Below, piece by piece: positions 1 to 64,000 of a DNA stretch of 64,000 bases (position 1 is its first letter; each line of letters begins with the position of its first letter). Made by a program: the position numbers and the translations under genes. This DNA comes from an uncultured delta proteobacterium (GTDB lineage: Bacteria > Desulfobacterota > Binatia > Binatales > Binataceae), in assembly GCA_963724765.1 (NCBI GenBank), contig CAVRVY010000004.1:672001-736000 (forward strand). The letters run 5' to 3'. The notes beneath the pieces were generated by a model. That model did not search any database and was not told where the DNA came from. It saw nothing but the letters and a program-made list of their open reading frames with translations.

Positions 1-769
1 GGGCGGGATGAGGCCGATCGTCGAGATCATGACGGTCAACTTCAGCCTGCTGGCGCTCGACCAGATTGTGAACAACGCCGCGACGATCCTTCACATGTCT
101 GGTGGTCAATTCAACATTCCACTGGTGATTCGAATGACTACCGGCGCGGGGCGTCAGCTCGCGGCTCAGCACTCGCACAGTTTCGAGGGTTGGTATGCCC
201 ACATTCCTGGCATCAAGATACTCACTCCCGCCACGTTGGAAGATGCCCGGGGCATGCTATGGACGGCCCTCCAGGATCCTGACCCGGTGCTTATTTTCGA
301 ACACGGCACGCTCTACAACATGGAAGGCGAGTTGGCGGCGGATGCGGGCGCCGTGGAGATCGATAAAGCCGCGGTGCGCAAGTCCGGAACGGACGTGAGT
401 CTCATCACCTATGGCGGTACGCTCGGCAAGACGCTGCAAGCAGCCGAGGAGCTCTCCAAAGTGCGGATCGATGCAGAAGTTGTTGACCTCCGCACTCTGC
501 GCCCGCTCGACACGGCGACCATTGTGGATTCGGTTACCCGAACCCATCGAGCGGTGATTATCGACGAAGGATGGCGCAGCGGTAGCATCTCAGCCGAGAT
601 CAGCGCGCGCATCATGGAAGGCGCGTTTTACGAGCTCGACGTGCCGGTGGAACGGGTTTGCAGCGCGGAAGTCCCGATGCCGTATGCGAAGCACCTGGAA
701 GAGGCGGCGCTGCCCCAGGTGCGAACCATCGTCGAAACCGTGAGCCTCATGATGGGTGATCGTGGCTGA
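1..769 (+). CDS. pdhB: Pyruvate/2-oxoacid dehydrogenase E1 beta subunit (5' end outside window)
   Basis: [32 protein letters not shown] and [10 protein letters not shown] motifs of E1beta; frame is open to the window edge. Confidence 0.93.
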
Positions 770-2051
770 ATTTCGCATGCCCGCTCTCGGTGCCGACATG
801 GAGGTCGGCACCATTCTCGAGTGGCTGGTCAAACCCGGCGATACGATCAAGCGCGGGGACATCATCGCCGTGGTCGACACGGAAAAGGCCACGATCGAAG
901 TCGAGGTTTTCGAGACCGGGATTGTCCAAGAGATTTTTGTCCCGCTGGGCGAGAAAGTTCCGATCGGCACGCTCCTGGCTCTGATCCGCACCGATGGTGA
1001 AGTTGTCGCGCCGCCTGCGGCCAAGCCAAAGCCTGCCGCTGCGATACCGCCCCTGGTCGCGCCCGTCGCTCCTGCGCCGCCTCGACCGCCGATGCCCGCT
1101 CGCGTGGAGAAACCTCCGCCGCCCAAGATGCCACCGGCGGCGCCGGGCCGCCTGCGAATTTCTCCACTCGCGATGCGCACGGCTGTCGAACTGAAGGTGG
1201 ACCTCTGTACGGTGAAAGGAACGGGCCCGCACGGAGCCATTACCAGAGCCGATGTCGAGCGGGCGGCAGCGGCGCCTGCTGCGCCAGCGCCGCCGTCGGA
1301 AAAGGCGCCCGCTCTCGCGGCGGCGCCGGCAGTGGAGGCACCCAAGGCTGCGCCCCAGCGCAAACCATCCGTCGCCCCAGAGGAACGCCGTGCGACGATG
1401 CGGAAGGTGATCGCAGCGGCGATGGCACGCTCCAAGCGCGAGATCCCGCATTACTATCTCGCTACTCAGATCGACATGAGCCGGGCGATGGCCTGGCTGC
1501 AGGCGCAGAATCTCAAGCGACCGGTGACCGAGCGGCTGCTCTATTCAGTGCTTCTGCTGAAGGCTGCCGCCCTGGCCGCGCATGGGATACCGGAAATGAA
1601 CGGCTTTTGGGTGGATGAGGCGTTCAAAGCCAGCGCCGCAGTTCACGTTGGTGTTGCGATCTCGCTGCGCCAGGGAGGACTAATCGCGCCGGCGATCCAT
1701 GATGTCGACAAGAAGGGTTTGGACGACATCATGGCGAACCTGCAGGACCTGGTAAAGCGGGTACGCGCAGGAGTGTTGCGAAGCTCTGAAATCGCTGATG
1801 CCACTATCACGGTGACCAGCTTGGGCGAGCAGGGAGTCGAAACCGTGTTCGGAATCATCTATCCGCCGCAGGTTGCGCTTGTCGGGTTTGGCAAAATCAC
1901 CGAACGCCCGTGGGCAGCCAACGGAATGCTGGGAGCCAGGCCCGTCGTGATGGCGACGCTTGCGGCTGATCACCGCGCCAGCGACGGACATCGAGGCGGC
2001 CTTTTCCTCGCTACGATCGAGCGCCTTTTGCAGGAGCCAGAAAAACTGTGA
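762..2051 (+). CDS. pdhC: Dihydrolipoamide acyltransferase E2
   Basis: N-terminal lipoyl domain (VDTEKAT), Pro/Ala linker, E3/E1-binding ([18 protein letters not shown]), catalytic DHRASDG; GTG start overlaps pdhB stop. Confidence 0.93.
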
Positions 2052-2296
2052 CGGACGATGAGATCAAGGCAATGGTCTTGCGGGAGCTTAAGAACATTGC
2101 ACCCGAATTCGAGTCCGAAATCGATCCGGCAATCGACTTGCGCGAGCAAATCGACCTCGATTCGATGGATATCCTCAACCTCATGATCGCCATTCATGAG
2201 GCAACAAGAGTGGATATTCCCGAGGCGGATTATCCCCAGATGTCCAGCCTCAATGGCTGTGTTTCGTACCTGCGCTCCCGCATCAAGTCGACGTAA
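2048..2296 (+). CDS. Acyl carrier protein
   Basis: 82 aa, acidic, LDSMD phosphopantetheine-Ser motif; GTGA overlap with E2. Confidence 0.88.
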   Translation: MTDDEIKAMVLRELKNIAPEFESEIDPAIDLREQIDLDSMDILNLMIAIHEATRVDIPEADYPQMSSLNGCVSYLRSRIKST

Positions 2297-2592
2297 TCTC
2301 CCATGGAGCCTTGGGTGAGATATCTACAGGTTGCAGCTTCGAGGAATGCTACAGTTGAATACTCGCAGTAGGCAGTATCCCCTCGACATGGCGGGCGGGC
2401 ATATGTCGCGGGTCTGGATACTCGCCTGCACCCGGCGATGCCTTGCTTGCCCCTTTCCAATGCCTTGGCGCGTGTCGGGAACCGACATCGCTGGCGGCGC
2501 AGGTTCCAATCGGCGACACCGTGATGCATCCAGCGGAACCATCACAACACCGTGATGCTTTCTCCCTCGCTGATACGCGGCCGTGGGCGTTT

Positions 2593-2608
2593 TGGCATGT
2601 TCCATGCT
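2593..2608 (+). promoter_or_regulatory. sigma54 -24/-12 promoter (DUF2267 gene)
   Basis: TGGCATGTTCCATGCT, GG-N10-GC, 28 nt before ATG 2637. Confidence 0.6.
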
Positions 2609-2636
2609 GAGCGTATTGATCAAGGGAGAGGGAACA

Positions 2637-3068
2637 ATGGATAAAAAGGCATTTTTCGAAAGGGTCGCTGGGCTTATGCGATGTGACGAGCATCGGGCTG
2701 AGTCGCTCACCTTCGCTGTGTTCCAGGAGCTTCGAGACAGTCTGACGTCGCGTGAGGCAGGCGACGTCGACGCCCAGCTGCCGGCCGGACTCAAGATACT
2801 ATGGGAAGCGCTCGACCGTCCGGGCAGGCATGTCCGCCGTGTGCATGAACCGCAGTTCGTCGGCGAGGTGCGGCTGATTGCGTCGCTGCCGGACGAAGCC
2901 GAAGCGGAACGCGCAGTGATCGCGGTCTTCGTCACGTTGCAGGAGCTGCTCGGCAGCCCGACCGGGATGGAGGGCGAGGCTTGGGACGTGATGAGCCAGT
3001 TGCCCAAGGACCTCAAGAAGCTTTGGATTAGTGCGCGCCAGCGCGCTGCTGAATTAGCGCAGGCTTAA
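2637..3068 (+). CDS. DUF2267 family protein
   Basis: Two repeats of AV(F)xxL..GEA..V..QLP typical of DUF2267; GGAG/GAGG RBS upstream. Confidence 0.8.
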   Translation: MDKKAFFERVAGLMRCDEHRAESLTFAVFQELRDSLTSREAGDVDAQLPAGLKILWEALDRPGRHVRRVHEPQFVGEVRLIASLPDEAEAERAVIAVFVTLQELLGSPTGMEGEAWDVMSQLPKDLKKLWISARQRAAELAQA

Positions 3069-3199
3069 GACGCGGTTTTCAGCCGATGTAGTTAATACTC
3101 CGACCAGGCAGAGCCATCTCGGCGTACGGCTGGACTTCATCCGGCGCGGCAGATTGGTGGATTGATTTCAGGCCATTCATCTCAATTGTGTTATTCTGT

Positions 3200-3275
3200 G
3201 CTGACTGCTCGGTCGCGTGCGCCAGGGCCGAGTCGTCCATGTGGGCGATGTCGGCGCCCAGGGTCAGATCGCGCT
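3200..3275 (-). pseudogene. Possible relic of P-type (Mg2+-type) ATPase cytoplasmic segment
   Basis: LTLGADIAHMDDSALAHATEQ resembles the GxEI.xMDD.AL segment preceding VFAR in P-type ATPases; coordinates approximate. Confidence 0.3.
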
Positions 3276-3324
3276 GGTCGTCAGGGGTCATCACCGGGCA
3301 AGGGCCCGATCCATCACGACCTTG

Positions 3325-4308
3325 CTACCAGAAAGCGTCGCAATGGCGGAACTCGCGCCAGTTCGCTTTAGCTTGGAGTTCCGAACTGCTCGCGCTCTGC
3401 ATATACCAGCCTGCGACGACGCCAGCCGCGTTAGATAGACGGTCAGAGATTCTCCGATCGTCGCGTGCGGCGGACAGGCGCTTGAGCAGGTGTTCCGCCA
3501 CCACGATGTCATTCATGTGGCCCAGGCTATTCTGCAGCTGAGCGAGCGCGCGAAAATAGGCCTTCTCGCGCTTCCTCTGATAAAGGGAGCGAAAGAACTC
3601 CGCGGTGTACCGAAGCTTCTTGAGCGCGATCCGCAGTTGGTGGCGCTCCTGGGCTGAAAGCTTCTTAAAGTCGCGGCCTAGCTTGAGCACCGCCTTATGC
3701 CTCTTGGTCAACAACCGACCGGCTAATTTTACTGCGGGCTGGTCGAAAGATTTTCGCGTTCTGTTGCTACCTTGGCGCCAGGACTTAGCCGACAGCCATC
3801 GGCGCATCCGCGCCAGGAGCGCGGAATAGCGCGGTGACCCAATCGCGCGCCGCGCTGTTGTATAGCCCTTCTCCCTTTCCGTCTCGGCTGCCATCCGCAA
3901 TTTAGCCAGCCCAGCGTCTCCCGGTCGGGCAGCCTCAACCGGCGCAAGCAGTTCGGAGAGAAAGACGTCCCAGTCGCGGGCCATACCGAGACTTGTTAAG
4001 AGCCACTTGGTTTCGCGTTTCAGCCAAGCAACTTGGGCGACGGGAATGATTTCTCGGAAATCTGAGAGCGCCGCGCGTATGCGTCGCAGCGCCACGCGCA
4101 TTTCGTGAACTCCCTCAGGATCCAGACCACTCAGCGCCGCCGCTTCGTTCGCGGTCCAATGCCTTAGACATTCTGCGAAGACGACCGCGACTGCGTCGTC
4201 GACGGACGCATTCTTTGCGAGTTCTATCCGCTCCGCCTTCGTCGCTGCGGGCGGCGCTTTGGCGACCACCGCTAAAGCCTGCCCTATTCGGGCGCTCACG
4301 AAGGCCAA
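3325..4308 (-). CDS. CHAD domain protein (polyphosphate-binding)
   Basis: DPEGVHEMRVALRRIR, LGMARDWDV, HQLRIALKKLRYTAEFF, LQNSLGHMND; no CYTH domain. Confidence 0.88.
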   Translation of the reverse strand: MAFVSARIGQALAVVAKAPPAATKAERIELAKNASVDDAVAVVFAECLRHWTANEAAALSGLDPEGVHEMRVALRRIRAALSDFREIIPVAQVAWLKRETKWLLTSLGMARDWDVFLSELLAPVEAARPGDAGLAKLRMAAETEREKGYTTARRAIGSPRYSALLARMRRWLSAKSWRQGSNRTRKSFDQPAVKLAGRLLTKRHKAVLKLGRDFKKLSAQERHQLRIALKKLRYTAEFFRSLYQRKREKAYFRALAQLQNSLGHMNDIVVAEHLLKRLSAARDDRRISDRLSNAAGVVAGWYMQSASSSELQAKANWREFRHCDAFW

Positions 4309-4484
4309 CTCACACCTAAAATGGTGGCTTAGATCTTACGCAAGAATAGCATTGCACTTCCCGCGTATCGTAAGCGATGAGCAGGTTGAATTACGTAGCT
4401 GTTACGCTTGGCTTACCTGCTTCCAAAATACCGGCGTAACGCGCTGTTCATCAAACCGTAGAGCAAGATTCCCGAGAAACTGCT

Positions 4485-6362
4485 ATGGTCAAAGTTCCGC
4501 AGGCATTCCGATTGAAAGAAGCAGTGACGTCGACCGCGGTTCCTAAAGCGAAACTCGCCGATCTTATCAAGCGCTTAAGCGAGATCAGGCTGGCGCTTGC
4601 CGAGTCGGAGAGCGCCTTTGCCACGCGGGTTGACCGCATCGACCCGAGCTATCTGAAAAGCGCTCGTAACCTCGCGCATTACATCGCACTGCGCCATCGC
4701 GACGTCCGCAATCTGCAGGAGGAACTGGCCCAGTTGGGGCTATCCTCGCTGGGGCGCGCGGAAGCCCACGTGATGGCGACGCTTGACGCGGTGCTCGCGG
4801 CGGTCCACGGACTGGCCGGTCGCTCGTGGCAACATTTGCCCCGCACGCTCGATTTTTCAGAGGGCAACAGGTTGTTGCGTGAGCATACCGAGACGCTGCT
4901 CGGGCCCAGCCCGGCCAACCGTGCGGTGCGGATTATGGTGACGATGCCGAGTGAAGCCGCATCGGACTATCAACTGGTTCGCGATTTGGTCGCCGCCGGC
5001 ATGGACTGCATGCGCGTCAACTGCTCGTATGACGACCGCCAGGCGTGGGTGGCGATGGCCGAGCATCTCAAGCGCGCGAGGCACGAACTCGGCAAGAATT
5101 GCCGGCTGTCGATGGATCTCGCCGGCCCCAAACTGCGGGTTGGCCCGATGGAAACCGGCCCCGAAGTGATCAAAATCCGCCCCGAGCGTGATGTTACTGG
5201 AATGGTGCTCAAGCCCGCGCGAATCTGCCTTGTTCCACAAACGCATACGGGCGCGGTTGCGAACGGGGCGGAGTCCCTATCAATTCCCATCGCCGCCGGC
5301 GATCTAACCTCGCTCCGAGCCGGGGATCAGATCGAATTTACCGATGCGCGAGGATCTTCCCGGCGAATGGTCGTGACCGCGGCAACCGGCGAGCAGGTCG
5401 AAGCCGAGTGCATCCGCACTTCTTATCTCGCTTCAGGAATGGAACTGCGCCGCAAGGGCGAGTTCGATTGTGTCCTGCGCGTCGGACGGTTGCCCGCGCT
5501 GGATCAGCCCATCGTCCTTAAAAAAGGCGACACCGTGGTGCTGTCGGATAAACTACGCTTGGGCAGAGGCCCGGAGGTAGGCGAGGACGGACGCGTGCTG
5601 CGTCCGGCGGCGATAAACTGCACCATCCCGGAGATTCTCCGCGACATTAAGGCGGGCGAGCGGGTGTGGTTTGACGATGGCAAGATTGGCGGAGTTATCA
5701 AAAAAGTCGCCGATTTGGAAGCCACCATCGAGATTACCCACGCCGCCGCGGCAGGTAGCAAACTGCGCCCTAACAAGGGCATTAATCTGCCGGACAGCAA
5801 CCTGAGTATTGCTTCGCTCACGCCGAAAGACCTCGAAGACCTCCAAGTGGTCGCCGAGCAGGCCGACATCGTTGGCATGTCTTTCGTGCGCTCGCCTGGC
5901 GACGTGGAAGCGCTCGAGGCACAACTGGCGCGGCTTGGCCGTCCCGACATCGGCATCCTGCTCAAGATCGAAACGCGCAAGGCATTCGACAATCTCCCCT
6001 CCCTGGTGCTCGCCGCGATGCGTCGTCCCGCGGCGGGCGTGATGATCGCGCGGGGTGACTTGGCCGTGGAATGCGGCTATGAACGGATGGCAGAGATCCA
6101 GGAGGAGATCCTATGGGTGTGCGAGGCGGCCCACATGCCCGTGGTTTGGGCGACGCAAGTGCTGGAGAGTCTCGCCAAGAAGGGACTTCCATCACGGGCC
6201 GAGATTACCGACGCCGCGATGGGGGAACGCGCGGAGTGCGTGATGCTCAATAAGGGGCCGCACCTGTGCGAGGCAGTGACAGCGCTGGACGATATCCTCC
6301 AGCGGATGCAGGATCATCAGGTCAAGAAAAGCGCGATGCTCCGAATGCTCAAGCGCTGGTAG
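4485..6362 (+). CDS. pyk: Pyruvate kinase, long variant
   Basis: DLAGPKLR, DDGKI, KGINLP, KIET, MIARGDLAVE, ATQVLES, PSRAEITD and ECVMLNKG motifs. Confidence 0.92.
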   Translation: MVKVPQAFRLKEAVTSTAVPKAKLADLIKRLSEIRLALAESESAFATRVDRIDPSYLKSARNLAHYIALRHRDVRNLQEELAQLGLSSLGRAEAHVMATLDAVLAAVHGLAGRSWQHLPRTLDFSEGNRLLREHTETLLGPSPANRAVRIMVTMPSEAASDYQLVRDLVAAGMDCMRVNCSYDDRQAWVAMAEHLKRARHELGKNCRLSMDLAGPKLRVGPMETGPEVIKIRPERDVTGMVLKPARICLVPQTHTGAVANGAESLSIPIAAGDLTSLRAGDQIEFTDARGSSRRMVVTAATGEQVEAECIRTSYLASGMELRRKGEFDCVLRVGRLPALDQPIVLKKGDTVVLSDKLRLGRGPEVGEDGRVLRPAAINCTIPEILRDIKAGERVWFDDGKIGGVIKKVADLEATIEITHAAAAGSKLRPNKGINLPDSNLSIASLTPKDLEDLQVVAEQADIVGMSFVRSPGDVEALEAQLARLGRPDIGILLKIETRKAFDNLPSLVLAAMRRPAAGVMIARGDLAVECGYERMAEIQEEILWVCEAAHMPVVWATQVLESLAKKGLPSRAEITDAAMGERAECVMLNKGPHLCEAVTALDDILQRMQDHQVKKSAMLRMLKRW

Positions 6363-6418
6363 ACTCACTGGCGTTAATCAGGGCCGTGTTGCGAGCCAAT
6401 GTGCGCTCGAAACAGCTG

Positions 6419-6472
6419 CGGTTCGATGCCGCCCGATGCGCCGGCGATTATGCCTATCGTTCCAGTGGGAGC
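6419..6472 (-). pseudogene. Tiny relic of ribonucleotide reductase large subunit
   Basis: Minus strand reads APTGTIGIIAGASGGIEP, the conserved RNR APTGT.S...G.S.GIEP motif. Confidence 0.6.
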
Positions 6473-6669
6473 ATAAAAAACCCTGCCCCGCATTCCAATT
6501 GCCGGCTCCCAGCCTGCATCCAACCTCAGCACCGATCGCCAGGGTCGTTGGCTCTACTTGCATCGGGCGAGCAAATTCTGTGCAACGGCAGCGTGGCGCT
6601 AATGGACACAGCGCTGACGCCATCGGAGTCATTAGATGCGAACGCCTGCGAGCACACGATATTCTGACG

Positions 6670-6685
6670 TGGTGTGATCATTGCT
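6670..6685 (+). promoter_or_regulatory. sigma54 -24/-12 promoter (HPF-CSD gene)
   Basis: TGGTGTGATCATTGCT, GG-N10-GC with TTGCT -12 element. Confidence 0.55.
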
Positions 6686-6783
6686 TGCTTGTGGGCTCAT
6701 CAGGGTATCGCGGAAGTAACGATGCCGGTGCCCAGGTAGATGAAGAAGATGTTATCGCGCAAAAAGTGCGCTGAGGATGAGAC

Positions 6784-7329
6784 ATGCAACGCGATTTGCA
6801 AATCACCGCCCGCAATTTCACCTTGAATGCGGCCGCCGAAGCCGAAATCCGGGAAAAGGCCGCGAGACTTGAGCGCTATTACGAGCGTGGGCGTATCGGC
6901 GGTTGCCACGTCACCGTGGAAGGCGCCGTTGGCCATCGCCGCCATGGCGGTCCGTTCAAGGTGCGAATCGATCTAAGACTTCCGGGTGGCGAGTTGAGCG
7001 TTGATCGGCAGTCCGAGGATGACCTCGCAGTGGCGATTCGCGAGGCCTTCGACGCCGCGCGGCGCGAGCTGCAGGATTATGCCCGCAAGCAGCGGGGCGA
7101 CGTCAAGACTGTCGAGGCGCCGCCCCACGCGCGCGTGAGCAAACTGTTCCCACTCGAGGGGTATGGCTTTCTGACCACACCCGACAGCCGCGAACTTTAC
7201 TTTCATCGCAACAGCGTCCTAGGCGATGCGTTCGACAGGATGAAAATCGGTACGGAGGTCAGGTTCGCCGAGGAGATGGGTAATCAAGGGCCTCAAGCGA
7301 GCTCGGTCGCGATAGCCGGCAAATCCTGA
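6784..7329 (+). CDS. HPF/RaiA ribosome-associated protein with C-terminal cold-shock domain
   Basis: LQITARN..IREKAARLERY..CHVTVE..VRIDL..AIREAFDAARREL, followed by YGFL..YFHRNSV..GPQASSV. Confidence 0.9.
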   Translation: MQRDLQITARNFTLNAAAEAEIREKAARLERYYERGRIGGCHVTVEGAVGHRRHGGPFKVRIDLRLPGGELSVDRQSEDDLAVAIREAFDAARRELQDYARKQRGDVKTVEAPPHARVSKLFPLEGYGFLTTPDSRELYFHRNSVLGDAFDRMKIGTEVRFAEEMGNQGPQASSVAIAGKS

Positions 7330-7370
7330 CTGCTCGGAAAGGGGCCACTACCCGCATCACCTTCAGGTGA

Positions 7371-7391
7371 GCCGGCGCGCGGCGCGCCGGC
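7371..7391 (+). terminator. GC-only inverted repeat after HPF gene
   Basis: GCCGGCGCGC-G-GCGCGCCGGC; no U-tract. Confidence 0.4.
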
Positions 7392-7658
7392 CTCCAAACT
7401 CTAAACGATCTCGCCGTTCATCGGGATGCCTGAGTCGATACTCCGCGAAAAGACGCCGCCCATGAAGCGTAGCTTGTTGAGAAATTCCAGGAACTCTGGA
7501 GTGAAGAGCTTAAGGGAATCGAGGTAGTGCCCAGTGCTCATCGTTCCTCCACGATAAAGCTGAATTGCCCAAGTGAAGAGCTCGGATCGCGCCTCGTGAA
7601 GGTGTTACATTACTGCTGGCGAGGACGAGACGCGCACCGCGACTGGCGCGTGATCGCG

Positions 7659-8177
7659 ATGATTGGAATGGCGCTGGCAGGTTTGATTGTCAGCGGATGT
7701 GTCACTGGTTCGCCTAAGCCGGAGTATATGCTCGCCGCGAATCCGGGTCTTGGCAAACAGATCCCAGGAGTGTTATCGGGCAAGACAGTTCTTGTCGGCG
7801 AGGTCGCGGGAGAGCGATCCCAACCTCAGCGGCCACTCCGTAACAGTTTTTGGTACGCACTCGTAAGAAGCGTCGAACAATCAGGGATCTTCAAATCGGT
7901 CGTGACAAATGGAAGCAGCGATTACCGGCTGGACGCTGAAATAGTCTCTCATCGCGAAATGGAAGCGTCTGCGATGTATACGTCGATCCTCCATGTCAAT
8001 TACCGGCTTGTTGAAGTCGCGTCCAACAGGGTTGTTTGGACCGACAACGTGGTTTCCCATCAGGACAGTGGGATCGACCTCTCCTCGGCGAACGAGGCCG
8101 CGGCGCGGACGAACCTGACTCGGATGCTCAAAGAAATGGTGGAATTCTCCGCGTCACAGCCTGAAGCTAGACACTGA
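7659..8177 (+). CDS. Hypothetical lipoprotein
   Basis: Hydrophobic stretch with IVSGC lipobox; YRLVEVASNRVVW strand pattern; start uncertain (7596-7659). Confidence 0.65.
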   Translation: MIGMALAGLIVSGCVTGSPKPEYMLAANPGLGKQIPGVLSGKTVLVGEVAGERSQPQRPLRNSFWYALVRSVEQSGIFKSVVTNGSSDYRLDAEIVSHREMEASAMYTSILHVNYRLVEVASNRVVWTDNVVSHQDSGIDLSSANEAAARTNLTRMLKEMVEFSASQPEARH

Positions 8178-8484
8178 GGTGCGCAAGGACGCCCTCTTCT
8201 GTTAGTCGGCGCAGGTAGCCCCCCTGTTTCAACTCCGAAACCCAGCGCCGCAGGCCACGTCAGATTCTACTTCGTTGGCGACTATGCGAATTCAGACAGC
8301 CGTTTGATGAATTTTTGAGAGTCTGGCTTCTTGCCCTTAAGAATTTGGCCGCATAGTCGCCTGAGACACAGCGGGCGTGTGAGCCCCGGCTCCTTTGCTT
8401 CCCGTTCGAGCCATCGGTATTCGAGTTGGCGCTTTTGGCAACAGGGAGGGCCGAACTTTTGGGAGCCTTCTGCGATGTTTCGAT

Positions 8485-8500
8485 TGGCGCGTTGCTTGCT
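8485..8500 (+). promoter_or_regulatory. sigma54 -24/-12 promoter (Hsp20 operon)
   Basis: TGGCGCGTTGCTTGCT, near consensus, 56 nt before ATG with GAGGAG RBS. Confidence 0.7.
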
Positions 8501-8556
8501 CGACTTGAAGGTGTGCTCGAGCATCGAGCGCGGAAATCCAATCGAGGAGAAAATCA

Positions 8557-9024
8557 ATGGGAGCACTGTCACTGTGGAGGCCGTTTAGGGACCTCGAACG
8601 GCTGGCGAGAAGCTGGGAGTCGCGTTTCCCCAGCTTCTCTCAAGAATTCGAGGAAGCCGAGAAAGAGTTCGCCCCGCCGATTGAAAGCTACGTCAAGGAC
8701 GGCAATCTGCTGGTACGCGTCGACGTACCTGGGCTCGATCCCAAGGACATCGAAATCAACGTCCTGCAAAACGTCCTCACGATCAAGGGCGAACGCAAAA
8801 GCGAGAAGGAGGTCAAGCAGGAGAACTATTTGCGCCGCGAAGTCTCGTACGGCGCCTTCGAGCGGCGGATGAACTTGCCGGAGGGGGCAATGACAGACAA
8901 CGTCAAAGCCAACTTCAAGAACGGGGTGGTCGAGGTGACTATCCCGCTGGCCAAAGAGGTCGGGGCGAAGAAGATACCGCTCGAGATCGAGTCAGAAAAA
9001 AAGGCTGAACACGAAAAGAAGTAG
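8557..9024 (+). CDS. Hsp20/alpha-crystallin small heat-shock protein
   Basis: DVPGLDPKDIEI..LTIKGERK..RREVSYGAFERRMNLP..ANFKNGVVEVTIP. Confidence 0.95.
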   Translation: MGALSLWRPFRDLERLARSWESRFPSFSQEFEEAEKEFAPPIESYVKDGNLLVRVDVPGLDPKDIEINVLQNVLTIKGERKSEKEVKQENYLRREVSYGAFERRMNLPEGAMTDNVKANFKNGVVEVTIPLAKEVGAKKIPLEIESEKKAEHEKK

Positions 9025-9084
9025 GGCTGTCGGCAAGCGCGCAGCCCTCGAAAAGTGATTTTGACTCAAGGGGAGGCAACGACC

Positions 9085-9564
9085 GTGAAGGTAAAGGATT
9101 TGATGGCGATCGAAGTGAAGAGTTGTGCAACCTACAACACTCTGAACACGGCCGCGCAGGCTATGTGGGACAACGACATCGGCTGCGTCCCGGTCGTGGA
9201 CAGTGACCGTCGTGTCGTTGGAATGCTCACGGACCGCGATGTCTGCATGGCGGCCTATATTCAGGGCGTGCCGCTTACGGGCTCGCTGGTGACTAGCGCG
9301 ATGTCTAAGCAGGTGTTTTCCTGTGCGCCTGACGACGACATCGCGTCCGCAGAGAAGTCGATGCGCGAGAAGCAGGTCCGGCGCCTGGCGGTAATCGACA
9401 CGCAGGGGCGCCTGGCAGGCATCATTTCGCTCAACGATATCGCGCGTGAGGGTGAACGGGAGACCGAGTTTAAAAAGACTCGCGAGGTAAGCGATGCCGA
9501 AATCGCGCGCGTTATGGCCTCGGTCTGCGCCCCCCGCCACCGCATCATTGAAGCCGCGGCGTAA
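9085..9564 (+). CDS. CBS domain pair protein
   Basis: VKDLM..MWDNDIGCVPVV..GMLTDRD..MREKQVRRLAVID..GIISLNDI. Confidence 0.92.
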   Translation: MKVKDLMAIEVKSCATYNTLNTAAQAMWDNDIGCVPVVDSDRRVVGMLTDRDVCMAAYIQGVPLTGSLVTSAMSKQVFSCAPDDDIASAEKSMREKQVRRLAVIDTQGRLAGIISLNDIAREGERETEFKKTREVSDAEIARVMASVCAPRHRIIEAAA

Positions 9565-9660
9565 ACCGCCTGAGAACGGGTGGTGAAGTTTCCAGTGCGC
9601 CACCACGAGAGCAGGACCGCCAAGTCGGGTCCTGTTCCCGTGGGCCGCAGAGGAGGATTT

Positions 9661-9966
9661 ATGGTGGCCAATTACATAATGCTCACGAGGCTTTCACCCG
9701 AGGCGCTGACCCGTCCCGGAGCAGTCGCAAATCTCAACAAGAAGGTCGCAGAGCGCATTCGCCAGGAATGCCCTAGCGTAAAATGGCTCGCCAACTATGC
9801 CGTGCTCGGTCCATGCGATTATCTGGACATCTTCGAGGCGCCCGACGCCGATACGGCGACGCGAGTTGCGCTTCTCGTCCGATCCTTCGGGCACGCGACG
9901 ACTGAAACCTGGGTCGCGACGCCGTGGGACCGTTTCCTGAGCCTCGCTCAAGGTCTCAAAAACTAA
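9661..9966 (+). CDS. GYD domain protein
   Basis: YIMLTRLS..YAVLGPCDYLDIFEAPD..GHATTETW; AGGAGG RBS. Confidence 0.85.
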   Translation: MVANYIMLTRLSPEALTRPGAVANLNKKVAERIRQECPSVKWLANYAVLGPCDYLDIFEAPDADTATRVALLVRSFGHATTETWVATPWDRFLSLAQGLKN

Positions 9967-10041
9967 GCGCAGGGCCGCGCAGGGTCGTTACGGCGAGTCT
10001 ATTCCAAAGAGCGCAGAGAACACGCCATTTCAGATTTCAAC

Positions 10042-10773
10042 GTGGATAGAAGCGAAACCATCGTTAAAGAGGTCAGCGCGGCGCTGGAACACGATCCGCG
10101 CATAAGCTTCCACAAACACCCGTTAGAAATTGTCATCGACCCGGATGGCGTTCTCGTTCTTGAAGGTGAGCTTGAAAACATCGCTGCGAAGAAACTTGCG
10201 CTCGAGCATGCAGCCGCGGTCGGCGGCGTGAGCGGCATTGTCGACCGCCTCCGGATTACGCCTTCAACCCCGATGGGCGACGGTGAAATCCGCGATCATG
10301 TTCGCGATGCCCTGCTCGAAGAGCCTGCAATCAATAACTGCGGCATCCGGATGATGAATAGCGGCCGCTGGGAGATTTTCAGGGAGTCGCAGGTGATCAC
10401 GCCGCGCTGCTCGATCAACATAATGGTTGATGAGGGCGTTGTGACGCTGGACGGTGAAGTGAGCAGTCTCTCCCACAAACGACTTGCAGGAGTGTTGGCC
10501 TGGTGGGTGCCGGGCAGCTGCGATGTCGTCAATGGCCTCGAAGTGGTGCCCATACAGGAGGATAGCGACGACGAGATTGCGGAGGCGGTGAAACTGGTTT
10601 TGGAAAAAGACCCGCTGGTCAATGCCTATCGCATCCGCGTGACCGTTCGCACTGCCGTGGTCACGCTGGAAGGGCTTGTCGTCAATAAGGCCGAGGGCGA
10701 GATGGCTGAGATGGATGCATGGTACGTCTTCGGCGTCGACCGCGTTGTCAATCGGCTTGAACACGAGCGTTAG
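10042..10773 (+). CDS. Multi-BON domain protein (three BON domains)
   Basis: Repeated GVVTLxG...VPG/VGGV..VVNxL units. Confidence 0.88.
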   Translation: MDRSETIVKEVSAALEHDPRISFHKHPLEIVIDPDGVLVLEGELENIAAKKLALEHAAAVGGVSGIVDRLRITPSTPMGDGEIRDHVRDALLEEPAINNCGIRMMNSGRWEIFRESQVITPRCSINIMVDEGVVTLDGEVSSLSHKRLAGVLAWWVPGSCDVVNGLEVVPIQEDSDDEIAEAVKLVLEKDPLVNAYRIRVTVRTAVVTLEGLVVNKAEGEMAEMDAWYVFGVDRVVNRLEHER

Positions 10774-10794
10774 AGAACCAGTCGGGAGAAGGCG

Positions 10795-11733
10795 ATGGAT
10801 CCTGTCATTTTCGTTGGCTCCGCCAACCTCACGCTTGCCGCGGCGGTTGCGGAGCGGATGGGTTTGACGCTCGGAAGCCGGGCGCTCACTCGCTTTCCTG
10901 ACAGCGAACTTCACATTGAAGTTCAGGAAAGTGTACGCGGGCGCGACGTGTACTTGATTCAGCCGACAAGCCCGCCTGTGCACGAACATCTCTTCGATCT
11001 CTTCATGCTCGCCGACGCGTGCCGCCGCGCCGGCGCCGCGCGTCTGACTGCCGTAATTCCGTACTTTGGTTATGCGCGTCAAGACCGGAGAGCCACGGGC
11101 CGAGACCCGGTCGGCGCACGCCTCGTCGCCGACCTGCTCAGGACGAGCGAGATACAGCGCGTGGTGACGCTTGACCTTCACAGCGCCGCGCTCGAAGGGT
11201 TTTTCCCGTTTCCACTGGAACATCTGAGCGCTATTCCCATCTTGGCACAGGCAGCCGCTCCGGGCGTTCCGGCAGAATCGGTCATCGTGGCGCCGGACCT
11301 CGGCGCCGTGAAACTCGCGGAACGGTACGCGCGGATGCTCCATATGCCGATCGCGGTGGTCAACAAAACCCGCCTCAGCGGCGAGGAAGTTGAAGCGAAG
11401 GGGATCGTCGGCGATGTTCGCGGGCGGCCGATTCTCATTGTTGACGATATGATCACTACAGGAGGGACCATTGCGGCGGCTGTCAATCTGGTGAAAGCAG
11501 CCGGGGCCGCATCGGAGGTCACCGTGGCGGCAAGTCACGGCCTGTTCGTCGGTCCGGCGCAGGAACGGCTACGCGTCCTTGGAGTGAAGCGCTTCATAGT
11601 TACAGACAGCGTGGCGCTGGCCGCAGATTTGCACCTACCCGTCAAGGTAGTCAGCGTCGCTCCGCTTTTGGCGGAAGCTCTAAGGCGGCTGAATGGAAAC
11701 CAGTCCTTGAGTGACTTGATAGCGCACGTCTGA
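10795..11733 (+). CDS. prs: Ribose-phosphate pyrophosphokinase
   Basis: FPDSE, PYFGYARQDR, LDLH, APDLGA, DDMITTGGT. Confidence 0.95.
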   Translation: MDPVIFVGSANLTLAAAVAERMGLTLGSRALTRFPDSELHIEVQESVRGRDVYLIQPTSPPVHEHLFDLFMLADACRRAGAARLTAVIPYFGYARQDRRATGRDPVGARLVADLLRTSEIQRVVTLDLHSAALEGFFPFPLEHLSAIPILAQAAAPGVPAESVIVAPDLGAVKLAERYARMLHMPIAVVNKTRLSGEEVEAKGIVGDVRGRPILIVDDMITTGGTIAAAVNLVKAAGAASEVTVAASHGLFVGPAQERLRVLGVKRFIVTDSVALAADLHLPVKVVSVAPLLAEALRRLNGNQSLSDLIAHV

Positions 11734-11779
11734 TCGCAACCAAACGAGAGGCAAATGCTCTCAGGAAACAGGCTGAACA

Positions 11780-12364
11780 ATGAAATCATCACAAACCAGC
11801 AATAGTGAGCGCCTTCAGACCCTACGGAACCTTCTCGCTCATCAGCGCAATGAGGCACTTGCGCGGATTCGCGATTTTCGCAGAGCGCAGGAGGAAGATG
11901 CGGAGCCACTCCCGGGCGACGAACTTGATGCGGCCCGCGCTCTCGCCGAAGTAGAGACACACGCCGGCCTAATCGAACGTGCCGAATATCGGTTGAAGGC
12001 TATAGCCGCCGCTTTCAGTCGGGTCGAGGAGGGCCGCTATGGAATTTGCGAGGAATGTGGCGAGGACATCCCTGTTGACCGCCTCAAGGTGCTGCCCTTT
12101 GCGGCCTACTGCGTCGATTGCCAGTCGAAGCGAAATCACCGGCTTCGGCCTGGTGAAGGCCATATCGATGAGCCGTCACGCCATCTTTGGACCTTGCCCG
12201 AGGAAATGGATGAATCGCTGGAAAAGCAGGATGCGTTGATCGAGCCGGAAGAACGACTCGCAGTGCGCGACCAGCGGCCGTCAGGTCCGGAAGTGGGAGA
12301 ATTCGAGCAGCTGCCTCCCTCTCCTACAGCCCGCCGGCGCGGGAGACCGCGTGCCCCTGAATGA
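11780..12364 (+). CDS. TraR/DksA C4 zinc-finger protein with C-terminal extension
   Basis: DELDAA coiled-coil tip; YGICEECGEDIP.DRL..LP.A.YCVDC. Confidence 0.9.
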   Translation: MKSSQTSNSERLQTLRNLLAHQRNEALARIRDFRRAQEEDAEPLPGDELDAARALAEVETHAGLIERAEYRLKAIAAAFSRVEEGRYGICEECGEDIPVDRLKVLPFAAYCVDCQSKRNHRLRPGEGHIDEPSRHLWTLPEEMDESLEKQDALIEPEERLAVRDQRPSGPEVGEFEQLPPSPTARRRGRPRAPE

Positions 12365-12521
12365 CCGTAGTGGACGCAGCGCATGGCTCGCGCGGCGCTA
12401 TAAGCACAGGACGCGTCCCGAGGCTATTTCCGCGAGTCACTGCCTGGCGCACGCTCGCACTCCTTGATCGCCCGCGCCGTCCTGTGCTCTCTAAAGAAAG
12501 CATGGCCCGGACCTGCTGCGA

Positions 12522-12926
12522 ATGACCAGATACAGAGCGATCCTGTTCTTCGTCTTGATGTGGGGGATGCCGATCGGAATCGCGTGCGCCGATTCCCCTG
12601 CCAAAGAGGCTTACCTCGCCGATTGTGCACGCTGTCATGGTTCCGACGGTAAGGGAAACGTCGCGGCGATGAGCGAGGTCCCGGGCTACAAGTCAGTCGA
12701 TCTGACCCAGCTCAGCAAAGAGAAGGAGGGCCGATTTCCACGTCAGAAGGTTTACGACGTGATCGAGGGCCGCAAGCGCTTCCCGGCGTATTTCATCGGC
12801 GACATGCCCACCTGGGGACTCCGATATAGCGAGGATGATGAGAAGCTTGGTCCGGAGGCCAAGGCGCGGGTCAAACGCAGGATCTCCGCTCTCGTGGACT
12901 ACATAAAATCGATCCAGGAGAAGTAG
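12522..12926 (+). CDS. Monoheme c-type cytochrome
   Basis: Signal peptide, CARCH heme motif, DMPTWG Met ligand. Confidence 0.88.
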   Translation: MTRYRAILFFVLMWGMPIGIACADSPAKEAYLADCARCHGSDGKGNVAAMSEVPGYKSVDLTQLSKEKEGRFPRQKVYDVIEGRKRFPAYFIGDMPTWGLRYSEDDEKLGPEAKARVKRRISALVDYIKSIQEK

Positions 12927-13606
12927 CAGCCGCCGCGCGGCGGCATGTAGAGGATGCGGTCGCGTGATTCCCGAGGGCGCGCCCTTCGTGCGCACGCGGT
13001 CATCTAGTCCTGCGCTGCGCAGGCGGGTTTCAGGGGCGAGGCGACTGCCGCCGCTTGCCAATTCAGGGATTCGGGCTGGTTTCGTTCTGTCCCGTTTTTG
13101 GCACGAGTGCCAGGATGATCTCGAAACCTTTATAAAACTGTGTGAATTTTCCCCCAACGAAGCGCGAATCGTCCGACAGGCTGAACCACGCGCGAATCTC
13201 AGGCACGAAGAGCGCTGCGACGAAGTTCAGCCAGCCGAAATCAGGTTTGATGTCGACTCGAGCCATCGTGCGTTCCAGCAGCGGAACGAACTCGCAGGCA
13301 GGCGGGAGAGCGCGTATATGTCGCGCCGACCTGCCAACGACTGAATGCAGCGCAGCGGTGACTTTTAAGGACCCATCCACCTTTGCGTCAGTGTTGCCGA
13401 TGAAATCAGGTCCGGACGTTTCGCAAACGCCAGAAGGTTTCTCATGGTAGGCTGGTGAGTTAGCCGCAGGCACACACATTGCTCTAAGCTGCGTGACGTA
13501 AGGCCAGTTTGTGCGAATACGAAATGATGGGACGCGAATGGATTTGTTTCAGCCAGAGTCCGTCTCGCGACCCACGGTAGACCATTCGCGTTAAGGAGCG
13601 ACGCTG

Positions 13607-13831
13607 ATGAAACCGATTGCATGGCTTGGTGCGCTGCTCGCTCTTCTGGGGATCCTGGGACTGGCAATCCCCGAATTTACAACGTCACGGACCAGAGACG
13701 TGGCAAAACTGGGGGGTCTCAAGATCCAGAGCACCGAGCAATCTACGCACGTGGTTCCCCAGGCTTTGAGCGCTGGCGCACTCGTCTTAGGCGTCATTCT
13801 TATCGGCGCAGGACTTTACCAGAGGCGCTGA
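13607..13831 (+). CDS. Small two-TM membrane protein (DUF3185-like)
   Basis: AAGGAG RBS; TM-[DVAKLG]-TM; paralog at 21126. Confidence 0.75.
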   Translation: MKPIAWLGALLALLGILGLAIPEFTTSRTRDVAKLGGLKIQSTEQSTHVVPQALSAGALVLGVILIGAGLYQRR

Positions 13832-13859
13832 CAGTTAACGCGCTTGTTCTACCCGATCT

Positions 13860-14015
13860 TTACGGAAGCTTACCGATGACGGCGGTGATGGTGTGAACCA
13901 GAATGAGCGTGCCGTCATTCTGCCGAACGATACTTGCGGCCATGTCGACCGCTTCGAGCGAGCTATCATCAAAATCGACTGGGCACATGATCTTGCGATA
14001 TGGGAATGGCGTTGT
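13860..14015 (-). pseudogene. Universal stress protein N-terminal fragment
   Basis: Frame not in ORF track reads PFPYRKIMCPVDFDDSSLEAVDMAASIVRQNDGTLILVH; no start codon, early stop. Confidence 0.7.
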
Positions 14016-14245
14016 GCTGACTTTTCGCTGAAACTATCGCCCATTTCCTTGAGCGGCGATCATGCCAATAGACTTTCCCCGATTTTGCGTCTTCTGTCGA
14101 TTCCTCGCGTCAGCCGTGTTTCCTTGGGAGACACAGCTCCATAATGTGGAGTAAATTCTCATGGCCACCATCGCGTCGTCATCGATCTCGGCCACCGGAA
14201 CGGGTCGCAGCATGCGTTAATCATCGAGCGCGATGAAATCCTAGT

Positions 14246-14305
14246 GAAATACTCGACGAGAAGCGGCACATCTTCGAAACTCTCGCGCAGCGGCGGTAAC
14301 CGCAT
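14246..14305 (-). pseudogene. Relic of sigma54-activator AAA+ domain
   Basis: RLPPLRESFEDVPLLVEYF matches the LPPLRER.EDIPLL..HF motif. Confidence 0.55.
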
Positions 14306-14459
14306 CCTAGATGACCTCCCGTTTGCCGGATACTTCCGTGTCAACGATGCCGATACTAACATGGTCCGCATCCTCGACAATGTCGGCGATAAAAGTGTCG
14401 TTACTGCCGCGATAGGAAAAGAAGGTTGAACAACGCCGCCGCGAACCAAGGATAGACTC

Positions 14460-14879
14460 ATGCCATCGATGCAAAAGCGGATCGCTCCATTCCTAGGCCT
14501 TTTGTTCTTGGCCGGCACTGCGGCCGCTGCAGGAGCCGACGACGTCGCGCTAGGACGACAAATCTATCTCGAACGTTGCGCGTCGTGCCATGGACTCACC
14601 GGCGAGGGTGATGGTCCCGTGGCGCCCGCGTTGACCACGCCGCCGGCCAACCTCCGCCGGCTTTCGGAACGTTTCGGAAATCCGCTGCCCGAGGACCAGG
14701 TCGCCCGCTTCATCGACGGCCGCGCCGAGGTCAAGGCTCACGGCACGCGCGACATGCCAGTATGGGGCGCACGCTTCTATGCCGAGACGCACAACGAGCG
14801 CGCGGTCCGTGCAATGATCGCTGAGCTCATCGCCTATCTGCAATCGATCCAGAGCGGTGCGCGCCACGCGCGCCGATAG
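14460..14879 (+). CDS. Monoheme c-type cytochrome
   Basis: Signal peptide, CASCH, IDGR...AHG.RDMPVWG. Confidence 0.9.
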   Translation: MPSMQKRIAPFLGLLFLAGTAAAAGADDVALGRQIYLERCASCHGLTGEGDGPVAPALTTPPANLRRLSERFGNPLPEDQVARFIDGRAEVKAHGTRDMPVWGARFYAETHNERAVRAMIAELIAYLQSIQSGARHARR

Positions 14880-14899
14880 CCGCCTCGCGTTGAGGGTGA

Positions 14900-16651
14900 T
14901 TACGCGCGCCAGCAGGCGCGCACGATCCATTTCCGCACTTCTTCCGCGACGAACACCACGGCCGCGAAGGGCAGAATGAAAAGCCACGCCCGGGGGCCGA
15001 TCGGCGCGGTTCCGAAGATGGAATTGCCGAGCGGCGTGTAGCCAATCAGCGCGACCAGTGCGACCTCGACTATCACTCCGCCCCAGATAAGCGGATTTTC
15101 GAGAAGCCCGGTCCCGCAAAGATGAGATTTTCCTCCACTTCCGCGCGCTGCCAGTGGTCCTCGAGCGGCCAGTAGGACATTGCGATGACCCGCAAGCCCT
15201 GCCCGGCCATCGCTTCCTGCGCCTCGCGAACTTTGGCGCGCGATCCGGAATCGAACGGGCGTATTTCGCCGTCGACCAGTATCCGGTCGCACAGCGGGAT
15301 GACCATCTCCGGCGCGCCCTTGCAAAAGAGCATCGGGCCCTCAGGCGTCGCATGCACCGTCGATAGCCGCATGCGGCTGACGTCGAAAGGAATCTCATCG
15401 AGTTTTTTGCAAGCCGGAAGCGCGGAGAGGAACCGCTCGGCCGTTTCAACCAGCGCGATTTCTATCGGATCGCCCAGCAGCACCTTCCGCCCCTGCTGGT
15501 CGCCTTCCCTCAGATCGTGGCACAGACTGGCGGTCATAAAGAAAGGCCGGTACAGCGCCGCGGTCTCTTGCCCAGCGCCGGGATTGAGCTGGCATTCCAG
15601 GCCCGCCCCCAGCCAGACGCGCCTTACCGTCATCCGGTTCTGCGTCAGCGTGCCGGTCTTGTCGGTGCAAATCACGGTGGTCGAGCCGAGCGTCTCGACC
15701 GATGGCAGGTAACGGATCAGAACGTGGCGTTTCGCCATTCGCTGTGTGGCCAGGACCAGCGCAAGCGTCAAAGTGGGCAACAGTCCCTCCGGCACCATCG
15801 CGACGATGATGCCGATGGCGAAGATGAAATCCTCCCAGAAGGGGACACCGAGGATGCGGCTGATCGCGAAAAAAATCAGTCCGATCGCCACCGCCAGGAT
15901 GCCGATCAAGCGGCTTAGGTACGCGATCTGCTCGCGCAAAGGAGAGACGGCTTCGCGGCCGGTCTGCGTCAGGTGAGCGATCTTGCCGAATTCGCAATGC
16001 ATGCCGGTGGCAAAGACCACCGCCCGGCCTTCTCCGGAGACCATCGAGGTGCCGGCGAGCAAGATGTTCTCGGCGTGGATTGTTTCCTCCTTGGCGGAGG
16101 GTCCCGCGATTCGAAGTTTGGAAAGCGATTCCCCCGGTGATCGTCGCGTCGTTGACGCGAACTCCGAAGGCCTCGACCAGGCGGCAATCCGCCGCAATGT
16201 TGTTCCCTTGCTCCAGGAGGATGATGTCGCCCGGGACGAGCCGGTCTGCGAGCAACCGGACCGCCTTACCATCGCGCAACACCTCGACCTGTTGCGGCAG
16301 CAGCCCGCGCAACGCGGCCAGCGTTCGTTCGACCCGGAATTCCTGCCAGAAGGAAAACAGCCCGCTGACCAGGATAACGGCCAGGATCGCGTAACCGATC
16401 TTCGCCATGCCATGACCCGGATCGCTCCATTCGGCCACAAAGGCCAAGCCCGCGGCGAGCCACAGGATCAGGGCGAAAAAGTGAGTGAACTCCTTCAGGA
16501 AGCGCAGCAGTATCGATTCGCGCGCGACTGCTTCCACCCGATTGAGGCCATACTCGCCGAGCCTGCGCAGGGCCTCGACGGATGAGAGCCCTTGCGGGCT
16601 ACTGTTGAGGCTAGCGATGGCATCGGCGGCAGAGAGCTGGTGAATCTTCAT
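14900..16651 (-). pseudogene. Cation-transporting P-type ATPase (type II), frameshifted and internally deleted
   Basis: GLSS.EA..RL..YG.N, PEGL, CTDKTGTLT, KGAPE; +1 G in TGES codons (16131-16135); jumps from ENLIFAG directly to C-terminal GLLENPLIW at ~15110. Confidence 0.88.
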
Positions 16652-17105
16652 CGGGGACGATTCGAAAGATTCGACGTGAGGTGGTGTGGCTGCCAGCGTC
16701 TCCCATGAAATTGGTACTCCCCCGCCATATCGACCGCTGGTCACAGCAAATAATGCGCCGGGGACGAACGAAGGGAAACTTCACGGCTGGAGCGGCTTTC
16801 CAAACACGATCTGGCTGTCAAAGTGCTGCTTGGCTAGAGACGCTTGTTCTCTCCGCCGACAGTGATCTCAGCCATCGCTACTAAGTAGTGCACAGATTCG
16901 CAAGGAAATTTTCACACGCCAGCCCGAGATTATTCTCAAGGCCGGCAGCGGAACATCTTTTATCGCGCGATCCAAAGAACCGAGAGTTAGAACGGACGCC
17001 GACTGGGTCAGCCAACCAGTTGCCGTCCAGACCCGCTTGATGCTCTAGACCGTAGCGCAAAAAAGCGCTTTCATCGAGATTGCCGTACCCGCAAATAGGA
17101 GGACG

Positions 17106-17204
17106 CTCGCGACCCACGCACGCAGGGGTGTCAAGCGTGTGCTGCTAGGCAGCGTCGCCGAGACCGTGCTGCGCGAGGCCGCGTGCCCGGTCCTCACGGT
17201 GCGC
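17106..17204 (+). pseudogene. Universal stress protein C-terminal fragment
   Basis: LATHARRGVKRVLLGSVAETVLREAACPVLTVR. Confidence 0.8.
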
Positions 17205-17231
17205 TGTGGCGAGGCCGACGTGCATACGGTC

Positions 17232-17847
17232 GCCAAATCGACCCAGGCACGCAGAATCGCGGATTGTTTCGGCTTCGATTTGCTGCGCTCGGACGTGGTG
17301 CGCAAGCGCCTGGCCGGCGTCGCGCCGACGGCCCGGCTGTCCGCGGACTGCCGTAAGGGAATCTACAGCGAGGAGTTCCACGCAACAGACTTACGCAACG
17401 ATGCTCGCCGAGGCTTTCGCCCGTCTGCACGATGGCGTGGATGTGATCGTCGATGCGACCTTCGGGGCGCCCGCCTATCGCGCTGAGGCGCGCGAGGTTG
17501 CGGCGCGTGCGGGCGTGCCGGTGCTGTTCGTCGAATGTAGGGCCGACGAGGAAGAGATCGTACGCCGGCTCGCCGAACGCGAGACTCACTCGGGTGAGGT
17601 GTCGGACGCCGGCGTCGCGGTCTACCGGCGCCAGCGCGACGAATTCGCCGCGCTCGCCGAGATCCCCGAACGCTGCCATTTGGTGATCGACACGAGCGGT
17701 GGCACCGGACCTGCGCTGGCGCTAATCAGAAAGCGGCTCGTCGACCTGCGTGAAGCATCCAGGAGCGGCCCGGCGCGGACTGGCGCGCCAGGCCCGCAGC
17801 ATGCGGCGCTGTCGAGCGCTGAAGCCGGGCAATCGCGCCGCGGTTGA
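17232..17847 (+). pseudogene. AAA_33/gluconokinase-like P-loop kinase fragment (Rv2004c-type C-terminal domain)
   Basis: KST.AR..A....LRSDVVRKRLAG..GIYS | frameshift ~17378 | TY..M...VIVDATF...SDA; Walker A truncated. Confidence 0.8.
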
Positions 17848-20440
17848 GCACACCTCGCGTATCGCGCAGCGTGAAACAGTCGATGGCTGAGGGCGAAGCA
17901 GGGCTGGGGGGCCTCAGCAGCGGCGAGGCGAAGTCGCGGCTGCGCGAGTTCGGTCCCAATCTGCTCGTGCGCCGCGAGCGCGGCGCACGCGTGGTGCAAG
18001 TGCTCCGGATGCTCGCCGACCCGATGGCGCTGATGCTGGCCGGCGCGGCAGTGCTGTACCTGATGCTGGGAAAGACCCGCGAAGCGGCCGTGCTCGCGGT
18101 GGTGATAGTTCCTGTGCTCGGCGTGGACGTGCTAATGGAGGCGCGCTCGCGCGGCGCGCTCAAGAAGCTGGCGAGCGCGGTCGCGCCGTGGGCGCTGGTG
18201 ATGCGCGATGGCCAGGCGGCCGATGTTCCGACCGCCAACCTGGTGCCGGGCGACCTGCTGGTGATTCGCGAAGGCGACATCCTTCACGCCGATGGAATCG
18301 TCCGGCGCGCATCCAACCTCGCCATCGACGAGTCGCAACTGAGCGCGAGTCGGAGCCCCAGGAGAAGCTGGCGCATGCGAGTGCGCCGGGTCCCGAAGTC
18401 CAGGAGCGATACCGCTTTTTTGCGGGCTCGATGGTCGTGGCTGGAAGCGGCCTTGGCGAAGTGACAGAAACCGGCCAGCGCACGCGTTTCGGCAACATCG
18501 CGCGGCTGGTCGGCGAGGCCAACTTTCAGGCGACGCCACTGCAGATCAAAACCGGGCGCCTGGTGCGACGGCTGGTCATCGTTGCGCTCGGGTTGTCGGT
18601 CGTGCTCTTCGCGTTGCGCGCGCTCAGCGGCGCGCCGCTCGACGAGGCTTTCCTCTACGCCATCAGCCTTGCGATGTCAGCCGTGTGCGAAGAGGTCGTT
18701 CTGGTCCTGAGCCTCTTTCTGACGCTTGCCGCCATGCGCCTTGGCCGAGGCGGAGTCCTGGTCAAGCGGCTGGCGAGCGTCGAGACGTTGGGCGCGACCA
18801 CAGTCATCTGCATGGACAAGACCGGCACACTCACCGCCGGAAAATTCGCGATGCAGGTGCACGTCGCGCTCGGCAACGGGCTTGGAGATGAGGCCCTGCT
18901 CGAAGCAGCGGCGCTGGCTTGCGAGCCCGGCGCGGTGGATTCGCTGGAGCGCGAGATCGTGGAGCATTGCCGCAGTCACAACGTCGACGTCGACGCGTTG
19001 CATGCGCGCTGGCGGCTCGCCTACGACTACCCTTTCGACATGGTCGGCAAGCATATGTCGCACGTCTGGATGCGCGCGCGGCGCGAGGATGGCGCCGCGC
19101 CGTCCCGAATCGCCGCCAAGGGCACGCTCGAGGGGATCCTCGAACATTGCAAACTCGGGCCCGGCGAACGCGAGCGGGCGCTCGCCCTGAACGCGGAGCT
19201 CGCCGATCAGGGTATGCGCGTGATCGCGGTCGCGGGCCGCTTCGCGCATGGCGACAATCAGGAGACTCCGGCCGGCGATAGTCAGTCGTGCGCAGCTCGC
19301 ACGGCGGCGGGCGGGGCGGAGCTCAGCGGCGTACGCGAGCACGATGAGCGCGACCTCGAACTGTACGGGCTCCTGGGCTTCCGCGATCCACTGCGGCCCG
19401 AGGTTCCGGCGGCCGTTGCACAATGCCAGTCGGCCGGCGTGAAGCTCAAGCTCATCACTGGCGATCACGCACTCACTGCTCATGCAGTCGCGGAGGCGGC
19501 CGGAATAGCCCACGACGACGCGTTGATCGTGACGGGCGCCGAGCTCGCCAGTATGCCCGCCCGGCAAGCGGCCGAGGTCGCGCGCAAGGCCAGTATCTTT
19601 GCCCGAGTGCAGCCCGAGCAGAAGTACCAGATCATTGACGCGCTGGTGCGCGCCGGCGAGGTGGTGGCGATGATCGGCGACGGTATCAACGATGCACCGG
19701 CGCTGCGCCGTGCACACATCGGCGTAAGTATGGGGCAGCGCGGCACCGAAGTCGCGCGCGCGGCCTCGGACCTCATCCTGCTGGACGACAACTTTGCTTC
19801 CCTGGTGGCGACCGTGCGCGAGGGCCGGCAAGTCTTCGGGAACATCCAGCACTCGCTACGCTACCTGACGGGATTCAAATTCGCCCTGGTCGGCGTGGCG
19901 ATCCTTGCGCCGCTGTTCGGACTGCCGATTCTTCTTTTGCCGGTCGACCTCGTGTGGCTCGAGCTGATCGTGCATCCAGTCTCCGCACTGGCTTTCGAGG
20001 GCGAGCCGGCGCCGGACGACCTGATGAAGTGTCCGCCACGCGATCAGAAGGCGCCGCTAATCGGGCGGGCGCGGACAATCCGCTCGGTTCTGTGCGGCGT
20101 ATTGCTGACCTCCGCGGCGCTCGCTGTCTATGCCGCCCGGCTCGACCGTGGCGAGTCCTATGCGCGCGGCGTGGCGATGGCGGTCATCGTTCTTGGAAGT
20201 CTTCTCCTGATGTGGGCGGAACTTGCTGGCGACCGACCGTGGTGGAGAACGCCGCCGCCCGCACGGGTGGTCTTCTGGGTGGTGTCCGTCCTGGTCGCTG
20301 CGAGTCTTGTGCTGTTCATGACGGTTGGCCCGATCGCTGCGCTCCTCCGCATCGAACCGATCGCTCCCGGAGACTGGGCGATAGCCGGTCTGCTCGCCAT
20401 TCTCGCGGTACTATGGCGTGCTGCAGGAAACCGGAATTAG
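17844..20440 (+). pseudogene. Cation-transporting P-type ATPase with a single -1 frameshift
   Basis: IDESQLS|GESEP missing one base at ~18345; otherwise CMDKTGTLT, DPLRPEV, ITGD, GDGINDAPAL, LDDNF and C-terminal TMs present. Confidence 0.88.
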
Positions 20441-20502
20441 CGCAGTGTCCGAGAAAATGACGAAAACCTGAACTGAACCGGACTTGCCCGTCTGTCGGGG
20501 CG

Positions 20503-20710
20503 TGGTCTGCTCCCAATGCCCGTCAGATCATAGGTAGAGTCTTTGGTTGTTTTCCCCCGCAGGGGGCGGAATCAGTTTCTCCGTTGTGAGCTGTGCGAAC
20601 TCGACTGGTGTTAGTGCGCCGAGACTCGAATGGGGACGATGGTTGTAGTGCTCGCGCCAGGCTTCGATGGTCCCGCGGGCCTCGGCGAGGCTCAGGAGGC
20701 AGGCCATCGC
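20503..20710 (-). mobile_element. IS3-family (IS407-like) right-end remnant
   Basis: SLAEARGTIEAWREHYNHRPHSSLGALTP integrase C-terminus, then terminal IR (plus strand TGGTCTGCTCCCAA from 20503). Confidence 0.8.
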
Positions 20711-21033
20711 CCCTGAGCGCCGAAGTAGCCAAGGGCCCTTCGGATAGCGATGAAGCTCGCCGCCAAAGTCGCGATCGCGATGAGGCTCCTTATTACGAAA
20801 TTGCATCGGCCGTCGACTCCTTGACCCGGAATGCATTCGGAGATTCGGTCAGCTATGGGGTGAAGATCTTGCTATATCGGCAAGAATTACAGCCTGGCAA
20901 GGTGTCGCGATCGCGGCGAAAGACGATGGCCGAGAGCGAGTTCGCGAATAAAAAGCGCCGCAGCATGGCGTAAACTCGTCAGGTTTTCCCGCTTTGGCGT
21001 CGGCCGCGATATTCAGAAGGTTTGGAAATCCGT

Positions 21034-21049
21034 TGGCACGTTCTCCGCA
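21034..21049 (+). promoter_or_regulatory. sigma54 -24/-12 promoter (small membrane protein, possibly treY-treZ)
   Basis: TGGCACGTTCTCCGCA. Confidence 0.6.
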
Positions 21050-21125
21050 TTGGTACAGTCCGCGCGTCAGCCATCTCCATGTGGACATTGGTAAGCCGGG
21101 CTTCAATGAACAAAGAGGGTTTCCG

Positions 21126-21356
21126 ATGAAATCGCTTCTTATTATCGGAGCAGTACTCGCTCTTCTAGGTATCGTGGCCCTGGTGTTCCCGGCGTTTTGG
21201 ACCAGTGAGACAAAGGACGTTGCGAAACTCGGCGATGTTACCGTCGAAAACCAGGAAAACGTCCTGCATGTCATCCCTCCAACTGCGAGCATAGTAGCAA
21301 TCCTGCTTGGCGGTGGACTGATCGTGGCAGGTGTCGCTTTGAAGGGCAGAGATTGA
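21126..21356 (+). CDS. Small two-TM membrane protein (DUF3185-like)
   Basis: MKSLLIIGAVLALLG..KDVAKLG..; paralog of 13607 gene. Confidence 0.75.
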   Translation: MKSLLIIGAVLALLGIVALVFPAFWTSETKDVAKLGDVTVENQENVLHVIPPTASIVAILLGGGLIVAGVALKGRD

Positions 21357-21444
21357 AGCTCCCTGGTCCGCAGATTCTCAAACGGACAGGTTTCAGCAAC
21401 ACCGTACAGGGCACGCGCGTGTCTACAGCTAACGAGGTTGAGTC

Positions 21445-24384
21445 TTGTCAATAAGCGCGCGCATTCCTTCTGCTACCTATCGCCTCCAGCTCAACAGCGA
21501 ATTCACGCTTATCGACGCGACCGCGATAGTTGATTATCTCAATCGGCTCGGCATCAGCGACTGTTACACTTCTCCCATTGCTCAGGCCCGCAAGGGCAGC
21601 CCCCATTGCTATGACGTGACGGACCATCGAAGTCTCAACCGGGAAATCGGTGGTGAGGGTGGATTTCGTGAGTTCGCCCGCAACGTGCAGCATTATGGCA
21701 TGGGCATCATCGTCGACACCGTCCCGAACCACATGTGCGTCGCCGACGCTTCCAACCAATGGTGGTTTGACGTACTCGAGAACGGACCGGGCTCTCCATA
21801 CGCGTCTTTCTTCGACATCGACTGGCAGCCGCCAAAGGCCGACCTTGCAAACAAGGTCCTGCTCCCGGTGCTCGGCGATCAGTTCGGACGCGTTCTCGAA
21901 AACGGTGAAATTTCGATCGCCCACAAGAACGGAGCTTTCGAAGCAGCCTATTACGATCACATCTTTCCGGTCGCGCCTCGCACCTGGACCGCAATCCTCG
22001 AGCCTGCCCTGGCCCGCCTGGAGAATGAGCTGGGCGCGTCCAGCCGCGAGTTTTTGGAACTGGCCAGCATAGTCACCGCGCTTAGTCACCTTCCTTTGCG
22101 CACCGAAACCGAGGCCGCGAAAGTTCGTGAGCGTCAACGCGAAAAGGAAATCATCAAGGTGCGGCTGGCCGCTTTGATGGATACCAATGCGGCCGTGCGG
22201 TCGGCGGTCGAGGCGTCACTCGCCGGCCTCAACGGGACCAAGGGTGAGCCGCACAGCTTCGATCGGCTGGAGAAGCTGCTGGGTGACCAGGCGTACCGCC
22301 TGAGCTTCTGGCACGTCGCCGCAGACGAAATCAACTATCGCCGCTTCTTCGATGTCAACGATCTGGCCGCGATCCGTGTCGAACATCCCGACGTTTTCAG
22401 GGCGACGCACGAACTCATTGTGGGCCTTATCCGCGAAGGGCTGGTCAGTGGACTGCGGATCGACCACGTTGACGGCCTGCGCGATCCCGGACAATACCTC
22501 AATCTACTTCAGCACGAATGTGCGGTTGCGCTTGGCGGGGGAGAAACGTCTTTCGTTCCGCACGACGGAAACGACACGGAAAGCGATCCGGCGGCGCGTC
22601 CACTTCCATTTTATATCGTCGTCGAAAAAATTCTCGGCGCGCATGAGCGCCTGCGTGCGGATTGGCCGGTGAATGGCACAACCGGCTACGAGTTTCTGAA
22701 CGATCTGAACGGGCTCTACGTTGACGGCGCCAAGTGCAGACGGCTGATGGACTTTTACTCGCGTTTCACCCGACATCGGCGCAAGTTTTCCGACGTGGTT
22801 TACGACTGCAAGAAGCTCGTGCTGCGCGCCTTGATGTCGGGCGAGCAGAACGTGCTGGCGCGTAAGCTCGACCGCATTTCAGAGCAGCATCGATGGTCGC
22901 GGGACTTCACCCTGAGCAGTCTCGGTCGCGTGCTGGCCGAGGTAATCGCGTGCTTTCCCGTCTATCGTTCGTACGTCACCAGCGAAGGTTCGGTGAGTGA
23001 CGAGGATCGCGGCCAGGTAATGGCCGCGATCAATTCCGGCAAGCGCAGGAATGCCGCGCTTAGCGAATCGACCTTCGACTTTCTCGCCTCGGTGCTCCTG
23101 CTGGCTCATCCCGATTCCCTGGACGACGCCGCGCGCGAGGTGCGACTCGATTTCACCTTGCGCTTCCAGCAACTTACCAGCCCGGTGATGGCGAAGGGTT
23201 TCGAGGACACCGCCTTATACCGCGTTTATCCGCTTGCTTCGCTCAACGAAGTCGGCGGCGATCCAACGTCATCAGGCATTTCCGTCGAGACGTTTCATTC
23301 TCGCAATCAGCGCAGGCTTCAGGATTGGCCGCACGCACTGTCCGCCACTTCGACGCACGACACCAAACGCGGCGAAGACGTGCGTGCGCGAATCAACGTG
23401 CTTTCGGAAATACCCGGCGCCTGGGCGCAAGCCGTCCATCGATGGAACAGACTTAACGCTTCGCTGCGCGTCGAATGGGAAGGAACCTGCGCCCCCGATA
23501 CCAACGAGGAGTACCTCTTCTACCAGACGCTCGTAGGAACCTGGCCGCTCGAGCGGATGACCCCCGATGAGCACGAGCGATTCGTCAGTCGTATCCAGGA
23601 CTACATGCATAAGTCCTCAAAGGAAGCCAAGTTCCACACCAGTTGGATCAGCCCGAACGCCGCTCACGATGAAGCGCTCGCAGAGTTCGCGCGTGTAGCG
23701 CTCCGGCCCGATCCGGCTAATACCTTCCTCGCCGATTTCGTTAGCTTTCGCCGGTCCATCGCGACGGCAGGAATACTCAATTCACTTTCGCAAACTTTGA
23801 TAAAAGCAGGATCGCCTGGAGTTCCCGACTTCTATCAGGGGAGCGAATTATGGGACTACAACCTGGTCGATCCAGATAACCGCAGGCCGGTGGACTTCGC
23901 CCTCCGCCGAGCGATGCTCGAAGAAATTATCCACGAGGCCGATCGCAACAGGGTCAAGCTGGTTGAAACACTCATTGCCGCTCCACAGGACGGCCGCATC
24001 AAGCTGTACGTGATCCATCGCGTCCTGCAATTTCGCCGCAGCCATCCCGAGTTGTTCGCAACCGGAGCCTACGCGCCGCTCGAGGCAGCCGGCGAAAACG
24101 CTCGACGCGTGGTCGCCTTCGTGCGACGCGCCGAGCGTGAAAGTGCGATCTTCGCCGCCGGCCGCTTTTTCACCAGCCTCTTGAACGACGCGGATTCGTT
24201 TCCGGCCGGCACGGCGTGGTCAGACACGAAACTCATACTGCCAGCCGATCTTGCGGCGCGACGCTACGTCGATCTGTTCACGGGTTGCGAGGCCAGCGTG
24301 CAGCCGGGGGAAGGCGCGGCGTGGCTGCCGATGGAGGAGGCGTTCGCGCGAATGCCGATCGCGATGCTCGTGCCGGCGGCTTGA
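21445..24384 (+). CDS. treY: Maltooligosyl trehalose synthase
   Basis: [77 protein letters not shown]. Confidence 0.96.
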
Positions 24385-24394
24385 GAGAAGCCTG

Positions 24395-26275
24395 ATGAAT
24401 TGTCGAAAGAAGGAAGACCGGATTCGGCGTCTCGAATTCGGCGCCAATTTGACCGAGGGGGGCGTCCTCTTTCGGGTGTGGGCGCCGCTGGCGGCGCGTC
24501 TCTCCGTCGGCCTTACCAGCCCGCGCCGCGCGGTCCTGCCTATGGATCGGGACGCGGACGGCATCTTCAGCGCATTCGCAAAAGATCTGGCGGCCGACGC
24601 GGAGTACTACTATGAATTTGCGCCCGACCGCCGGCGTCCCGATCCGGTCTCGCGTTTTCAGCCGCGCGGAGTCCATGACGCTTCTCGAATCGTCGACCCG
24701 GACGCCTTCATCTGGACCGATCAGGACTGGAAAGGGCGTGCTCTGGAAGATTTCATAATCTACGAACTTCATACCGGAGCCTTCACGCCCCAGCGAACGT
24801 TCGAGGGCGTAATCGACCGGCTAGCCTACCTGCGCGAACTCGGCATCACGGCGATCGAGCTTATGCCGGTTGCGGCGTTTCCCGGCTCTCGCAATTGGGG
24901 TTACGACGGCGCCTATCTTTATGCCCCGCATGCCGAATATGGAGGACCTGTCGGACTCAAGCGGTTGGTCGACGCCTGTCATCGCGAGGGACTCGCCGTC
25001 GTGCTTGACGTCGTCTACAACCACCTGGGCCCGGAAGGAAATTATCTTGGCGAGTACGGCCCATACTTTACCGACCGCTATCGAACGCCATGGGGCGCGG
25101 CGATCAACTTCGACGGTCCGCAGAGCGACGCGGTAAGACGCTTCTTCATCGACAATGCTCTATACTGGCTCACTGAGTACCACGTCGACGCGCTACGGCT
25201 CGATGCGGTTCACGAGATCTTCGACTTCGGCGCGTGGCATGTACTGCGCGAGATGGCCGAGGCCTTTCATCGGCAGGCACGGCTGCTCGGGCGCAATGCG
25301 TGGCTTATCGCCGAGAGCGATTTGAATGATCCACGCGTGATCAATTCATCCACAATAGGCGGTCATGGGCTCGATGCTCAATGGAATGACGATTTTCACC
25401 ATTCACTACATACCCTGCTGACCGATGCCAGGAATGGCTATTTCGCCGACTTCGGCCGGATCGCGGATCTGCGCAAGGCGATAACGGAGGGATTCGTCTA
25501 TGACGGTCGCCGATCGGCTTATCGTCAGCGCCGCCATGGGGCTTCGTCCGCGTCGAATCCCGGCCGGCAATTCGTCATGTTCAATCAGAATCACGACCAG
25601 ATCGCCAATGCGGATGGGGGGCGGCGCCTCGCCGAGCTACTTGTGCCCGACCAGCAGAAGCTTGCGGCGGTGATCCTGATCTGCGCGCCTGGCCTGCCGA
25701 TGCTCTTCATGGGCGAGGAGTTCGGGGCCTCGTCACCCTTCAACTATTTTACCAGCTTCACCGAGCCGACGCTGGCCAACGCGGTATCCGAGGGACGCAG
25801 GCGCGAATACGGGGCCTTTTTCACGGACCGGGCCTTCCCCGATCCCCAGGCGCCCGAAACTCTCGCCGGCTCGCAAATTGATTGGGCGGAACCCGCGCTC
25901 TCGCCGCATCGCGAGTTGCTCGCTCTCCACCGCGCGCTCATCGTGCTCCGCAAGGGGAATCGTTGCTTGTCCAACTGCCGCAAAGACTTGACTGACGTTA
26001 GCTTCAGCGAGGATGAGCGATGGATGGTAATCCGGCGGGGCGATCCGTCGGGTAAAATCACCCTGGTATTGTGCAACTTGAGTTCGGAGACGCGCACAAT
26101 ACCGATGCCGTGCGAGGGTTCGGACTTCCGGCTCGCGCTCTTTACGGGCGAGCCGCGATTCGGTGCAATGGCTGCGGCTGCGTCGCCGCCTGCCCTCCTC
26201 CATTCTTCCAGCGCCGGAATCGATCTCGATCCATTCAGCGCGGCCATTTATTTCGGCGGTACCAGCCACTCATAA
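24395..26275 (+). CDS. treZ: Maltooligosyl trehalose trehalohydrolase
   Basis: FRVWAP, PDPVSRFQP.GVH, RNWGYDG, YNHLGPEGNYL, LRLDAVH, QWNDDFHH, QNHDQI, GRRRE. Confidence 0.95.
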   Translation: MNCRKKEDRIRRLEFGANLTEGGVLFRVWAPLAARLSVGLTSPRRAVLPMDRDADGIFSAFAKDLAADAEYYYEFAPDRRRPDPVSRFQPRGVHDASRIVDPDAFIWTDQDWKGRALEDFIIYELHTGAFTPQRTFEGVIDRLAYLRELGITAIELMPVAAFPGSRNWGYDGAYLYAPHAEYGGPVGLKRLVDACHREGLAVVLDVVYNHLGPEGNYLGEYGPYFTDRYRTPWGAAINFDGPQSDAVRRFFIDNALYWLTEYHVDALRLDAVHEIFDFGAWHVLREMAEAFHRQARLLGRNAWLIAESDLNDPRVINSSTIGGHGLDAQWNDDFHHSLHTLLTDARNGYFADFGRIADLRKAITEGFVYDGRRSAYRQRRHGASSASNPGRQFVMFNQNHDQIANADGGRRLAELLVPDQQKLAAVILICAPGLPMLFMGEEFGASSPFNYFTSFTEPTLANAVSEGRRREYGAFFTDRAFPDPQAPETLAGSQIDWAEPALSPHRELLALHRALIVLRKGNRCLSNCRKDLTDVSFSEDERWMVIRRGDPSGKITLVLCNLSSETRTIPMPCEGSDFRLALFTGEPRFGAMAAAASPPALLHSSSAGIDLDPFSAAIYFGGTSHS

Positions 26276-26293
26276 TCTATCGTATCGGGCGTC

Positions 26294-29200
26294 TCATTCC
26301 TGATTTCGCGCCTGATTCCGCTCCTGATTCCGCGCGATTCCGCGAAGCGGCGGACGATCGTCGTCGCCGCTCTCGGCCACTATCAGATGCGGCAGATATA
26401 ACCGCACGGTGGTGCCCTGCCCCTCCTCGCTATCGATCTTCACGTGGCCGCCGGATTGCTTGACGAACCCGTACACTTGCGAAAGTCCGAGACCGGTGCC
26501 CTGCCCGATTTCCTTGGTGGTGAAAAAGGGATCGAAGGCGCGCTCGAGGACTTCCTTGCTCATCCCGATACCATCATCGGTGACCGCGATCATCACGTAC
26601 CGGCCCTCCGGCAATTCGTCGTGCCGGGACGAGTATTCGCCGTCAAGGTAGGTATTGGCGGTTTCGATTGTAACTTTACCGCCATCCGCCATCGCATCGC
26701 GGGCGTTGACGGCGAGGTTCAAAATCGCGCTTTCGAGCTGATTATGGTCGGCGGAAACTCGCCACAGGTCCGGCCGCCAGCACCATCTCGACTTCAATAT
26801 TATCGCCCACCGTGGTGCGCAACAGTTCTGACATGCCGGTGACGAGCCGATTCACATCGAGGGATTCGGGTCTGAGCGGCTGCTTGCGGGCGAAAGCCAG
26901 CAGGCGCTGGGTCAGAGTCGCGGCGCGCTGTCCGCCGCGCGTGGCGGCATCGGTGAGCCGGAGCAAATCCTCACCGACCGCGAAGTCGGACCGCACGACG
27001 CGGCGGCGCAAGGCGTCAAGGTTGCCCATGATCACCTGCAGCAGATTGTTGAAGTCGTGAGCGACGCCGCCCGTGAGCTGTCCGATCAGCTCCAGCTTCT
27101 GCGCCTGGCGAAACGCCTCCTCGGCCTGCAGCCGCTCCTGGATTTCGGCCGCCACCCGCTGCTCGAGGGTTTCGTTCAGGCGCAGCAAATTGTCCTCCGC
27201 CAGGCGGCGATCGTTGATGTCCTGCACGATCAGAACCACGTATTGCGCTCCACCATCGGGGTCGGTCTAGCAGCGACACACTATTGGCAATCCAGGCGAT
27301 CGATCCGTCGGGGCGCACCTTGCGCACCTCGATCGTAAAGGGCCGCCCCATTTCGAACATCCGATCCAGCAGTTCGTTGAAGCGGGGAACGTCCTCGGAA
27401 TAGGTAAGCTCGATCAGCCGCATGCCGAGCAGCTCCTGCATCGAGCGGCCGACGATCTCGCAGTATTTCCGGTTCACCAGCACGTAGCGGCCCGAAAGAT
27501 CGATCTGCGCGATCCCTACGTTGGCTTCGGCGAAAATCGACCGGAGCCGCTGCTCGCTGTCCTGCAGGATGCGCGCGGCGCGGCGGCGTTCGCCAGCGAG
27601 ATTGATGTTGCTGCGCACCCGGGCGAGCAGCTCGCGCGCGCTGAAGGGCTTGAGCAGGTAATCGTCGGCGCCCGCCTCGATCCCCTCGATGCTGGCCTCC
27701 TCGCCGGCCCGCGCCGACAGCAATACCACCGGCACGTCGCTTAGCGCCGGATCGGCCCGCACCTCGCGCAGCACACCGAAACCATCGAGCCGCGGCATCA
27801 TCACGTCGCTCAGGATCAGATCGGGGCGGCGGCGCCGTGCCGCTGCCAACGCCTCCTCGCCATTGACCACGGTCTCGACTGTGTAGCGGTCCGAGAGCAG
27901 CTGGCACAGGTAGTCGAGCATATCGCCGTTGTCATCGGCCACCAGCACGAATGGCCGCTCGCCGCCCGGCATGGTAACTGTGACCGGCTCGAGCAGTTCT
28001 GCTTGAATTTCGATCTCCGGCCGCAACTGCTCGCCCGGCAACCATCGCAGCGCCTCTTCCACAAAGGCCTCGGCGCGATGTGCCGTCGAGGGCACTGTAC
28101 GCGCCGCGCCGATAGCCGCGGCTGGCAAATGAGCTTTGCCCACCGGGATCGAAACCGTAAAGCATGAGCCCTGCCCGGGAGCGCTGGTGACCTCGACGGT
28201 GGCACCGTGCAGGCGCGCCAGCTCCTGGACCAACGCGAGCCCAATGCCAGTGCCCTCATGCGTGCGGCCGTGCTGGCCCTCGATCCGGTGAAATCGCTCG
28301 AAGAGCCGCGGCAGTTCTTCCCTGGGAATTCCCCGTCCGGTGTCTCGAACGCGCAGCTCGACGCGGCGGTGGTCGGCGGACTCGCCCAGCGAAACCTCGA
28401 CCTCGCCTTCGAAGGTGTACTTGAACGCGTTCGAGATCAGGTTGAGGACGATCTTCTCCCACATGTCACGGTCAACGAAGGTCGGCTCCGTCACTGGTCG
28501 GCAATCGATCAAGTAGCGCAAGCCGGCCTTGTCCATCGCCGATTGAAACGTGCCGGCGAGGTCGGCGGTGTAGGCGGCAAGGTCAATCGGCTCGTAGAGC
28601 GCTTGAATCCTGCCCGCCTCCAGGCGCGAGAAATCGAGCAGCGTGTTGACGAGCTTCAAGAGCCGCAGACCATTGCGATACACCAGGTCAATCCATCCCC
28701 GCTCGACGGTGACCACACCGGGCTGAGTACTGCGCGACAGCACCTCCTCGAGCGGACTTAGCATCAGGGTGAGCGGCGTGCGGAACTCGTGGCTGGCATT
28801 CGAAAAAAAGGCGGTCTTCGCGCGGTCGATCTCGGCCAGCGCCTCTGCACGGCGCTTCTCGCGCTCATAGGCGCGCACGTCAGCCAGACCTGCCGCAATC
28901 TGCCCGGCCAGCAGATCGATAAATCCGCGGTACTCGTCATCCAGCGGACGGTGCGGGTTCAGGCCGATGATCATCACTCCGGCAGGCTGGTTCTGCGCCT
29001 GCTCCGCGATCGGAACGACGATCGCCTGTCGCGGCGGGATATTCCAGTCTCCGGTCGGCAAATCGCCGAAACGCACAGCCAGATCGTCAACGATCACGGC
29101 CTTCGAATCCGCAAGCGCCCGCTTAATCGGCCACTCGCCCGCATCCAACAGCAGTACGGAAGGCGCAGCGCGATGATTCGCGTGAATCCCAGAGCTGCAG

Positions 29201-29862
29201 GCCAGCTCAGCGTGCTCGCCGTCTTTCTGCATCAGATAGACGAGCGTGAACGGAACGTCGCGCTGATTTGTGGCCAGGCATTCGCTTACCGCGGCGAACA
29301 GGTTTGCGGCAGTCTGCCGGTTTGCGATCCGCGCACCGATGTCACGCAACAGGTGCAGACGCCGCTCGCCGATGAAGCGATCCGTGTCCTCGATAACCAC
29401 GCAAAGATGCCCGCCGATACCGCCCTCGTCGTCGGGCAACGGACTGTAAGAAAAAGTATGGAAGGTTTCTTCGGGATATCCCGAACGGTGAAGAATCAGC
29501 GGTAGATCTTGGTCATAAGTGGCGCGGCCGGTCGTCATGACCCCTTCGATCCGAGGCCCGATATCGTTCCAGATTTCATTCCATACCTTGCGCGAGGGCT
29601 TGCCCAGGGCCCACGGATGCTTGGTCCCAAGCGTCGGCTGGTAAGCATCGTTGTAGAAAAATGTCAGCTCGGGGCCCCATCCCATCCACATCGCGTAGCG
29701 GGAACCAAGCATGATCTGAACTGCCGTCCTCAGGCTCTGCGGCCACGACGTGGGCGGGCCGAGCGGCGTCTGCGACCAATCGAACTCGCGCATGCGCCGC
29801 ACCATCTCGCCGCCGCCCCCGAACAACTCAGCGCGCCTGGTTCTGCCGATGGCCGATCCCAT
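26294..29862 (-). pseudogene. Large PAS/GAF dual hybrid histidine kinase, two frameshifts, C-terminus truncated
   Basis: DWSQTPLGP..WPQSL N-terminus, SHEFRTPL, HATPase, REC, PAS; frameshift ~27268; second HisKA AHDFNNLL; frameshift ~26768; QLESAILNLAVNARDAM..GTGLGLSQVYGF; no terminal REC. Confidence 0.85.
26299..26344. repeat. 12-bp tandem repeat x3-4
   Basis: CCTGATTTCGCG CCTGATTCCGCT CCTGATTCCGCG CGATTCCGCG. Confidence 0.75.
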
Positions 29863-30021
29863 TATGATATCCAGCCGAAAATTTGGACCTCTTCCTACCA
29901 GGTGATCCAGCAATCAGTCTATCCGATGCGCGCGAATCAGACGAGCAAGCGGCGTGATAGCGCACGATTGCGGCGGTACGCAATTCGCATCCGTGCACCG
30001 ACACAGCCGCTTCTTTAACGT

Positions 30022-30037
30022 AGCGAAATCAATGCCG
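30022..30037 (-). promoter_or_regulatory. sigma54 -24/-12 promoter (hybrid kinase)
   Basis: Minus strand CGGCATTGATTTCGCT. Confidence 0.5.
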
Positions 30038-30068
30038 AGGGACAGCACTAGACCGTGATCTCATCGGG

Positions 30069-30130
30069 ACAGAAATACTGATTCATTGGAAACAGAAATA
30101 CTGACTCATGGAGACGAAAATACTGACTGC
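30069..30130. repeat. Three direct repeats with core AAATACTGA, 22-23 bp period
   Basis: Cores at 30073, 30096 and 30118 in the divergent intergenic region. Confidence 0.8.
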
Positions 30131-30246
30131 GATGGCGCTAGAGGGATCTTTAGACATTGCAACGGCGCTTATTTGCTTGACGACCCGTTTACTTACGCTT
30201 AATTGCCTGTCAGCATGAATCTGATTCCACAGCCAACCGCAAACCT

Positions 30247-30648
30247 GTGCTGACATTTTTACATAGAGAAAACGGATTGAGTGCAGCCAGCCTTTTGTTA
30301 GTTGACGATAACGACGACGTTCGCGAAGTTACCGCATTGCTGTTGCGCGATAGCGGATACGATGTGATCGAGGCACCCGGCGGCAGCGCCGCCTTGGCCG
30401 AGATCGACGCCAATCCTGCGATCGATCTGCTGATTGTCGATTTTGCAATGCCGGGGATGTCGGGAATCGAGCTGCTTGAACGAGCACGCGCCAAGCGTCC
30501 GGAAATCAGGGCGGTGTTCATCACCGGTTATGTTGATCACACTTCGGTCAAAGGCAAGTTCACCGACGAAATCGTGGTCAGAAAGCCCTTTACGATGGAC
30601 CAGCTCGCGCCCGCGGTGCGCAAGGCGTTGGGCCAATCAGAGGGGTGA
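30247..30648 (+). CDS. Single-domain response regulator
   Basis: LLLVDD..DLLIVDFAMPGMSG..FITGY..KPF; start could be TTG 30277. Confidence 0.88.
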   Translation: MLTFLHRENGLSAASLLLVDDNDDVREVTALLLRDSGYDVIEAPGGSAALAEIDANPAIDLLIVDFAMPGMSGIELLERARAKRPEIRAVFITGYVDHTSVKGKFTDEIVVRKPFTMDQLAPAVRKALGQSEG

Positions 30649-31053
30649 ACGCACCACTTGCGCCAGGGGCCAGCGCCTGCCCCAAATTAATCGCGCTTCG
30701 GAAAACCTTACCGGCACCAACCATTTCCAAGCCGATTTTATGGCTCTGATATCGATACCTGCATTTAACTGTCGCGATTTTTCCATCGCTCAGGTCACCG
30801 GCTCAGCCCTCGAGCACGTTGTTCGTCGCACTCGACATTGTTGATGCACCTCGTCGATAGGACCGAGTTCGGCTCTATCGAACTGTAGGTTGATCCGCGC
30901 GAGCCGGTACTTGATCCATACGCCAGGCTTTCAGTCCTCGATCATTCTTCACATGGCTGGGCCTCCCGGACTTCTTTCAAGCGAGCTGAAAAAGATTCAA
31001 CGCGTCAGCACGGTCATCAACATTTCTCACAATTCATAATGGGGTCTTTCCGA

Positions 31054-31069
31054 CGGCACAATTGTTGCT
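31054..31069 (+). promoter_or_regulatory. sigma54 -24/-12 promoter (CsbD)
   Basis: CGGCACAATTGTTGCT. Confidence 0.7.
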
Positions 31070-31130
31070 CACCTTTACTTTGATCGCGAAAAACAACCTC
31101 TGCCGCGCGCAGACCAAAGGGGTAGACCTA

Positions 31131-31322
31131 ATGAATCAGGATCAAATCAAGGGCAAATGGAATCAGCTCAAGGGCGAAGTCAAGAAGAAGTGGGCCAAGA
31201 TGACCGACGATGACTTTCTGGAAGTCGAAGGCGACATGGACAAGCTCACCGGCAGAATCCAGGAACGGACTGGCGACAAGAAGGAAGACATCCGTAAGTG
31301 GCTTAACGAGCAACATCAGTAA
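31131..31322 (+). CDS. CsbD/YjbJ family general stress protein
   Basis: MNQDQIKGKWNQLKGEVKKKWAKMTDDD..GRIQERTG. Confidence 0.93.
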   Translation: MNQDQIKGKWNQLKGEVKKKWAKMTDDDFLEVEGDMDKLTGRIQERTGDKKEDIRKWLNEQHQ

Positions 31323-31329
31323 TTGTGGT

Positions 31330-31386
31330 GTGGGCGCGGCGTTCAGTAATCTTTGTGCTCTACTCTTTCTGGGCGCCGCGCCCCAC
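31330..31386 (+). other. Long GC stem with pyrimidine-rich loop 3' of CsbD
   Basis: GTGGGCGCGGCGTTCAG...CTGGGCGCCGCGCCCCAC. Confidence 0.6.
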
Positions 31387-31409
31387 TAACTACTCTAAGA
31401 GGTAAACAA

Positions 31410-31490
31410 ATGCGATATCTGATAGCATGGCTGCTCGGAGTCCCTATTTCAATACTTGTGCTGTGGTATGTAATCGTTCATTTACTTTAG
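31410..31490 (+). CDS. 26-aa single-TM micropeptide (not in ORF track)
   Basis: GAGG RBS; MRYLIAWLLGVPISILVLWYVIVHLL, with a WLLGVPI motif. Confidence 0.7.
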   Translation: MRYLIAWLLGVPISILVLWYVIVHLL

Positions 31491-32007
31491 CGAGTTTGCC
31501 TGAACGACTTCGAACACTTGCGGAATACAATACCTCGCCTACAGGACACGGCACAATCCCACAAATGCGCCAATTACCTGCTAAATGAAGCGAGTGCGGT
31601 TGATACTTTCGGCCTACCATGCATTTGAAGAGTTTTGCGTTGCCGCGAATGGGTACCGATCTTAATTGGAAGGATGTCGGGAAGTATGTCGAACCGATCT
31701 CGGGCTTCAATCTTGGGTCGGAACCGAGGATTGGTCGGCAAGATGAAAGACCGAGTTCCGTACATCGATGCCGTACAAGGTCTGTCCGAACCCATTTTCA
31801 TAGTGACTTCGCACGGCGCTCTGTTGAATGCCAACTCCGCCGGCCTCAGCATGGTCGGGCTAGCGGCCGTCGCCAGCACACTCCTCCGGGTGTGCGCAGA
31901 ACATTCTCTCGCTATTCCGGCCGAAAACCCATTGTAGATCGGGTTCGCGAACCCCCGGCCCGCTCCTGAAGCTGCGATATTCCCGAGCGATACTCACACC
32001 GGCATTG

Positions 32008-33591
32008 TCAGCCCGGCGCAGATTCTTTTATCTGCCGATCGAATCCTGGCAGAATGGCGTTGACGAATCCGTTCTGCACGAATTGCACTAATGCTTGCCA
32101 GGTGCTGACATCCGGATTGTTGAGTTTTCCGGACATGTTGACCTTGGTTGCAACCTTTTGGGTGGATGAATTCTTGACTACCTTGGCGGCCGCGCCAATT
32201 TCGAGCTCGTAGGCCTGATGAAGGACCGACTTATTCTTGTCCTTGGCAGGATCATAGACCTTCACATTAGTGAATAAGGGTTTCACGTACCCTGTCATCG
32301 CTCCGCGCCGCACCGTTACTTGCGAGTAGACGGACAGTTGCCCTGCCTGGACGTCGAACCTGCCATAGGCGCGCAAGAGGTTATTTAACGAGGGTAGACT
32401 AGCATCTCGGATCGCGAGATCAAGATCACAGTCGGAACCGGCCTTCTCGGGGCGAAAGTCGCCGCTCACGGTGGTCGCTCCACTATCCATGAACCGGCCG
32501 CGCAAGCCAAAATGCGTTACGCCTTCGCTGAACTGGTTCGATAGGTTCGTTAGCTCAACGTACAAATTCGAGATGAACAGTGTGTAATGAGGGTCCTTGG
32601 CCTGATTGACATAGATCGCCTGGCTATCAACAACCTCGAGCTTGTCGATCTTGACCACGAGTTCCGGCGCATTGCTGATTTCCTTGGTTCCCGCCTTCAC
32701 CTCAGCCACACGGCGGGCTTCCGCGACGGCGGTCGGCGCCGTATGCGTATACCCGAATCGGCCGCCGACAATCCTGGCATCGTAAACTTCAACCCTTTTT
32801 GCCTTCGTTCCGTACTCGACGAACCCATCACTGGCCAGCGTACCGCCCTCTATATTGAAATTGATCCGGCTGAGCTCAGGCTTGAACTGATTGAGCGGCA
32901 CATTCTTCAAATGATAGCTCGCCGCAAGACTGGCTACCGGCTTCGTCAGGAAGTTGGCGTGTCCCTTGATGACCGCCTGTCCCGATTCGAACACAGTCGC
33001 TTCGGCTTGCACGGGCGATGGATACGCTGTGGCGGCCGACCTCGTATTTCGTATGTTACCCGCGGTAACGTAGAGATGTTCCAGTCGAAGCGGGCGGTTC
33101 GGATCGGTGTCCACATAGGTAACGTCCGCATCGTCAACCGTGAACTGGTTGATCTTGAATGGATAAATGCTTTCTATAGCGTCTTGCCAACCTTTCTTGC
33201 TGAATGGCACTTTGTCCGCACGCTCACTGCGCAACTGTATGAGATTGACGCGCAGCCTGGGATGGAACAGAAGCAGATCCGCCACGACATGTCCGGTGAG
33301 CAATTCGCTCCATTGTATTTCGATGATCAAGACTGGAAAGTGCCCCACCGGAGAACGTGCATACGCTTTCTGGATCAGCGTAACGTCGCTCAAAGTGAGT
33401 GCGCCATCGAGTAGCCGTAGATGAGCGCCGGCCACGCGGGTCTCGTAACCCTTCAGTCTCTCATTCATGTTTCGCTCAACCGAGGATCGTACGATCGGAT
33501 CGAGAATGGGCGGCGTCCCCAGAACAATTGCCACGCAAGCAATTAGTGCCACCAACAACGAAAGGGACAATCGTGTATTCCGGACGTTCAT
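32008..33591 (-). CDS. DUF748 (AsmA-like) domain protein
   Basis: N-terminal TM, beta-rich repeats, C-terminal GYVKPLF..ATKV..SG.L.NP.VSTWQA....NGF..AILPGF. Confidence 0.82.
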   Translation of the reverse strand: MNVRNTRLSLSLLVALIACVAIVLGTPPILDPIVRSSVERNMNERLKGYETRVAGAHLRLLDGALTLSDVTLIQKAYARSPVGHFPVLIIEIQWSELLTGHVVADLLLFHPRLRVNLIQLRSERADKVPFSKKGWQDAIESIYPFKINQFTVDDADVTYVDTDPNRPLRLEHLYVTAGNIRNTRSAATAYPSPVQAEATVFESGQAVIKGHANFLTKPVASLAASYHLKNVPLNQFKPELSRINFNIEGGTLASDGFVEYGTKAKRVEVYDARIVGGRFGYTHTAPTAVAEARRVAEVKAGTKEISNAPELVVKIDKLEVVDSQAIYVNQAKDPHYTLFISNLYVELTNLSNQFSEGVTHFGLRGRFMDSGATTVSGDFRPEKAGSDCDLDLAIRDASLPSLNNLLRAYGRFDVQAGQLSVYSQVTVRRGAMTGYVKPLFTNVKVYDPAKDKNKSVLHQAYELEIGAAAKVVKNSSTQKVATKVNMSGKLNNPDVSTWQALVQFVQNGFVNAILPGFDRQIKESAPG

Positions 33592-33916
33592 ATGCGTTGC
33601 GATACTTCGCTTCGTTTCGCGTTAAAAATCGGGCCTCGCGCAACTTATCAGCAGACCTCTTCTTTTTGTTTGCCGGCCGAGCCCCTATCCTTCCTCCCAA
33701 CCGCCATGCACAGTAAGACACTGTCCCGGAATTTCCCCACGCTCATCCAACCGTTACCGGTTGCAGTGCTCGTTCAGCGCCGTCGCTCTAGAGGCTTTCG
33801 GAAAGCGCCTGACGCCCAGGAACGCGGCCAGATACCAGGCGCCTGCCGGGTAAAGAATCAGATGTTTAGACTTATCGAGTTACCAGTCTGCACCCACCAA
33901 CCCTTCTCATGTCACC

Positions 33917-34144
33917 TCACGGCGCGGGTGAGTAAGTGGTGGTCGATCGCTTCTGTATTACGCCAGTTGGTGTTGAAGTCGTTGTGGTTGTTGTAGTTTC
34001 GGATGAGGGAGGCGGTGTCTCAACCGGCGGCGCCACCGTACCATACTCGGTCGTCGTGGTGGTTTCTTTTGTGGCCGTCGGTCCACACCCCGCACACGCA
34101 AATGCCGCGGCCGATATGATTAGGAATAATCTTAGTTGTGACAT
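33917..34144 (-). CDS. Small Thr/Pro-rich lipoprotein
   Basis: ACAGC lipobox, GGAG RBS, ends STTTYSPAP; paralog at 44383. Confidence 0.7.
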   Translation of the reverse strand: MSQLRLFLIISAAAFACAGCGPTATKETTTTTEYGTVAPPVETPPPSSETTTTTTTSTPTGVIQKRSTTTYSPAP

Positions 34145-34203
34145 CTCCGTCTTCTCCCAATAGAACCATCTAACGACAAGCTTTGCGCTTGCGCCGCGCT
34201 CGC

Positions 34204-34410
34204 TTACTTATTTTTACGTGAAGGAACCTTGGCTCCCGCCTTGCGCGCCTCGGACAACCCTATAGCTATTGCTTGTTTGCGGCTTTTCACCTTCTTACCT
34301 GACCGTCCGGACTTCAGTTTCCCCTCTTTCATTTCGTGAACCGCCCGCCCAACCTTGGAAGACGCTTTCTTGCTGTATTGTCGCGACCGAGTTCCTTTCT
34401 TTTTTGTCAT
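34204..34410 (-). CDS. DUF6496 family small basic protein
   Basis: HEMKEGKLKSGRSGKKVKSRKQAIAIGLSEARKAGAKVP. Confidence 0.88.
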   Translation of the reverse strand: MTKKKGTRSRQYSKKASSKVGRAVHEMKEGKLKSGRSGKKVKSRKQAIAIGLSEARKAGAKVPSRKNK

Positions 34411-34771
34411 GTTATTTCACCCTAAGAGTTTGAGGATCAGGCCGGAGGGCCTTCCTATTGCGGGTAACAATCACACCGAGAAGTGACGGGTCCATTCGCC
34501 TTCTCGCAGACGAGATGGACAGCGGCGGATCCGACATCAAGCTGTGCGTGGTGCAAACTTCGTGCTGACAGCTTCGAATGCGCTCTGATGGGCTATCGCT
34601 TGAAGTTACAGAGCATAGTCGCGCTTATTGCGCTAGTGGACCGGGCAAGAATTACGTTGAAGAGTAGATTAGAATAGCTACTTAACCGCCCACGGAACGA
34701 GAATCCTTCGAAAGTCCAGTCCGGCCAAAGATCACACGACTACTAGCTTCGTAGCCTGATGAATTTGGGAT

Positions 34772-36166
34772 TCAGTCCTCTTTGAGATGATTATAGAGAG
34801 TCTTCAGAGATACGCCGAGAATCTCCGCGGTTTTTGCCTTGTTGCCACCGGTAGACTTAAGCGTCTGAACCAGAAGCTCGCGCTTAACCGCGTTCAGCGA
34901 CATGCCCACACGCACATCCAAGATGGGGTGCACCCCATTGCCAGGTTTGACCTCGCTTTGTATTCGAGGCGTAACCTCCCCGGCTATGCCAGGTTTGATC
35001 TCCTCTGGTAAATCTGCCAGCGAGATCATCGGACCACGTGTAACGATAATCGCCCGCTCGATTACATTGCGTAACTGGCGTACATTGCCTGGCCAATGTT
35101 GGGATCTAAGCAGCTCAAGACAGTCAGCTTCCATGCCGATAACAGATTTACCAGCGGACGGAGCAAGTTGCCGCAGGAAATGCTCGATTAGGCTCGGCAA
35201 GTCTTCGGAGCGCTCGCGTAGGGTCGGTAGTTGAATCGTAAAAACATTGAGTCTGTAGTAAAGGTCTTCTCGGAATTTCCCCTCGCGAAGCTGTATTTCC
35301 AGATTGCGATTGGTCGCGGCCAGCACGCGCACGTCGACAGGGATCTCGGTGCCGCCGCCCAAGCGGCGAATCTTCCGTTCTTCGAGGACTCGCAGGAGCT
35401 TCGCCTGCAATTCCGACTTCATCTCCCCGATCTCGTCCAGGAGAAGCGTTCCGCCGGTCGCGAGTTCGAAACAGCCTTCGCGGCGGCGATCAGCGCCGGT
35501 GAACGCTCCGCGTTCATGACCAAACAGCTCGCTCTCCATCAGGGTCTCGGGCAATGCGGCACAATTTATGGCGATGTAGGGACCACGCGACCGTGGCGAA
35601 AGATCATGAATAGTGCGAGCCACCAATTCCTTGCCGGTGCCGCTTTCGCCCACGATTACAACCGATGCAGTACTGGGCGCTACCTGCTCGACCAGCGCCA
35701 TTACGCGGCGCATCGCGAGAGACTGCCCGACCATCGGCCCCAGTTCGCCGGCTTCCATCAGGCGACGACGCAAAAGCTGGTTTTCCTTGCTTACGCTTAG
35801 ATGCGTCCGCAGGTTGTTGAGCAGTACCTCCAGATGATGAGGATCGACCGGCTTGCGCAGATAGTCGTAGGCTCCGAGTTTTATCGATTCGACCGCGTCC
35901 TCGATTTCGCCCTCGCCGGAGATCACGATGGTCGGAAGCTGCCAGCCGTTCGCACGGATTTCACCGAGCACCGCCAAGCCGTCTTTCTTTGGTAATCGGA
36001 GGTCGAGCAGGAGAATCTGCGGGTTGCAGCTTTCAATCAACTGCAGGGCGCGCTCGCCGTCTTCCGCGCTGTCAACGCGATATCCCCAGGACGAGATCAA
36101 CGTCGACCACGCTTCGCGCGCGTCCGCGTTGTCTTCGACGATAAGTACCCTCGTACCGGCTTTCAT
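34772..36166 (-). CDS. NtrC-family sigma54-dependent response regulator (REC-AAA+-Fis HTH)
   Basis: REC; GESGTGKE; intact GAFTGA; LLLDEIGE; FREDLYYRLNV; WPGNVRQL; GNKAKTAEILGVSLKTLY. Confidence 0.96.
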   Translation of the reverse strand: MKAGTRVLIVEDNADAREAWSTLISSWGYRVDSAEDGERALQLIESCNPQILLLDLRLPKKDGLAVLGEIRANGWQLPTIVISGEGEIEDAVESIKLGAYDYLRKPVDPHHLEVLLNNLRTHLSVSKENQLLRRRLMEAGELGPMVGQSLAMRRVMALVEQVAPSTASVVIVGESGTGKELVARTIHDLSPRSRGPYIAINCAALPETLMESELFGHERGAFTGADRRREGCFELATGGTLLLDEIGEMKSELQAKLLRVLEERKIRRLGGGTEIPVDVRVLAATNRNLEIQLREGKFREDLYYRLNVFTIQLPTLRERSEDLPSLIEHFLRQLAPSAGKSVIGMEADCLELLRSQHWPGNVRQLRNVIERAIIVTRGPMISLADLPEEIKPGIAGEVTPRIQSEVKPGNGVHPILDVRVGMSLNAVKRELLVQTLKSTGGNKAKTAEILGVSLKTLYNHLKED

Positions 36167-36362
36167 AGTGTTCGCTAGCGCAGTCGGTTCGCCCGCCGAA
36201 TAACGCGCCGTTGGCGGGTGGCGAGATACCTCTCCGCAATTCTGAACGTGCGATTCAGCGAGGGCTCAAATAATCCGGCCGCCCTCAACGCGCCTCAGCC
36301 ACACACGCCTTCGAGGTTTGTCTTGCGCATCTATTCTCTCCGTCACCGGGCCTTAAGACGTT

Positions 36363-36378
36363 AGCACCAACGATGCCA
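36363..36378 (-). promoter_or_regulatory. sigma54 -24/-12 promoter upstream of the sigma54 activator
   Basis: Minus strand TGGCATCGTTGGTGCT; AT-rich tract and TGTAAAATTTCC ~100 bp upstream. Confidence 0.6.
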
Positions 36379-36520
36379 CACGCTCAGGCGGACAAGTGCT
36401 AATAAAAGTAGCATAAGATGCAGAAAACATCTATTAGCGTGTCACTGGATAGATATGCGGGCCGCGCGAAATTGTAAAATTTCCTTTTCCTCGCCGTAAA
36501 TCTGGCGTAATTTCGTTGGA

Positions 36521-38600
36521 TTACCGGGCAGGCCGCCTGACAGCCGACGTAACATAGTCGACCAGACGGCTCAGGTCTAATGGCTTGACCATACATGCAT
36601 CGAAGCCTTCCTGGAGCGCGCGCCGTGAATGGTGTGGATCGCTCAAACCGGTCAGTGCGATCGATAAAATCCTCCCAGCTTGCTTGGCCGGGTGCTGACT
36701 TAGCGATCGCATCAGCGCAAATCCATCCTGTCCCGGCATCGCGATGTCACTTATCAGCACGTCGGGAACCTGACGCGCGATTTCCGCCAGTCCCTCTTCG
36801 GTTGACTCCGCAGTAGTGGTATCCGCGCCAAGCCTTCGCAGAAGCTCCGCGAGCGCCTCGCGCGAATCACTATGATCTTCAACGACGAGAATCCTGATTC
36901 CCTCAAGCGTCCGCGACAGCGCATTCAGAGTGTGGGAGTCACGCTGCTGCTCGGGTCCGGTTCGCAGAGTCTGCAGCGGCAGCGTCACCGAGAAGGTGGC
37001 GCCTTTGTCGACCCCTTCACTTTCGACTCTGATGGACCCGCCGTGCAGTTCGACCAGCTTGCGCGCTATCGCAAGTCCGAGACCCAGTCCGTAATGTTCT
37101 CTGCTAGTGCTGCTGTCCGCCTGCCTGAACATATCGAACACGAAAGGCAGGAACTCAGCGCCGATGCCCTTTCCAGTGTCACTCACCGTCAAGGTGACGT
37201 CGCGCGCGCCGCGCTCGAGACTGAGGCGGACCCGGCCGCCCGCCGGCGTGAATTTAACGGCGTTGGACACGAGATTCGAAATCACCTGTTGAAGGCGTTC
37301 GGAATCTCCATTGATGCAAAGCGGCGGACCGCTCCATTGCCATTCGACCTGCAGGTTCTTGGCCTCAGCCGCCGGCCGTATCACATCCAACGCGCTGTCG
37401 ATGAGCGGCATCAGGTCGATCGTACGAAGCGTGAGGTGAACCTTGCCCCTGGCGATCCGTGACAGATCCAGGATCTCATCGATCAGCGAGACCTGCAGAT
37501 GAACGTTGCGCTCGATCGTTTCAAGCGCGCGCTTGGACCCGCAAGGATCGAGGTTGCCACTCTGCAGCAGGTTGACCCAGCCAACAATGGCGTTAAGCGG
37601 ATTGCGCAGCTCATGCGACACGGTGGCCAGGAACTCGTCCTTGATTCGATTTGCCGCTTCCGCCTGGAGCAGCGTCTGATTCTCGATCTCTATATCAGTG
37701 GCCGTGAGAATCCAGCCGGTTATCCCTTCGGCATCGTCACGTTGCGGGATACCGCGTCCGAGATGCCACCTGTAGAGGCCGTCGCGTCCGCGAATTCGAA
37801 ATTTGAGTTCGAACTCGCGATGATTGGCGATCGACTCATTCCATTGCTGCGCCAGATGTTCGCGATCAGTCGGATCGACGGTGTTGAGGAGCGCGTCGCG
37901 GGAAACAGCGCCTTGGGGGGCGACGCCTGTATAGGCCAGTGCGCTCTCGTTCCAGTAAACCGGGCGGCCCTGGTTGTCGGTCACCACCACGCACAGCGGT
38001 ATCGCGTCCGTCAGCTTGCGAAACCTGAGATCGCTCTTGCGCTCGAGTGACTCGCGCTCCTGCTGGCGCAAAGCCGAGGCCTGCTGCTTGATGGTCTGTT
38101 CCTTGAGGTAGAGATCGACGAACACGGCCACTTTGCAGCGCAGGATCTCGGGCTCGAAAGGCCTCACCAGAAAGTCGGCGGCACCCCTGGCGTACCCGTC
38201 CAATATCGAAGCCGAATCGGTATCGGCGGCAGTCAGAAAAATTACCGGCGTGGATTTGGCCCGCCATCTGCTCCGCATCAACTCCGCGGTCTTGAATCCG
38301 TCCAGGCCCGGCATGCGGACATCCATCAGAACGACGGCCATTTCCTCGTGGGCCAACAGCTCGATCGCCTGGTGGCCCGACGACGCCTTGACCAATCTAT
38401 GCCCCAGCGGCTCGAGGATCGCCTCGAGCGCGGCCAGGTTGGCCCGGTAATCGTCAACCAGGAGAATGCTTGCTCCCGCCGCCTGCATCGCCTCGCCATC
38501 CGCGCGCGACTTCTGAGTTCTCGACCGGCTCACCCCAGTAATCGACATCGCATCCGCTCCACCGTTAGCACTTGTATGCGTCGCTTTTCGAACGTCAAGG

Positions 38601-38611
<11 letters not shown>
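36521..38611 (-). CDS. REC-PAS-HisKA-HATPase-REC hybrid kinase
   Basis: ILLVDD..NL.ALEAIL..MDVRMPGLDGF; PAS RDGLYRWHL; SHELRNPL; NAVKFT; C-terminal REC; exact start uncertain. Confidence 0.92.
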
Positions 38612-43379
<4,768 letters not shown>

Positions 43380-43859
43380 GTAATCAACTCCTGTGATGAA
43401 ATGCCGTCGGCGTAATGGCGACTTTTACGATACGCGGCCGGTTGCTCGCGCAGCCGGCCGCGCAACCATCGATCCAGGCGCGAAGCCGCTACTGGAAGCG
43501 ATCGCCGGCGTATTCGTATGTCGGGCAGAGTCGGCCCGGACGAACTGTTGCTACTACCGAAAGAAATTGTTCGAAAGTTATTCCCAACTGACGAAATCCG
43601 CCCTGGCAGAAAACGACAGCGTAAAATTCGAGAATCTCGTCTCGTAACGCAGGCGGCAATTCCGAGCGGGCGGGCGCGAGCGGAAATGCACGAACACTCC
43701 CCTGGTGAGCGGCGCAATGAAATCTCCGACTTATCGCTGGCAATGCGTCCCTCGCATCGACAGATCCGCGGGACGCATGCGGCGAAACATTGGCGAAAGA
43801 CGTCGCGCTCAAAGCTTTTTGACCTCCGTTCAAAATGAGATTGCGCAAGCCCTCAGTTG

Positions 43860-43988
43860 AAGGACCGCCGCCCAGAGGCGGCAGTCGACTGAAAGCAGCC
43901 GACTGAAAGCAGCCGGCTGAACGAAGGGAGGGAAGAATTTCATTCGAAAATAGTCCGCGGTGTCAGGCTTCTCCTTGGATTATTGGCA
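43860..43988 (-). ncRNA. Candidate sigma54-dependent sRNA or structured leader
   Basis: Downstream of promoter 43999-44014; UUCUUCCCUCCCUUC tract, three 14-nt palindromic repeats and a GC hairpin. Confidence 0.35.
43881..43922. repeat. 14-bp tandem repeat x3 with internal palindrome
   Basis: GCAGTCGACTGAAA GCAGCCGACTGAAA GCAGCCGGCTGAAC. Confidence 0.8.
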
Positions 43989-43998
43989 GCCAGCCTGC

Positions 43999-44014
43999 AG
44001 CAATAGCTGTGCCG
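43999..44014 (-). promoter_or_regulatory. sigma54 -24/-12 promoter
   Basis: Minus strand CGGCACAGCTATTGCT; AT-rich region upstream. Confidence 0.7.
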
Positions 44015-44289
44015 AATTTTGTGCCATTAGCGATACATTGATTCTTGGTGCGCTTTACGGTGATTAATGTTGAGGATTAGCAGAATATTTTTTAATACAC
44101 AACGAATCAAGTTCGATTCGGTAAATTTTACATTACAATAAATTGTAGAAACTCGTTGTCGAATATTTCACTAACGGGAACTTTTGGACCAGCACGGCAC
44201 TGGTAGGTCCTCTCGTTCGCTCGAACGCGGCTGAATGGTGAGACGCTAGAGTAGGAACATTATACGAATACGAGCTCGGCGCCCTCGCC

Positions 44290-44360
44290 TGGACGGCCGA
44301 CTCGCTTTCAGCGCAGAGTTCAGAAAAAAACCACTTTGCTTACCGCGAGTCGGCCGTTCA
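44290..44360 (-). other. 16-bp stem, large-loop hairpin 3' of lipoprotein gene
   Basis: TGGACGGCCGACTCGC...GCGAGTCGGCCGTTCA. Confidence 0.6.
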
Positions 44361-44382
44361 ACCGTCAGCTCGTCGATCTGGA

Positions 44383-44598
44383 TTACGGGTTATAGGTCGT
44401 GGTCGAATGCTGCCGCACGCTTCCATCGTCGGACTGCGTGGTGGTACTGGTCGTGCTGGTCTCACCAGGCGGCTCCGAGGGCACCACCTGAGCCGGCGCT
44501 TCGCTGGTGGTGGTTCTGTGATAACTGAAGCATCCGCTCGCCAGAATCATTGAAAGGCCAGCAATAGCCAGAATCGTCTTGTGCATAACGTGTTGCAT
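44383..44598 (-). CDS. Small Thr/Pro-rich lipoprotein
   Basis: LASGC lipobox, GGAGGAGG RBS, ends STTTYNP. Confidence 0.72.
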   Translation of the reverse strand: MQHVMHKTILAIAGLSMILASGCFSYHRTTTSEAPAQVVPSEPPGETSTTSTTTQSDDGSVRQHSTTTYNP

Positions 44599-44688
44599 TA
44601 TTTACTGAGTAACCTCCTCCATGTAATTCCTTCCGCGACGGCTGAATGAAGGAACTTCGATTTCAGATCATCGCTTGGCTCATAGGAA

Positions 44689-44704
44689 TGCAGTAGTCGT
44701 GCCA
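44689..44704 (-). promoter_or_regulatory. sigma54 -24/-12 promoter
   Basis: Minus strand TGGCACGACTACTGCA. Confidence 0.7.
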
Positions 44705-45121
44705 CGCCCGAATGACAGCAGCGCGCGAAAATCAACAGTTACCGTTCAGATTTGTTAGACGTCTTATTTTGTGAATCTCGCGCTTTAAACCTACTCGCAT
44801 GCTTATGTTATCGTTACAAACCTACCGATCACCGTTCTTCTCGTCCTCTTTTGATACCGTCGCGGAACAAATTTTTCACATGGGCCGCGTCCTGGAACTT
44901 GAGTAGCTCCGCATACGAGAATTTTCGCAGCCTGTTTCGAACAAGCGTCGAAGAAGCTCGAAATGGCGAACCAGCATATCGCCTTCGAGGCTCGAACATT
45001 CTATGCCGCCGTTAGCGGACCGGCTGCGCGGGGCAGGAGCAGCCTCCAGTGAACGACCGCTGCCGGCGGCGCTCTATGTTTGAATCGATGACGGTCTGGG
45101 AGAGATAGTCGCGCAGATGCC

Positions 45122-45544
45122 TCAATCGCGATGCTTGGAATCGGCTGGGGCGCTCGAAATCAGGCCGACGTGACGGCCGAACATCTGCCAAGCGCCATCG
45201 CGCCTGACCCATGCGTTCATATAACTGCAGAACAGCACCGTGGCGGCCGCAGGTCCTTCGAGTTGCGAGGTCTCGTTGCCAGTAGTGACAACAGTGTCGC
45301 CGTTTATCGTGCCTCGCAGAGTAAGCCGTATATAGGATCTCAAACGAAGCCGCCCATCGGCGATCACGCCGAGAAGTATTTTTTTGTCCGCGATCAGATT
45401 TGAGGTACTATTCACCAGTAAATCGTCAGACCATAGCGCGCTCAGGGCCGTAACGTCGGCGCGCAGCATCGCGTTTGCTTCTCTTTGTTCCAAATCCTTT
45501 ATTTCCTTCCAAATTTCCGGCTCAGACGATTCGACGTCAAACAT
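45122..45544 (-). CDS. NTF2-like/DUF4440 protein
   Basis: AMLRADVTALSALWSDD..GDTVVTTG..YMNAWVRRDGAWQ. Confidence 0.8.
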   Translation of the reverse strand: MFDVESSEPEIWKEIKDLEQREANAMLRADVTALSALWSDDLLVNSTSNLIADKKILLGVIADGRLRLRSYIRLTLRGTINGDTVVTTGNETSQLEGPAAATVLFCSYMNAWVRRDGAWQMFGRHVGLISSAPADSKHRD

Positions 45545-45640
45545 GGGGCGGCCTCTTGATTATTCGAGTTCGGGACGAACCGTAAAGAGAATACCGTCCT
45601 GCCAAATTAATGGAGTTTAATGATCCACGCAGGCTAACCA

Positions 45641-46039
45641 TCAGGTTGTCGACAGCGAACCATCGGAGTCTGCGCGACGCGCCAGTAGACGATCCATGAC
45701 GCGCAGGAGACGCTTCAAGTCGATAGGTTTTGCGATTAGGGCATCGGCATCGATCTTTGCCGAGTCCGCAAGCGCAGTCATGACCACGATCGGCACGGTC
45801 GCAAAAATCGGAAGCTTGGCGATTTCGGCACGAAACTCCCATCCGTCCATACCCGGCATCATCAGGTCGAGGATAATCAGATTCGGTGGCGGATGAGTGT
45901 CTAGGTATTCAAGCGCCTCGCGCCCGTCAAGGGCAGTCGCGACTGCGTATCCCTCGTACTCCAGGATCTGCGCGAGCGCTGCAACGGCGTCGGCATTGTC
46001 GTCGACGACCAGGACGGTAGGACCGGCTTTCAAAGTCAT
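45641..46039 (-). CDS. Single-domain response regulator
   Basis: VLVVDD..IILDLMMPGMDGWEF..VVMTA..KPID. Confidence 0.92.
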   Translation of the reverse strand: MTLKAGPTVLVVDDNADAVAALAQILEYEGYAVATALDGREALEYLDTHPPPNLIILDLMMPGMDGWEFRAEIAKLPIFATVPIVVMTALADSAKIDADALIAKPIDLKRLLRVMDRLLARRADSDGSLSTT

Positions 46040-46236
46040 CTCACGAAACTAAGCGATTCAGGGTCATCCTGGGCGGCTCCGCGCCCGACGATAGCGCAGT
46101 AAACGGCGCCGGCAAAGCGCGAGTCAGTATTCGCCACGATGAAAAATCTATTCGAAATTCCGGCTTTGCGCCACGCCGCCAGGATGTTTCGCGAGAGCGG
46201 CGCTCCACTGTGGCCCTTACGACATCCCGGCCTGGA

Positions 46237-47212
46237 TCATACCTCGATCCGGCCGGCGGCGTTTCTCCGGTATTCCCTGGCCAGGTCTTTGAGCCATGAA
46301 GGGCGGGATTTCAAAGTTTGTAGAGTATCGATGAGGCGCTCCGGTTCTCCGAGGTCGCTCCACTGAACGTCGTCGACCATCTGCACTGCGAGGTTTGACG
46401 GCGCCTTGGAAAGTACCTGTTCGGAAAACCCGACCGTCTCCAGCTTTCCAAACATAGCATCAGAGGCTTGTTCTTGTCGCCAGATTGCACTCGACTCAGG
46501 CCGTCGTTAAAGCGGCGGACCAACTCTGGCGCATGCTCCGCGATCATCGCTTCAAGCACCGAGGCGCGGGCGACTACGACAGCACTGTTCCAGAGGCACC
46601 CGCCGGCAAGGAGAGTGCGGGCCAACTCCCAGCGGGGCTTTTCCCAAAATCGTTTGACCCGGAAGAGCTTGGGCGTCCACGACGACACCCGCGCCGCCGG
46701 CTCAATCCATCCGTACGACGTTTCGGCCTTATCCGGTCTAATGCCAAGCAGCACTGAGAGCGCCGGATGCTCGTCAACCGCATCGAATGCGCGCTCGACC
46801 TGCCGCATGAACCGGACGTCGTCGCTGACGTAATGGTCCGAAGGAAAAATGGCTATGGTAGTGTCGGGCCCGAGACTCTTGGCTCTAAGGATTCCATAAA
46901 GAATGGCCGGCGCAGTTCCGCGGTCGCATGGCTGCGCAACGATTTGCGAACGCCGCAGGTCTCCCAAAAGCGGCTCGTAGAAGCGACGATGGCTCTGCTT
47001 CACGACGATGAAGGAGCGCTCGACCGGTACCAGTTGGGCCACCCGGTTCCTCGTGTTTTCCAACCACGTTACGCCGTCCATCATCGGACAGAACTGCTTC
47101 GGCACATCGTCCTGACCGGTGATAACCGAGTAACGGAGCTTATACGAAGTCCCTCGCCGCCGGCAAGAATTACCGCAGCGCGAGCCGATGAGGTGGAAGT
47201 TGATGAGCGCAT
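46237..47212 (-). pseudogene. Mannose-1-phosphate guanylyltransferase-like nucleotidyltransferase, two frameshifts
   Basis: AGGAGG RBS, ATG 47212, AVILAGGEG.R | shift ~47125 | PKQFC..RGTAPAI..FPSDH..YGWIEP..FWEKP..LWNS | shift ~46474 | FSEQVL..WSDLGEPER. Confidence 0.85.
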
Positions 47213-47235
47213 GTTGTTCGGGCCTCCTGTTTGGA

Positions 47236-47251
47236 AGCAACGAGGGTGCCA
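47236..47251 (-). promoter_or_regulatory. sigma54 -24/-12 promoter
   Basis: Minus strand TGGCACCCTCGTTGCT, consensus match. Confidence 0.7.
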
Positions 47252-47466
47252 CGGCCGCACTTTCGTTCAAAAGCTAAAAGTTTCTGAACCTCGAACTCAC
47301 GGATGGCATTTCGTGCAACGGTAAAAACGCAAATCGATGACTTTTTGTCACGTGGCGGGCAGTTTTTTCAAGTTCACTTGAACGCCAGGCGCGGCTGCGC
47401 TCGGAGCCAAATGAGACCGCTGACTTGTATTCTGGGGGGAGAGCGAGTCCAGATGAACTGGATTAA

Positions 47467-48609
47467 TTAGCTATTCTGACGCGATGAAAAGTGGACTAGA
47501 AAAGTGCTGCCCTCGTTCTTGCGTGTTTGCACGGACACCTTCGCGCCGTTGAGCTCCAGGTAACGCTTCGCCACCGCCAGGCCCAGCCCCGCTCCTTCGA
47601 TCGATCCACCCTTTCTCTGCTCTCGCGAGAAGGGCTCGAAGAGCCGAGAAACAAAACTCGTATCCATACCGATTCCCGTGTCACTCACCTCGAGCGCGAG
47701 CCTGCTTTCGGCGTCTCTGAACAATCGGACCCCGATCGTTCCGCGTTCGGTGAATTTGATCGCATTGCTCAGCAGGTTCGACAGCATGTGAGTGAAGCAG
47801 TAGTCGTCGAATTCCAAAGTGCTCCCCGGAGCCTCGCTGCTCCAATTCAGAGCGAGGCCTTTTTGCTCCGCCAGCAGGTTGTAATCGTCGATGACTCTCT
47901 CGATGAGCGCGGTAGGATCGATCAGGACACGCCTCGCCTCAAAGGCTCCGGCATCTATTCGTGAGAGATCGAGCATCTGGTCGATGATGGAGGTCAAATG
48001 CGAGCCCGCGCGCTTGATCCCCAGGAGCGCCCGACGGTCCTCCACCTTCAGCGCGTCGAGTTGCTTCTCCAGGACCATGGCCCACGTGAGCATGGCCTGA
48101 ACCGGGCCGCGCAGCTCGTGGTTCGCTTCGGCGACCAGCCGCAGCTTCGAGTGCGTGGCTTCCACAGCGGTCTCGTCGTTCTCGAGCCGCGGTTCAGTAA
48201 GGCGCGATTCGGTGATGTCGCGGATAACTTTTGAAAAGCCGATCAGGCTTCCGTTCTCATCCTTGACCGCGGTGGTAACCACGTCAGCCAGAAACATCGA
48301 ACCATCTTTACGCACGCGCCATCCATTATCACGAAAATGCCCGGTGGCGGCGGCTATTTTGAGCGCGCGAATGGGGACCCCGCGTTCCCGGTCAGCCTCG
48401 GTATAAAAGCACGAAAAATGGCGTCCGACGATCTCTGTGGCCTCGTAACCTTGGATCCGCCGCGCCCCCTCGTTCCAGGTAACGATGTGCCCGGCGGGAT
48501 CGAGCACGAATATTGCGTAATCCGCTAGAGCCTCGACTAGCAGGCGAAATTGCCGCTCATGCGAGACCAAGCCCGACGCGGCCATTTGATATCCGTGTCC
48601 GCTAGTCAT
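47467..48609 (-). CDS. PAS sensor histidine kinase
   Basis: DYAIFVLDP.G.I.TWN.GA.RI.GY..GWRVRKDGS.F; NHELRGP; NAIKFT; GAGLGL. Confidence 0.92.
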   Translation of the reverse strand: MTSGHGYQMAASGLVSHERQFRLLVEALADYAIFVLDPAGHIVTWNEGARRIQGYEATEIVGRHFSCFYTEADRERGVPIRALKIAAATGHFRDNGWRVRKDGSMFLADVVTTAVKDENGSLIGFSKVIRDITESRLTEPRLENDETAVEATHSKLRLVAEANHELRGPVQAMLTWAMVLEKQLDALKVEDRRALLGIKRAGSHLTSIIDQMLDLSRIDAGAFEARRVLIDPTALIERVIDDYNLLAEQKGLALNWSSEAPGSTLEFDDYCFTHMLSNLLSNAIKFTERGTIGVRLFRDAESRLALEVSDTGIGMDTSFVSRLFEPFSREQRKGGSIEGAGLGLAVAKRYLELNGAKVSVQTRKNEGSTFLVHFSSRQNS

Positions 48610-48873
48610 AGGTTTTTTCAGCGTACGAAGGGATTCGTATGAGCGCTAAATTAAGATTAAGGATCGCGTGAGTCAATAAAAATTGGGGTCTTTTGTAATT
48701 TTTTATCAATCTGAAACAATTTCAAATAATAGACTTAAACAAGCTTTTAAGCAAGCTTTTATTAGCTTTACCATCATTCTGCTCTTCCTCAGGTAATTGC
48801 CGTTAAAAAAAAGGCCAAAGCCCCTCCTACGCGGTCGAAGCGGAAGTCATCATCACTTGGCCCATCGGCACGG

Positions 48874-51800
48874 ATGGCAGAGGCCGCGCCGAAATTTGCG
48901 CAATTTCCGATCGTCGGCATTGGCGCGTCGGCCGGCGGATTGGAGGCCTTCTCCCAACTTATCAGCATGCTGCCGGAGAATTGCGGGATCGCCGTAGTGT
49001 TCATCCAGCATCTGGACCCCACCCACGAGAGCATGCTTAGTGAAATTCTTTCCCGCAACACGCAAATTGCGGTGAGCGAGGCTACCGATCAGACCGCGGT
49101 TGAGCCCAATCATGTCTACGTCATTCCGGCCAATGCCGATCTTTCGATACGGCATGGCGAGCTGCAGGTAGGTGCTCGCAGGCCCGGACACACACCCATC
49201 GATTCCTTCCTTCGCGCGCTGGCCGAGGATCGCGCCGACCATGCGATTGGCGTTGTGTTGTCAGGAAACGGCTCAGATGGCGCCCTGGGAATTGCGGCGA
49301 TCAAGTCGGCCGGCGGCCTCACTTTCGCCGAGGATCCACGAGCGGCGAAGTTTGACGGCATGCCGCGGGCCGCGATCGCGCTGGGCGACGTCGATTTTGT
49401 GCTACCGCCTGCGGAGATTGGTCGAACGCTTGCGCTTATGGGCAGGGACCCGCTCGCGCTGCGGCACGCAGTGGAACAGGGAGAACTCCCGGATCGCGAC
49501 GGCCTATGGTCCGTACTAGAGGCGCTGAACCAGGCGACCGGAATCGATCTGTCCTATTACAAGCCGGCCAATCTCAACCGGCGCATTCGACGGCGCATGC
49601 TGCTGGGCCAAATTGCCGAGTTCAAGGATTACGCCAAGCTGCTGACAGACAACCCGGCCGAAGCCTTCGCGCTCAGCTAGGATATCATGATCGGCGTGAC
49701 CTCGTTTTTTCGCGATGGCGCTAACGTGGAGGGTCTCAGCGAATTTGTGTTTCCTCAGTTCCAGTTGTCGCCTGACGAGCCTATCAGGATCTGGGTACCA
49801 GGCTGCGCGACCGGAGAAGAAGCCTATTCGATCGCGATCTGTTTGAGCGAATTCCTGGAAAAACTCGGCCGTGACGATCCGTTTCAAATTTTCGCCACCG
49901 ACATAAACGATAACGCGGTCGAGCGAGCCCGCAGTGGAATTTACTCTTCCTCCATCGCAAGCGATGTATCGCCCGAACGCTTGCGGCGCTTCTTCATTCA
50001 GGTCTCGGGCGGTCACCAGGTTTCCAAGCAAATACGTGAGCACTGTATTTTCGCCGGGCATAATCTCGTAACCGACCCGCCGTTCTCCCGACTCGATCTG
50101 GTGTCCTGCCACAATGTGCTCATCTACCTGCGCCCGGAGATTCAAAGCCGGGTTCTCGCGACCTTCTATCAATCGCTCAAGCCGAACGGATTTCTTGCGC
50201 TCGCCCGCTCGGAGAGCGGGGGCGAACTGTTCTCGCAAATTGCCGAGCCCAAATACGGAATCTTTGCCAAGCGGCCGGAGGCTGTTCGCTTGGATAGCGG
50301 AGCCACTGTCGGAGGCCAGAGCTTTGCCCCAAGCCCGCCGCACCGTGGAGATCCTCCCGCCTCGCCGGCCCACGAGCGTTTGGAGAAGGAATTCGAGCGC
50401 GTCCTCCTCCAACGGTATTCACCGCCCGCAGTGCTGGTCGATGAAAACCTGGAGATTCAACAATTCCGCGGCAGCACCGGCGCCTTTCTTGAGCCTCCGG
50501 CCGGAAAGGCCACTCCCAACCTGATTAAAATGTCCAGGGAGGCTATCCGCACGGAATTGCAGACGTTGCTATATAGCTCCCGTCAACATAACAGACCCGC
50601 GCGTTGCGAAAACTTCGAATTCGACGACCACACCGGTCATCACAGGTCACTGACTATCGAGGCGCTCCCACTTAAGCTCTCGCACGGCGGGCGCCATTTC
50701 CTGGTCACGTTTGAGGAAACAACCGGCGTCCAAAGAGTGCGCGGCGGACGGCGCATTGAAAAAAAAGACGGCCGCAGGAGCGTTACCCGCGAGCATGAAT
50801 TGGCGACTGTGGGCAGTGAACTGGAGCGTGCGAAAGCTCAACTCCATTCCATAATCGAGGACCTTGAAGCCTCGAACCATCAGCTCAAAACCGCCAACGA
50901 GGAAGTCCTATCCACCAATGAGGAACTCCAGAGCATGAACGAGGAGCTCCAGACTTCCAAGGAGGAGTTGCAGTCCACCAATGAGGAACTGACCACGCTC
51001 AACGATGAACTGCAAAACCGCTACGCTGAACTCTCCCAGACTTCATCCGACCTCAACAATATATTGGGTAGCTTGAACGTGCCGATCCTGATCCTCTCGC
51101 GGGATCTGCGGATCAGGCGGTTTACTCCGACCGCGACCAGAGTACTCAATGTCATCGCGAGCGATATTGGGCGCCCAATCGGCGACATTACGTTGAATAT
51201 CCATTTGACCGGACTCGAATCGATGGTGGTCGATTCCATCGACAGCATCAGTGTCAGGGAATGCGAGGTTCAAGACCGCGAAGGGCACTGGTATGCAGTG
51301 CGAATCCGTCCCTACCGCACCCTGGATGACCGGATCGATGGCGCGGTCCTGGTAATGATCGATATTGATGATATCAAACGCAGCCTGGAACAGGCGCAGG
51401 CGGCGCGAGACTATGCCGAAGCCATTGTCGAGACGGTAGGCCAGCCGCTTCTGGTGCTTGACGCAGCCTTGACGGTGCGCACGGCCAACCACGCCTTCTG
51501 CGAGGTGTTTCAAACCACGACAGCCGAAATCGAAGGCCAGCGCATATCGCACGCGCAGGGCGGAGCATGGAACCTGCGGCCCTTGATGGAAACGCTCGCG
51601 AACGTGCGCAGCCAAGGGCAGCGCGTCGAAGATCTCGAGCTCGTTTGTCAATCGCCCCGCATGGGCGAACGGCAATTGCTGATCAGCGTTCGCCGCCTGG
51701 AGCAGGATCCATTGAGCGATCCGCTCATCCTGCTGGCGATCGAAGACGTCACGTTACGTCAGAGCGAAGCGCGGTTTCGATTGACCTTCGAACAGGCGGC

Positions 51801-53334
51801 GGTTGGCATGGCCTTGATCGACCCCGGCGGCCGCTGGCTCCGGCTCAACGAAAAACTCTGCGCGATTATTGGCTACTCGCGCGAAGAGCTGCTCAGCCGC
51901 ACGATCGACAACGTTATATATCCCGATGACCTCCCGTCGCATAGCCAGGAGATGGATAGACTACTGTCGGGCGAAAGCCGAGCCGCCCTGCGCGAAGAAC
52001 GCTACCTCCGCAAGGACGGTGCGATGGTCTGGGTCGAATCGGCGATCGTGTTGATGCGTGGGACGACGCGCGAAACTGGCTATTCTATTCTCGTGATGGT
52101 CGACATAACCGAGCGGAAGCGCGCTCAACAGAAGCTGGACGAACTGCTGGCCCTCGAACAGGCCGAGCGTCACGATGCCGAGCAGGCCAGGACCGAAGCC
52201 GAAGCAGCTAATCGCGCCAAAGATCATTTCCTGGCGATGGTATCTCATGAACTGAGATCGCCGCTCCAGGGTATCGTAGGGCGAGTGGAAATCATCCGGC
52301 GCGGAGTTGATTGCGAGCAATTGGAACAGGCCTTGTCCGCGATTGACCGTGGGGTGGAGAAGCAGGTCAGACTGGTCAAAGACCTGCTCGATATTTCGAG
52401 TATCGTCAGCGGCAGGGTCCAGATTGAGCATCGACTGGTGAGTCCCGTCCGGGTTGCGCAGCGCGCGGTCCAGGCCGCGACGCTGGCGGCTAAAGCGAAG
52501 CGGCTGGAGCTTAGCGCTGACTTACCCGACTGTGGCAATGTGCTCGGCGACGAAGATCGTCTGGAACAGGTTTTTAGCAATCTTTTGAGCAATGCGATCG
52601 AGTTCACACCAGAAGGCGGCACAATCAAGATGCAATGCGCATCCGCCGATGGCCATTTTGCGATCCGGATTCAGGATGATGGCGAGGGCATCGCGCCGGA
52701 GTTTATATCGAAAGTCTTTGACCGTTTCAGTCAGGCTGATCCTACCATCTCACGCCGCCACGGCGGCTTGGGGCTGGGACTCGCCATCGCCCGTACCTTG
52801 GTCGAACTGCACGGCGGGACAATCGAAGCGGCCAGTCCGGGGGTGGCCAAGGGCACGAGCATCACGGTAAAATTGCCGCTGGCGCCCGAACCCCTTAATG
52901 CGGTCGAAATGGATGGGAAGCCTGATTCGCCGAGCGAACCCGCGGACCTCCGCGAATTAGAGGTACTGCTCGTGGAGGACGACGCGGATTTGTTGGAAGC
53001 TCTGGCGGTCACCTTCCAGAGCGCGTCCGCCAGGGTGCGCATAGCGCGTTCGGCTGCGGAGGCGCTAGCCGTATTCGGCGAAAAGACTCCAGACGTGTTG
53101 ATAAGCGACATTGCGATGCCAGACCATGACGGACTTTACCTGGTTACTGAGATTCGCAAACTCCACGGCAAGGAAACTCCCGCCATCGCACTGACCGGGC
53201 TTGCCAGCGGCGTCGACCGACACGCCATCATGACCGCCGGCTTTGACGAATGCGTAAATAAGCCTACGTCGCCGCGGAAGCTTATCGAATTGGTAGCTTC
53301 ACTGGTGGGAAGACGCCGGCATCTGGCTGGATAA
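48874..53334 (+). pseudogene. CheB-CheR-coiled coil-PAS-HisKA-HATPase-REC fusion interrupted by an in-frame TAG (49678-49680)
   Basis: GASAGG/QHL/GSDG CheB triad; ALS*DIMIGVTSFFRD; RIWVPGCATGEEAYS; NEELQS heptads; PAS; SHELRSPL; REC; both ORFs in the same frame. Confidence 0.88.
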
Positions 53335-53508
53335 TCTCCTCCGCACTTTGCCGAAATCGGCAACAAATTCCATATTGGTCGATTTCTTTCCGGCCTTTTC
53401 CGAATCATATCTTAACCGCTCAATTGCCGCATGGGGTCCTGATTTGTAATTTTTCGCTCCTTCCAAGACCCACTTACGAATAGCTGGCGCCGCTGGCCAC
53501 TTTCAATC

Positions 53509-53524
53509 TGGCATGACAATTGAA
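53509..53524 (+). promoter_or_regulatory. sigma54-like promoter (variant -12)
   Basis: TGGCATGACAATTGAA (GA instead of GC). Confidence 0.45.
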
Positions 53525-53579
53525 GAGCTTGCTTCTTGTGATTGAGTCTACTGTCGACTACGCAAAGGAAACCAGACAC

Positions 53580-53927
53580 ATGAAAGTACACAAGATAGCT
53601 GCGGTCGCGGCAAGCGCGATACTGCTCGCGTTAGCTGGGTGCACCAAGCAAAACGTTTTAACCCATAAACTCGTAGCCACGGGCGGCGAGCATTCGGTAG
53701 CCCTCTATCCCGATGAAGCGACCTTCCTCAAGGTTTCGCATAAGGCACAACAAGGCGGAGTGAGCGGCATGGTGGGTAACGCGCAGGAGGACCTATCGGC
53801 AAAGAAGATCGAGGATCAGACTCCGGTCAACATCATCTCAAGTGATAGCAATGGTACCGAAGTCGAGATCGTTGAGGGTCCAATGAAAGGCACGGCGGGC
53901 TTCGTCGCGAGTCAGAACGTAAACTGA
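53580..53927 (+). CDS. Hypothetical lipoprotein
   Basis: AAGGA RBS, LAGC lipobox, C-terminal GPMKG..GFV SH3-like strand pattern. Confidence 0.7.
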   Translation: MKVHKIAAVAASAILLALAGCTKQNVLTHKLVATGGEHSVALYPDEATFLKVSHKAQQGGVSGMVGNAQEDLSAKKIEDQTPVNIISSDSNGTEVEIVEGPMKGTAGFVASQNVN

Positions 53928-54042
53928 TGCGGAACCGGCGGCATAGCGTCTGTGGTAATAAGCGACTTGTACTATTTGCATCGCTTGAAGTGTTATCAGC
54001 TTATCTGATCATCAGAAGGTGCGAGACAAGGCTACATTCTGC

Positions 54043-54058
54043 TGGCATGCCTGATGCG
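54043..54058 (+). promoter_or_regulatory. sigma54 -24/-12 promoter (DUF3309)
   Basis: TGGCATGCCTGATGCG. Confidence 0.6.
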
Positions 54059-54113
54059 ACGCCTTCTCACGACATCACATCAGCACATCACGCAATGATA
54101 GCGGGGATATACC

Positions 54114-54269
54114 ATGGCCAGAACTGTCTTAATCGTAATACTGATTCTCTTGCTACTCGGAGCACTGCCTGCTTGGCCTTATAGTGCAGGTTGGGGATAC
54201 TATCCCGCGGGAGGGTTAGGTGGGATCATCATACTTTTAATCATTCTCGCGCTGTTGGGTGTCATTTGA
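54114..54269 (+). CDS. DUF3309 family small membrane protein (not in ORF track)
   Basis: MARTVLIVILILLLLGALPAWPYSAGWGYYPAGGLGGIIILLIILALLGVI. Confidence 0.9.
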   Translation: MARTVLIVILILLLLGALPAWPYSAGWGYYPAGGLGGIIILLIILALLGVI

Positions 54270-54308
54270 GCGGTTCGACTGATGCGCGCGAAGTCGCTCA
54301 GACATGGC

Positions 54309-54324
54309 TGGCATACTGATTGCG
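54309..54324 (+). promoter_or_regulatory. sigma54 -24/-12 promoter (Gly-rich protein)
   Basis: TGGCATACTGATTGCG. Confidence 0.68.
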
Positions 54325-54372
54325 TCTTAATGATAATGATCACGAAGTTCATGATGAGGAGGAATATTTAAC

Positions 54373-54831
54373 ATGCGATGCTACAAACGCGCATCGGGTT
54401 TTATTGTCGGCGGCGCTCTCACAATCGCGCTTAGCGCGTTCGCTCCACTTGTTTATGCACAAGGCGCAGCAGGCGGCGGTGCTGGTGGCGGTGGTGCTGG
54501 TGCGGCTGGAGGGGCAATGGGTGGCGGCGGAGGTGCTGCCGGTGGCACGGGCAGCGGAACCATGGGGATGGGTGGAGGTGCAAACACCGGGACTGGCGCA
54601 ACTTCGCCCGGTAGCGGCGCTGTCCCGTCCACCGGCAACCCGGGTTCGGCCGCCGAGGGCTTTACAGGAAATGCCCCGACTACTTCAGCCCCAGGCGCTC
54701 CGACTGGTCCGGGCGCTGGCGGTTCCGGCATGGGCAGCATGAGAAGCAATCCGATCAACCCGTCCGGTCCGACGAATCCGAGCAATCCGGAATCCGGATC
54801 GTCGGCCGGTTCGAGCAGCAATAACCAATAG
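54373..54831 (+). CDS. Secreted Gly/Ser/Pro-rich low-complexity protein
   Basis: GAGGAGG RBS, signal peptide ending VYA|Q, disordered G-rich body. Confidence 0.75.
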   Translation: MRCYKRASGFIVGGALTIALSAFAPLVYAQGAAGGGAGGGGAGAAGGAMGGGGGAAGGTGSGTMGMGGGANTGTGATSPGSGAVPSTGNPGSAAEGFTGNAPTTSAPGAPTGPGAGGSGMGSMRSNPINPSGPTNPSNPESGSSAGSSSNNQ

Positions 54832-54879
54832 TTTGTTCGGTCAACCACTACAACGCAGGTAAGTCAGATTACTTTAGTA

Positions 54880-54965
54880 CGCCGGCGACATTTGCTGAGA
54901 CCCTCAACCATTGTCTATCCGACTCCCCCCCGGAGAGAGTGGCAGGTCAGGCATTGTCGCCGGCG
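54880..54965 (+). other. 11-bp stem, large C-rich loop hairpin
   Basis: CGCCGGCGACA...TGTCGCCGGCG. Confidence 0.55.
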
Positions 54966-55027
54966 ATTTCTCGGCCACGAAGTGAACAGTCAGATATCTG
55001 TGGTCGCACTTTCATAAGGGAATAACA

Positions 55028-55216
55028 ATGCATAGCCAGAAATTGCTCGTTTTGCTCGCCGCGCTATTTTTATTCTCCGGTTGCTGTGACCTGCTGGGAA
55101 TCTGCACGTCGGCCTCCATCCACACATCGATTTCCGCTCCAGACCAGAATGCGCTACAGGACAACCCTCCAGTGGTTCAGATCGCGCGCCGATCACTACA
55201 GAACTACGCACGGTGA
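55028..55216 (+). CDS. Small Cys-containing lipoprotein
   Basis: AAGGG RBS; FSGC lipobox then CDLLGIC. Confidence 0.6.
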   Translation: MHSQKLLVLLAALFLFSGCCDLLGICTSASIHTSISAPDQNALQDNPPVVQIARRSLQNYAR

Positions 55217-55283
55217 CATTTCAGTCTAGCCCTTGTGTCGGCGTATTAAGTCGACTGGGCACTTTGTGCTGGCAGGGGAATCT

Positions 55284-55772
55284 TTAGGGGTTTCCCGCTT
55301 CTTGGGGCTGATTTGACGTCGCTGGCGGCTTGGACACTTTGACTGGAGCCACGCCCTTGTGGGTGATGCCGATTTTTTCGGCGGCATGTTGAGAGAGATC
55401 GAGACTGCGGCCCGGAACGAAAGGGCCGCGGTCGTTGATTCGCACCTTTACTGCTTTTCCGTTTTCGGGGTTGGTAACCTTGACTACCGAGCCGATCGGG
55501 AGAGTCTTGGAAGCTGCGGTCAGTGCCTTCGGGTTGTAGGCTTCACCGCTGGTTGTCTTTTTGCCGGCCATACCCGGCCCATACCAGGATGCCTTAGCGA
55601 GATGGCTGACCGGAGTTGACGATGCGATCGGCCGGATCGGTTGTGCGACGATTGGCGCGGCCGGCGGTGCGGGTTCCGGGACGGATTGGGGAGCGCATGA
55701 TAGATAGATTGTCGAAGCTATTCCGACGACCATCGTGCTCAAGATTCGGGGCGCTAGGCTTCGGGTAAACAT
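55284..55772 (-). CDS. rlpA: Septal ring lytic transglycosylase RlpA family
   Basis: ASWYG..GKKT.SGE..LTAA..TLP.GS.V.VTN..NG..V.VRINDRGPF. Confidence 0.9.
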   Translation of the reverse strand: MFTRSLAPRILSTMVVGIASTIYLSCAPQSVPEPAPPAAPIVAQPIRPIASSTPVSHLAKASWYGPGMAGKKTTSGEAYNPKALTAASKTLPIGSVVKVTNPENGKAVKVRINDRGPFVPGRSLDLSQHAAEKIGITHKGVAPVKVSKPPATSNQPQEAGNP

Positions 55773-55792
55773 CAATCTTGCGCGCTCCGCAA

Positions 55793-55987
55793 TTACCTTA
55801 GCGGCGGGATACGTATAGGGATGTGCCCTACCAGCCCGAACACCTGTAAAACCCAGATCAATACAACTACGAACACCACTACGTTTAAAAGACTCTTGAT
55901 TCCGCCTGCCATCGGGACATAGGTATTCAGCAGCCACATTATCAACCCGACCACAATCAGCACTAGGACTATGTCGATTAAAGTCAT
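55793..55987 (-). CDS. Thivi_2564-like small membrane protein
   Basis: LIVVGLIMWLLNTYVPMAGGIKSLLNVVV..WVLQVFG. Confidence 0.82.
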   Translation of the reverse strand: MTLIDIVLVLIVVGLIMWLLNTYVPMAGGIKSLLNVVVFVVVLIWVLQVFGLVGHIPIRIPPLR

Positions 55988-56048
55988 ACTGTTATTAAGC
56001 CTTTGGCTGGTAACTTGACTGCCAGGATTTCCGAGCCCAGGTTCAAGT

Positions 56049-56300
56049 CTATCCTGCTATATAGTCACCGTTGTCGTCGCGAGTCAGTTCGGACAATCGT
56101 CGCTCGATTGCATCGACGGCTTGCTTCAGCGCAGTGATCATTTGGCCACTTGACGGCCCACCCCACAGCGCATCACCTCGAGCGAATGAAATCTCATTCT
56201 TAAGCCGTATCCTCTCCCATTGGCAGTACATAAGCGGCATGCTGGCGATTTTCTCGATTTCAGGGATCGCCACTTGTTGCGTTGCATTTAGCTCCCTCAT
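56049..56300 (-). CDS. Hypothetical protein
   Basis: GAGG RBS before ATG 56300; helical composition; may extend to 56465. Confidence 0.45.
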   Translation of the reverse strand: MRELNATQQVAIPEIEKIASMPLMYCQWERIRLKNEISFARGDALWGGPSSGQMITALKQAVDAIERRLSELTRDDNGDYIAG

Positions 56301-56531
56301 GTTATTGCCTCGCAATTCCTTCATAAGGAGGAAAAGAACAAGCAAACCCCATGCCCCGAGAGCCAACCCGGAAAATGCGTATGCTAATAACGGAAAAACT
56401 GACGCTCTATGATATCGGACTAGGCCTGTCGGTATTTTTTGCAGAGAACCGCAGAATTCTGACATTGCCGGTTGCGCTTGTTCCGCGGGGCCCGTATTGC
56501 TCCGAAGTGGCCAGATCTAAAAAGAGAATCT

Positions 56532-58028
56532 TCACTGAACGGGTGTCGGAGTTGCTCTCGGTGTCCGAACGGGCTTCGGCGGCGGAGTCGGAGTTGTGCT
56601 CGGTGCTCGAACGGGGGTCGGCGGCGGAGTCGTGCTCGGTGCTGGAACGGGGCTGGGCGGTGTCGGAGTTGTGCTCGGTGTTAGCGGTGTTGGAGTTGGG
56701 CTCGAAGCGGACGGCGTTGGAGTTGGGCTCGGTGTTGACGGTGTTGGAGTTGGGCTCGGCGTTGGAGCGGGGGTCGGCCGGATCCAGGCGGCCCCCGCAG
56801 GTACCCAGATTAGAGTCGCTGTTTGTCCTGCACAGGATTGGGCCATTTCACCAGTGGCTTTGAACTTCCCGCTCGCCGGGTCGTAAAGCTCAGCGCTGGC
56901 AAGTGATTTTGAGGTTGGGGTCCATCCGCCTGCGATCAGCACCCTGCCATCGGGCAGCAGCGTCGCGGAGTGTCCAAAGCGACTGACGCTCATGTGCACT
57001 GTTGTCACAAACCGCTGAGTGACTGGATCGTATATCACCGCTGAATTGTCGTCGTGTCCGCCGGCGATCAGCACGCGGCCATTCTTGAGCAACGTGGCTG
57101 TGTGACCGGCGCGGCTCACCTTCATCTTTGGCCCGGCTCTAAATGCCCCGGTCTTCTGGTCGTATAGTTCTGTGGTGTCTAGCGCTGAGCTCCTCGCATA
57201 TGGACTGCCGCCGACAATGATGACGCGCCCGTCAGGCAGCAGGGTGGCCGTGTGGTAGATGCGGTTCTGACGCATCCTGCCAGTCGGAGTGAACTTGGCG
57301 GTGGCCGGATCATAAAGTTCGGCCGGGCGCGGTCCGCCGCCGCAGATTAGAACCTTGCCATTGCGCAGTAGCGTCGCGGTTTGTCCATAGCGGCTCTCGG
57401 CCATCTCGCCAGTCGCGGCGAAGGTATGTTTTTTTGGATCATACAGTTCCGCGACGCTGTCACCGCCTCCCACGACCAGCACTTTGCCGTTCCTTAGCAG
57501 GGTAGCCGTGGGTTCGTCTCGCGGCGTTATCATTCTGGCCGTCGTGCTGAAATGTCCGTCGCGGGAATTCAGGATCTCAGCCGAGGAAAGAATCCATGGC
57601 ATCGCCGGACCGGGAAACGACACCAGGGGCACGAGCACCGTGTCGACCCCGCCGACAATCAGTACCTTGCCATCGGGCAGGATCGCTGCGGCGTGGCGGT
57701 CCCGATGCGCCGTCATTGGCTTGGCGAGTACGAATTTGCCGGCGGTGGGATCGTAAATTTGCGCGGTGTCCAGAACCGCCGGGCTCTCGCCGGTCGGAGC
57801 GTTTACCGTTCCCGTGCCGCCCGCGATCAAGACCACCGGTCTGAGGGTTGGGGTCGGTTTAGGCGTAGGGGTGGCCGGCGTAGGCGACGGGGTGGGCCTT
57901 CGCGCATGCCGCGCATGCCTCTTATGACGTGCCGCGTTGGCGCCTGAGATCGGGATCGCGAGTAGCACTGCCGCCGCGGCGAGAGACACCAGCCAAAGCA
58001 TGAGATTCGACCTGGCCGTGGCAGTCAT
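56532..58028 (-). CDS. Secreted kelch/galactose-oxidase-type beta-propeller with Pro/Thr-rich tails
   Basis: Signal peptide; about 7 HTATLL.DG.VLIAGG..AELYDP repeats; PTPS-rich C-terminus. Confidence 0.88.
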   Translation of the reverse strand: MTATARSNLMLWLVSLAAAAVLLAIPISGANAARHKRHARHARRPTPSPTPATPTPKPTPTLRPVVLIAGGTGTVNAPTGESPAVLDTAQIYDPTAGKFVLAKPMTAHRDRHAAAILPDGKVLIVGGVDTVLVPLVSFPGPAMPWILSSAEILNSRDGHFSTTARMITPRDEPTATLLRNGKVLVVGGGDSVAELYDPKKHTFAATGEMAESRYGQTATLLRNGKVLICGGGPRPAELYDPATAKFTPTGRMRQNRIYHTATLLPDGRVIIVGGSPYARSSALDTTELYDQKTGAFRAGPKMKVSRAGHTATLLKNGRVLIAGGHDDNSAVIYDPVTQRFVTTVHMSVSRFGHSATLLPDGRVLIAGGWTPTSKSLASAELYDPASGKFKATGEMAQSCAGQTATLIWVPAGAAWIRPTPAPTPSPTPTPSTPSPTPTPSASSPTPTPLTPSTTPTPPSPVPAPSTTPPPTPVRAPSTTPTPPPKPVRTPRATPTPVQ

Positions 58029-58067
58029 TTCTTTGCTCCGCGATGCGTCGTCGCACGCGGCCCATCG

Positions 58068-59429
58068 CTATTCTTCGGCCGATGCGCCATCCGTTTGCGG
58101 CTCTTGTCGAAAATTCTTCGCGCTGGCCCACGCCTCTTCCTTCGCCGCGACTTCCAGCGGGAGTCCGCGCGTCTCGTCAACGAAAGTTCCGAAAATGGCG
58201 GCGCTGGGGACGCCGATCAGCGCCAGGCAGCGGATCACATTGGTAAGGCCGCCGAGCGGCCCGATTAATGTTGCGATCATGACCTGCGCCAGCATCGAGA
58301 ATGCGGCGGCGGTGATCCCCTGCCATCCGATCATCGTGGTGCGCAGCCCGGCTGGGAACAATTCGGTCGCGGCCGAGTTCGCCCCGACGGTCAACACTCC
58401 GGAGGCGATTTTGAACCAGCAATAGGCGGCAAGGAGGAAGGTTAAAGGCCAGGTCACGCCGTTGGGCGGGCCCCAGTAGAAGGCAAATGCTCCGAACCAG
58501 GCGGCGCCGCCCACGTACGTCACCGTCGGCACGCGGCCGAACCGGTCTGAGGTCCATGCGCCTATCGGAAACCCGAGCATCCCGAGGACCATGCCGGCGA
58601 CGATCACGGAACTCGCCTTTTGCGGCGAAAGTCCGATTATCGAAACCGCATCAAAATAGAGCCAGCCGTTGACTGCGCTACCGGCAATCGTGTCGAGCGC
58701 GGCGCACACCAGCAACGCGATCGCGCGCCGCCGGTAGAGCGGATGAAAGATGTCGTAAAAGTGGCTGCCAGAAACGGACCTCGTCGACGCCAGCCGCGCC
58801 CATCGCGAATCGACCGGGAGCATCCGTGCCAGCGGGAACACCAGCCCGATTCCCACAATGCAAGGCGCCAGCAGCCATCGCCACGAATATTCCCACTGCA
58901 GCAGGAACGGAATCACGATATAGCCGAGCACACCGCCAATAGCACTGGCGCAGGCCGCAAACGCCTGTCCGCGCGCCCGCTGCTCGATGGGTAGCTCTTC
59001 GGCAAGCAGGACGATCGCGGACGAAACCGAACCGCCAAGCAAGGCGGAAATCAAAATCTCGAACAGGGCGAATGACCCCGGATGGGGCGCCATGGCGGCT
59101 CCTGCCGCACAAACCGGTGCCAGGACGAGACTGGAGAGAATTATTCGCCGCCTGCCGACCCGATCCGCGAGCCGGGCCAAAATGAGCGCGCCGAACGCCG
59201 AAAGCGACATCCAGGCGAATAGTTCCGCCAGTTTCGCCTGGTCCAGAGCGAAGCTTTTAGCAATCCACGGCGACGCCACGCCCACGACGGAAAGGCTATA
59301 ACCCTGATAGACCAGGAGGATGACGATCGCGGTAATGATCTTAACCGCGCCTGAGGAGCGCCGAGCGTCATGAACGCGCTCGGCATCGGCGCGAATATTT
59401 TGATCTCCAATCCCCGTCGACGCCATCAC
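58068..59429 (-). CDS. MFS transporter
   Basis: LADRVGRR motif A, SDRFGR, ELFPAGLR, ETRGLPLE; about 12 TMs. Confidence 0.92.
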   Translation of the reverse strand: MMASTGIGDQNIRADAERVHDARRSSGAVKIITAIVILLVYQGYSLSVVGVASPWIAKSFALDQAKLAELFAWMSLSAFGALILARLADRVGRRRIILSSLVLAPVCAAGAAMAPHPGSFALFEILISALLGGSVSSAIVLLAEELPIEQRARGQAFAACASAIGGVLGYIVIPFLLQWEYSWRWLLAPCIVGIGLVFPLARMLPVDSRWARLASTRSVSGSHFYDIFHPLYRRRAIALLVCAALDTIAGSAVNGWLYFDAVSIIGLSPQKASSVIVAGMVLGMLGFPIGAWTSDRFGRVPTVTYVGGAAWFGAFAFYWGPPNGVTWPLTFLLAAYCWFKIASGVLTVGANSAATELFPAGLRTTMIGWQGITAAAFSMLAQVMIATLIGPLGGLTNVIRCLALIGVPSAAIFGTFVDETRGLPLEVAAKEEAWASAKNFRQEPQTDGASAEE

Positions 59430-59611
59430 AGCTCTCGCGAGCAGTCTCTCCGGTTACGCGAGAACCATGCCAGTTCCGCGACACCCAGCCGGGAGGCGGT
59501 TGTCGATGGTCGTTTCCGATATCGGTTAGGGCTCGACGTTCTCGTGCGTTCCGGGTGTTGGGAGAGCCAAACCGGAGCTAAGGTTTCGTCACATAACAAG
59601 ACAGAACCCAA

Positions 59612-59627
59612 AGGCATACCCATTGCT
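59612..59627 (+). promoter_or_regulatory. sigma54 -24/-12 promoter (ABC-GT4-debranching operon)
   Basis: AGGCATACCCATTGCT, 59 nt before ATG 59687. Confidence 0.65.
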
Positions 59628-59686
59628 ATTTGAATGAACCGAATCCTGTTCCGAAAATTTTGCCCGAGGCCATACGGTTCAGCTCA

Positions 59687-61582
59687 ATGGATTCGAACGA
59701 AGTCAGCGGTTCTCGTTCGCCGCTTATCAGATTTTTGTCATTCGTCAGGCCGCACCTGGGGCTCGTAATCGGTGCGGCGCTGACCGGGATCGGTAAATTC
59801 ACCCTGCCGCTCGCCTTTCCGCTTGCCTTTAAATACATCATCGACGTTCTGATCGCATCGCAACCGAAGCTGGACGGAATCAATCTGATGATTGACCGCT
59901 GGTGCGCCGGGCTTGCTCACGTGGCACGGATGACGCCGACCGCGGAGCATAAACTGGCGGCGCTGAGTGCCGCGCTGTTGCTGCTCTACGCATTGCAGTC
60001 CATAGCAAGCTACTACCGCAACTACTGGGCGGGTATCGCCGGCAATCGCCTGATCTTCGAATTGCAGTGCAAGCTGTTCGCGCACCTGCAGCGGCTTCCG
60101 CACGCCTTCTTCGATCGCAATCCATCGGGAGCGATCGTTTCGCGAGTGCTGAACGACGTACAACAAGCGCATGAGCTGGTGAACTCGGCTCTCATCGACG
60201 TCTGGATGGACGCGATATCGTTGGGACTGGTGGTGGTGGTCCTGTTCGCGATGGATTGGCGGCTGGCGCTGGTGGCGCTGTGCATCGCGCCGGTCTGGGT
60301 GACCTTCATGCGGTACTTCTCACCCAGGATCAAGGCCGTAAGCCATCGGATGCAGGAGACGATCGAGAACATTTCCGGCGAAGTTCAGGAACGGGTAGCC
60401 GGGGCCACCACCATCAAATCGTTCGGGCGCGAGGAGCACGAGGTGCGCCGCTTCAGGGAACATAGCGGACGTCTGTGTGAGCGCACGATCGATAAGGTCA
60501 AGCTCGCGGCCCGGCAAGAGATGCTCATCCAGTTGCTGACGCGTTGTGCGCCGACGATCGTGGTGTGGATCGGCGCGCTGATGATCATGCGGGGCACGAT
60601 GACGCTCGGAACGATGGTGGCGTTTTTCACCTACCTCGGGTTTCTGTACCTGCCCCTGGAGCGCTTCGCGCAATTTTCGGTGGTGGTGTCATCTTCGCTG
60701 GCGGCGATAGAGCGCATATTTGAATTTCTCGATATCAAGCCCGAAATCACTAACCATCCACTGAGCCGTCCATTTGCGGTTCGCCGCGGCGGCGTGCAAT
60801 TCGATCGCGTAAGCTTCAACTACCCGACACGCAATGGAGCGGCCAGCCGCGGAACGCTTACGGACCTCAACCTTAGCGTGCAGGGAGGTTCCAAGGTGGC
60901 GCTGGTTGGACGTTCGGGCGCCGGCAAAACGACTTTGGCGAGCCTGATTCCACGCTTCTACGACGTTAGCGGCGGGCGCGTGCTGATCGACGGCAAGGAC
61001 GTGCGGCACTATACGCTGAAATCGCTGCGCGAGAGCGTGAGCCTCGTGGCGCAGGACGCTCTTCTGTTTAGCGCGAGCATCCGCGACAACCTGCTCTACG
61101 CGCGCCCGGAGGCGTCCGAGGAAATGCTCTGGCAGGCGCTTGAGCTGGCCAATATGCGCGAGTTCGTGGACGAATTGCCCGTCGGAATCGACACCGTGAT
61201 CGGTGAGCGCGGGGTAAAAATTTCTGGCGGACAACGCCAACGGCTCGCGCTCGCGCGCGCCTTCCTCAAGGACTCCAAGGTTGTAATCCTCGACGAGGCG
61301 ACCTCGGCGATCGACTCGGAATCAGAGAACTTGATTCACGAGGCGATGGAGCGTCTGATGGAAGGGCGAACTGTTTTTCTCATCGCGCATCGCCTGCGCA
61401 GCGCCATAGACGCTGACCTGATAGTTGTGCTCGACCACGGCAACATCGTCGAAACCGGCATCCACTCCGAGTTGCTTAACCGCGGCGGAACCTACGCCCG
61501 CCTGTTCAGGGAGCAGGTCCGCGGTCTTGCCCTGGAGCCGGCGCGTGCCAGTCACGACGTCCGGCCGCCGATGCAGGCATAG
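59687..61582 (+). CDS. ABC exporter, fused permease/ATPase
   Basis: TM domain; GRSGAGKT; ISGGQRQR; ILDEATS; IAHRL. Confidence 0.94.
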   Translation: MDSNEVSGSRSPLIRFLSFVRPHLGLVIGAALTGIGKFTLPLAFPLAFKYIIDVLIASQPKLDGINLMIDRWCAGLAHVARMTPTAEHKLAALSAALLLLYALQSIASYYRNYWAGIAGNRLIFELQCKLFAHLQRLPHAFFDRNPSGAIVSRVLNDVQQAHELVNSALIDVWMDAISLGLVVVVLFAMDWRLALVALCIAPVWVTFMRYFSPRIKAVSHRMQETIENISGEVQERVAGATTIKSFGREEHEVRRFREHSGRLCERTIDKVKLAARQEMLIQLLTRCAPTIVVWIGALMIMRGTMTLGTMVAFFTYLGFLYLPLERFAQFSVVVSSSLAAIERIFEFLDIKPEITNHPLSRPFAVRRGGVQFDRVSFNYPTRNGAASRGTLTDLNLSVQGGSKVALVGRSGAGKTTLASLIPRFYDVSGGRVLIDGKDVRHYTLKSLRESVSLVAQDALLFSASIRDNLLYARPEASEEMLWQALELANMREFVDELPVGIDTVIGERGVKISGGQRQRLALARAFLKDSKVVILDEATSAIDSESENLIHEAMERLMEGRTVFLIAHRLRSAIDADLIVVLDHGNIVETGIHSELLNRGGTYARLFREQVRGLALEPARASHDVRPPMQA

Positions 61583-61666
61583 GCCATTCGGCCATACGCT
61601 CGAGAGGAATGGCGCATCAGAATTGGAGCGACACCATCCCGGTCATCGAACATCAGGAGTCTAGCG

Positions 61667-62842
61667 TTGGATCGAATTAATGAAGGCAAGAGCGGGCTCT
61701 CGCACGCCGGGGCTCCGCGACTGCGCATCGCGCAGGTGGCGCCTCTATACGAACGGATTCCGCCGAAGCTTTATGGTGGCACTGAACGGGTGGTGTCCTA
61801 CATAACTGAAGAACTGGTACGCCGCGGACATCAGATTACGCTCTTTGCCTCGGGTGACTCACAGACTGACGCACAACTCGCGCCCGGATGTCCGCAGTCC
61901 CTGAGGTTGGCGGGCAAACCTGAACTCGGCGCCTTCCTTCAGCTTCCGATGCTTAGTGATGTCTACGAGGAAGCCGCAAGCCGCTTCGACCTGATTCACT
62001 CTCATATCGATTACTGGAGCTTCCCGTTCGCCCGGCTGACCAATGTCCCGACGGTCGCGACGATGCACGGTCGGCTGGACATGGAGGAGTTGCACCCGGT
62101 CTATGCGCGATATCGCGGCGTTCCGCTGGTCTCGATCAGCGACGCGCAGCGGCAACCGCTGCCGCTTATGAACTGGGTCGATACCATTTACCACGGCCTC
62201 CCGCGCGACCTGCTGCGCTTCAGCCCCGGTCCGGGAAAGTATCTGGCGTTTCTAGGCAGAATCTCACCCGAGAAACGTCCCGACCTCGCAATCGACGTCG
62301 CCCGGCGGGCGGGTATTCCCTTCAAGCTTGCCGCCAAGGTCGACGTCGTCGACCGCGCTTACTTCGAGACCGTGATCAAGCCGCTTCTGTCACCACCCGA
62401 CGTCGAATACATCGGCGAGATCGGCGAATCCGAAAAGAGCGAATTTCTGGGTAATGCACTCGCCCTCATGTTTACTATCGATTGGCCTGAGCCGTTCGGG
62501 CTCGCCATGATCGAGGCCCTGGCATGTGGGACGCCGGTGATCGCGCGGCCCTGCGGCTCCATCCCCGAGGTTATCCGTTCGGGCGTCACCGGCTTTGTCG
62601 CGGGGAGCGTCGACGAGATGGTCGCCGCGGTGGCCAAAATCGGCACGCTCTCGCGGGAGGAATGCCGCCGGGAATTCGAGAATCGGTTCACCGCGGAAAT
62701 CATGGTTGATCGTTACGAGCAGGTTTATCGCCAGCTGATCGAAGGGGGTCAACGTAAGCAGGTTTTTGGAAAGCCGAAAGAGACTTACCATCAGGCCGGA
62801 ATAGCCAGCTCGATCGGTAAGGCTTCCGAATCCGGCTTGTGA
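61667..62842 (+). CDS. Glycosyltransferase family 4
   Basis: RIAQVAPLYE.IPP..YGGTERVV; FLGRISPEK; WPEPFGLAMIEALACGTPV. Confidence 0.93.
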   Translation: MDRINEGKSGLSHAGAPRLRIAQVAPLYERIPPKLYGGTERVVSYITEELVRRGHQITLFASGDSQTDAQLAPGCPQSLRLAGKPELGAFLQLPMLSDVYEEAASRFDLIHSHIDYWSFPFARLTNVPTVATMHGRLDMEELHPVYARYRGVPLVSISDAQRQPLPLMNWVDTIYHGLPRDLLRFSPGPGKYLAFLGRISPEKRPDLAIDVARRAGIPFKLAAKVDVVDRAYFETVIKPLLSPPDVEYIGEIGESEKSEFLGNALALMFTIDWPEPFGLAMIEALACGTPVIARPCGSIPEVIRSGVTGFVAGSVDEMVAAVAKIGTLSREECRREFENRFTAEIMVDRYEQVYRQLIEGGQRKQVFGKPKETYHQAGIASSIGKASESGL

Positions 62843-64000
62843 AACGCCGAAGCGTTAACGCCGCTGGCGCGAACGGGCAGGACCGCGTCGCGGACGGCGA
62901 GCGTGGGGCGCGCAACGTAGTAAAAGTCGGTTCCGACTTTTACGTTCTCGCCTCCGCGCTCGCGTCACGCCGCGCCTCACGGGTACTGGCCAATGGCCAG
63001 AGCTTTGCGGTTTTCGACGTCGGCGGCGATATTCTCGACTACCCACTCGAAGCGCTGGGCTTTTTCTATCGCGACACGCGCTACCTGAGCCATTTCGAGC
63101 TCAGGATCCATGGGAGCACTCCGTATTTCCTGAATTCCTACTTGAGCGATGACAAGGCGCAACTTCGGGTCAACCTCACCAATCCGGATCTGAACGCGGA
63201 TGGCCGCGCGATCAAGTTGCCGCGCGATCAAATCCAAATGGAGCGGAGTTGGGTCTTGGCTGACGCGACCCTAGTCCATCGACTTCGGGTCCGCAACTAT
63301 GCCGAGACTCCGCTCCAGATCCCGCTCGAGTTTTTTCTTGGTGCGGATTTCGCCGACATTTTCGAGGTGCGCGGGATCGAGCGCAAACGTCACGGTAGCT
63401 ATCTGCGCCCCGAAGTCGGAAAAGGCAAGGTCAGGTTTTCTTACGCGGGGCTGGACGGCGTGAGGCGCTTCACCGAGGTTGCGTTCGACACGATGCCGCG
63501 GACGCTAAGCGGAGAACGGGCCCTCTTCCTGTTGAATCTCGCCCGGGACGAAACCGCCGGACTTGAGGTTCGCATCACGAGTGGCAGCGAACGCGAGGCG
63601 TCGCACATACGTTCCCCCAAGCCGGCCGGTTTCGACAGCGCACTGGCTGCGCGACGGTCGGAAATCGAGGAATCTCAGACCGGATGGGCCAGGCTTTCGG
63701 CGAGCAACACGCTCTTCGATTCGCTGCTGACTCGCTCGCAGGCGGACCTGACCTCGCTCATTTCGCATACTATCGACGGCACCTTCATAATGGCCGGGAT
63801 ACCATGGTTCGCGACACTCTTCGGGCGCGACAGCATTATAACCACGCTCGCCGTGTTGCCCTTCAATCCGGATGTCGCTGCGCTAACGCTCCGAATGCTG
63901 GCGGGAATGCAAGGATCGCAGATCAACAAGGCCCGCGAGGAGCAGCCAGGCAAGATCGTGCACGAGATCCGTGCTGGCGAGATGGCGGCTACCGGCGAAA
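62839..64000 (+). CDS. Amylo-alpha-1,6-glucosidase/glycogen debranching enzyme (runs off window)
   Basis: GTGA overlap with GT4; FAVFD..GDI, RDTRYLS, ADFADIFEVRG, AGIPWFATLFGRDS, EEQPGKIVHE. Confidence 0.92.
   Translation, partial: MKRRSVNAAGANGQDRVADGERGARNVVKVGSDFYVLASALASRRASRVLANGQSFAVFDVGGDILDYPLEALGFFYRDTRYLSHFELRIHGSTPYFLNSYLSDDKAQLRVNLTNPDLNADGRAIKLPRDQIQMERSWVLADATLVHRLRVRNYAETPLQIPLEFFLGADFADIFEVRGIERKRHGSYLRPEVGKGKVRFSYAGLDGVRRFTEVAFDTMPRTLSGERALFLLNLARDETAGLEVRITSGSEREASHIRSPKPAGFDSALAARRSEIEESQTGWARLSASNTLFDSLLTRSQADLTSLISHTIDGTFIMAGIPWFATLFGRDSIITTLAVLPFNPDVAALTLRMLAGMQGSQINKAREEQPGKIVHEIRAGEMAATGE

Follow-up and report, generated by a model that had tools for sequence, protein, structure and literature searches.

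Conserved sigma-54-type promoters ahead of stress-survival genes in an island of an uncultured soil bacterium of the Binataceae

In better-studied bacteria, stress-survival genes of the kind considered here are usually placed under stress sigma factors other than sigma-54. One described system with sigma-54 wiring is the autoregulated NmpR regulon of Myxococcus. Its sigma-54-dependent members are a CBS protein and a USP, a P-type ATPase together with cbb3 oxidase, and HemN together with hemerythrin (PMC11841059). The locus described in this work lies on contig C4, and the window, meaning the whole stretch of 64,000 nucleotides that was analysed, forms the core of a ~110-kb island (roughly 638-748 kb) that probably encodes a sigma-54 survival programme run by several activators. 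The initial annotation had proposed a sigma-54-wired stress regulon with its own activator; conserved sigma-54-type promoters and an rpoN gene were found, and the single-activator part of the proposal was not supported.

Boxes of the sigma-54 type are far commoner in the window than expected by chance, intergenic, co-oriented with the following gene, and retained across genus relatives despite drift in the flanking sequence. Sites were scored with a position weight matrix trained on 112 sites, all outside the window, against a gene map of Pfam-supported ORFs and the output of a crude gene caller, on which gene starts depend. Within the intergenic space of the window (34 regions, 11.7 kb), 11 matches of at least 12 bits were co-oriented with the next gene and 0 were anti-oriented, while dinucleotide shuffles of the same regions gave 0.48 ± 0.68 matches (maximum 4) and 0/300 reached 11, the kind of excess over shuffled sequence that the initial annotation had predicted for an RpoN matrix scan. 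Genome-wide, matches at this threshold numbered 120 in co-oriented intergenic, 73 in other intergenic and 153 in coding sequence, or 179, 66 and 17 per Mb of strand positions, respectively. Windows of 64 kb across the genome contain a mean of 1.4 co-oriented matches; the top ones (10-11 matches) all fall within C4:640-760 kb, a range that takes in the studied window, and nowhere else in the 5.4-Mb genome are sigma-54 sites as dense as in this stretch. The signal becomes visible once position and orientation are taken into account; neither the loose consensus TGGCAC-N5-TTGC with up to 2 mismatches (73 matches vs 63.9 ± 9.0 expected) nor GG-N10-GC (967 vs 944 ± 29) is enriched over the whole window.

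All 14 boxes listed previously were recovered at their listed coordinates, each of them intergenic and directed into the following gene on our map, and 12 are kept at the equivalent place in genus relatives, the exceptions being 6670, which is weak, and 30022, which is not conserved. In sets of up to 11 orthologous promoters, GG and GC never vary and stand at a fixed spacing, with variable spacer and flanks. As controls, 12 genes of the window taken as lacking a box were checked in orthologs at ≥12 bits. No such box was found in the 2-10 orthologs each of E2, CHAD, pyruvate kinase, Prs, DksA, HK 47467, Kelch, MFS and GT4; the far-upstream boxes of BON and DPBB are the promoters of their own operons (Hsp20 and orf56049), and CheB was not a clean control, having a strong box in 4/4 orthologs.

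The highest score in the window, 22.2 bits, belongs to CGGCACAATTGTTGCT (31054..31069, + strand), 70 nt upstream of CsbD (31140-31322), with a box at -73 to -90 in 10/10 genus orthologs; in the alignment of this promoter GG and TTGC are invariant and spacer and flanks variable. On the same strand, TGGCATGTTCCATGCT (2593..2608, 18.0 bits) lies 58 nt upstream of a DUF2267 gene (2667-3068, Pfam) and recurs at the equivalent place in 2/3 homologs of relatives, and the box at 8485..8500 (12.4 bits) precedes the Hsp20-CBS-GYD-BON operon (8557-10773, Pfam), where it stands at -67 to -79 in 4/4 orthologs. The box at 59612..59627 (+, 16.3 bits), upstream of genes for an ABC exporter (59735-61582), a GT4 (61667-62842) and a debranching-enzyme-like protein (62839 onward), was recovered in 9/10 orthologs by the matrix and in the tenth (G012) by alignment. 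An exact TGGCAC-N5-TTGC box with 0 mismatches (47236..47251, - strand, 15.8 bits) precedes NTP-transferase (46311-47168), REC (45641-46039) and DUF4440 (45122-45544) genes and is found at -76 to -85 in 5/5 orthologs. Upstream of the DUF3309 gene (54114-54269), the box at 54043..54058 (+) scores 7.8 bits, and its orthologous form TGGCACGCATGATGCA reaches 9.7-13.7 bits in 6/8 orthologs; the next gene, for a Gly-rich secreted-looking protein (54404-54742), follows a box at 54309..54324 (+, 12.8 bits) kept in 2/4 aligned relatives. Two sigma-54 boxes were absent from the earlier list of 14: one at 13468..13483 (+, 15.8 bits, intergenic and co-oriented) upstream of a 74-aa ORF (13607-13831), and one at 56341..56356 (-, 15.0 bits) upstream of a 91-aa ORF (orf56049, 56049-56324) and an RlpA-like DPBB gene (55284-55937), the latter present in 6/6 orthologs.

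Three further boxes score poorly and are nevertheless conserved in genus relatives. The variant TGGCACGTTCTCCGCA (21034..21049, +, 2.3 bits), with CGCA in its -12 region, precedes a small membrane ORF (21132-21356) followed by treY (21445-24384) and treZ (24395-26275), both above NCBIfam cut-offs; its motif, TTGGCACG-N5-CGCA, is kept in 7/7 orthologous regions with varying flanks. Likewise, TGGCATGACAATTGAA (53509..53524, +, 2.2 bits), upstream of a 111-aa ORF (53592-53927), has GA replacing GC at -12, and 8/8 orthologs keep the motif GGCAYGACAATTGAA while flanks vary. These two non-canonical sites are conserved candidates that sigma-54 may use. The third, TGGCACGACTACTGCA (44689..44704, -, 7.6 bits), lies upstream of a 71-aa ORF (orf44383, 44383-44598), and GGCAC-N5-NTGC is kept in all 7 of the 7 orthologous regions having sequence. 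Two boxes are less secure. The weak candidate TGGTGTGATCATTGCT (6670..6685, +, 7.7 bits), before a gene for an HPF-cold-shock-domain fusion (6784-7329), had no match of at least 8 bits in the promoters of 3 orthologs, and GGTGYGATCATTGCT at this site is retained by 3 sequences that align here, which come from the close relatives G005 and G001. The surroundings of the unconfirmed box at 30022..30037 (-, 12.4 bits), upstream of a GAF-HK-REC-PAS kinase (27016-29913), gave no alignment to 5 orthologous regions; a 22-23-nt tandem repeat adjoins this box. Judged from sequence and conservation, the presence of conserved sigma-54-type promoters is supported for CsbD, Hsp20-CBS-GYD-BON, DUF2267, small-ORF/treYZ, NTP-transferase, DUF3309 and ABC-GT4-debranching. 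A search among RNA runs found none that contains this DNA.

With regard to what such promoters may serve, genes in the island and on either side of it encode Hsp20, CBS pairs, USP, hibernation factor, phosphoribosyltransferases, an AAA_33 kinase and cytochromes c, as well as two Ca/Mg-type P-type ATPases and, behind a box, a hemerythrin. Genome-wide, boxes of at least 12 bits precede 5/7 Hsp20 paralogs, 5/14 CBS, 1/14 USP and 0/2 HPF homologs, and the low share of USP and CBS genes, and of no HPF homolog, behind such boxes indicates that sigma-54 does not cover all stress genes. The previous label of desiccation was drawn from gene content, which is compatible with it, but a hypoxia or dormancy programme fits equally well. 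It is quite possible, though we hold the view tentatively, that the same sigma-54 wiring serves a kit for dormancy under hypoxia or energy depletion instead of a general-stress or desiccation response, in which case the island would be a functional counterpart of the mycobacterial DosR and Myxococcus NmpR regulons. The Hsp20, CBS pairs, USP, hibernation factor, P-type ATPases, cytochromes c and boxed hemerythrin are content of the dormancy type, and the gene content presumably overlaps the DosR regulon gene list. On the other side, Pfam finds no haem or globin sensor domain in the window kinases, neither P-type ATPase gene lies in a single reading frame, and TreYZ, CsbD, BON and the envelope sugar operons indicate osmotic or water stress. 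The NmpR site GCGCA-N5-TGCGC is upstream of no box, its sole intergenic match at up to 1 mismatch, an exact copy, being in the HPF 5' leader.

The machinery for sigma-54 transcription is encoded in the genome. The initial annotation had made its reading depend on rpoN, and one match was found, an intact ORF of 522 aa that carries region I as well as the ARRTVAKYR box. Among sigma-70 family proteins there are 11 matches, one of them RpoH-like, and no RpoS equivalog over the cut-off was found in the genome. A search with PF00158 returned 31 matches at E ≤ 0.001, of which ~27 were read by score as true activators, once a match of 95 bits and the three lowest-scoring ones (20-31 bits) had been excluded. 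The activator of the window (34772..36166, -; REC, AAA+ and HTH_8 by Pfam) is intact as claimed previously, with Asp55 in REC, Walker A GESGTGKE, GAFTGA at 220-225 and HTH_8; NtrC1/NtrC4 are its best solved relatives, and it reaches the cut-off of no named NCBIfam equivalog. Upstream of it are encoded a REC-PAS-HK-REC hybrid kinase (36521-38611, -, Pfam) and a soluble poly-HAMP-GAF-HK-REC hybrid kinase of 1592 aa (38601-43379, -, Pfam), whose N-terminus, inspected by eye, has no hydrophobic segment. Repeats of 276 nt occur in this kinase region (36521..43379).

Boxes precede both the activator gene (36363..36378, -, 12.5 bits; present in 7/10 orthologs) and, by 620 nt, the kinase operon (43999..44014, -, 17.9 bits). 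Upstream of the first lies a conserved AAATTTTACAA element (36472-36482), kept in 8/8 genus promoters with the box, 2 as variants, and upstream of the second a TGTAAAATTT element (44123-44133). The kinase-leader box CGGCAYRRCTRTTGCT with TGTAAAA ~100-120 nt upstream was found in 5 other genomes (TGTAAGA in G005), and a TGTAAAA-type element is kept in 6/6 leader promoters of the genus. AAATYTTACA has 5 exact copies genome-wide; relative to the boxes of the activator and the kinase leader, two of these stand at -104 and -118. The conserved TGTAAAA element is common only to these two promoters, which suggests autoregulation.

That this NtrC-type activator drives all promoters of the island as one regulon is, in our view, unlikely. 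It is intact, central, beside its kinases and behind a sigma-54 promoter of its own, and the looser TGNAAAA is upstream of 6/10 central promoters vs 7-9% background; for the CsbD, NTP-transferase, orf56049, activator and kinase-leader promoters, orthologs keep it as well. Moreover, CsbD and a close activator ortholog co-occur in the same 10/16 genus genomes, which may reflect linkage only. However, TGNAAAA-type elements occur in 0/13 left-hand promoters, the footprints of 9 promoters have no conserved 7- or 8-mer in common, and a search for an upstream element common to all island promoters found none. Each promoter has instead its own distinct conserved upstream block, as seen for ABC, DUF3309 and Hsp20, and a palindrome, TCCGATATCGGT, is conserved ~105 nt upstream of the ABC box. 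An 85% identical paralog of the activator is encoded elsewhere in the genome. G012 retains the ABC, DUF2267 and Hsp20 promoters with a best activator homolog of 61% identity, vs 83-91% in island-bearing genomes, an observation compatible with either reading. The island also contains a second activator, PspF-like, without receiver and with GAFSGA, 11 kb upstream of the window and adjoining Hsp20-GroEL-USP and CBS genes. Its full-length relatives have an Hsp20 gene no more than 4 kb away in G000 (2/2 copies) and G010 and 9.7 kb away in G011; the adjacency is absent in G001, G012 and G007. None of the links from an activator to a promoter is statistically secure: TGNAAAA was defined after viewing these sequences and ranks only second (p ~7e-5) in an unbiased scan of ~25,000 patterns.

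It is highly improbable that the boxes arose by chance or serve a factor other than sigma-54: loose counts over the full window do not exceed shuffles and the -12 regions of 21034 and 53509 are atypical, but against this stand the co-oriented excess, a genome-wide density in co-oriented intergenic space ten-fold above coding, GG and GC unchanged at fixed spacing amid variable flanks, and a genome carrying rpoN and many activators.

We favor a sigma-54 survival programme with several activators. In this programme ~25-30 survival operons of the island would be transcribed from -24/-12 promoters, where sigma-54 RNA polymerase would wait in a closed complex and fire only after remodelling by an activator ATPase bound ~70-170 nt upstream, with the promoters divided among several activators. 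The NtrC-type regulator of the window is probably phosphorylated by its co-operonic soluble poly-HAMP/GAF and REC-PAS hybrid kinases and most likely drives its own and the kinase-operon promoters, creating positive feedback; it possibly acts also on the TGNAAAA-bearing neighbours CsbD, NTP-transferase, orf56049 and orf44383. Among the candidates for the chaperone promoters, the receiver-less PspF-like activator ranks first, and further promoters, ABC-GT4 with a conserved palindrome of 12 bp to itself among them, are probably served by other activators. Water stress, hypoxia and energy depletion are candidate input signals, and the output would be a protective low-activity state based on chaperones, CsbD, BON, the ribosome hibernation factor, trehalose and envelope sugar polymers. 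With genes for a small heat-shock protein, CsbD, trehalose synthesis and envelope sugars placed behind sigma-54, the island would depart from the usual wiring of such functions.

The main finding of this analysis is a real, conserved and unusually dense island of predicted sigma-54 promoters standing before survival genes, in a genome without an RpoS equivalog. All 14 boxes picked out in the initial annotation as GG-N10-GC sites, named here by their first coordinate from 2593 to 59612, are present in the sequence, and the doublets occur in 13 of them, the exception being 53509, with GA at -12. The sigma-54 control proposed there presupposes rpoN, and the host genome (G000, a bin of 5.4 Mb in four contigs, 97% complete) carries it as a single copy, a 522-aa ORF with an N-terminal glutamine-rich region and an intact ARRTVAKYR box, together with 31 matches to PF00158, the profile of enhancer-binding activators, about 27 of them strong. 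The sigma-70 family gave 11 matches, namely two RpoD-like, one RpoH-like, which falls under the equivalog cut-off, and several of ECF size. No RpoS equivalog was found in this genome; the best match to TIGR02394 is a 614-aa RpoD-like frame, whose 284.5 bits fall short of the 378.7-bit cut-off.

Loose motif counts over the whole window are close to those of shuffled sequence (73 matches to TGGCAC-N5-TTGC with at most two mismatches vs 63.9 ± 9.0, and 967 GG-N10-GC vs 944 ± 29), and therefore the claim hangs on where the sites lie, which way they point and how good they are. The consensus for sigma-54 promoters is YTGGCAC-N5-TTGCW, with GG and GC 10 nt apart, and such a consensus seeded our matrix; genes were called with a crude, home-made dicodon model, corrected by Pfam within the window. 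Genome-wide, the seed consensus has 153 matches, 61 of them in co-oriented intergenic space, which makes up 6.2% of strand positions, and 76 in coding sequence, which makes up 83.7%. The matrix, iterated only on sites outside the window (112 sites, giving the genome's own consensus YGGCAY-N5-WTGCT), finds, at 12 bits or more, 179 sites per Mb of co-oriented intergenic space, 66 per Mb of the remaining intergenic space and 17 per Mb of coding sequence. As anticipated in the initial annotation, the window's curated intergenic regions are strongly enriched over shuffles, with 11 co-oriented and no anti-oriented matches of at least 12 bits, against 0.48 ± 0.68 in dinucleotide shuffles of the same regions, none of 300 of which attained 11. 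Sliding 64-kb windows over the whole genome hold 1.4 such sites on average, and the ten highest (9-11) all lie in C4:640-768 kb, the window itself being positions 672001-736000 of contig C4. The zone of dense boxes runs from about 638 kb to 748 kb of this contig, so that the window is the core of the island and not all of it. Most boxes stand 55-110 nt from the start codon; that of the activator is about 200 nt away and that of the kinase operon 620 nt.

Conservation was assessed against 16 genomes of the same genus, in which syntenic stretches were located and the region upstream of every ortholog was inspected. Most of the annotated boxes are kept at the same distance in orthologous promoters. 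The CsbD box is found in 10 of 10 orthologs, with GG and TTGC invariant across 11 sequences and the spacer and flanks variable, and the Hsp20, NTP-transferase and orf56049 boxes (the last before a 91-aa ORF that precedes the RlpA-like DPBB gene) in 4/4, 5/5 and 6/6, respectively; BON and DPBB have no boxes of their own, those found ahead of them being the operon promoters at Hsp20 and orf56049. The ABC box is kept in 9 of 10 orthologs by matrix and in the tenth, from the relative G012, by alignment. Retention is lower for the activator (7/10), DUF3309 (6/8), DUF2267 (2/3) and the Gly-rich gene (2/4 relatives), and the kinase-leader box was seen in five other genomes. Three boxes with poor matrix scores, 21034 (TTGGCACG-N5-CGCA), 44689 and 53509 (GGCAYGACAATTGAA), are conserved in 7/7 and 7/7 orthologous regions and 8/8 orthologs, which places them among the best conserved and justifies their inclusion in the original set; matrix thresholds can thus miss real sites, and the 12-bit threshold undercounts them. 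By matrix, the 900 nt upstream of treY contained no box scoring 9 bits or more in eight orthologs, a result superseded by the alignment, which reveals the conserved variant box 21034.

Two further boxes were upheld only in part. Box 6670 is weak (7.7 bits) and is kept in close relatives only, and 30022 is present in the sequence, but its surroundings find no match in relatives. A unit of 22-23 nt stands in three tandem copies at 30056-30128, where the kinase and the REC gene adjoin, and the stretch bearing it has no counterpart in five relatives. As controls we used window genes without a box (E2, CHAD, pyruvate kinase, Prs, DksA, the histidine kinase at 47467, Kelch, MFS and GT4), and none of the orthologs of these nine showed a box scoring 12 bits or more; weaker matches of 8-11.8 bits turned up in seven control rows. 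CheB failed as a control, its orthologs in four of four relatives bearing a strong box that is absent from G000. This box, TGGTAYGGTCATTGCT (17-20 bits), lies at -120 to -150 of the CheB/CheR-kinase operon, and the corresponding region in the window (48610-48873) has neither a box nor similarity to that of the relatives.

The genes of the window encode DUF2267, a fusion of HPF with a cold-shock domain, an Hsp20-CBS-GYD-BON operon, Prs, a DksA-like protein, cytochromes c, two P-type ATPases, TreY and TreZ (each above its equivalog cut-off), CsbD, DUF748, the activator, four histidine kinases, two single REC proteins, a CheB/CheR-kinase pair, an NTP-transferase, DUF3309, small secreted proteins, an RlpA-like protein and an ABC-GT4-debranching set. 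The flanks add a second Hsp20 with GroEL and USP, CBS proteins, a receiver-less activator, PolX, hemerythrin, a four-BON protein, PPK2 and phosphoglucomutase, and many flank genes lie behind boxes. Over the whole genome, boxes precede five of seven Hsp20 paralogs, 5 of 14 CBS genes and only 1 of 14 USP genes. The hibernation factor (6784-7329) has an S30AE domain with the cold-shock domain fused at its C-terminus. Both P-type ATPases, at 14553-16744 (minus strand) and 17871-20440 (plus strand), are of the Ca/Mg type (Cation_ATPase_N/C, E1-E2, HAD), and both genes are split across two or three overlapping frames, with the look of a frameshift or an assembly error. PPK2 appears as two adjacent ORFs (13779-14623 of the flank stretch L084), covering profile positions 5-113 and 138-224. 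No Rfam family attained its gathering score over the window, and a search for RNA runs containing window 30800-36500 found none.

The NtrC-type activator of the window (34772..36166, minus strand) had been described as GAFTGA-intact, and this description holds: Pfam recognizes REC, Sigma54_activat, AAA_lid_14 and HTH_8, D55 is present in REC, Walker A reads GESGTGKE and GAFTGA lies at 220-225. Its closest solved relatives are NtrC1/NtrC4, and it falls under the cut-off of every named equivalog. A paralog on contig C3, 85% identical, has its own box and a differing upstream region, and the other island genes were not found within 10 kb of two relatives outside the genus (L003 at 68% and L004 at 57%). 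Between the activator and the leader promoter of the kinase operon (box 43999) lies a 1592-aa kinase (38601-43379) with about 7-9 tandem HAMP units of 276 nt (92 aa) each, which we take to be reminiscent of fungal group III osmosensing kinases. This kinase is retained there in only three genus genomes, and the same leader promoter is found near the activator in G004, G006 and G016. The genome contains AAATYTTACA five times without mismatch, and in two cases the motif precedes the activator and kinase-leader boxes, at -104 and -118; TGTAAAA (window 36472-36482 and 44123-44133) is found upstream of 6/6 leader and 8/8 activator promoters in the genus, three times as a variant. The predicted autoregulation of the activator is reasonably supported by these motifs and is the one activator-promoter link that we hold acceptable.

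The broader proposal, that the island is one regulon under its own activator, found no support beyond this autoregulation, since no shared operator was detected and the upstream blocks differ. Alignment of orthologs revealed that most promoters bear a conserved upstream block of their own, and these blocks differ between promoters, none being statistically secure as a shared site: CTTTCAAGCG..CTGAAAAAC for CsbD, AAATYTTACAA for the activator, GTAATAAACGCCCTGTACTATTTGCA for DUF3309 and, for ABC, a 12-bp perfect palindrome TCCGATATCGGT followed by GCTCGACGWTCTCGTG in the region of 59500-59520. The ABC elements, about 105 nt upstream of the promoter, are kept in all 11 aligned genomes, with one change in G012, and a TTTCCGAWAT block related to the ABC palindrome block lies upstream of the orf56049 promoter. 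Searches for a shared site by k-mer and dyad enrichment, with 27 island vs 132 other promoters, gave nothing past multiple testing; no conserved 7- or 8-mer was common to the footprints of nine promoters, the best gapped 7-mer by sub-island (p ~1.5e-5 over ~25,000 patterns) was not significant, and no inverted repeat was common to at least three of 17 left-hand and Hsp20-type promoters. Three individual candidates were rejected: GAGCCATC, in 5 of 195 promoters vs 2.6 expected; CCAWYGGAG, in 5 of 201 (p = 0.15); and the CsbD palindrome TTTCA-N7-TGAAA, which is unique to the CsbD promoter. The pattern TGNAAAA, defined after seeing the data, occurs in 6/10 central and 0/13 left-hand promoters of the island over a background of 7-9%, and for five of the six the orthologous promoters keep it. 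G012 was considered as a natural experiment, on account of an apparent joint loss of the ABC box and the activator, and the alignment shows the ABC box retained; this test is void because the box is kept and a 61% identical full-length activator homolog is present. It is more likely that several activators, rather than one, serve the island promoters.

A second activator, the receiver-less one, lies in the flank, at C4:659745-660977 of G000 (7748-8977 of the flank stretch L083), and consists of about 58 residues followed by AAA+ and HTH, with GAFSGA. It lies within 4 kb of Hsp20 in both G000 copies and in G010, at 9.7 kb in G011, and is not next to Hsp20 in G001, G012 and G007. A box of 19.6 bits (C4:660927-660942, minus strand) falls within the first 50 nt of its called ORF, 13 nt before the second Met codon. 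This second Met may be the true start, and if so the gene would give an autoregulated, nearly leaderless transcript.

The CsbD/activator core is present in 10 of the 16 genus genomes, and G+C drops to 52-55% in two parts of the window, 30-36 kb and 44-46 kb. The segment 3199-12926, which carries CHAD, pyruvate kinase, HPF, the Hsp20 operon, Prs, DksA and cytochrome c, has 93-95% DNA identity to contig C2 of G005, vs about 70-87% between other window parts and relatives, which suggests a recent exchange of this segment between lineages. An integrase-core (rve_3) fragment (20528-20836, minus strand) closely precedes the treY promoter region, and an IS1595-type transposase lies (1913-2605 of the flank stretch L082, minus strand) at the left edge of the island.

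As a tentative hypothesis, which we consider rather doubtful when taken with all of its steps, sigma-54 and a small team of activators may have taken over the role of RpoS, SigB or EcfG in this lineage. The receiver-less activator would read protein-folding stress for the chaperone operons; the autoregulated NtrC-type regulator would read water or energy stress and drive the CsbD, trehalose and envelope operons; and the soluble poly-HAMP/GAF kinase would feed the NtrC-type regulator. If this were true, the island would be an all-or-none dormancy switch, because sigma-54 promoters are silent without an activator and the regulator would amplify itself. To our knowledge, the textbook answers RpoS, SigB and EcfG apply to few phyla only. 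The island offers a concrete, testable alternative for the control of survival programmes in uncultured soil bacteria, since its promoter candidates (about 16 with mapped positions), its two candidate activators and its candidate sensor kinases can all be transferred to a surrogate host.

Individual stress systems are known to be under sigma-54 control, namely psp, zra and ibpB in E. coli. The RpoS, SigB and EcfG responses share output families with the island, namely CsbD/YjbJ, BON/OsmY, trehalose synthesis, small heat-shock proteins and hibernation factors, but the island promoters differ in being of the -24/-12 type, which needs ATP-driven activators. The DosR (DevR) list of Mycobacterium tuberculosis, with Hsp20, USP, a CBS pair, a hibernation factor, a CtpF-like ATPase and a phosphoribosyltransferase, overlaps in gene families, and the island also has GAF-containing kinases, the DosR partners DosS and DosT being GAF-haem kinases. 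However, DosR is a sigma-70 activator with a DosR box, whereas here sigma-54 and its activators are predicted, and Pfam found no DosR-type NarL/LuxR regulator (GerE/LuxR HTH) in the window or flanks. The receiver-less activator resembles PspF in having neither a receiver nor a sensor domain, but it scores 239.8 bits vs the pspF equivalog cut-off of 443.55, carries GAFSGA, and has Hsp20, GroEL, USP and CBS as neighbours; no match to the PspA family was found in the flank. With NtrBC, AtoSC and ZraSR the window shares the REC-AAA+-HTH_8 architecture with GAFTGA, co-operonic kinases and a sigma-54 promoter before the activator, but the kinases here are soluble hybrids, one with about nine HAMP units and GAF, and the targets are genes for stress survival, where those three systems act on nitrogen, acetoacetate or zinc genes.

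A literature search, supplementary tables aside, found no description of an island in which sigma-54 serves CsbD, Hsp20 and trehalose genes. In the excerpted text of a 2025 survey, sigma-54 promoters are predicted for both Bacteroidota and Planctomycetia before chaperone genes of the GroEL, IbpA and DnaK types, and for Planctomycetia also before USP genes, and a word search of its main text, as excerpted, returned no CsbD (COG3237), trehalose or hibernation factors (PMC12316311). In excerpts of the Desulfovibrio regulome, DVU3305 is the activator assigned to the 'general stress response' (PMC4641369). Neither of these excerpted sources, supplementary tables aside, describes several activators within one clustered island (PMC12316311; PMC4641369).

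As far as the excerpts of its two papers go, the nearest characterised system is NmpRSTU of Myxococcus xanthus, in which a multi-kinase relay feeds an autoregulated NtrC-like regulator, and the operons of the regulator and of the kinases both have sigma-54 promoters (PMC11841059; PMC6211767). The NmpR binding site, GCGCA-N5-TGCGC, which in that regulon stands in tandem upstream of the sigma-54 box, has 15 matches with at most one mismatch vs 9.5 expected, none of them upstream of a box; one exact intergenic copy lies at 6757-6771, downstream of box 6670. This copy is a perfect palindrome, GCGCAAAAAGTGCGC, which precedes the HPF start codon by 13 nt, is conserved in the relatives G001 and G005 and may form a hairpin in the leader. 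At the head of the Nmp relay stands NmpU, a protoglobin haem sensor kinase; the Pfam matches of 74 window and 54 flank ORFs include no globin or protoglobin domain. The likeness is in regulator type, wiring and gene families: the NmpR regulon operons listed in the excerpt comprise CBS, USP, P-type ATPase/cbb3 and HemN-hemerythrin (PMC11841059), and on that list the CBS, USP, P-type ATPase and hemerythrin families are common to the NmpR targets and the island. The island differs in being far larger, and it adds CsbD, Hsp20, BON, TreYZ and the sugar-polymer operons.
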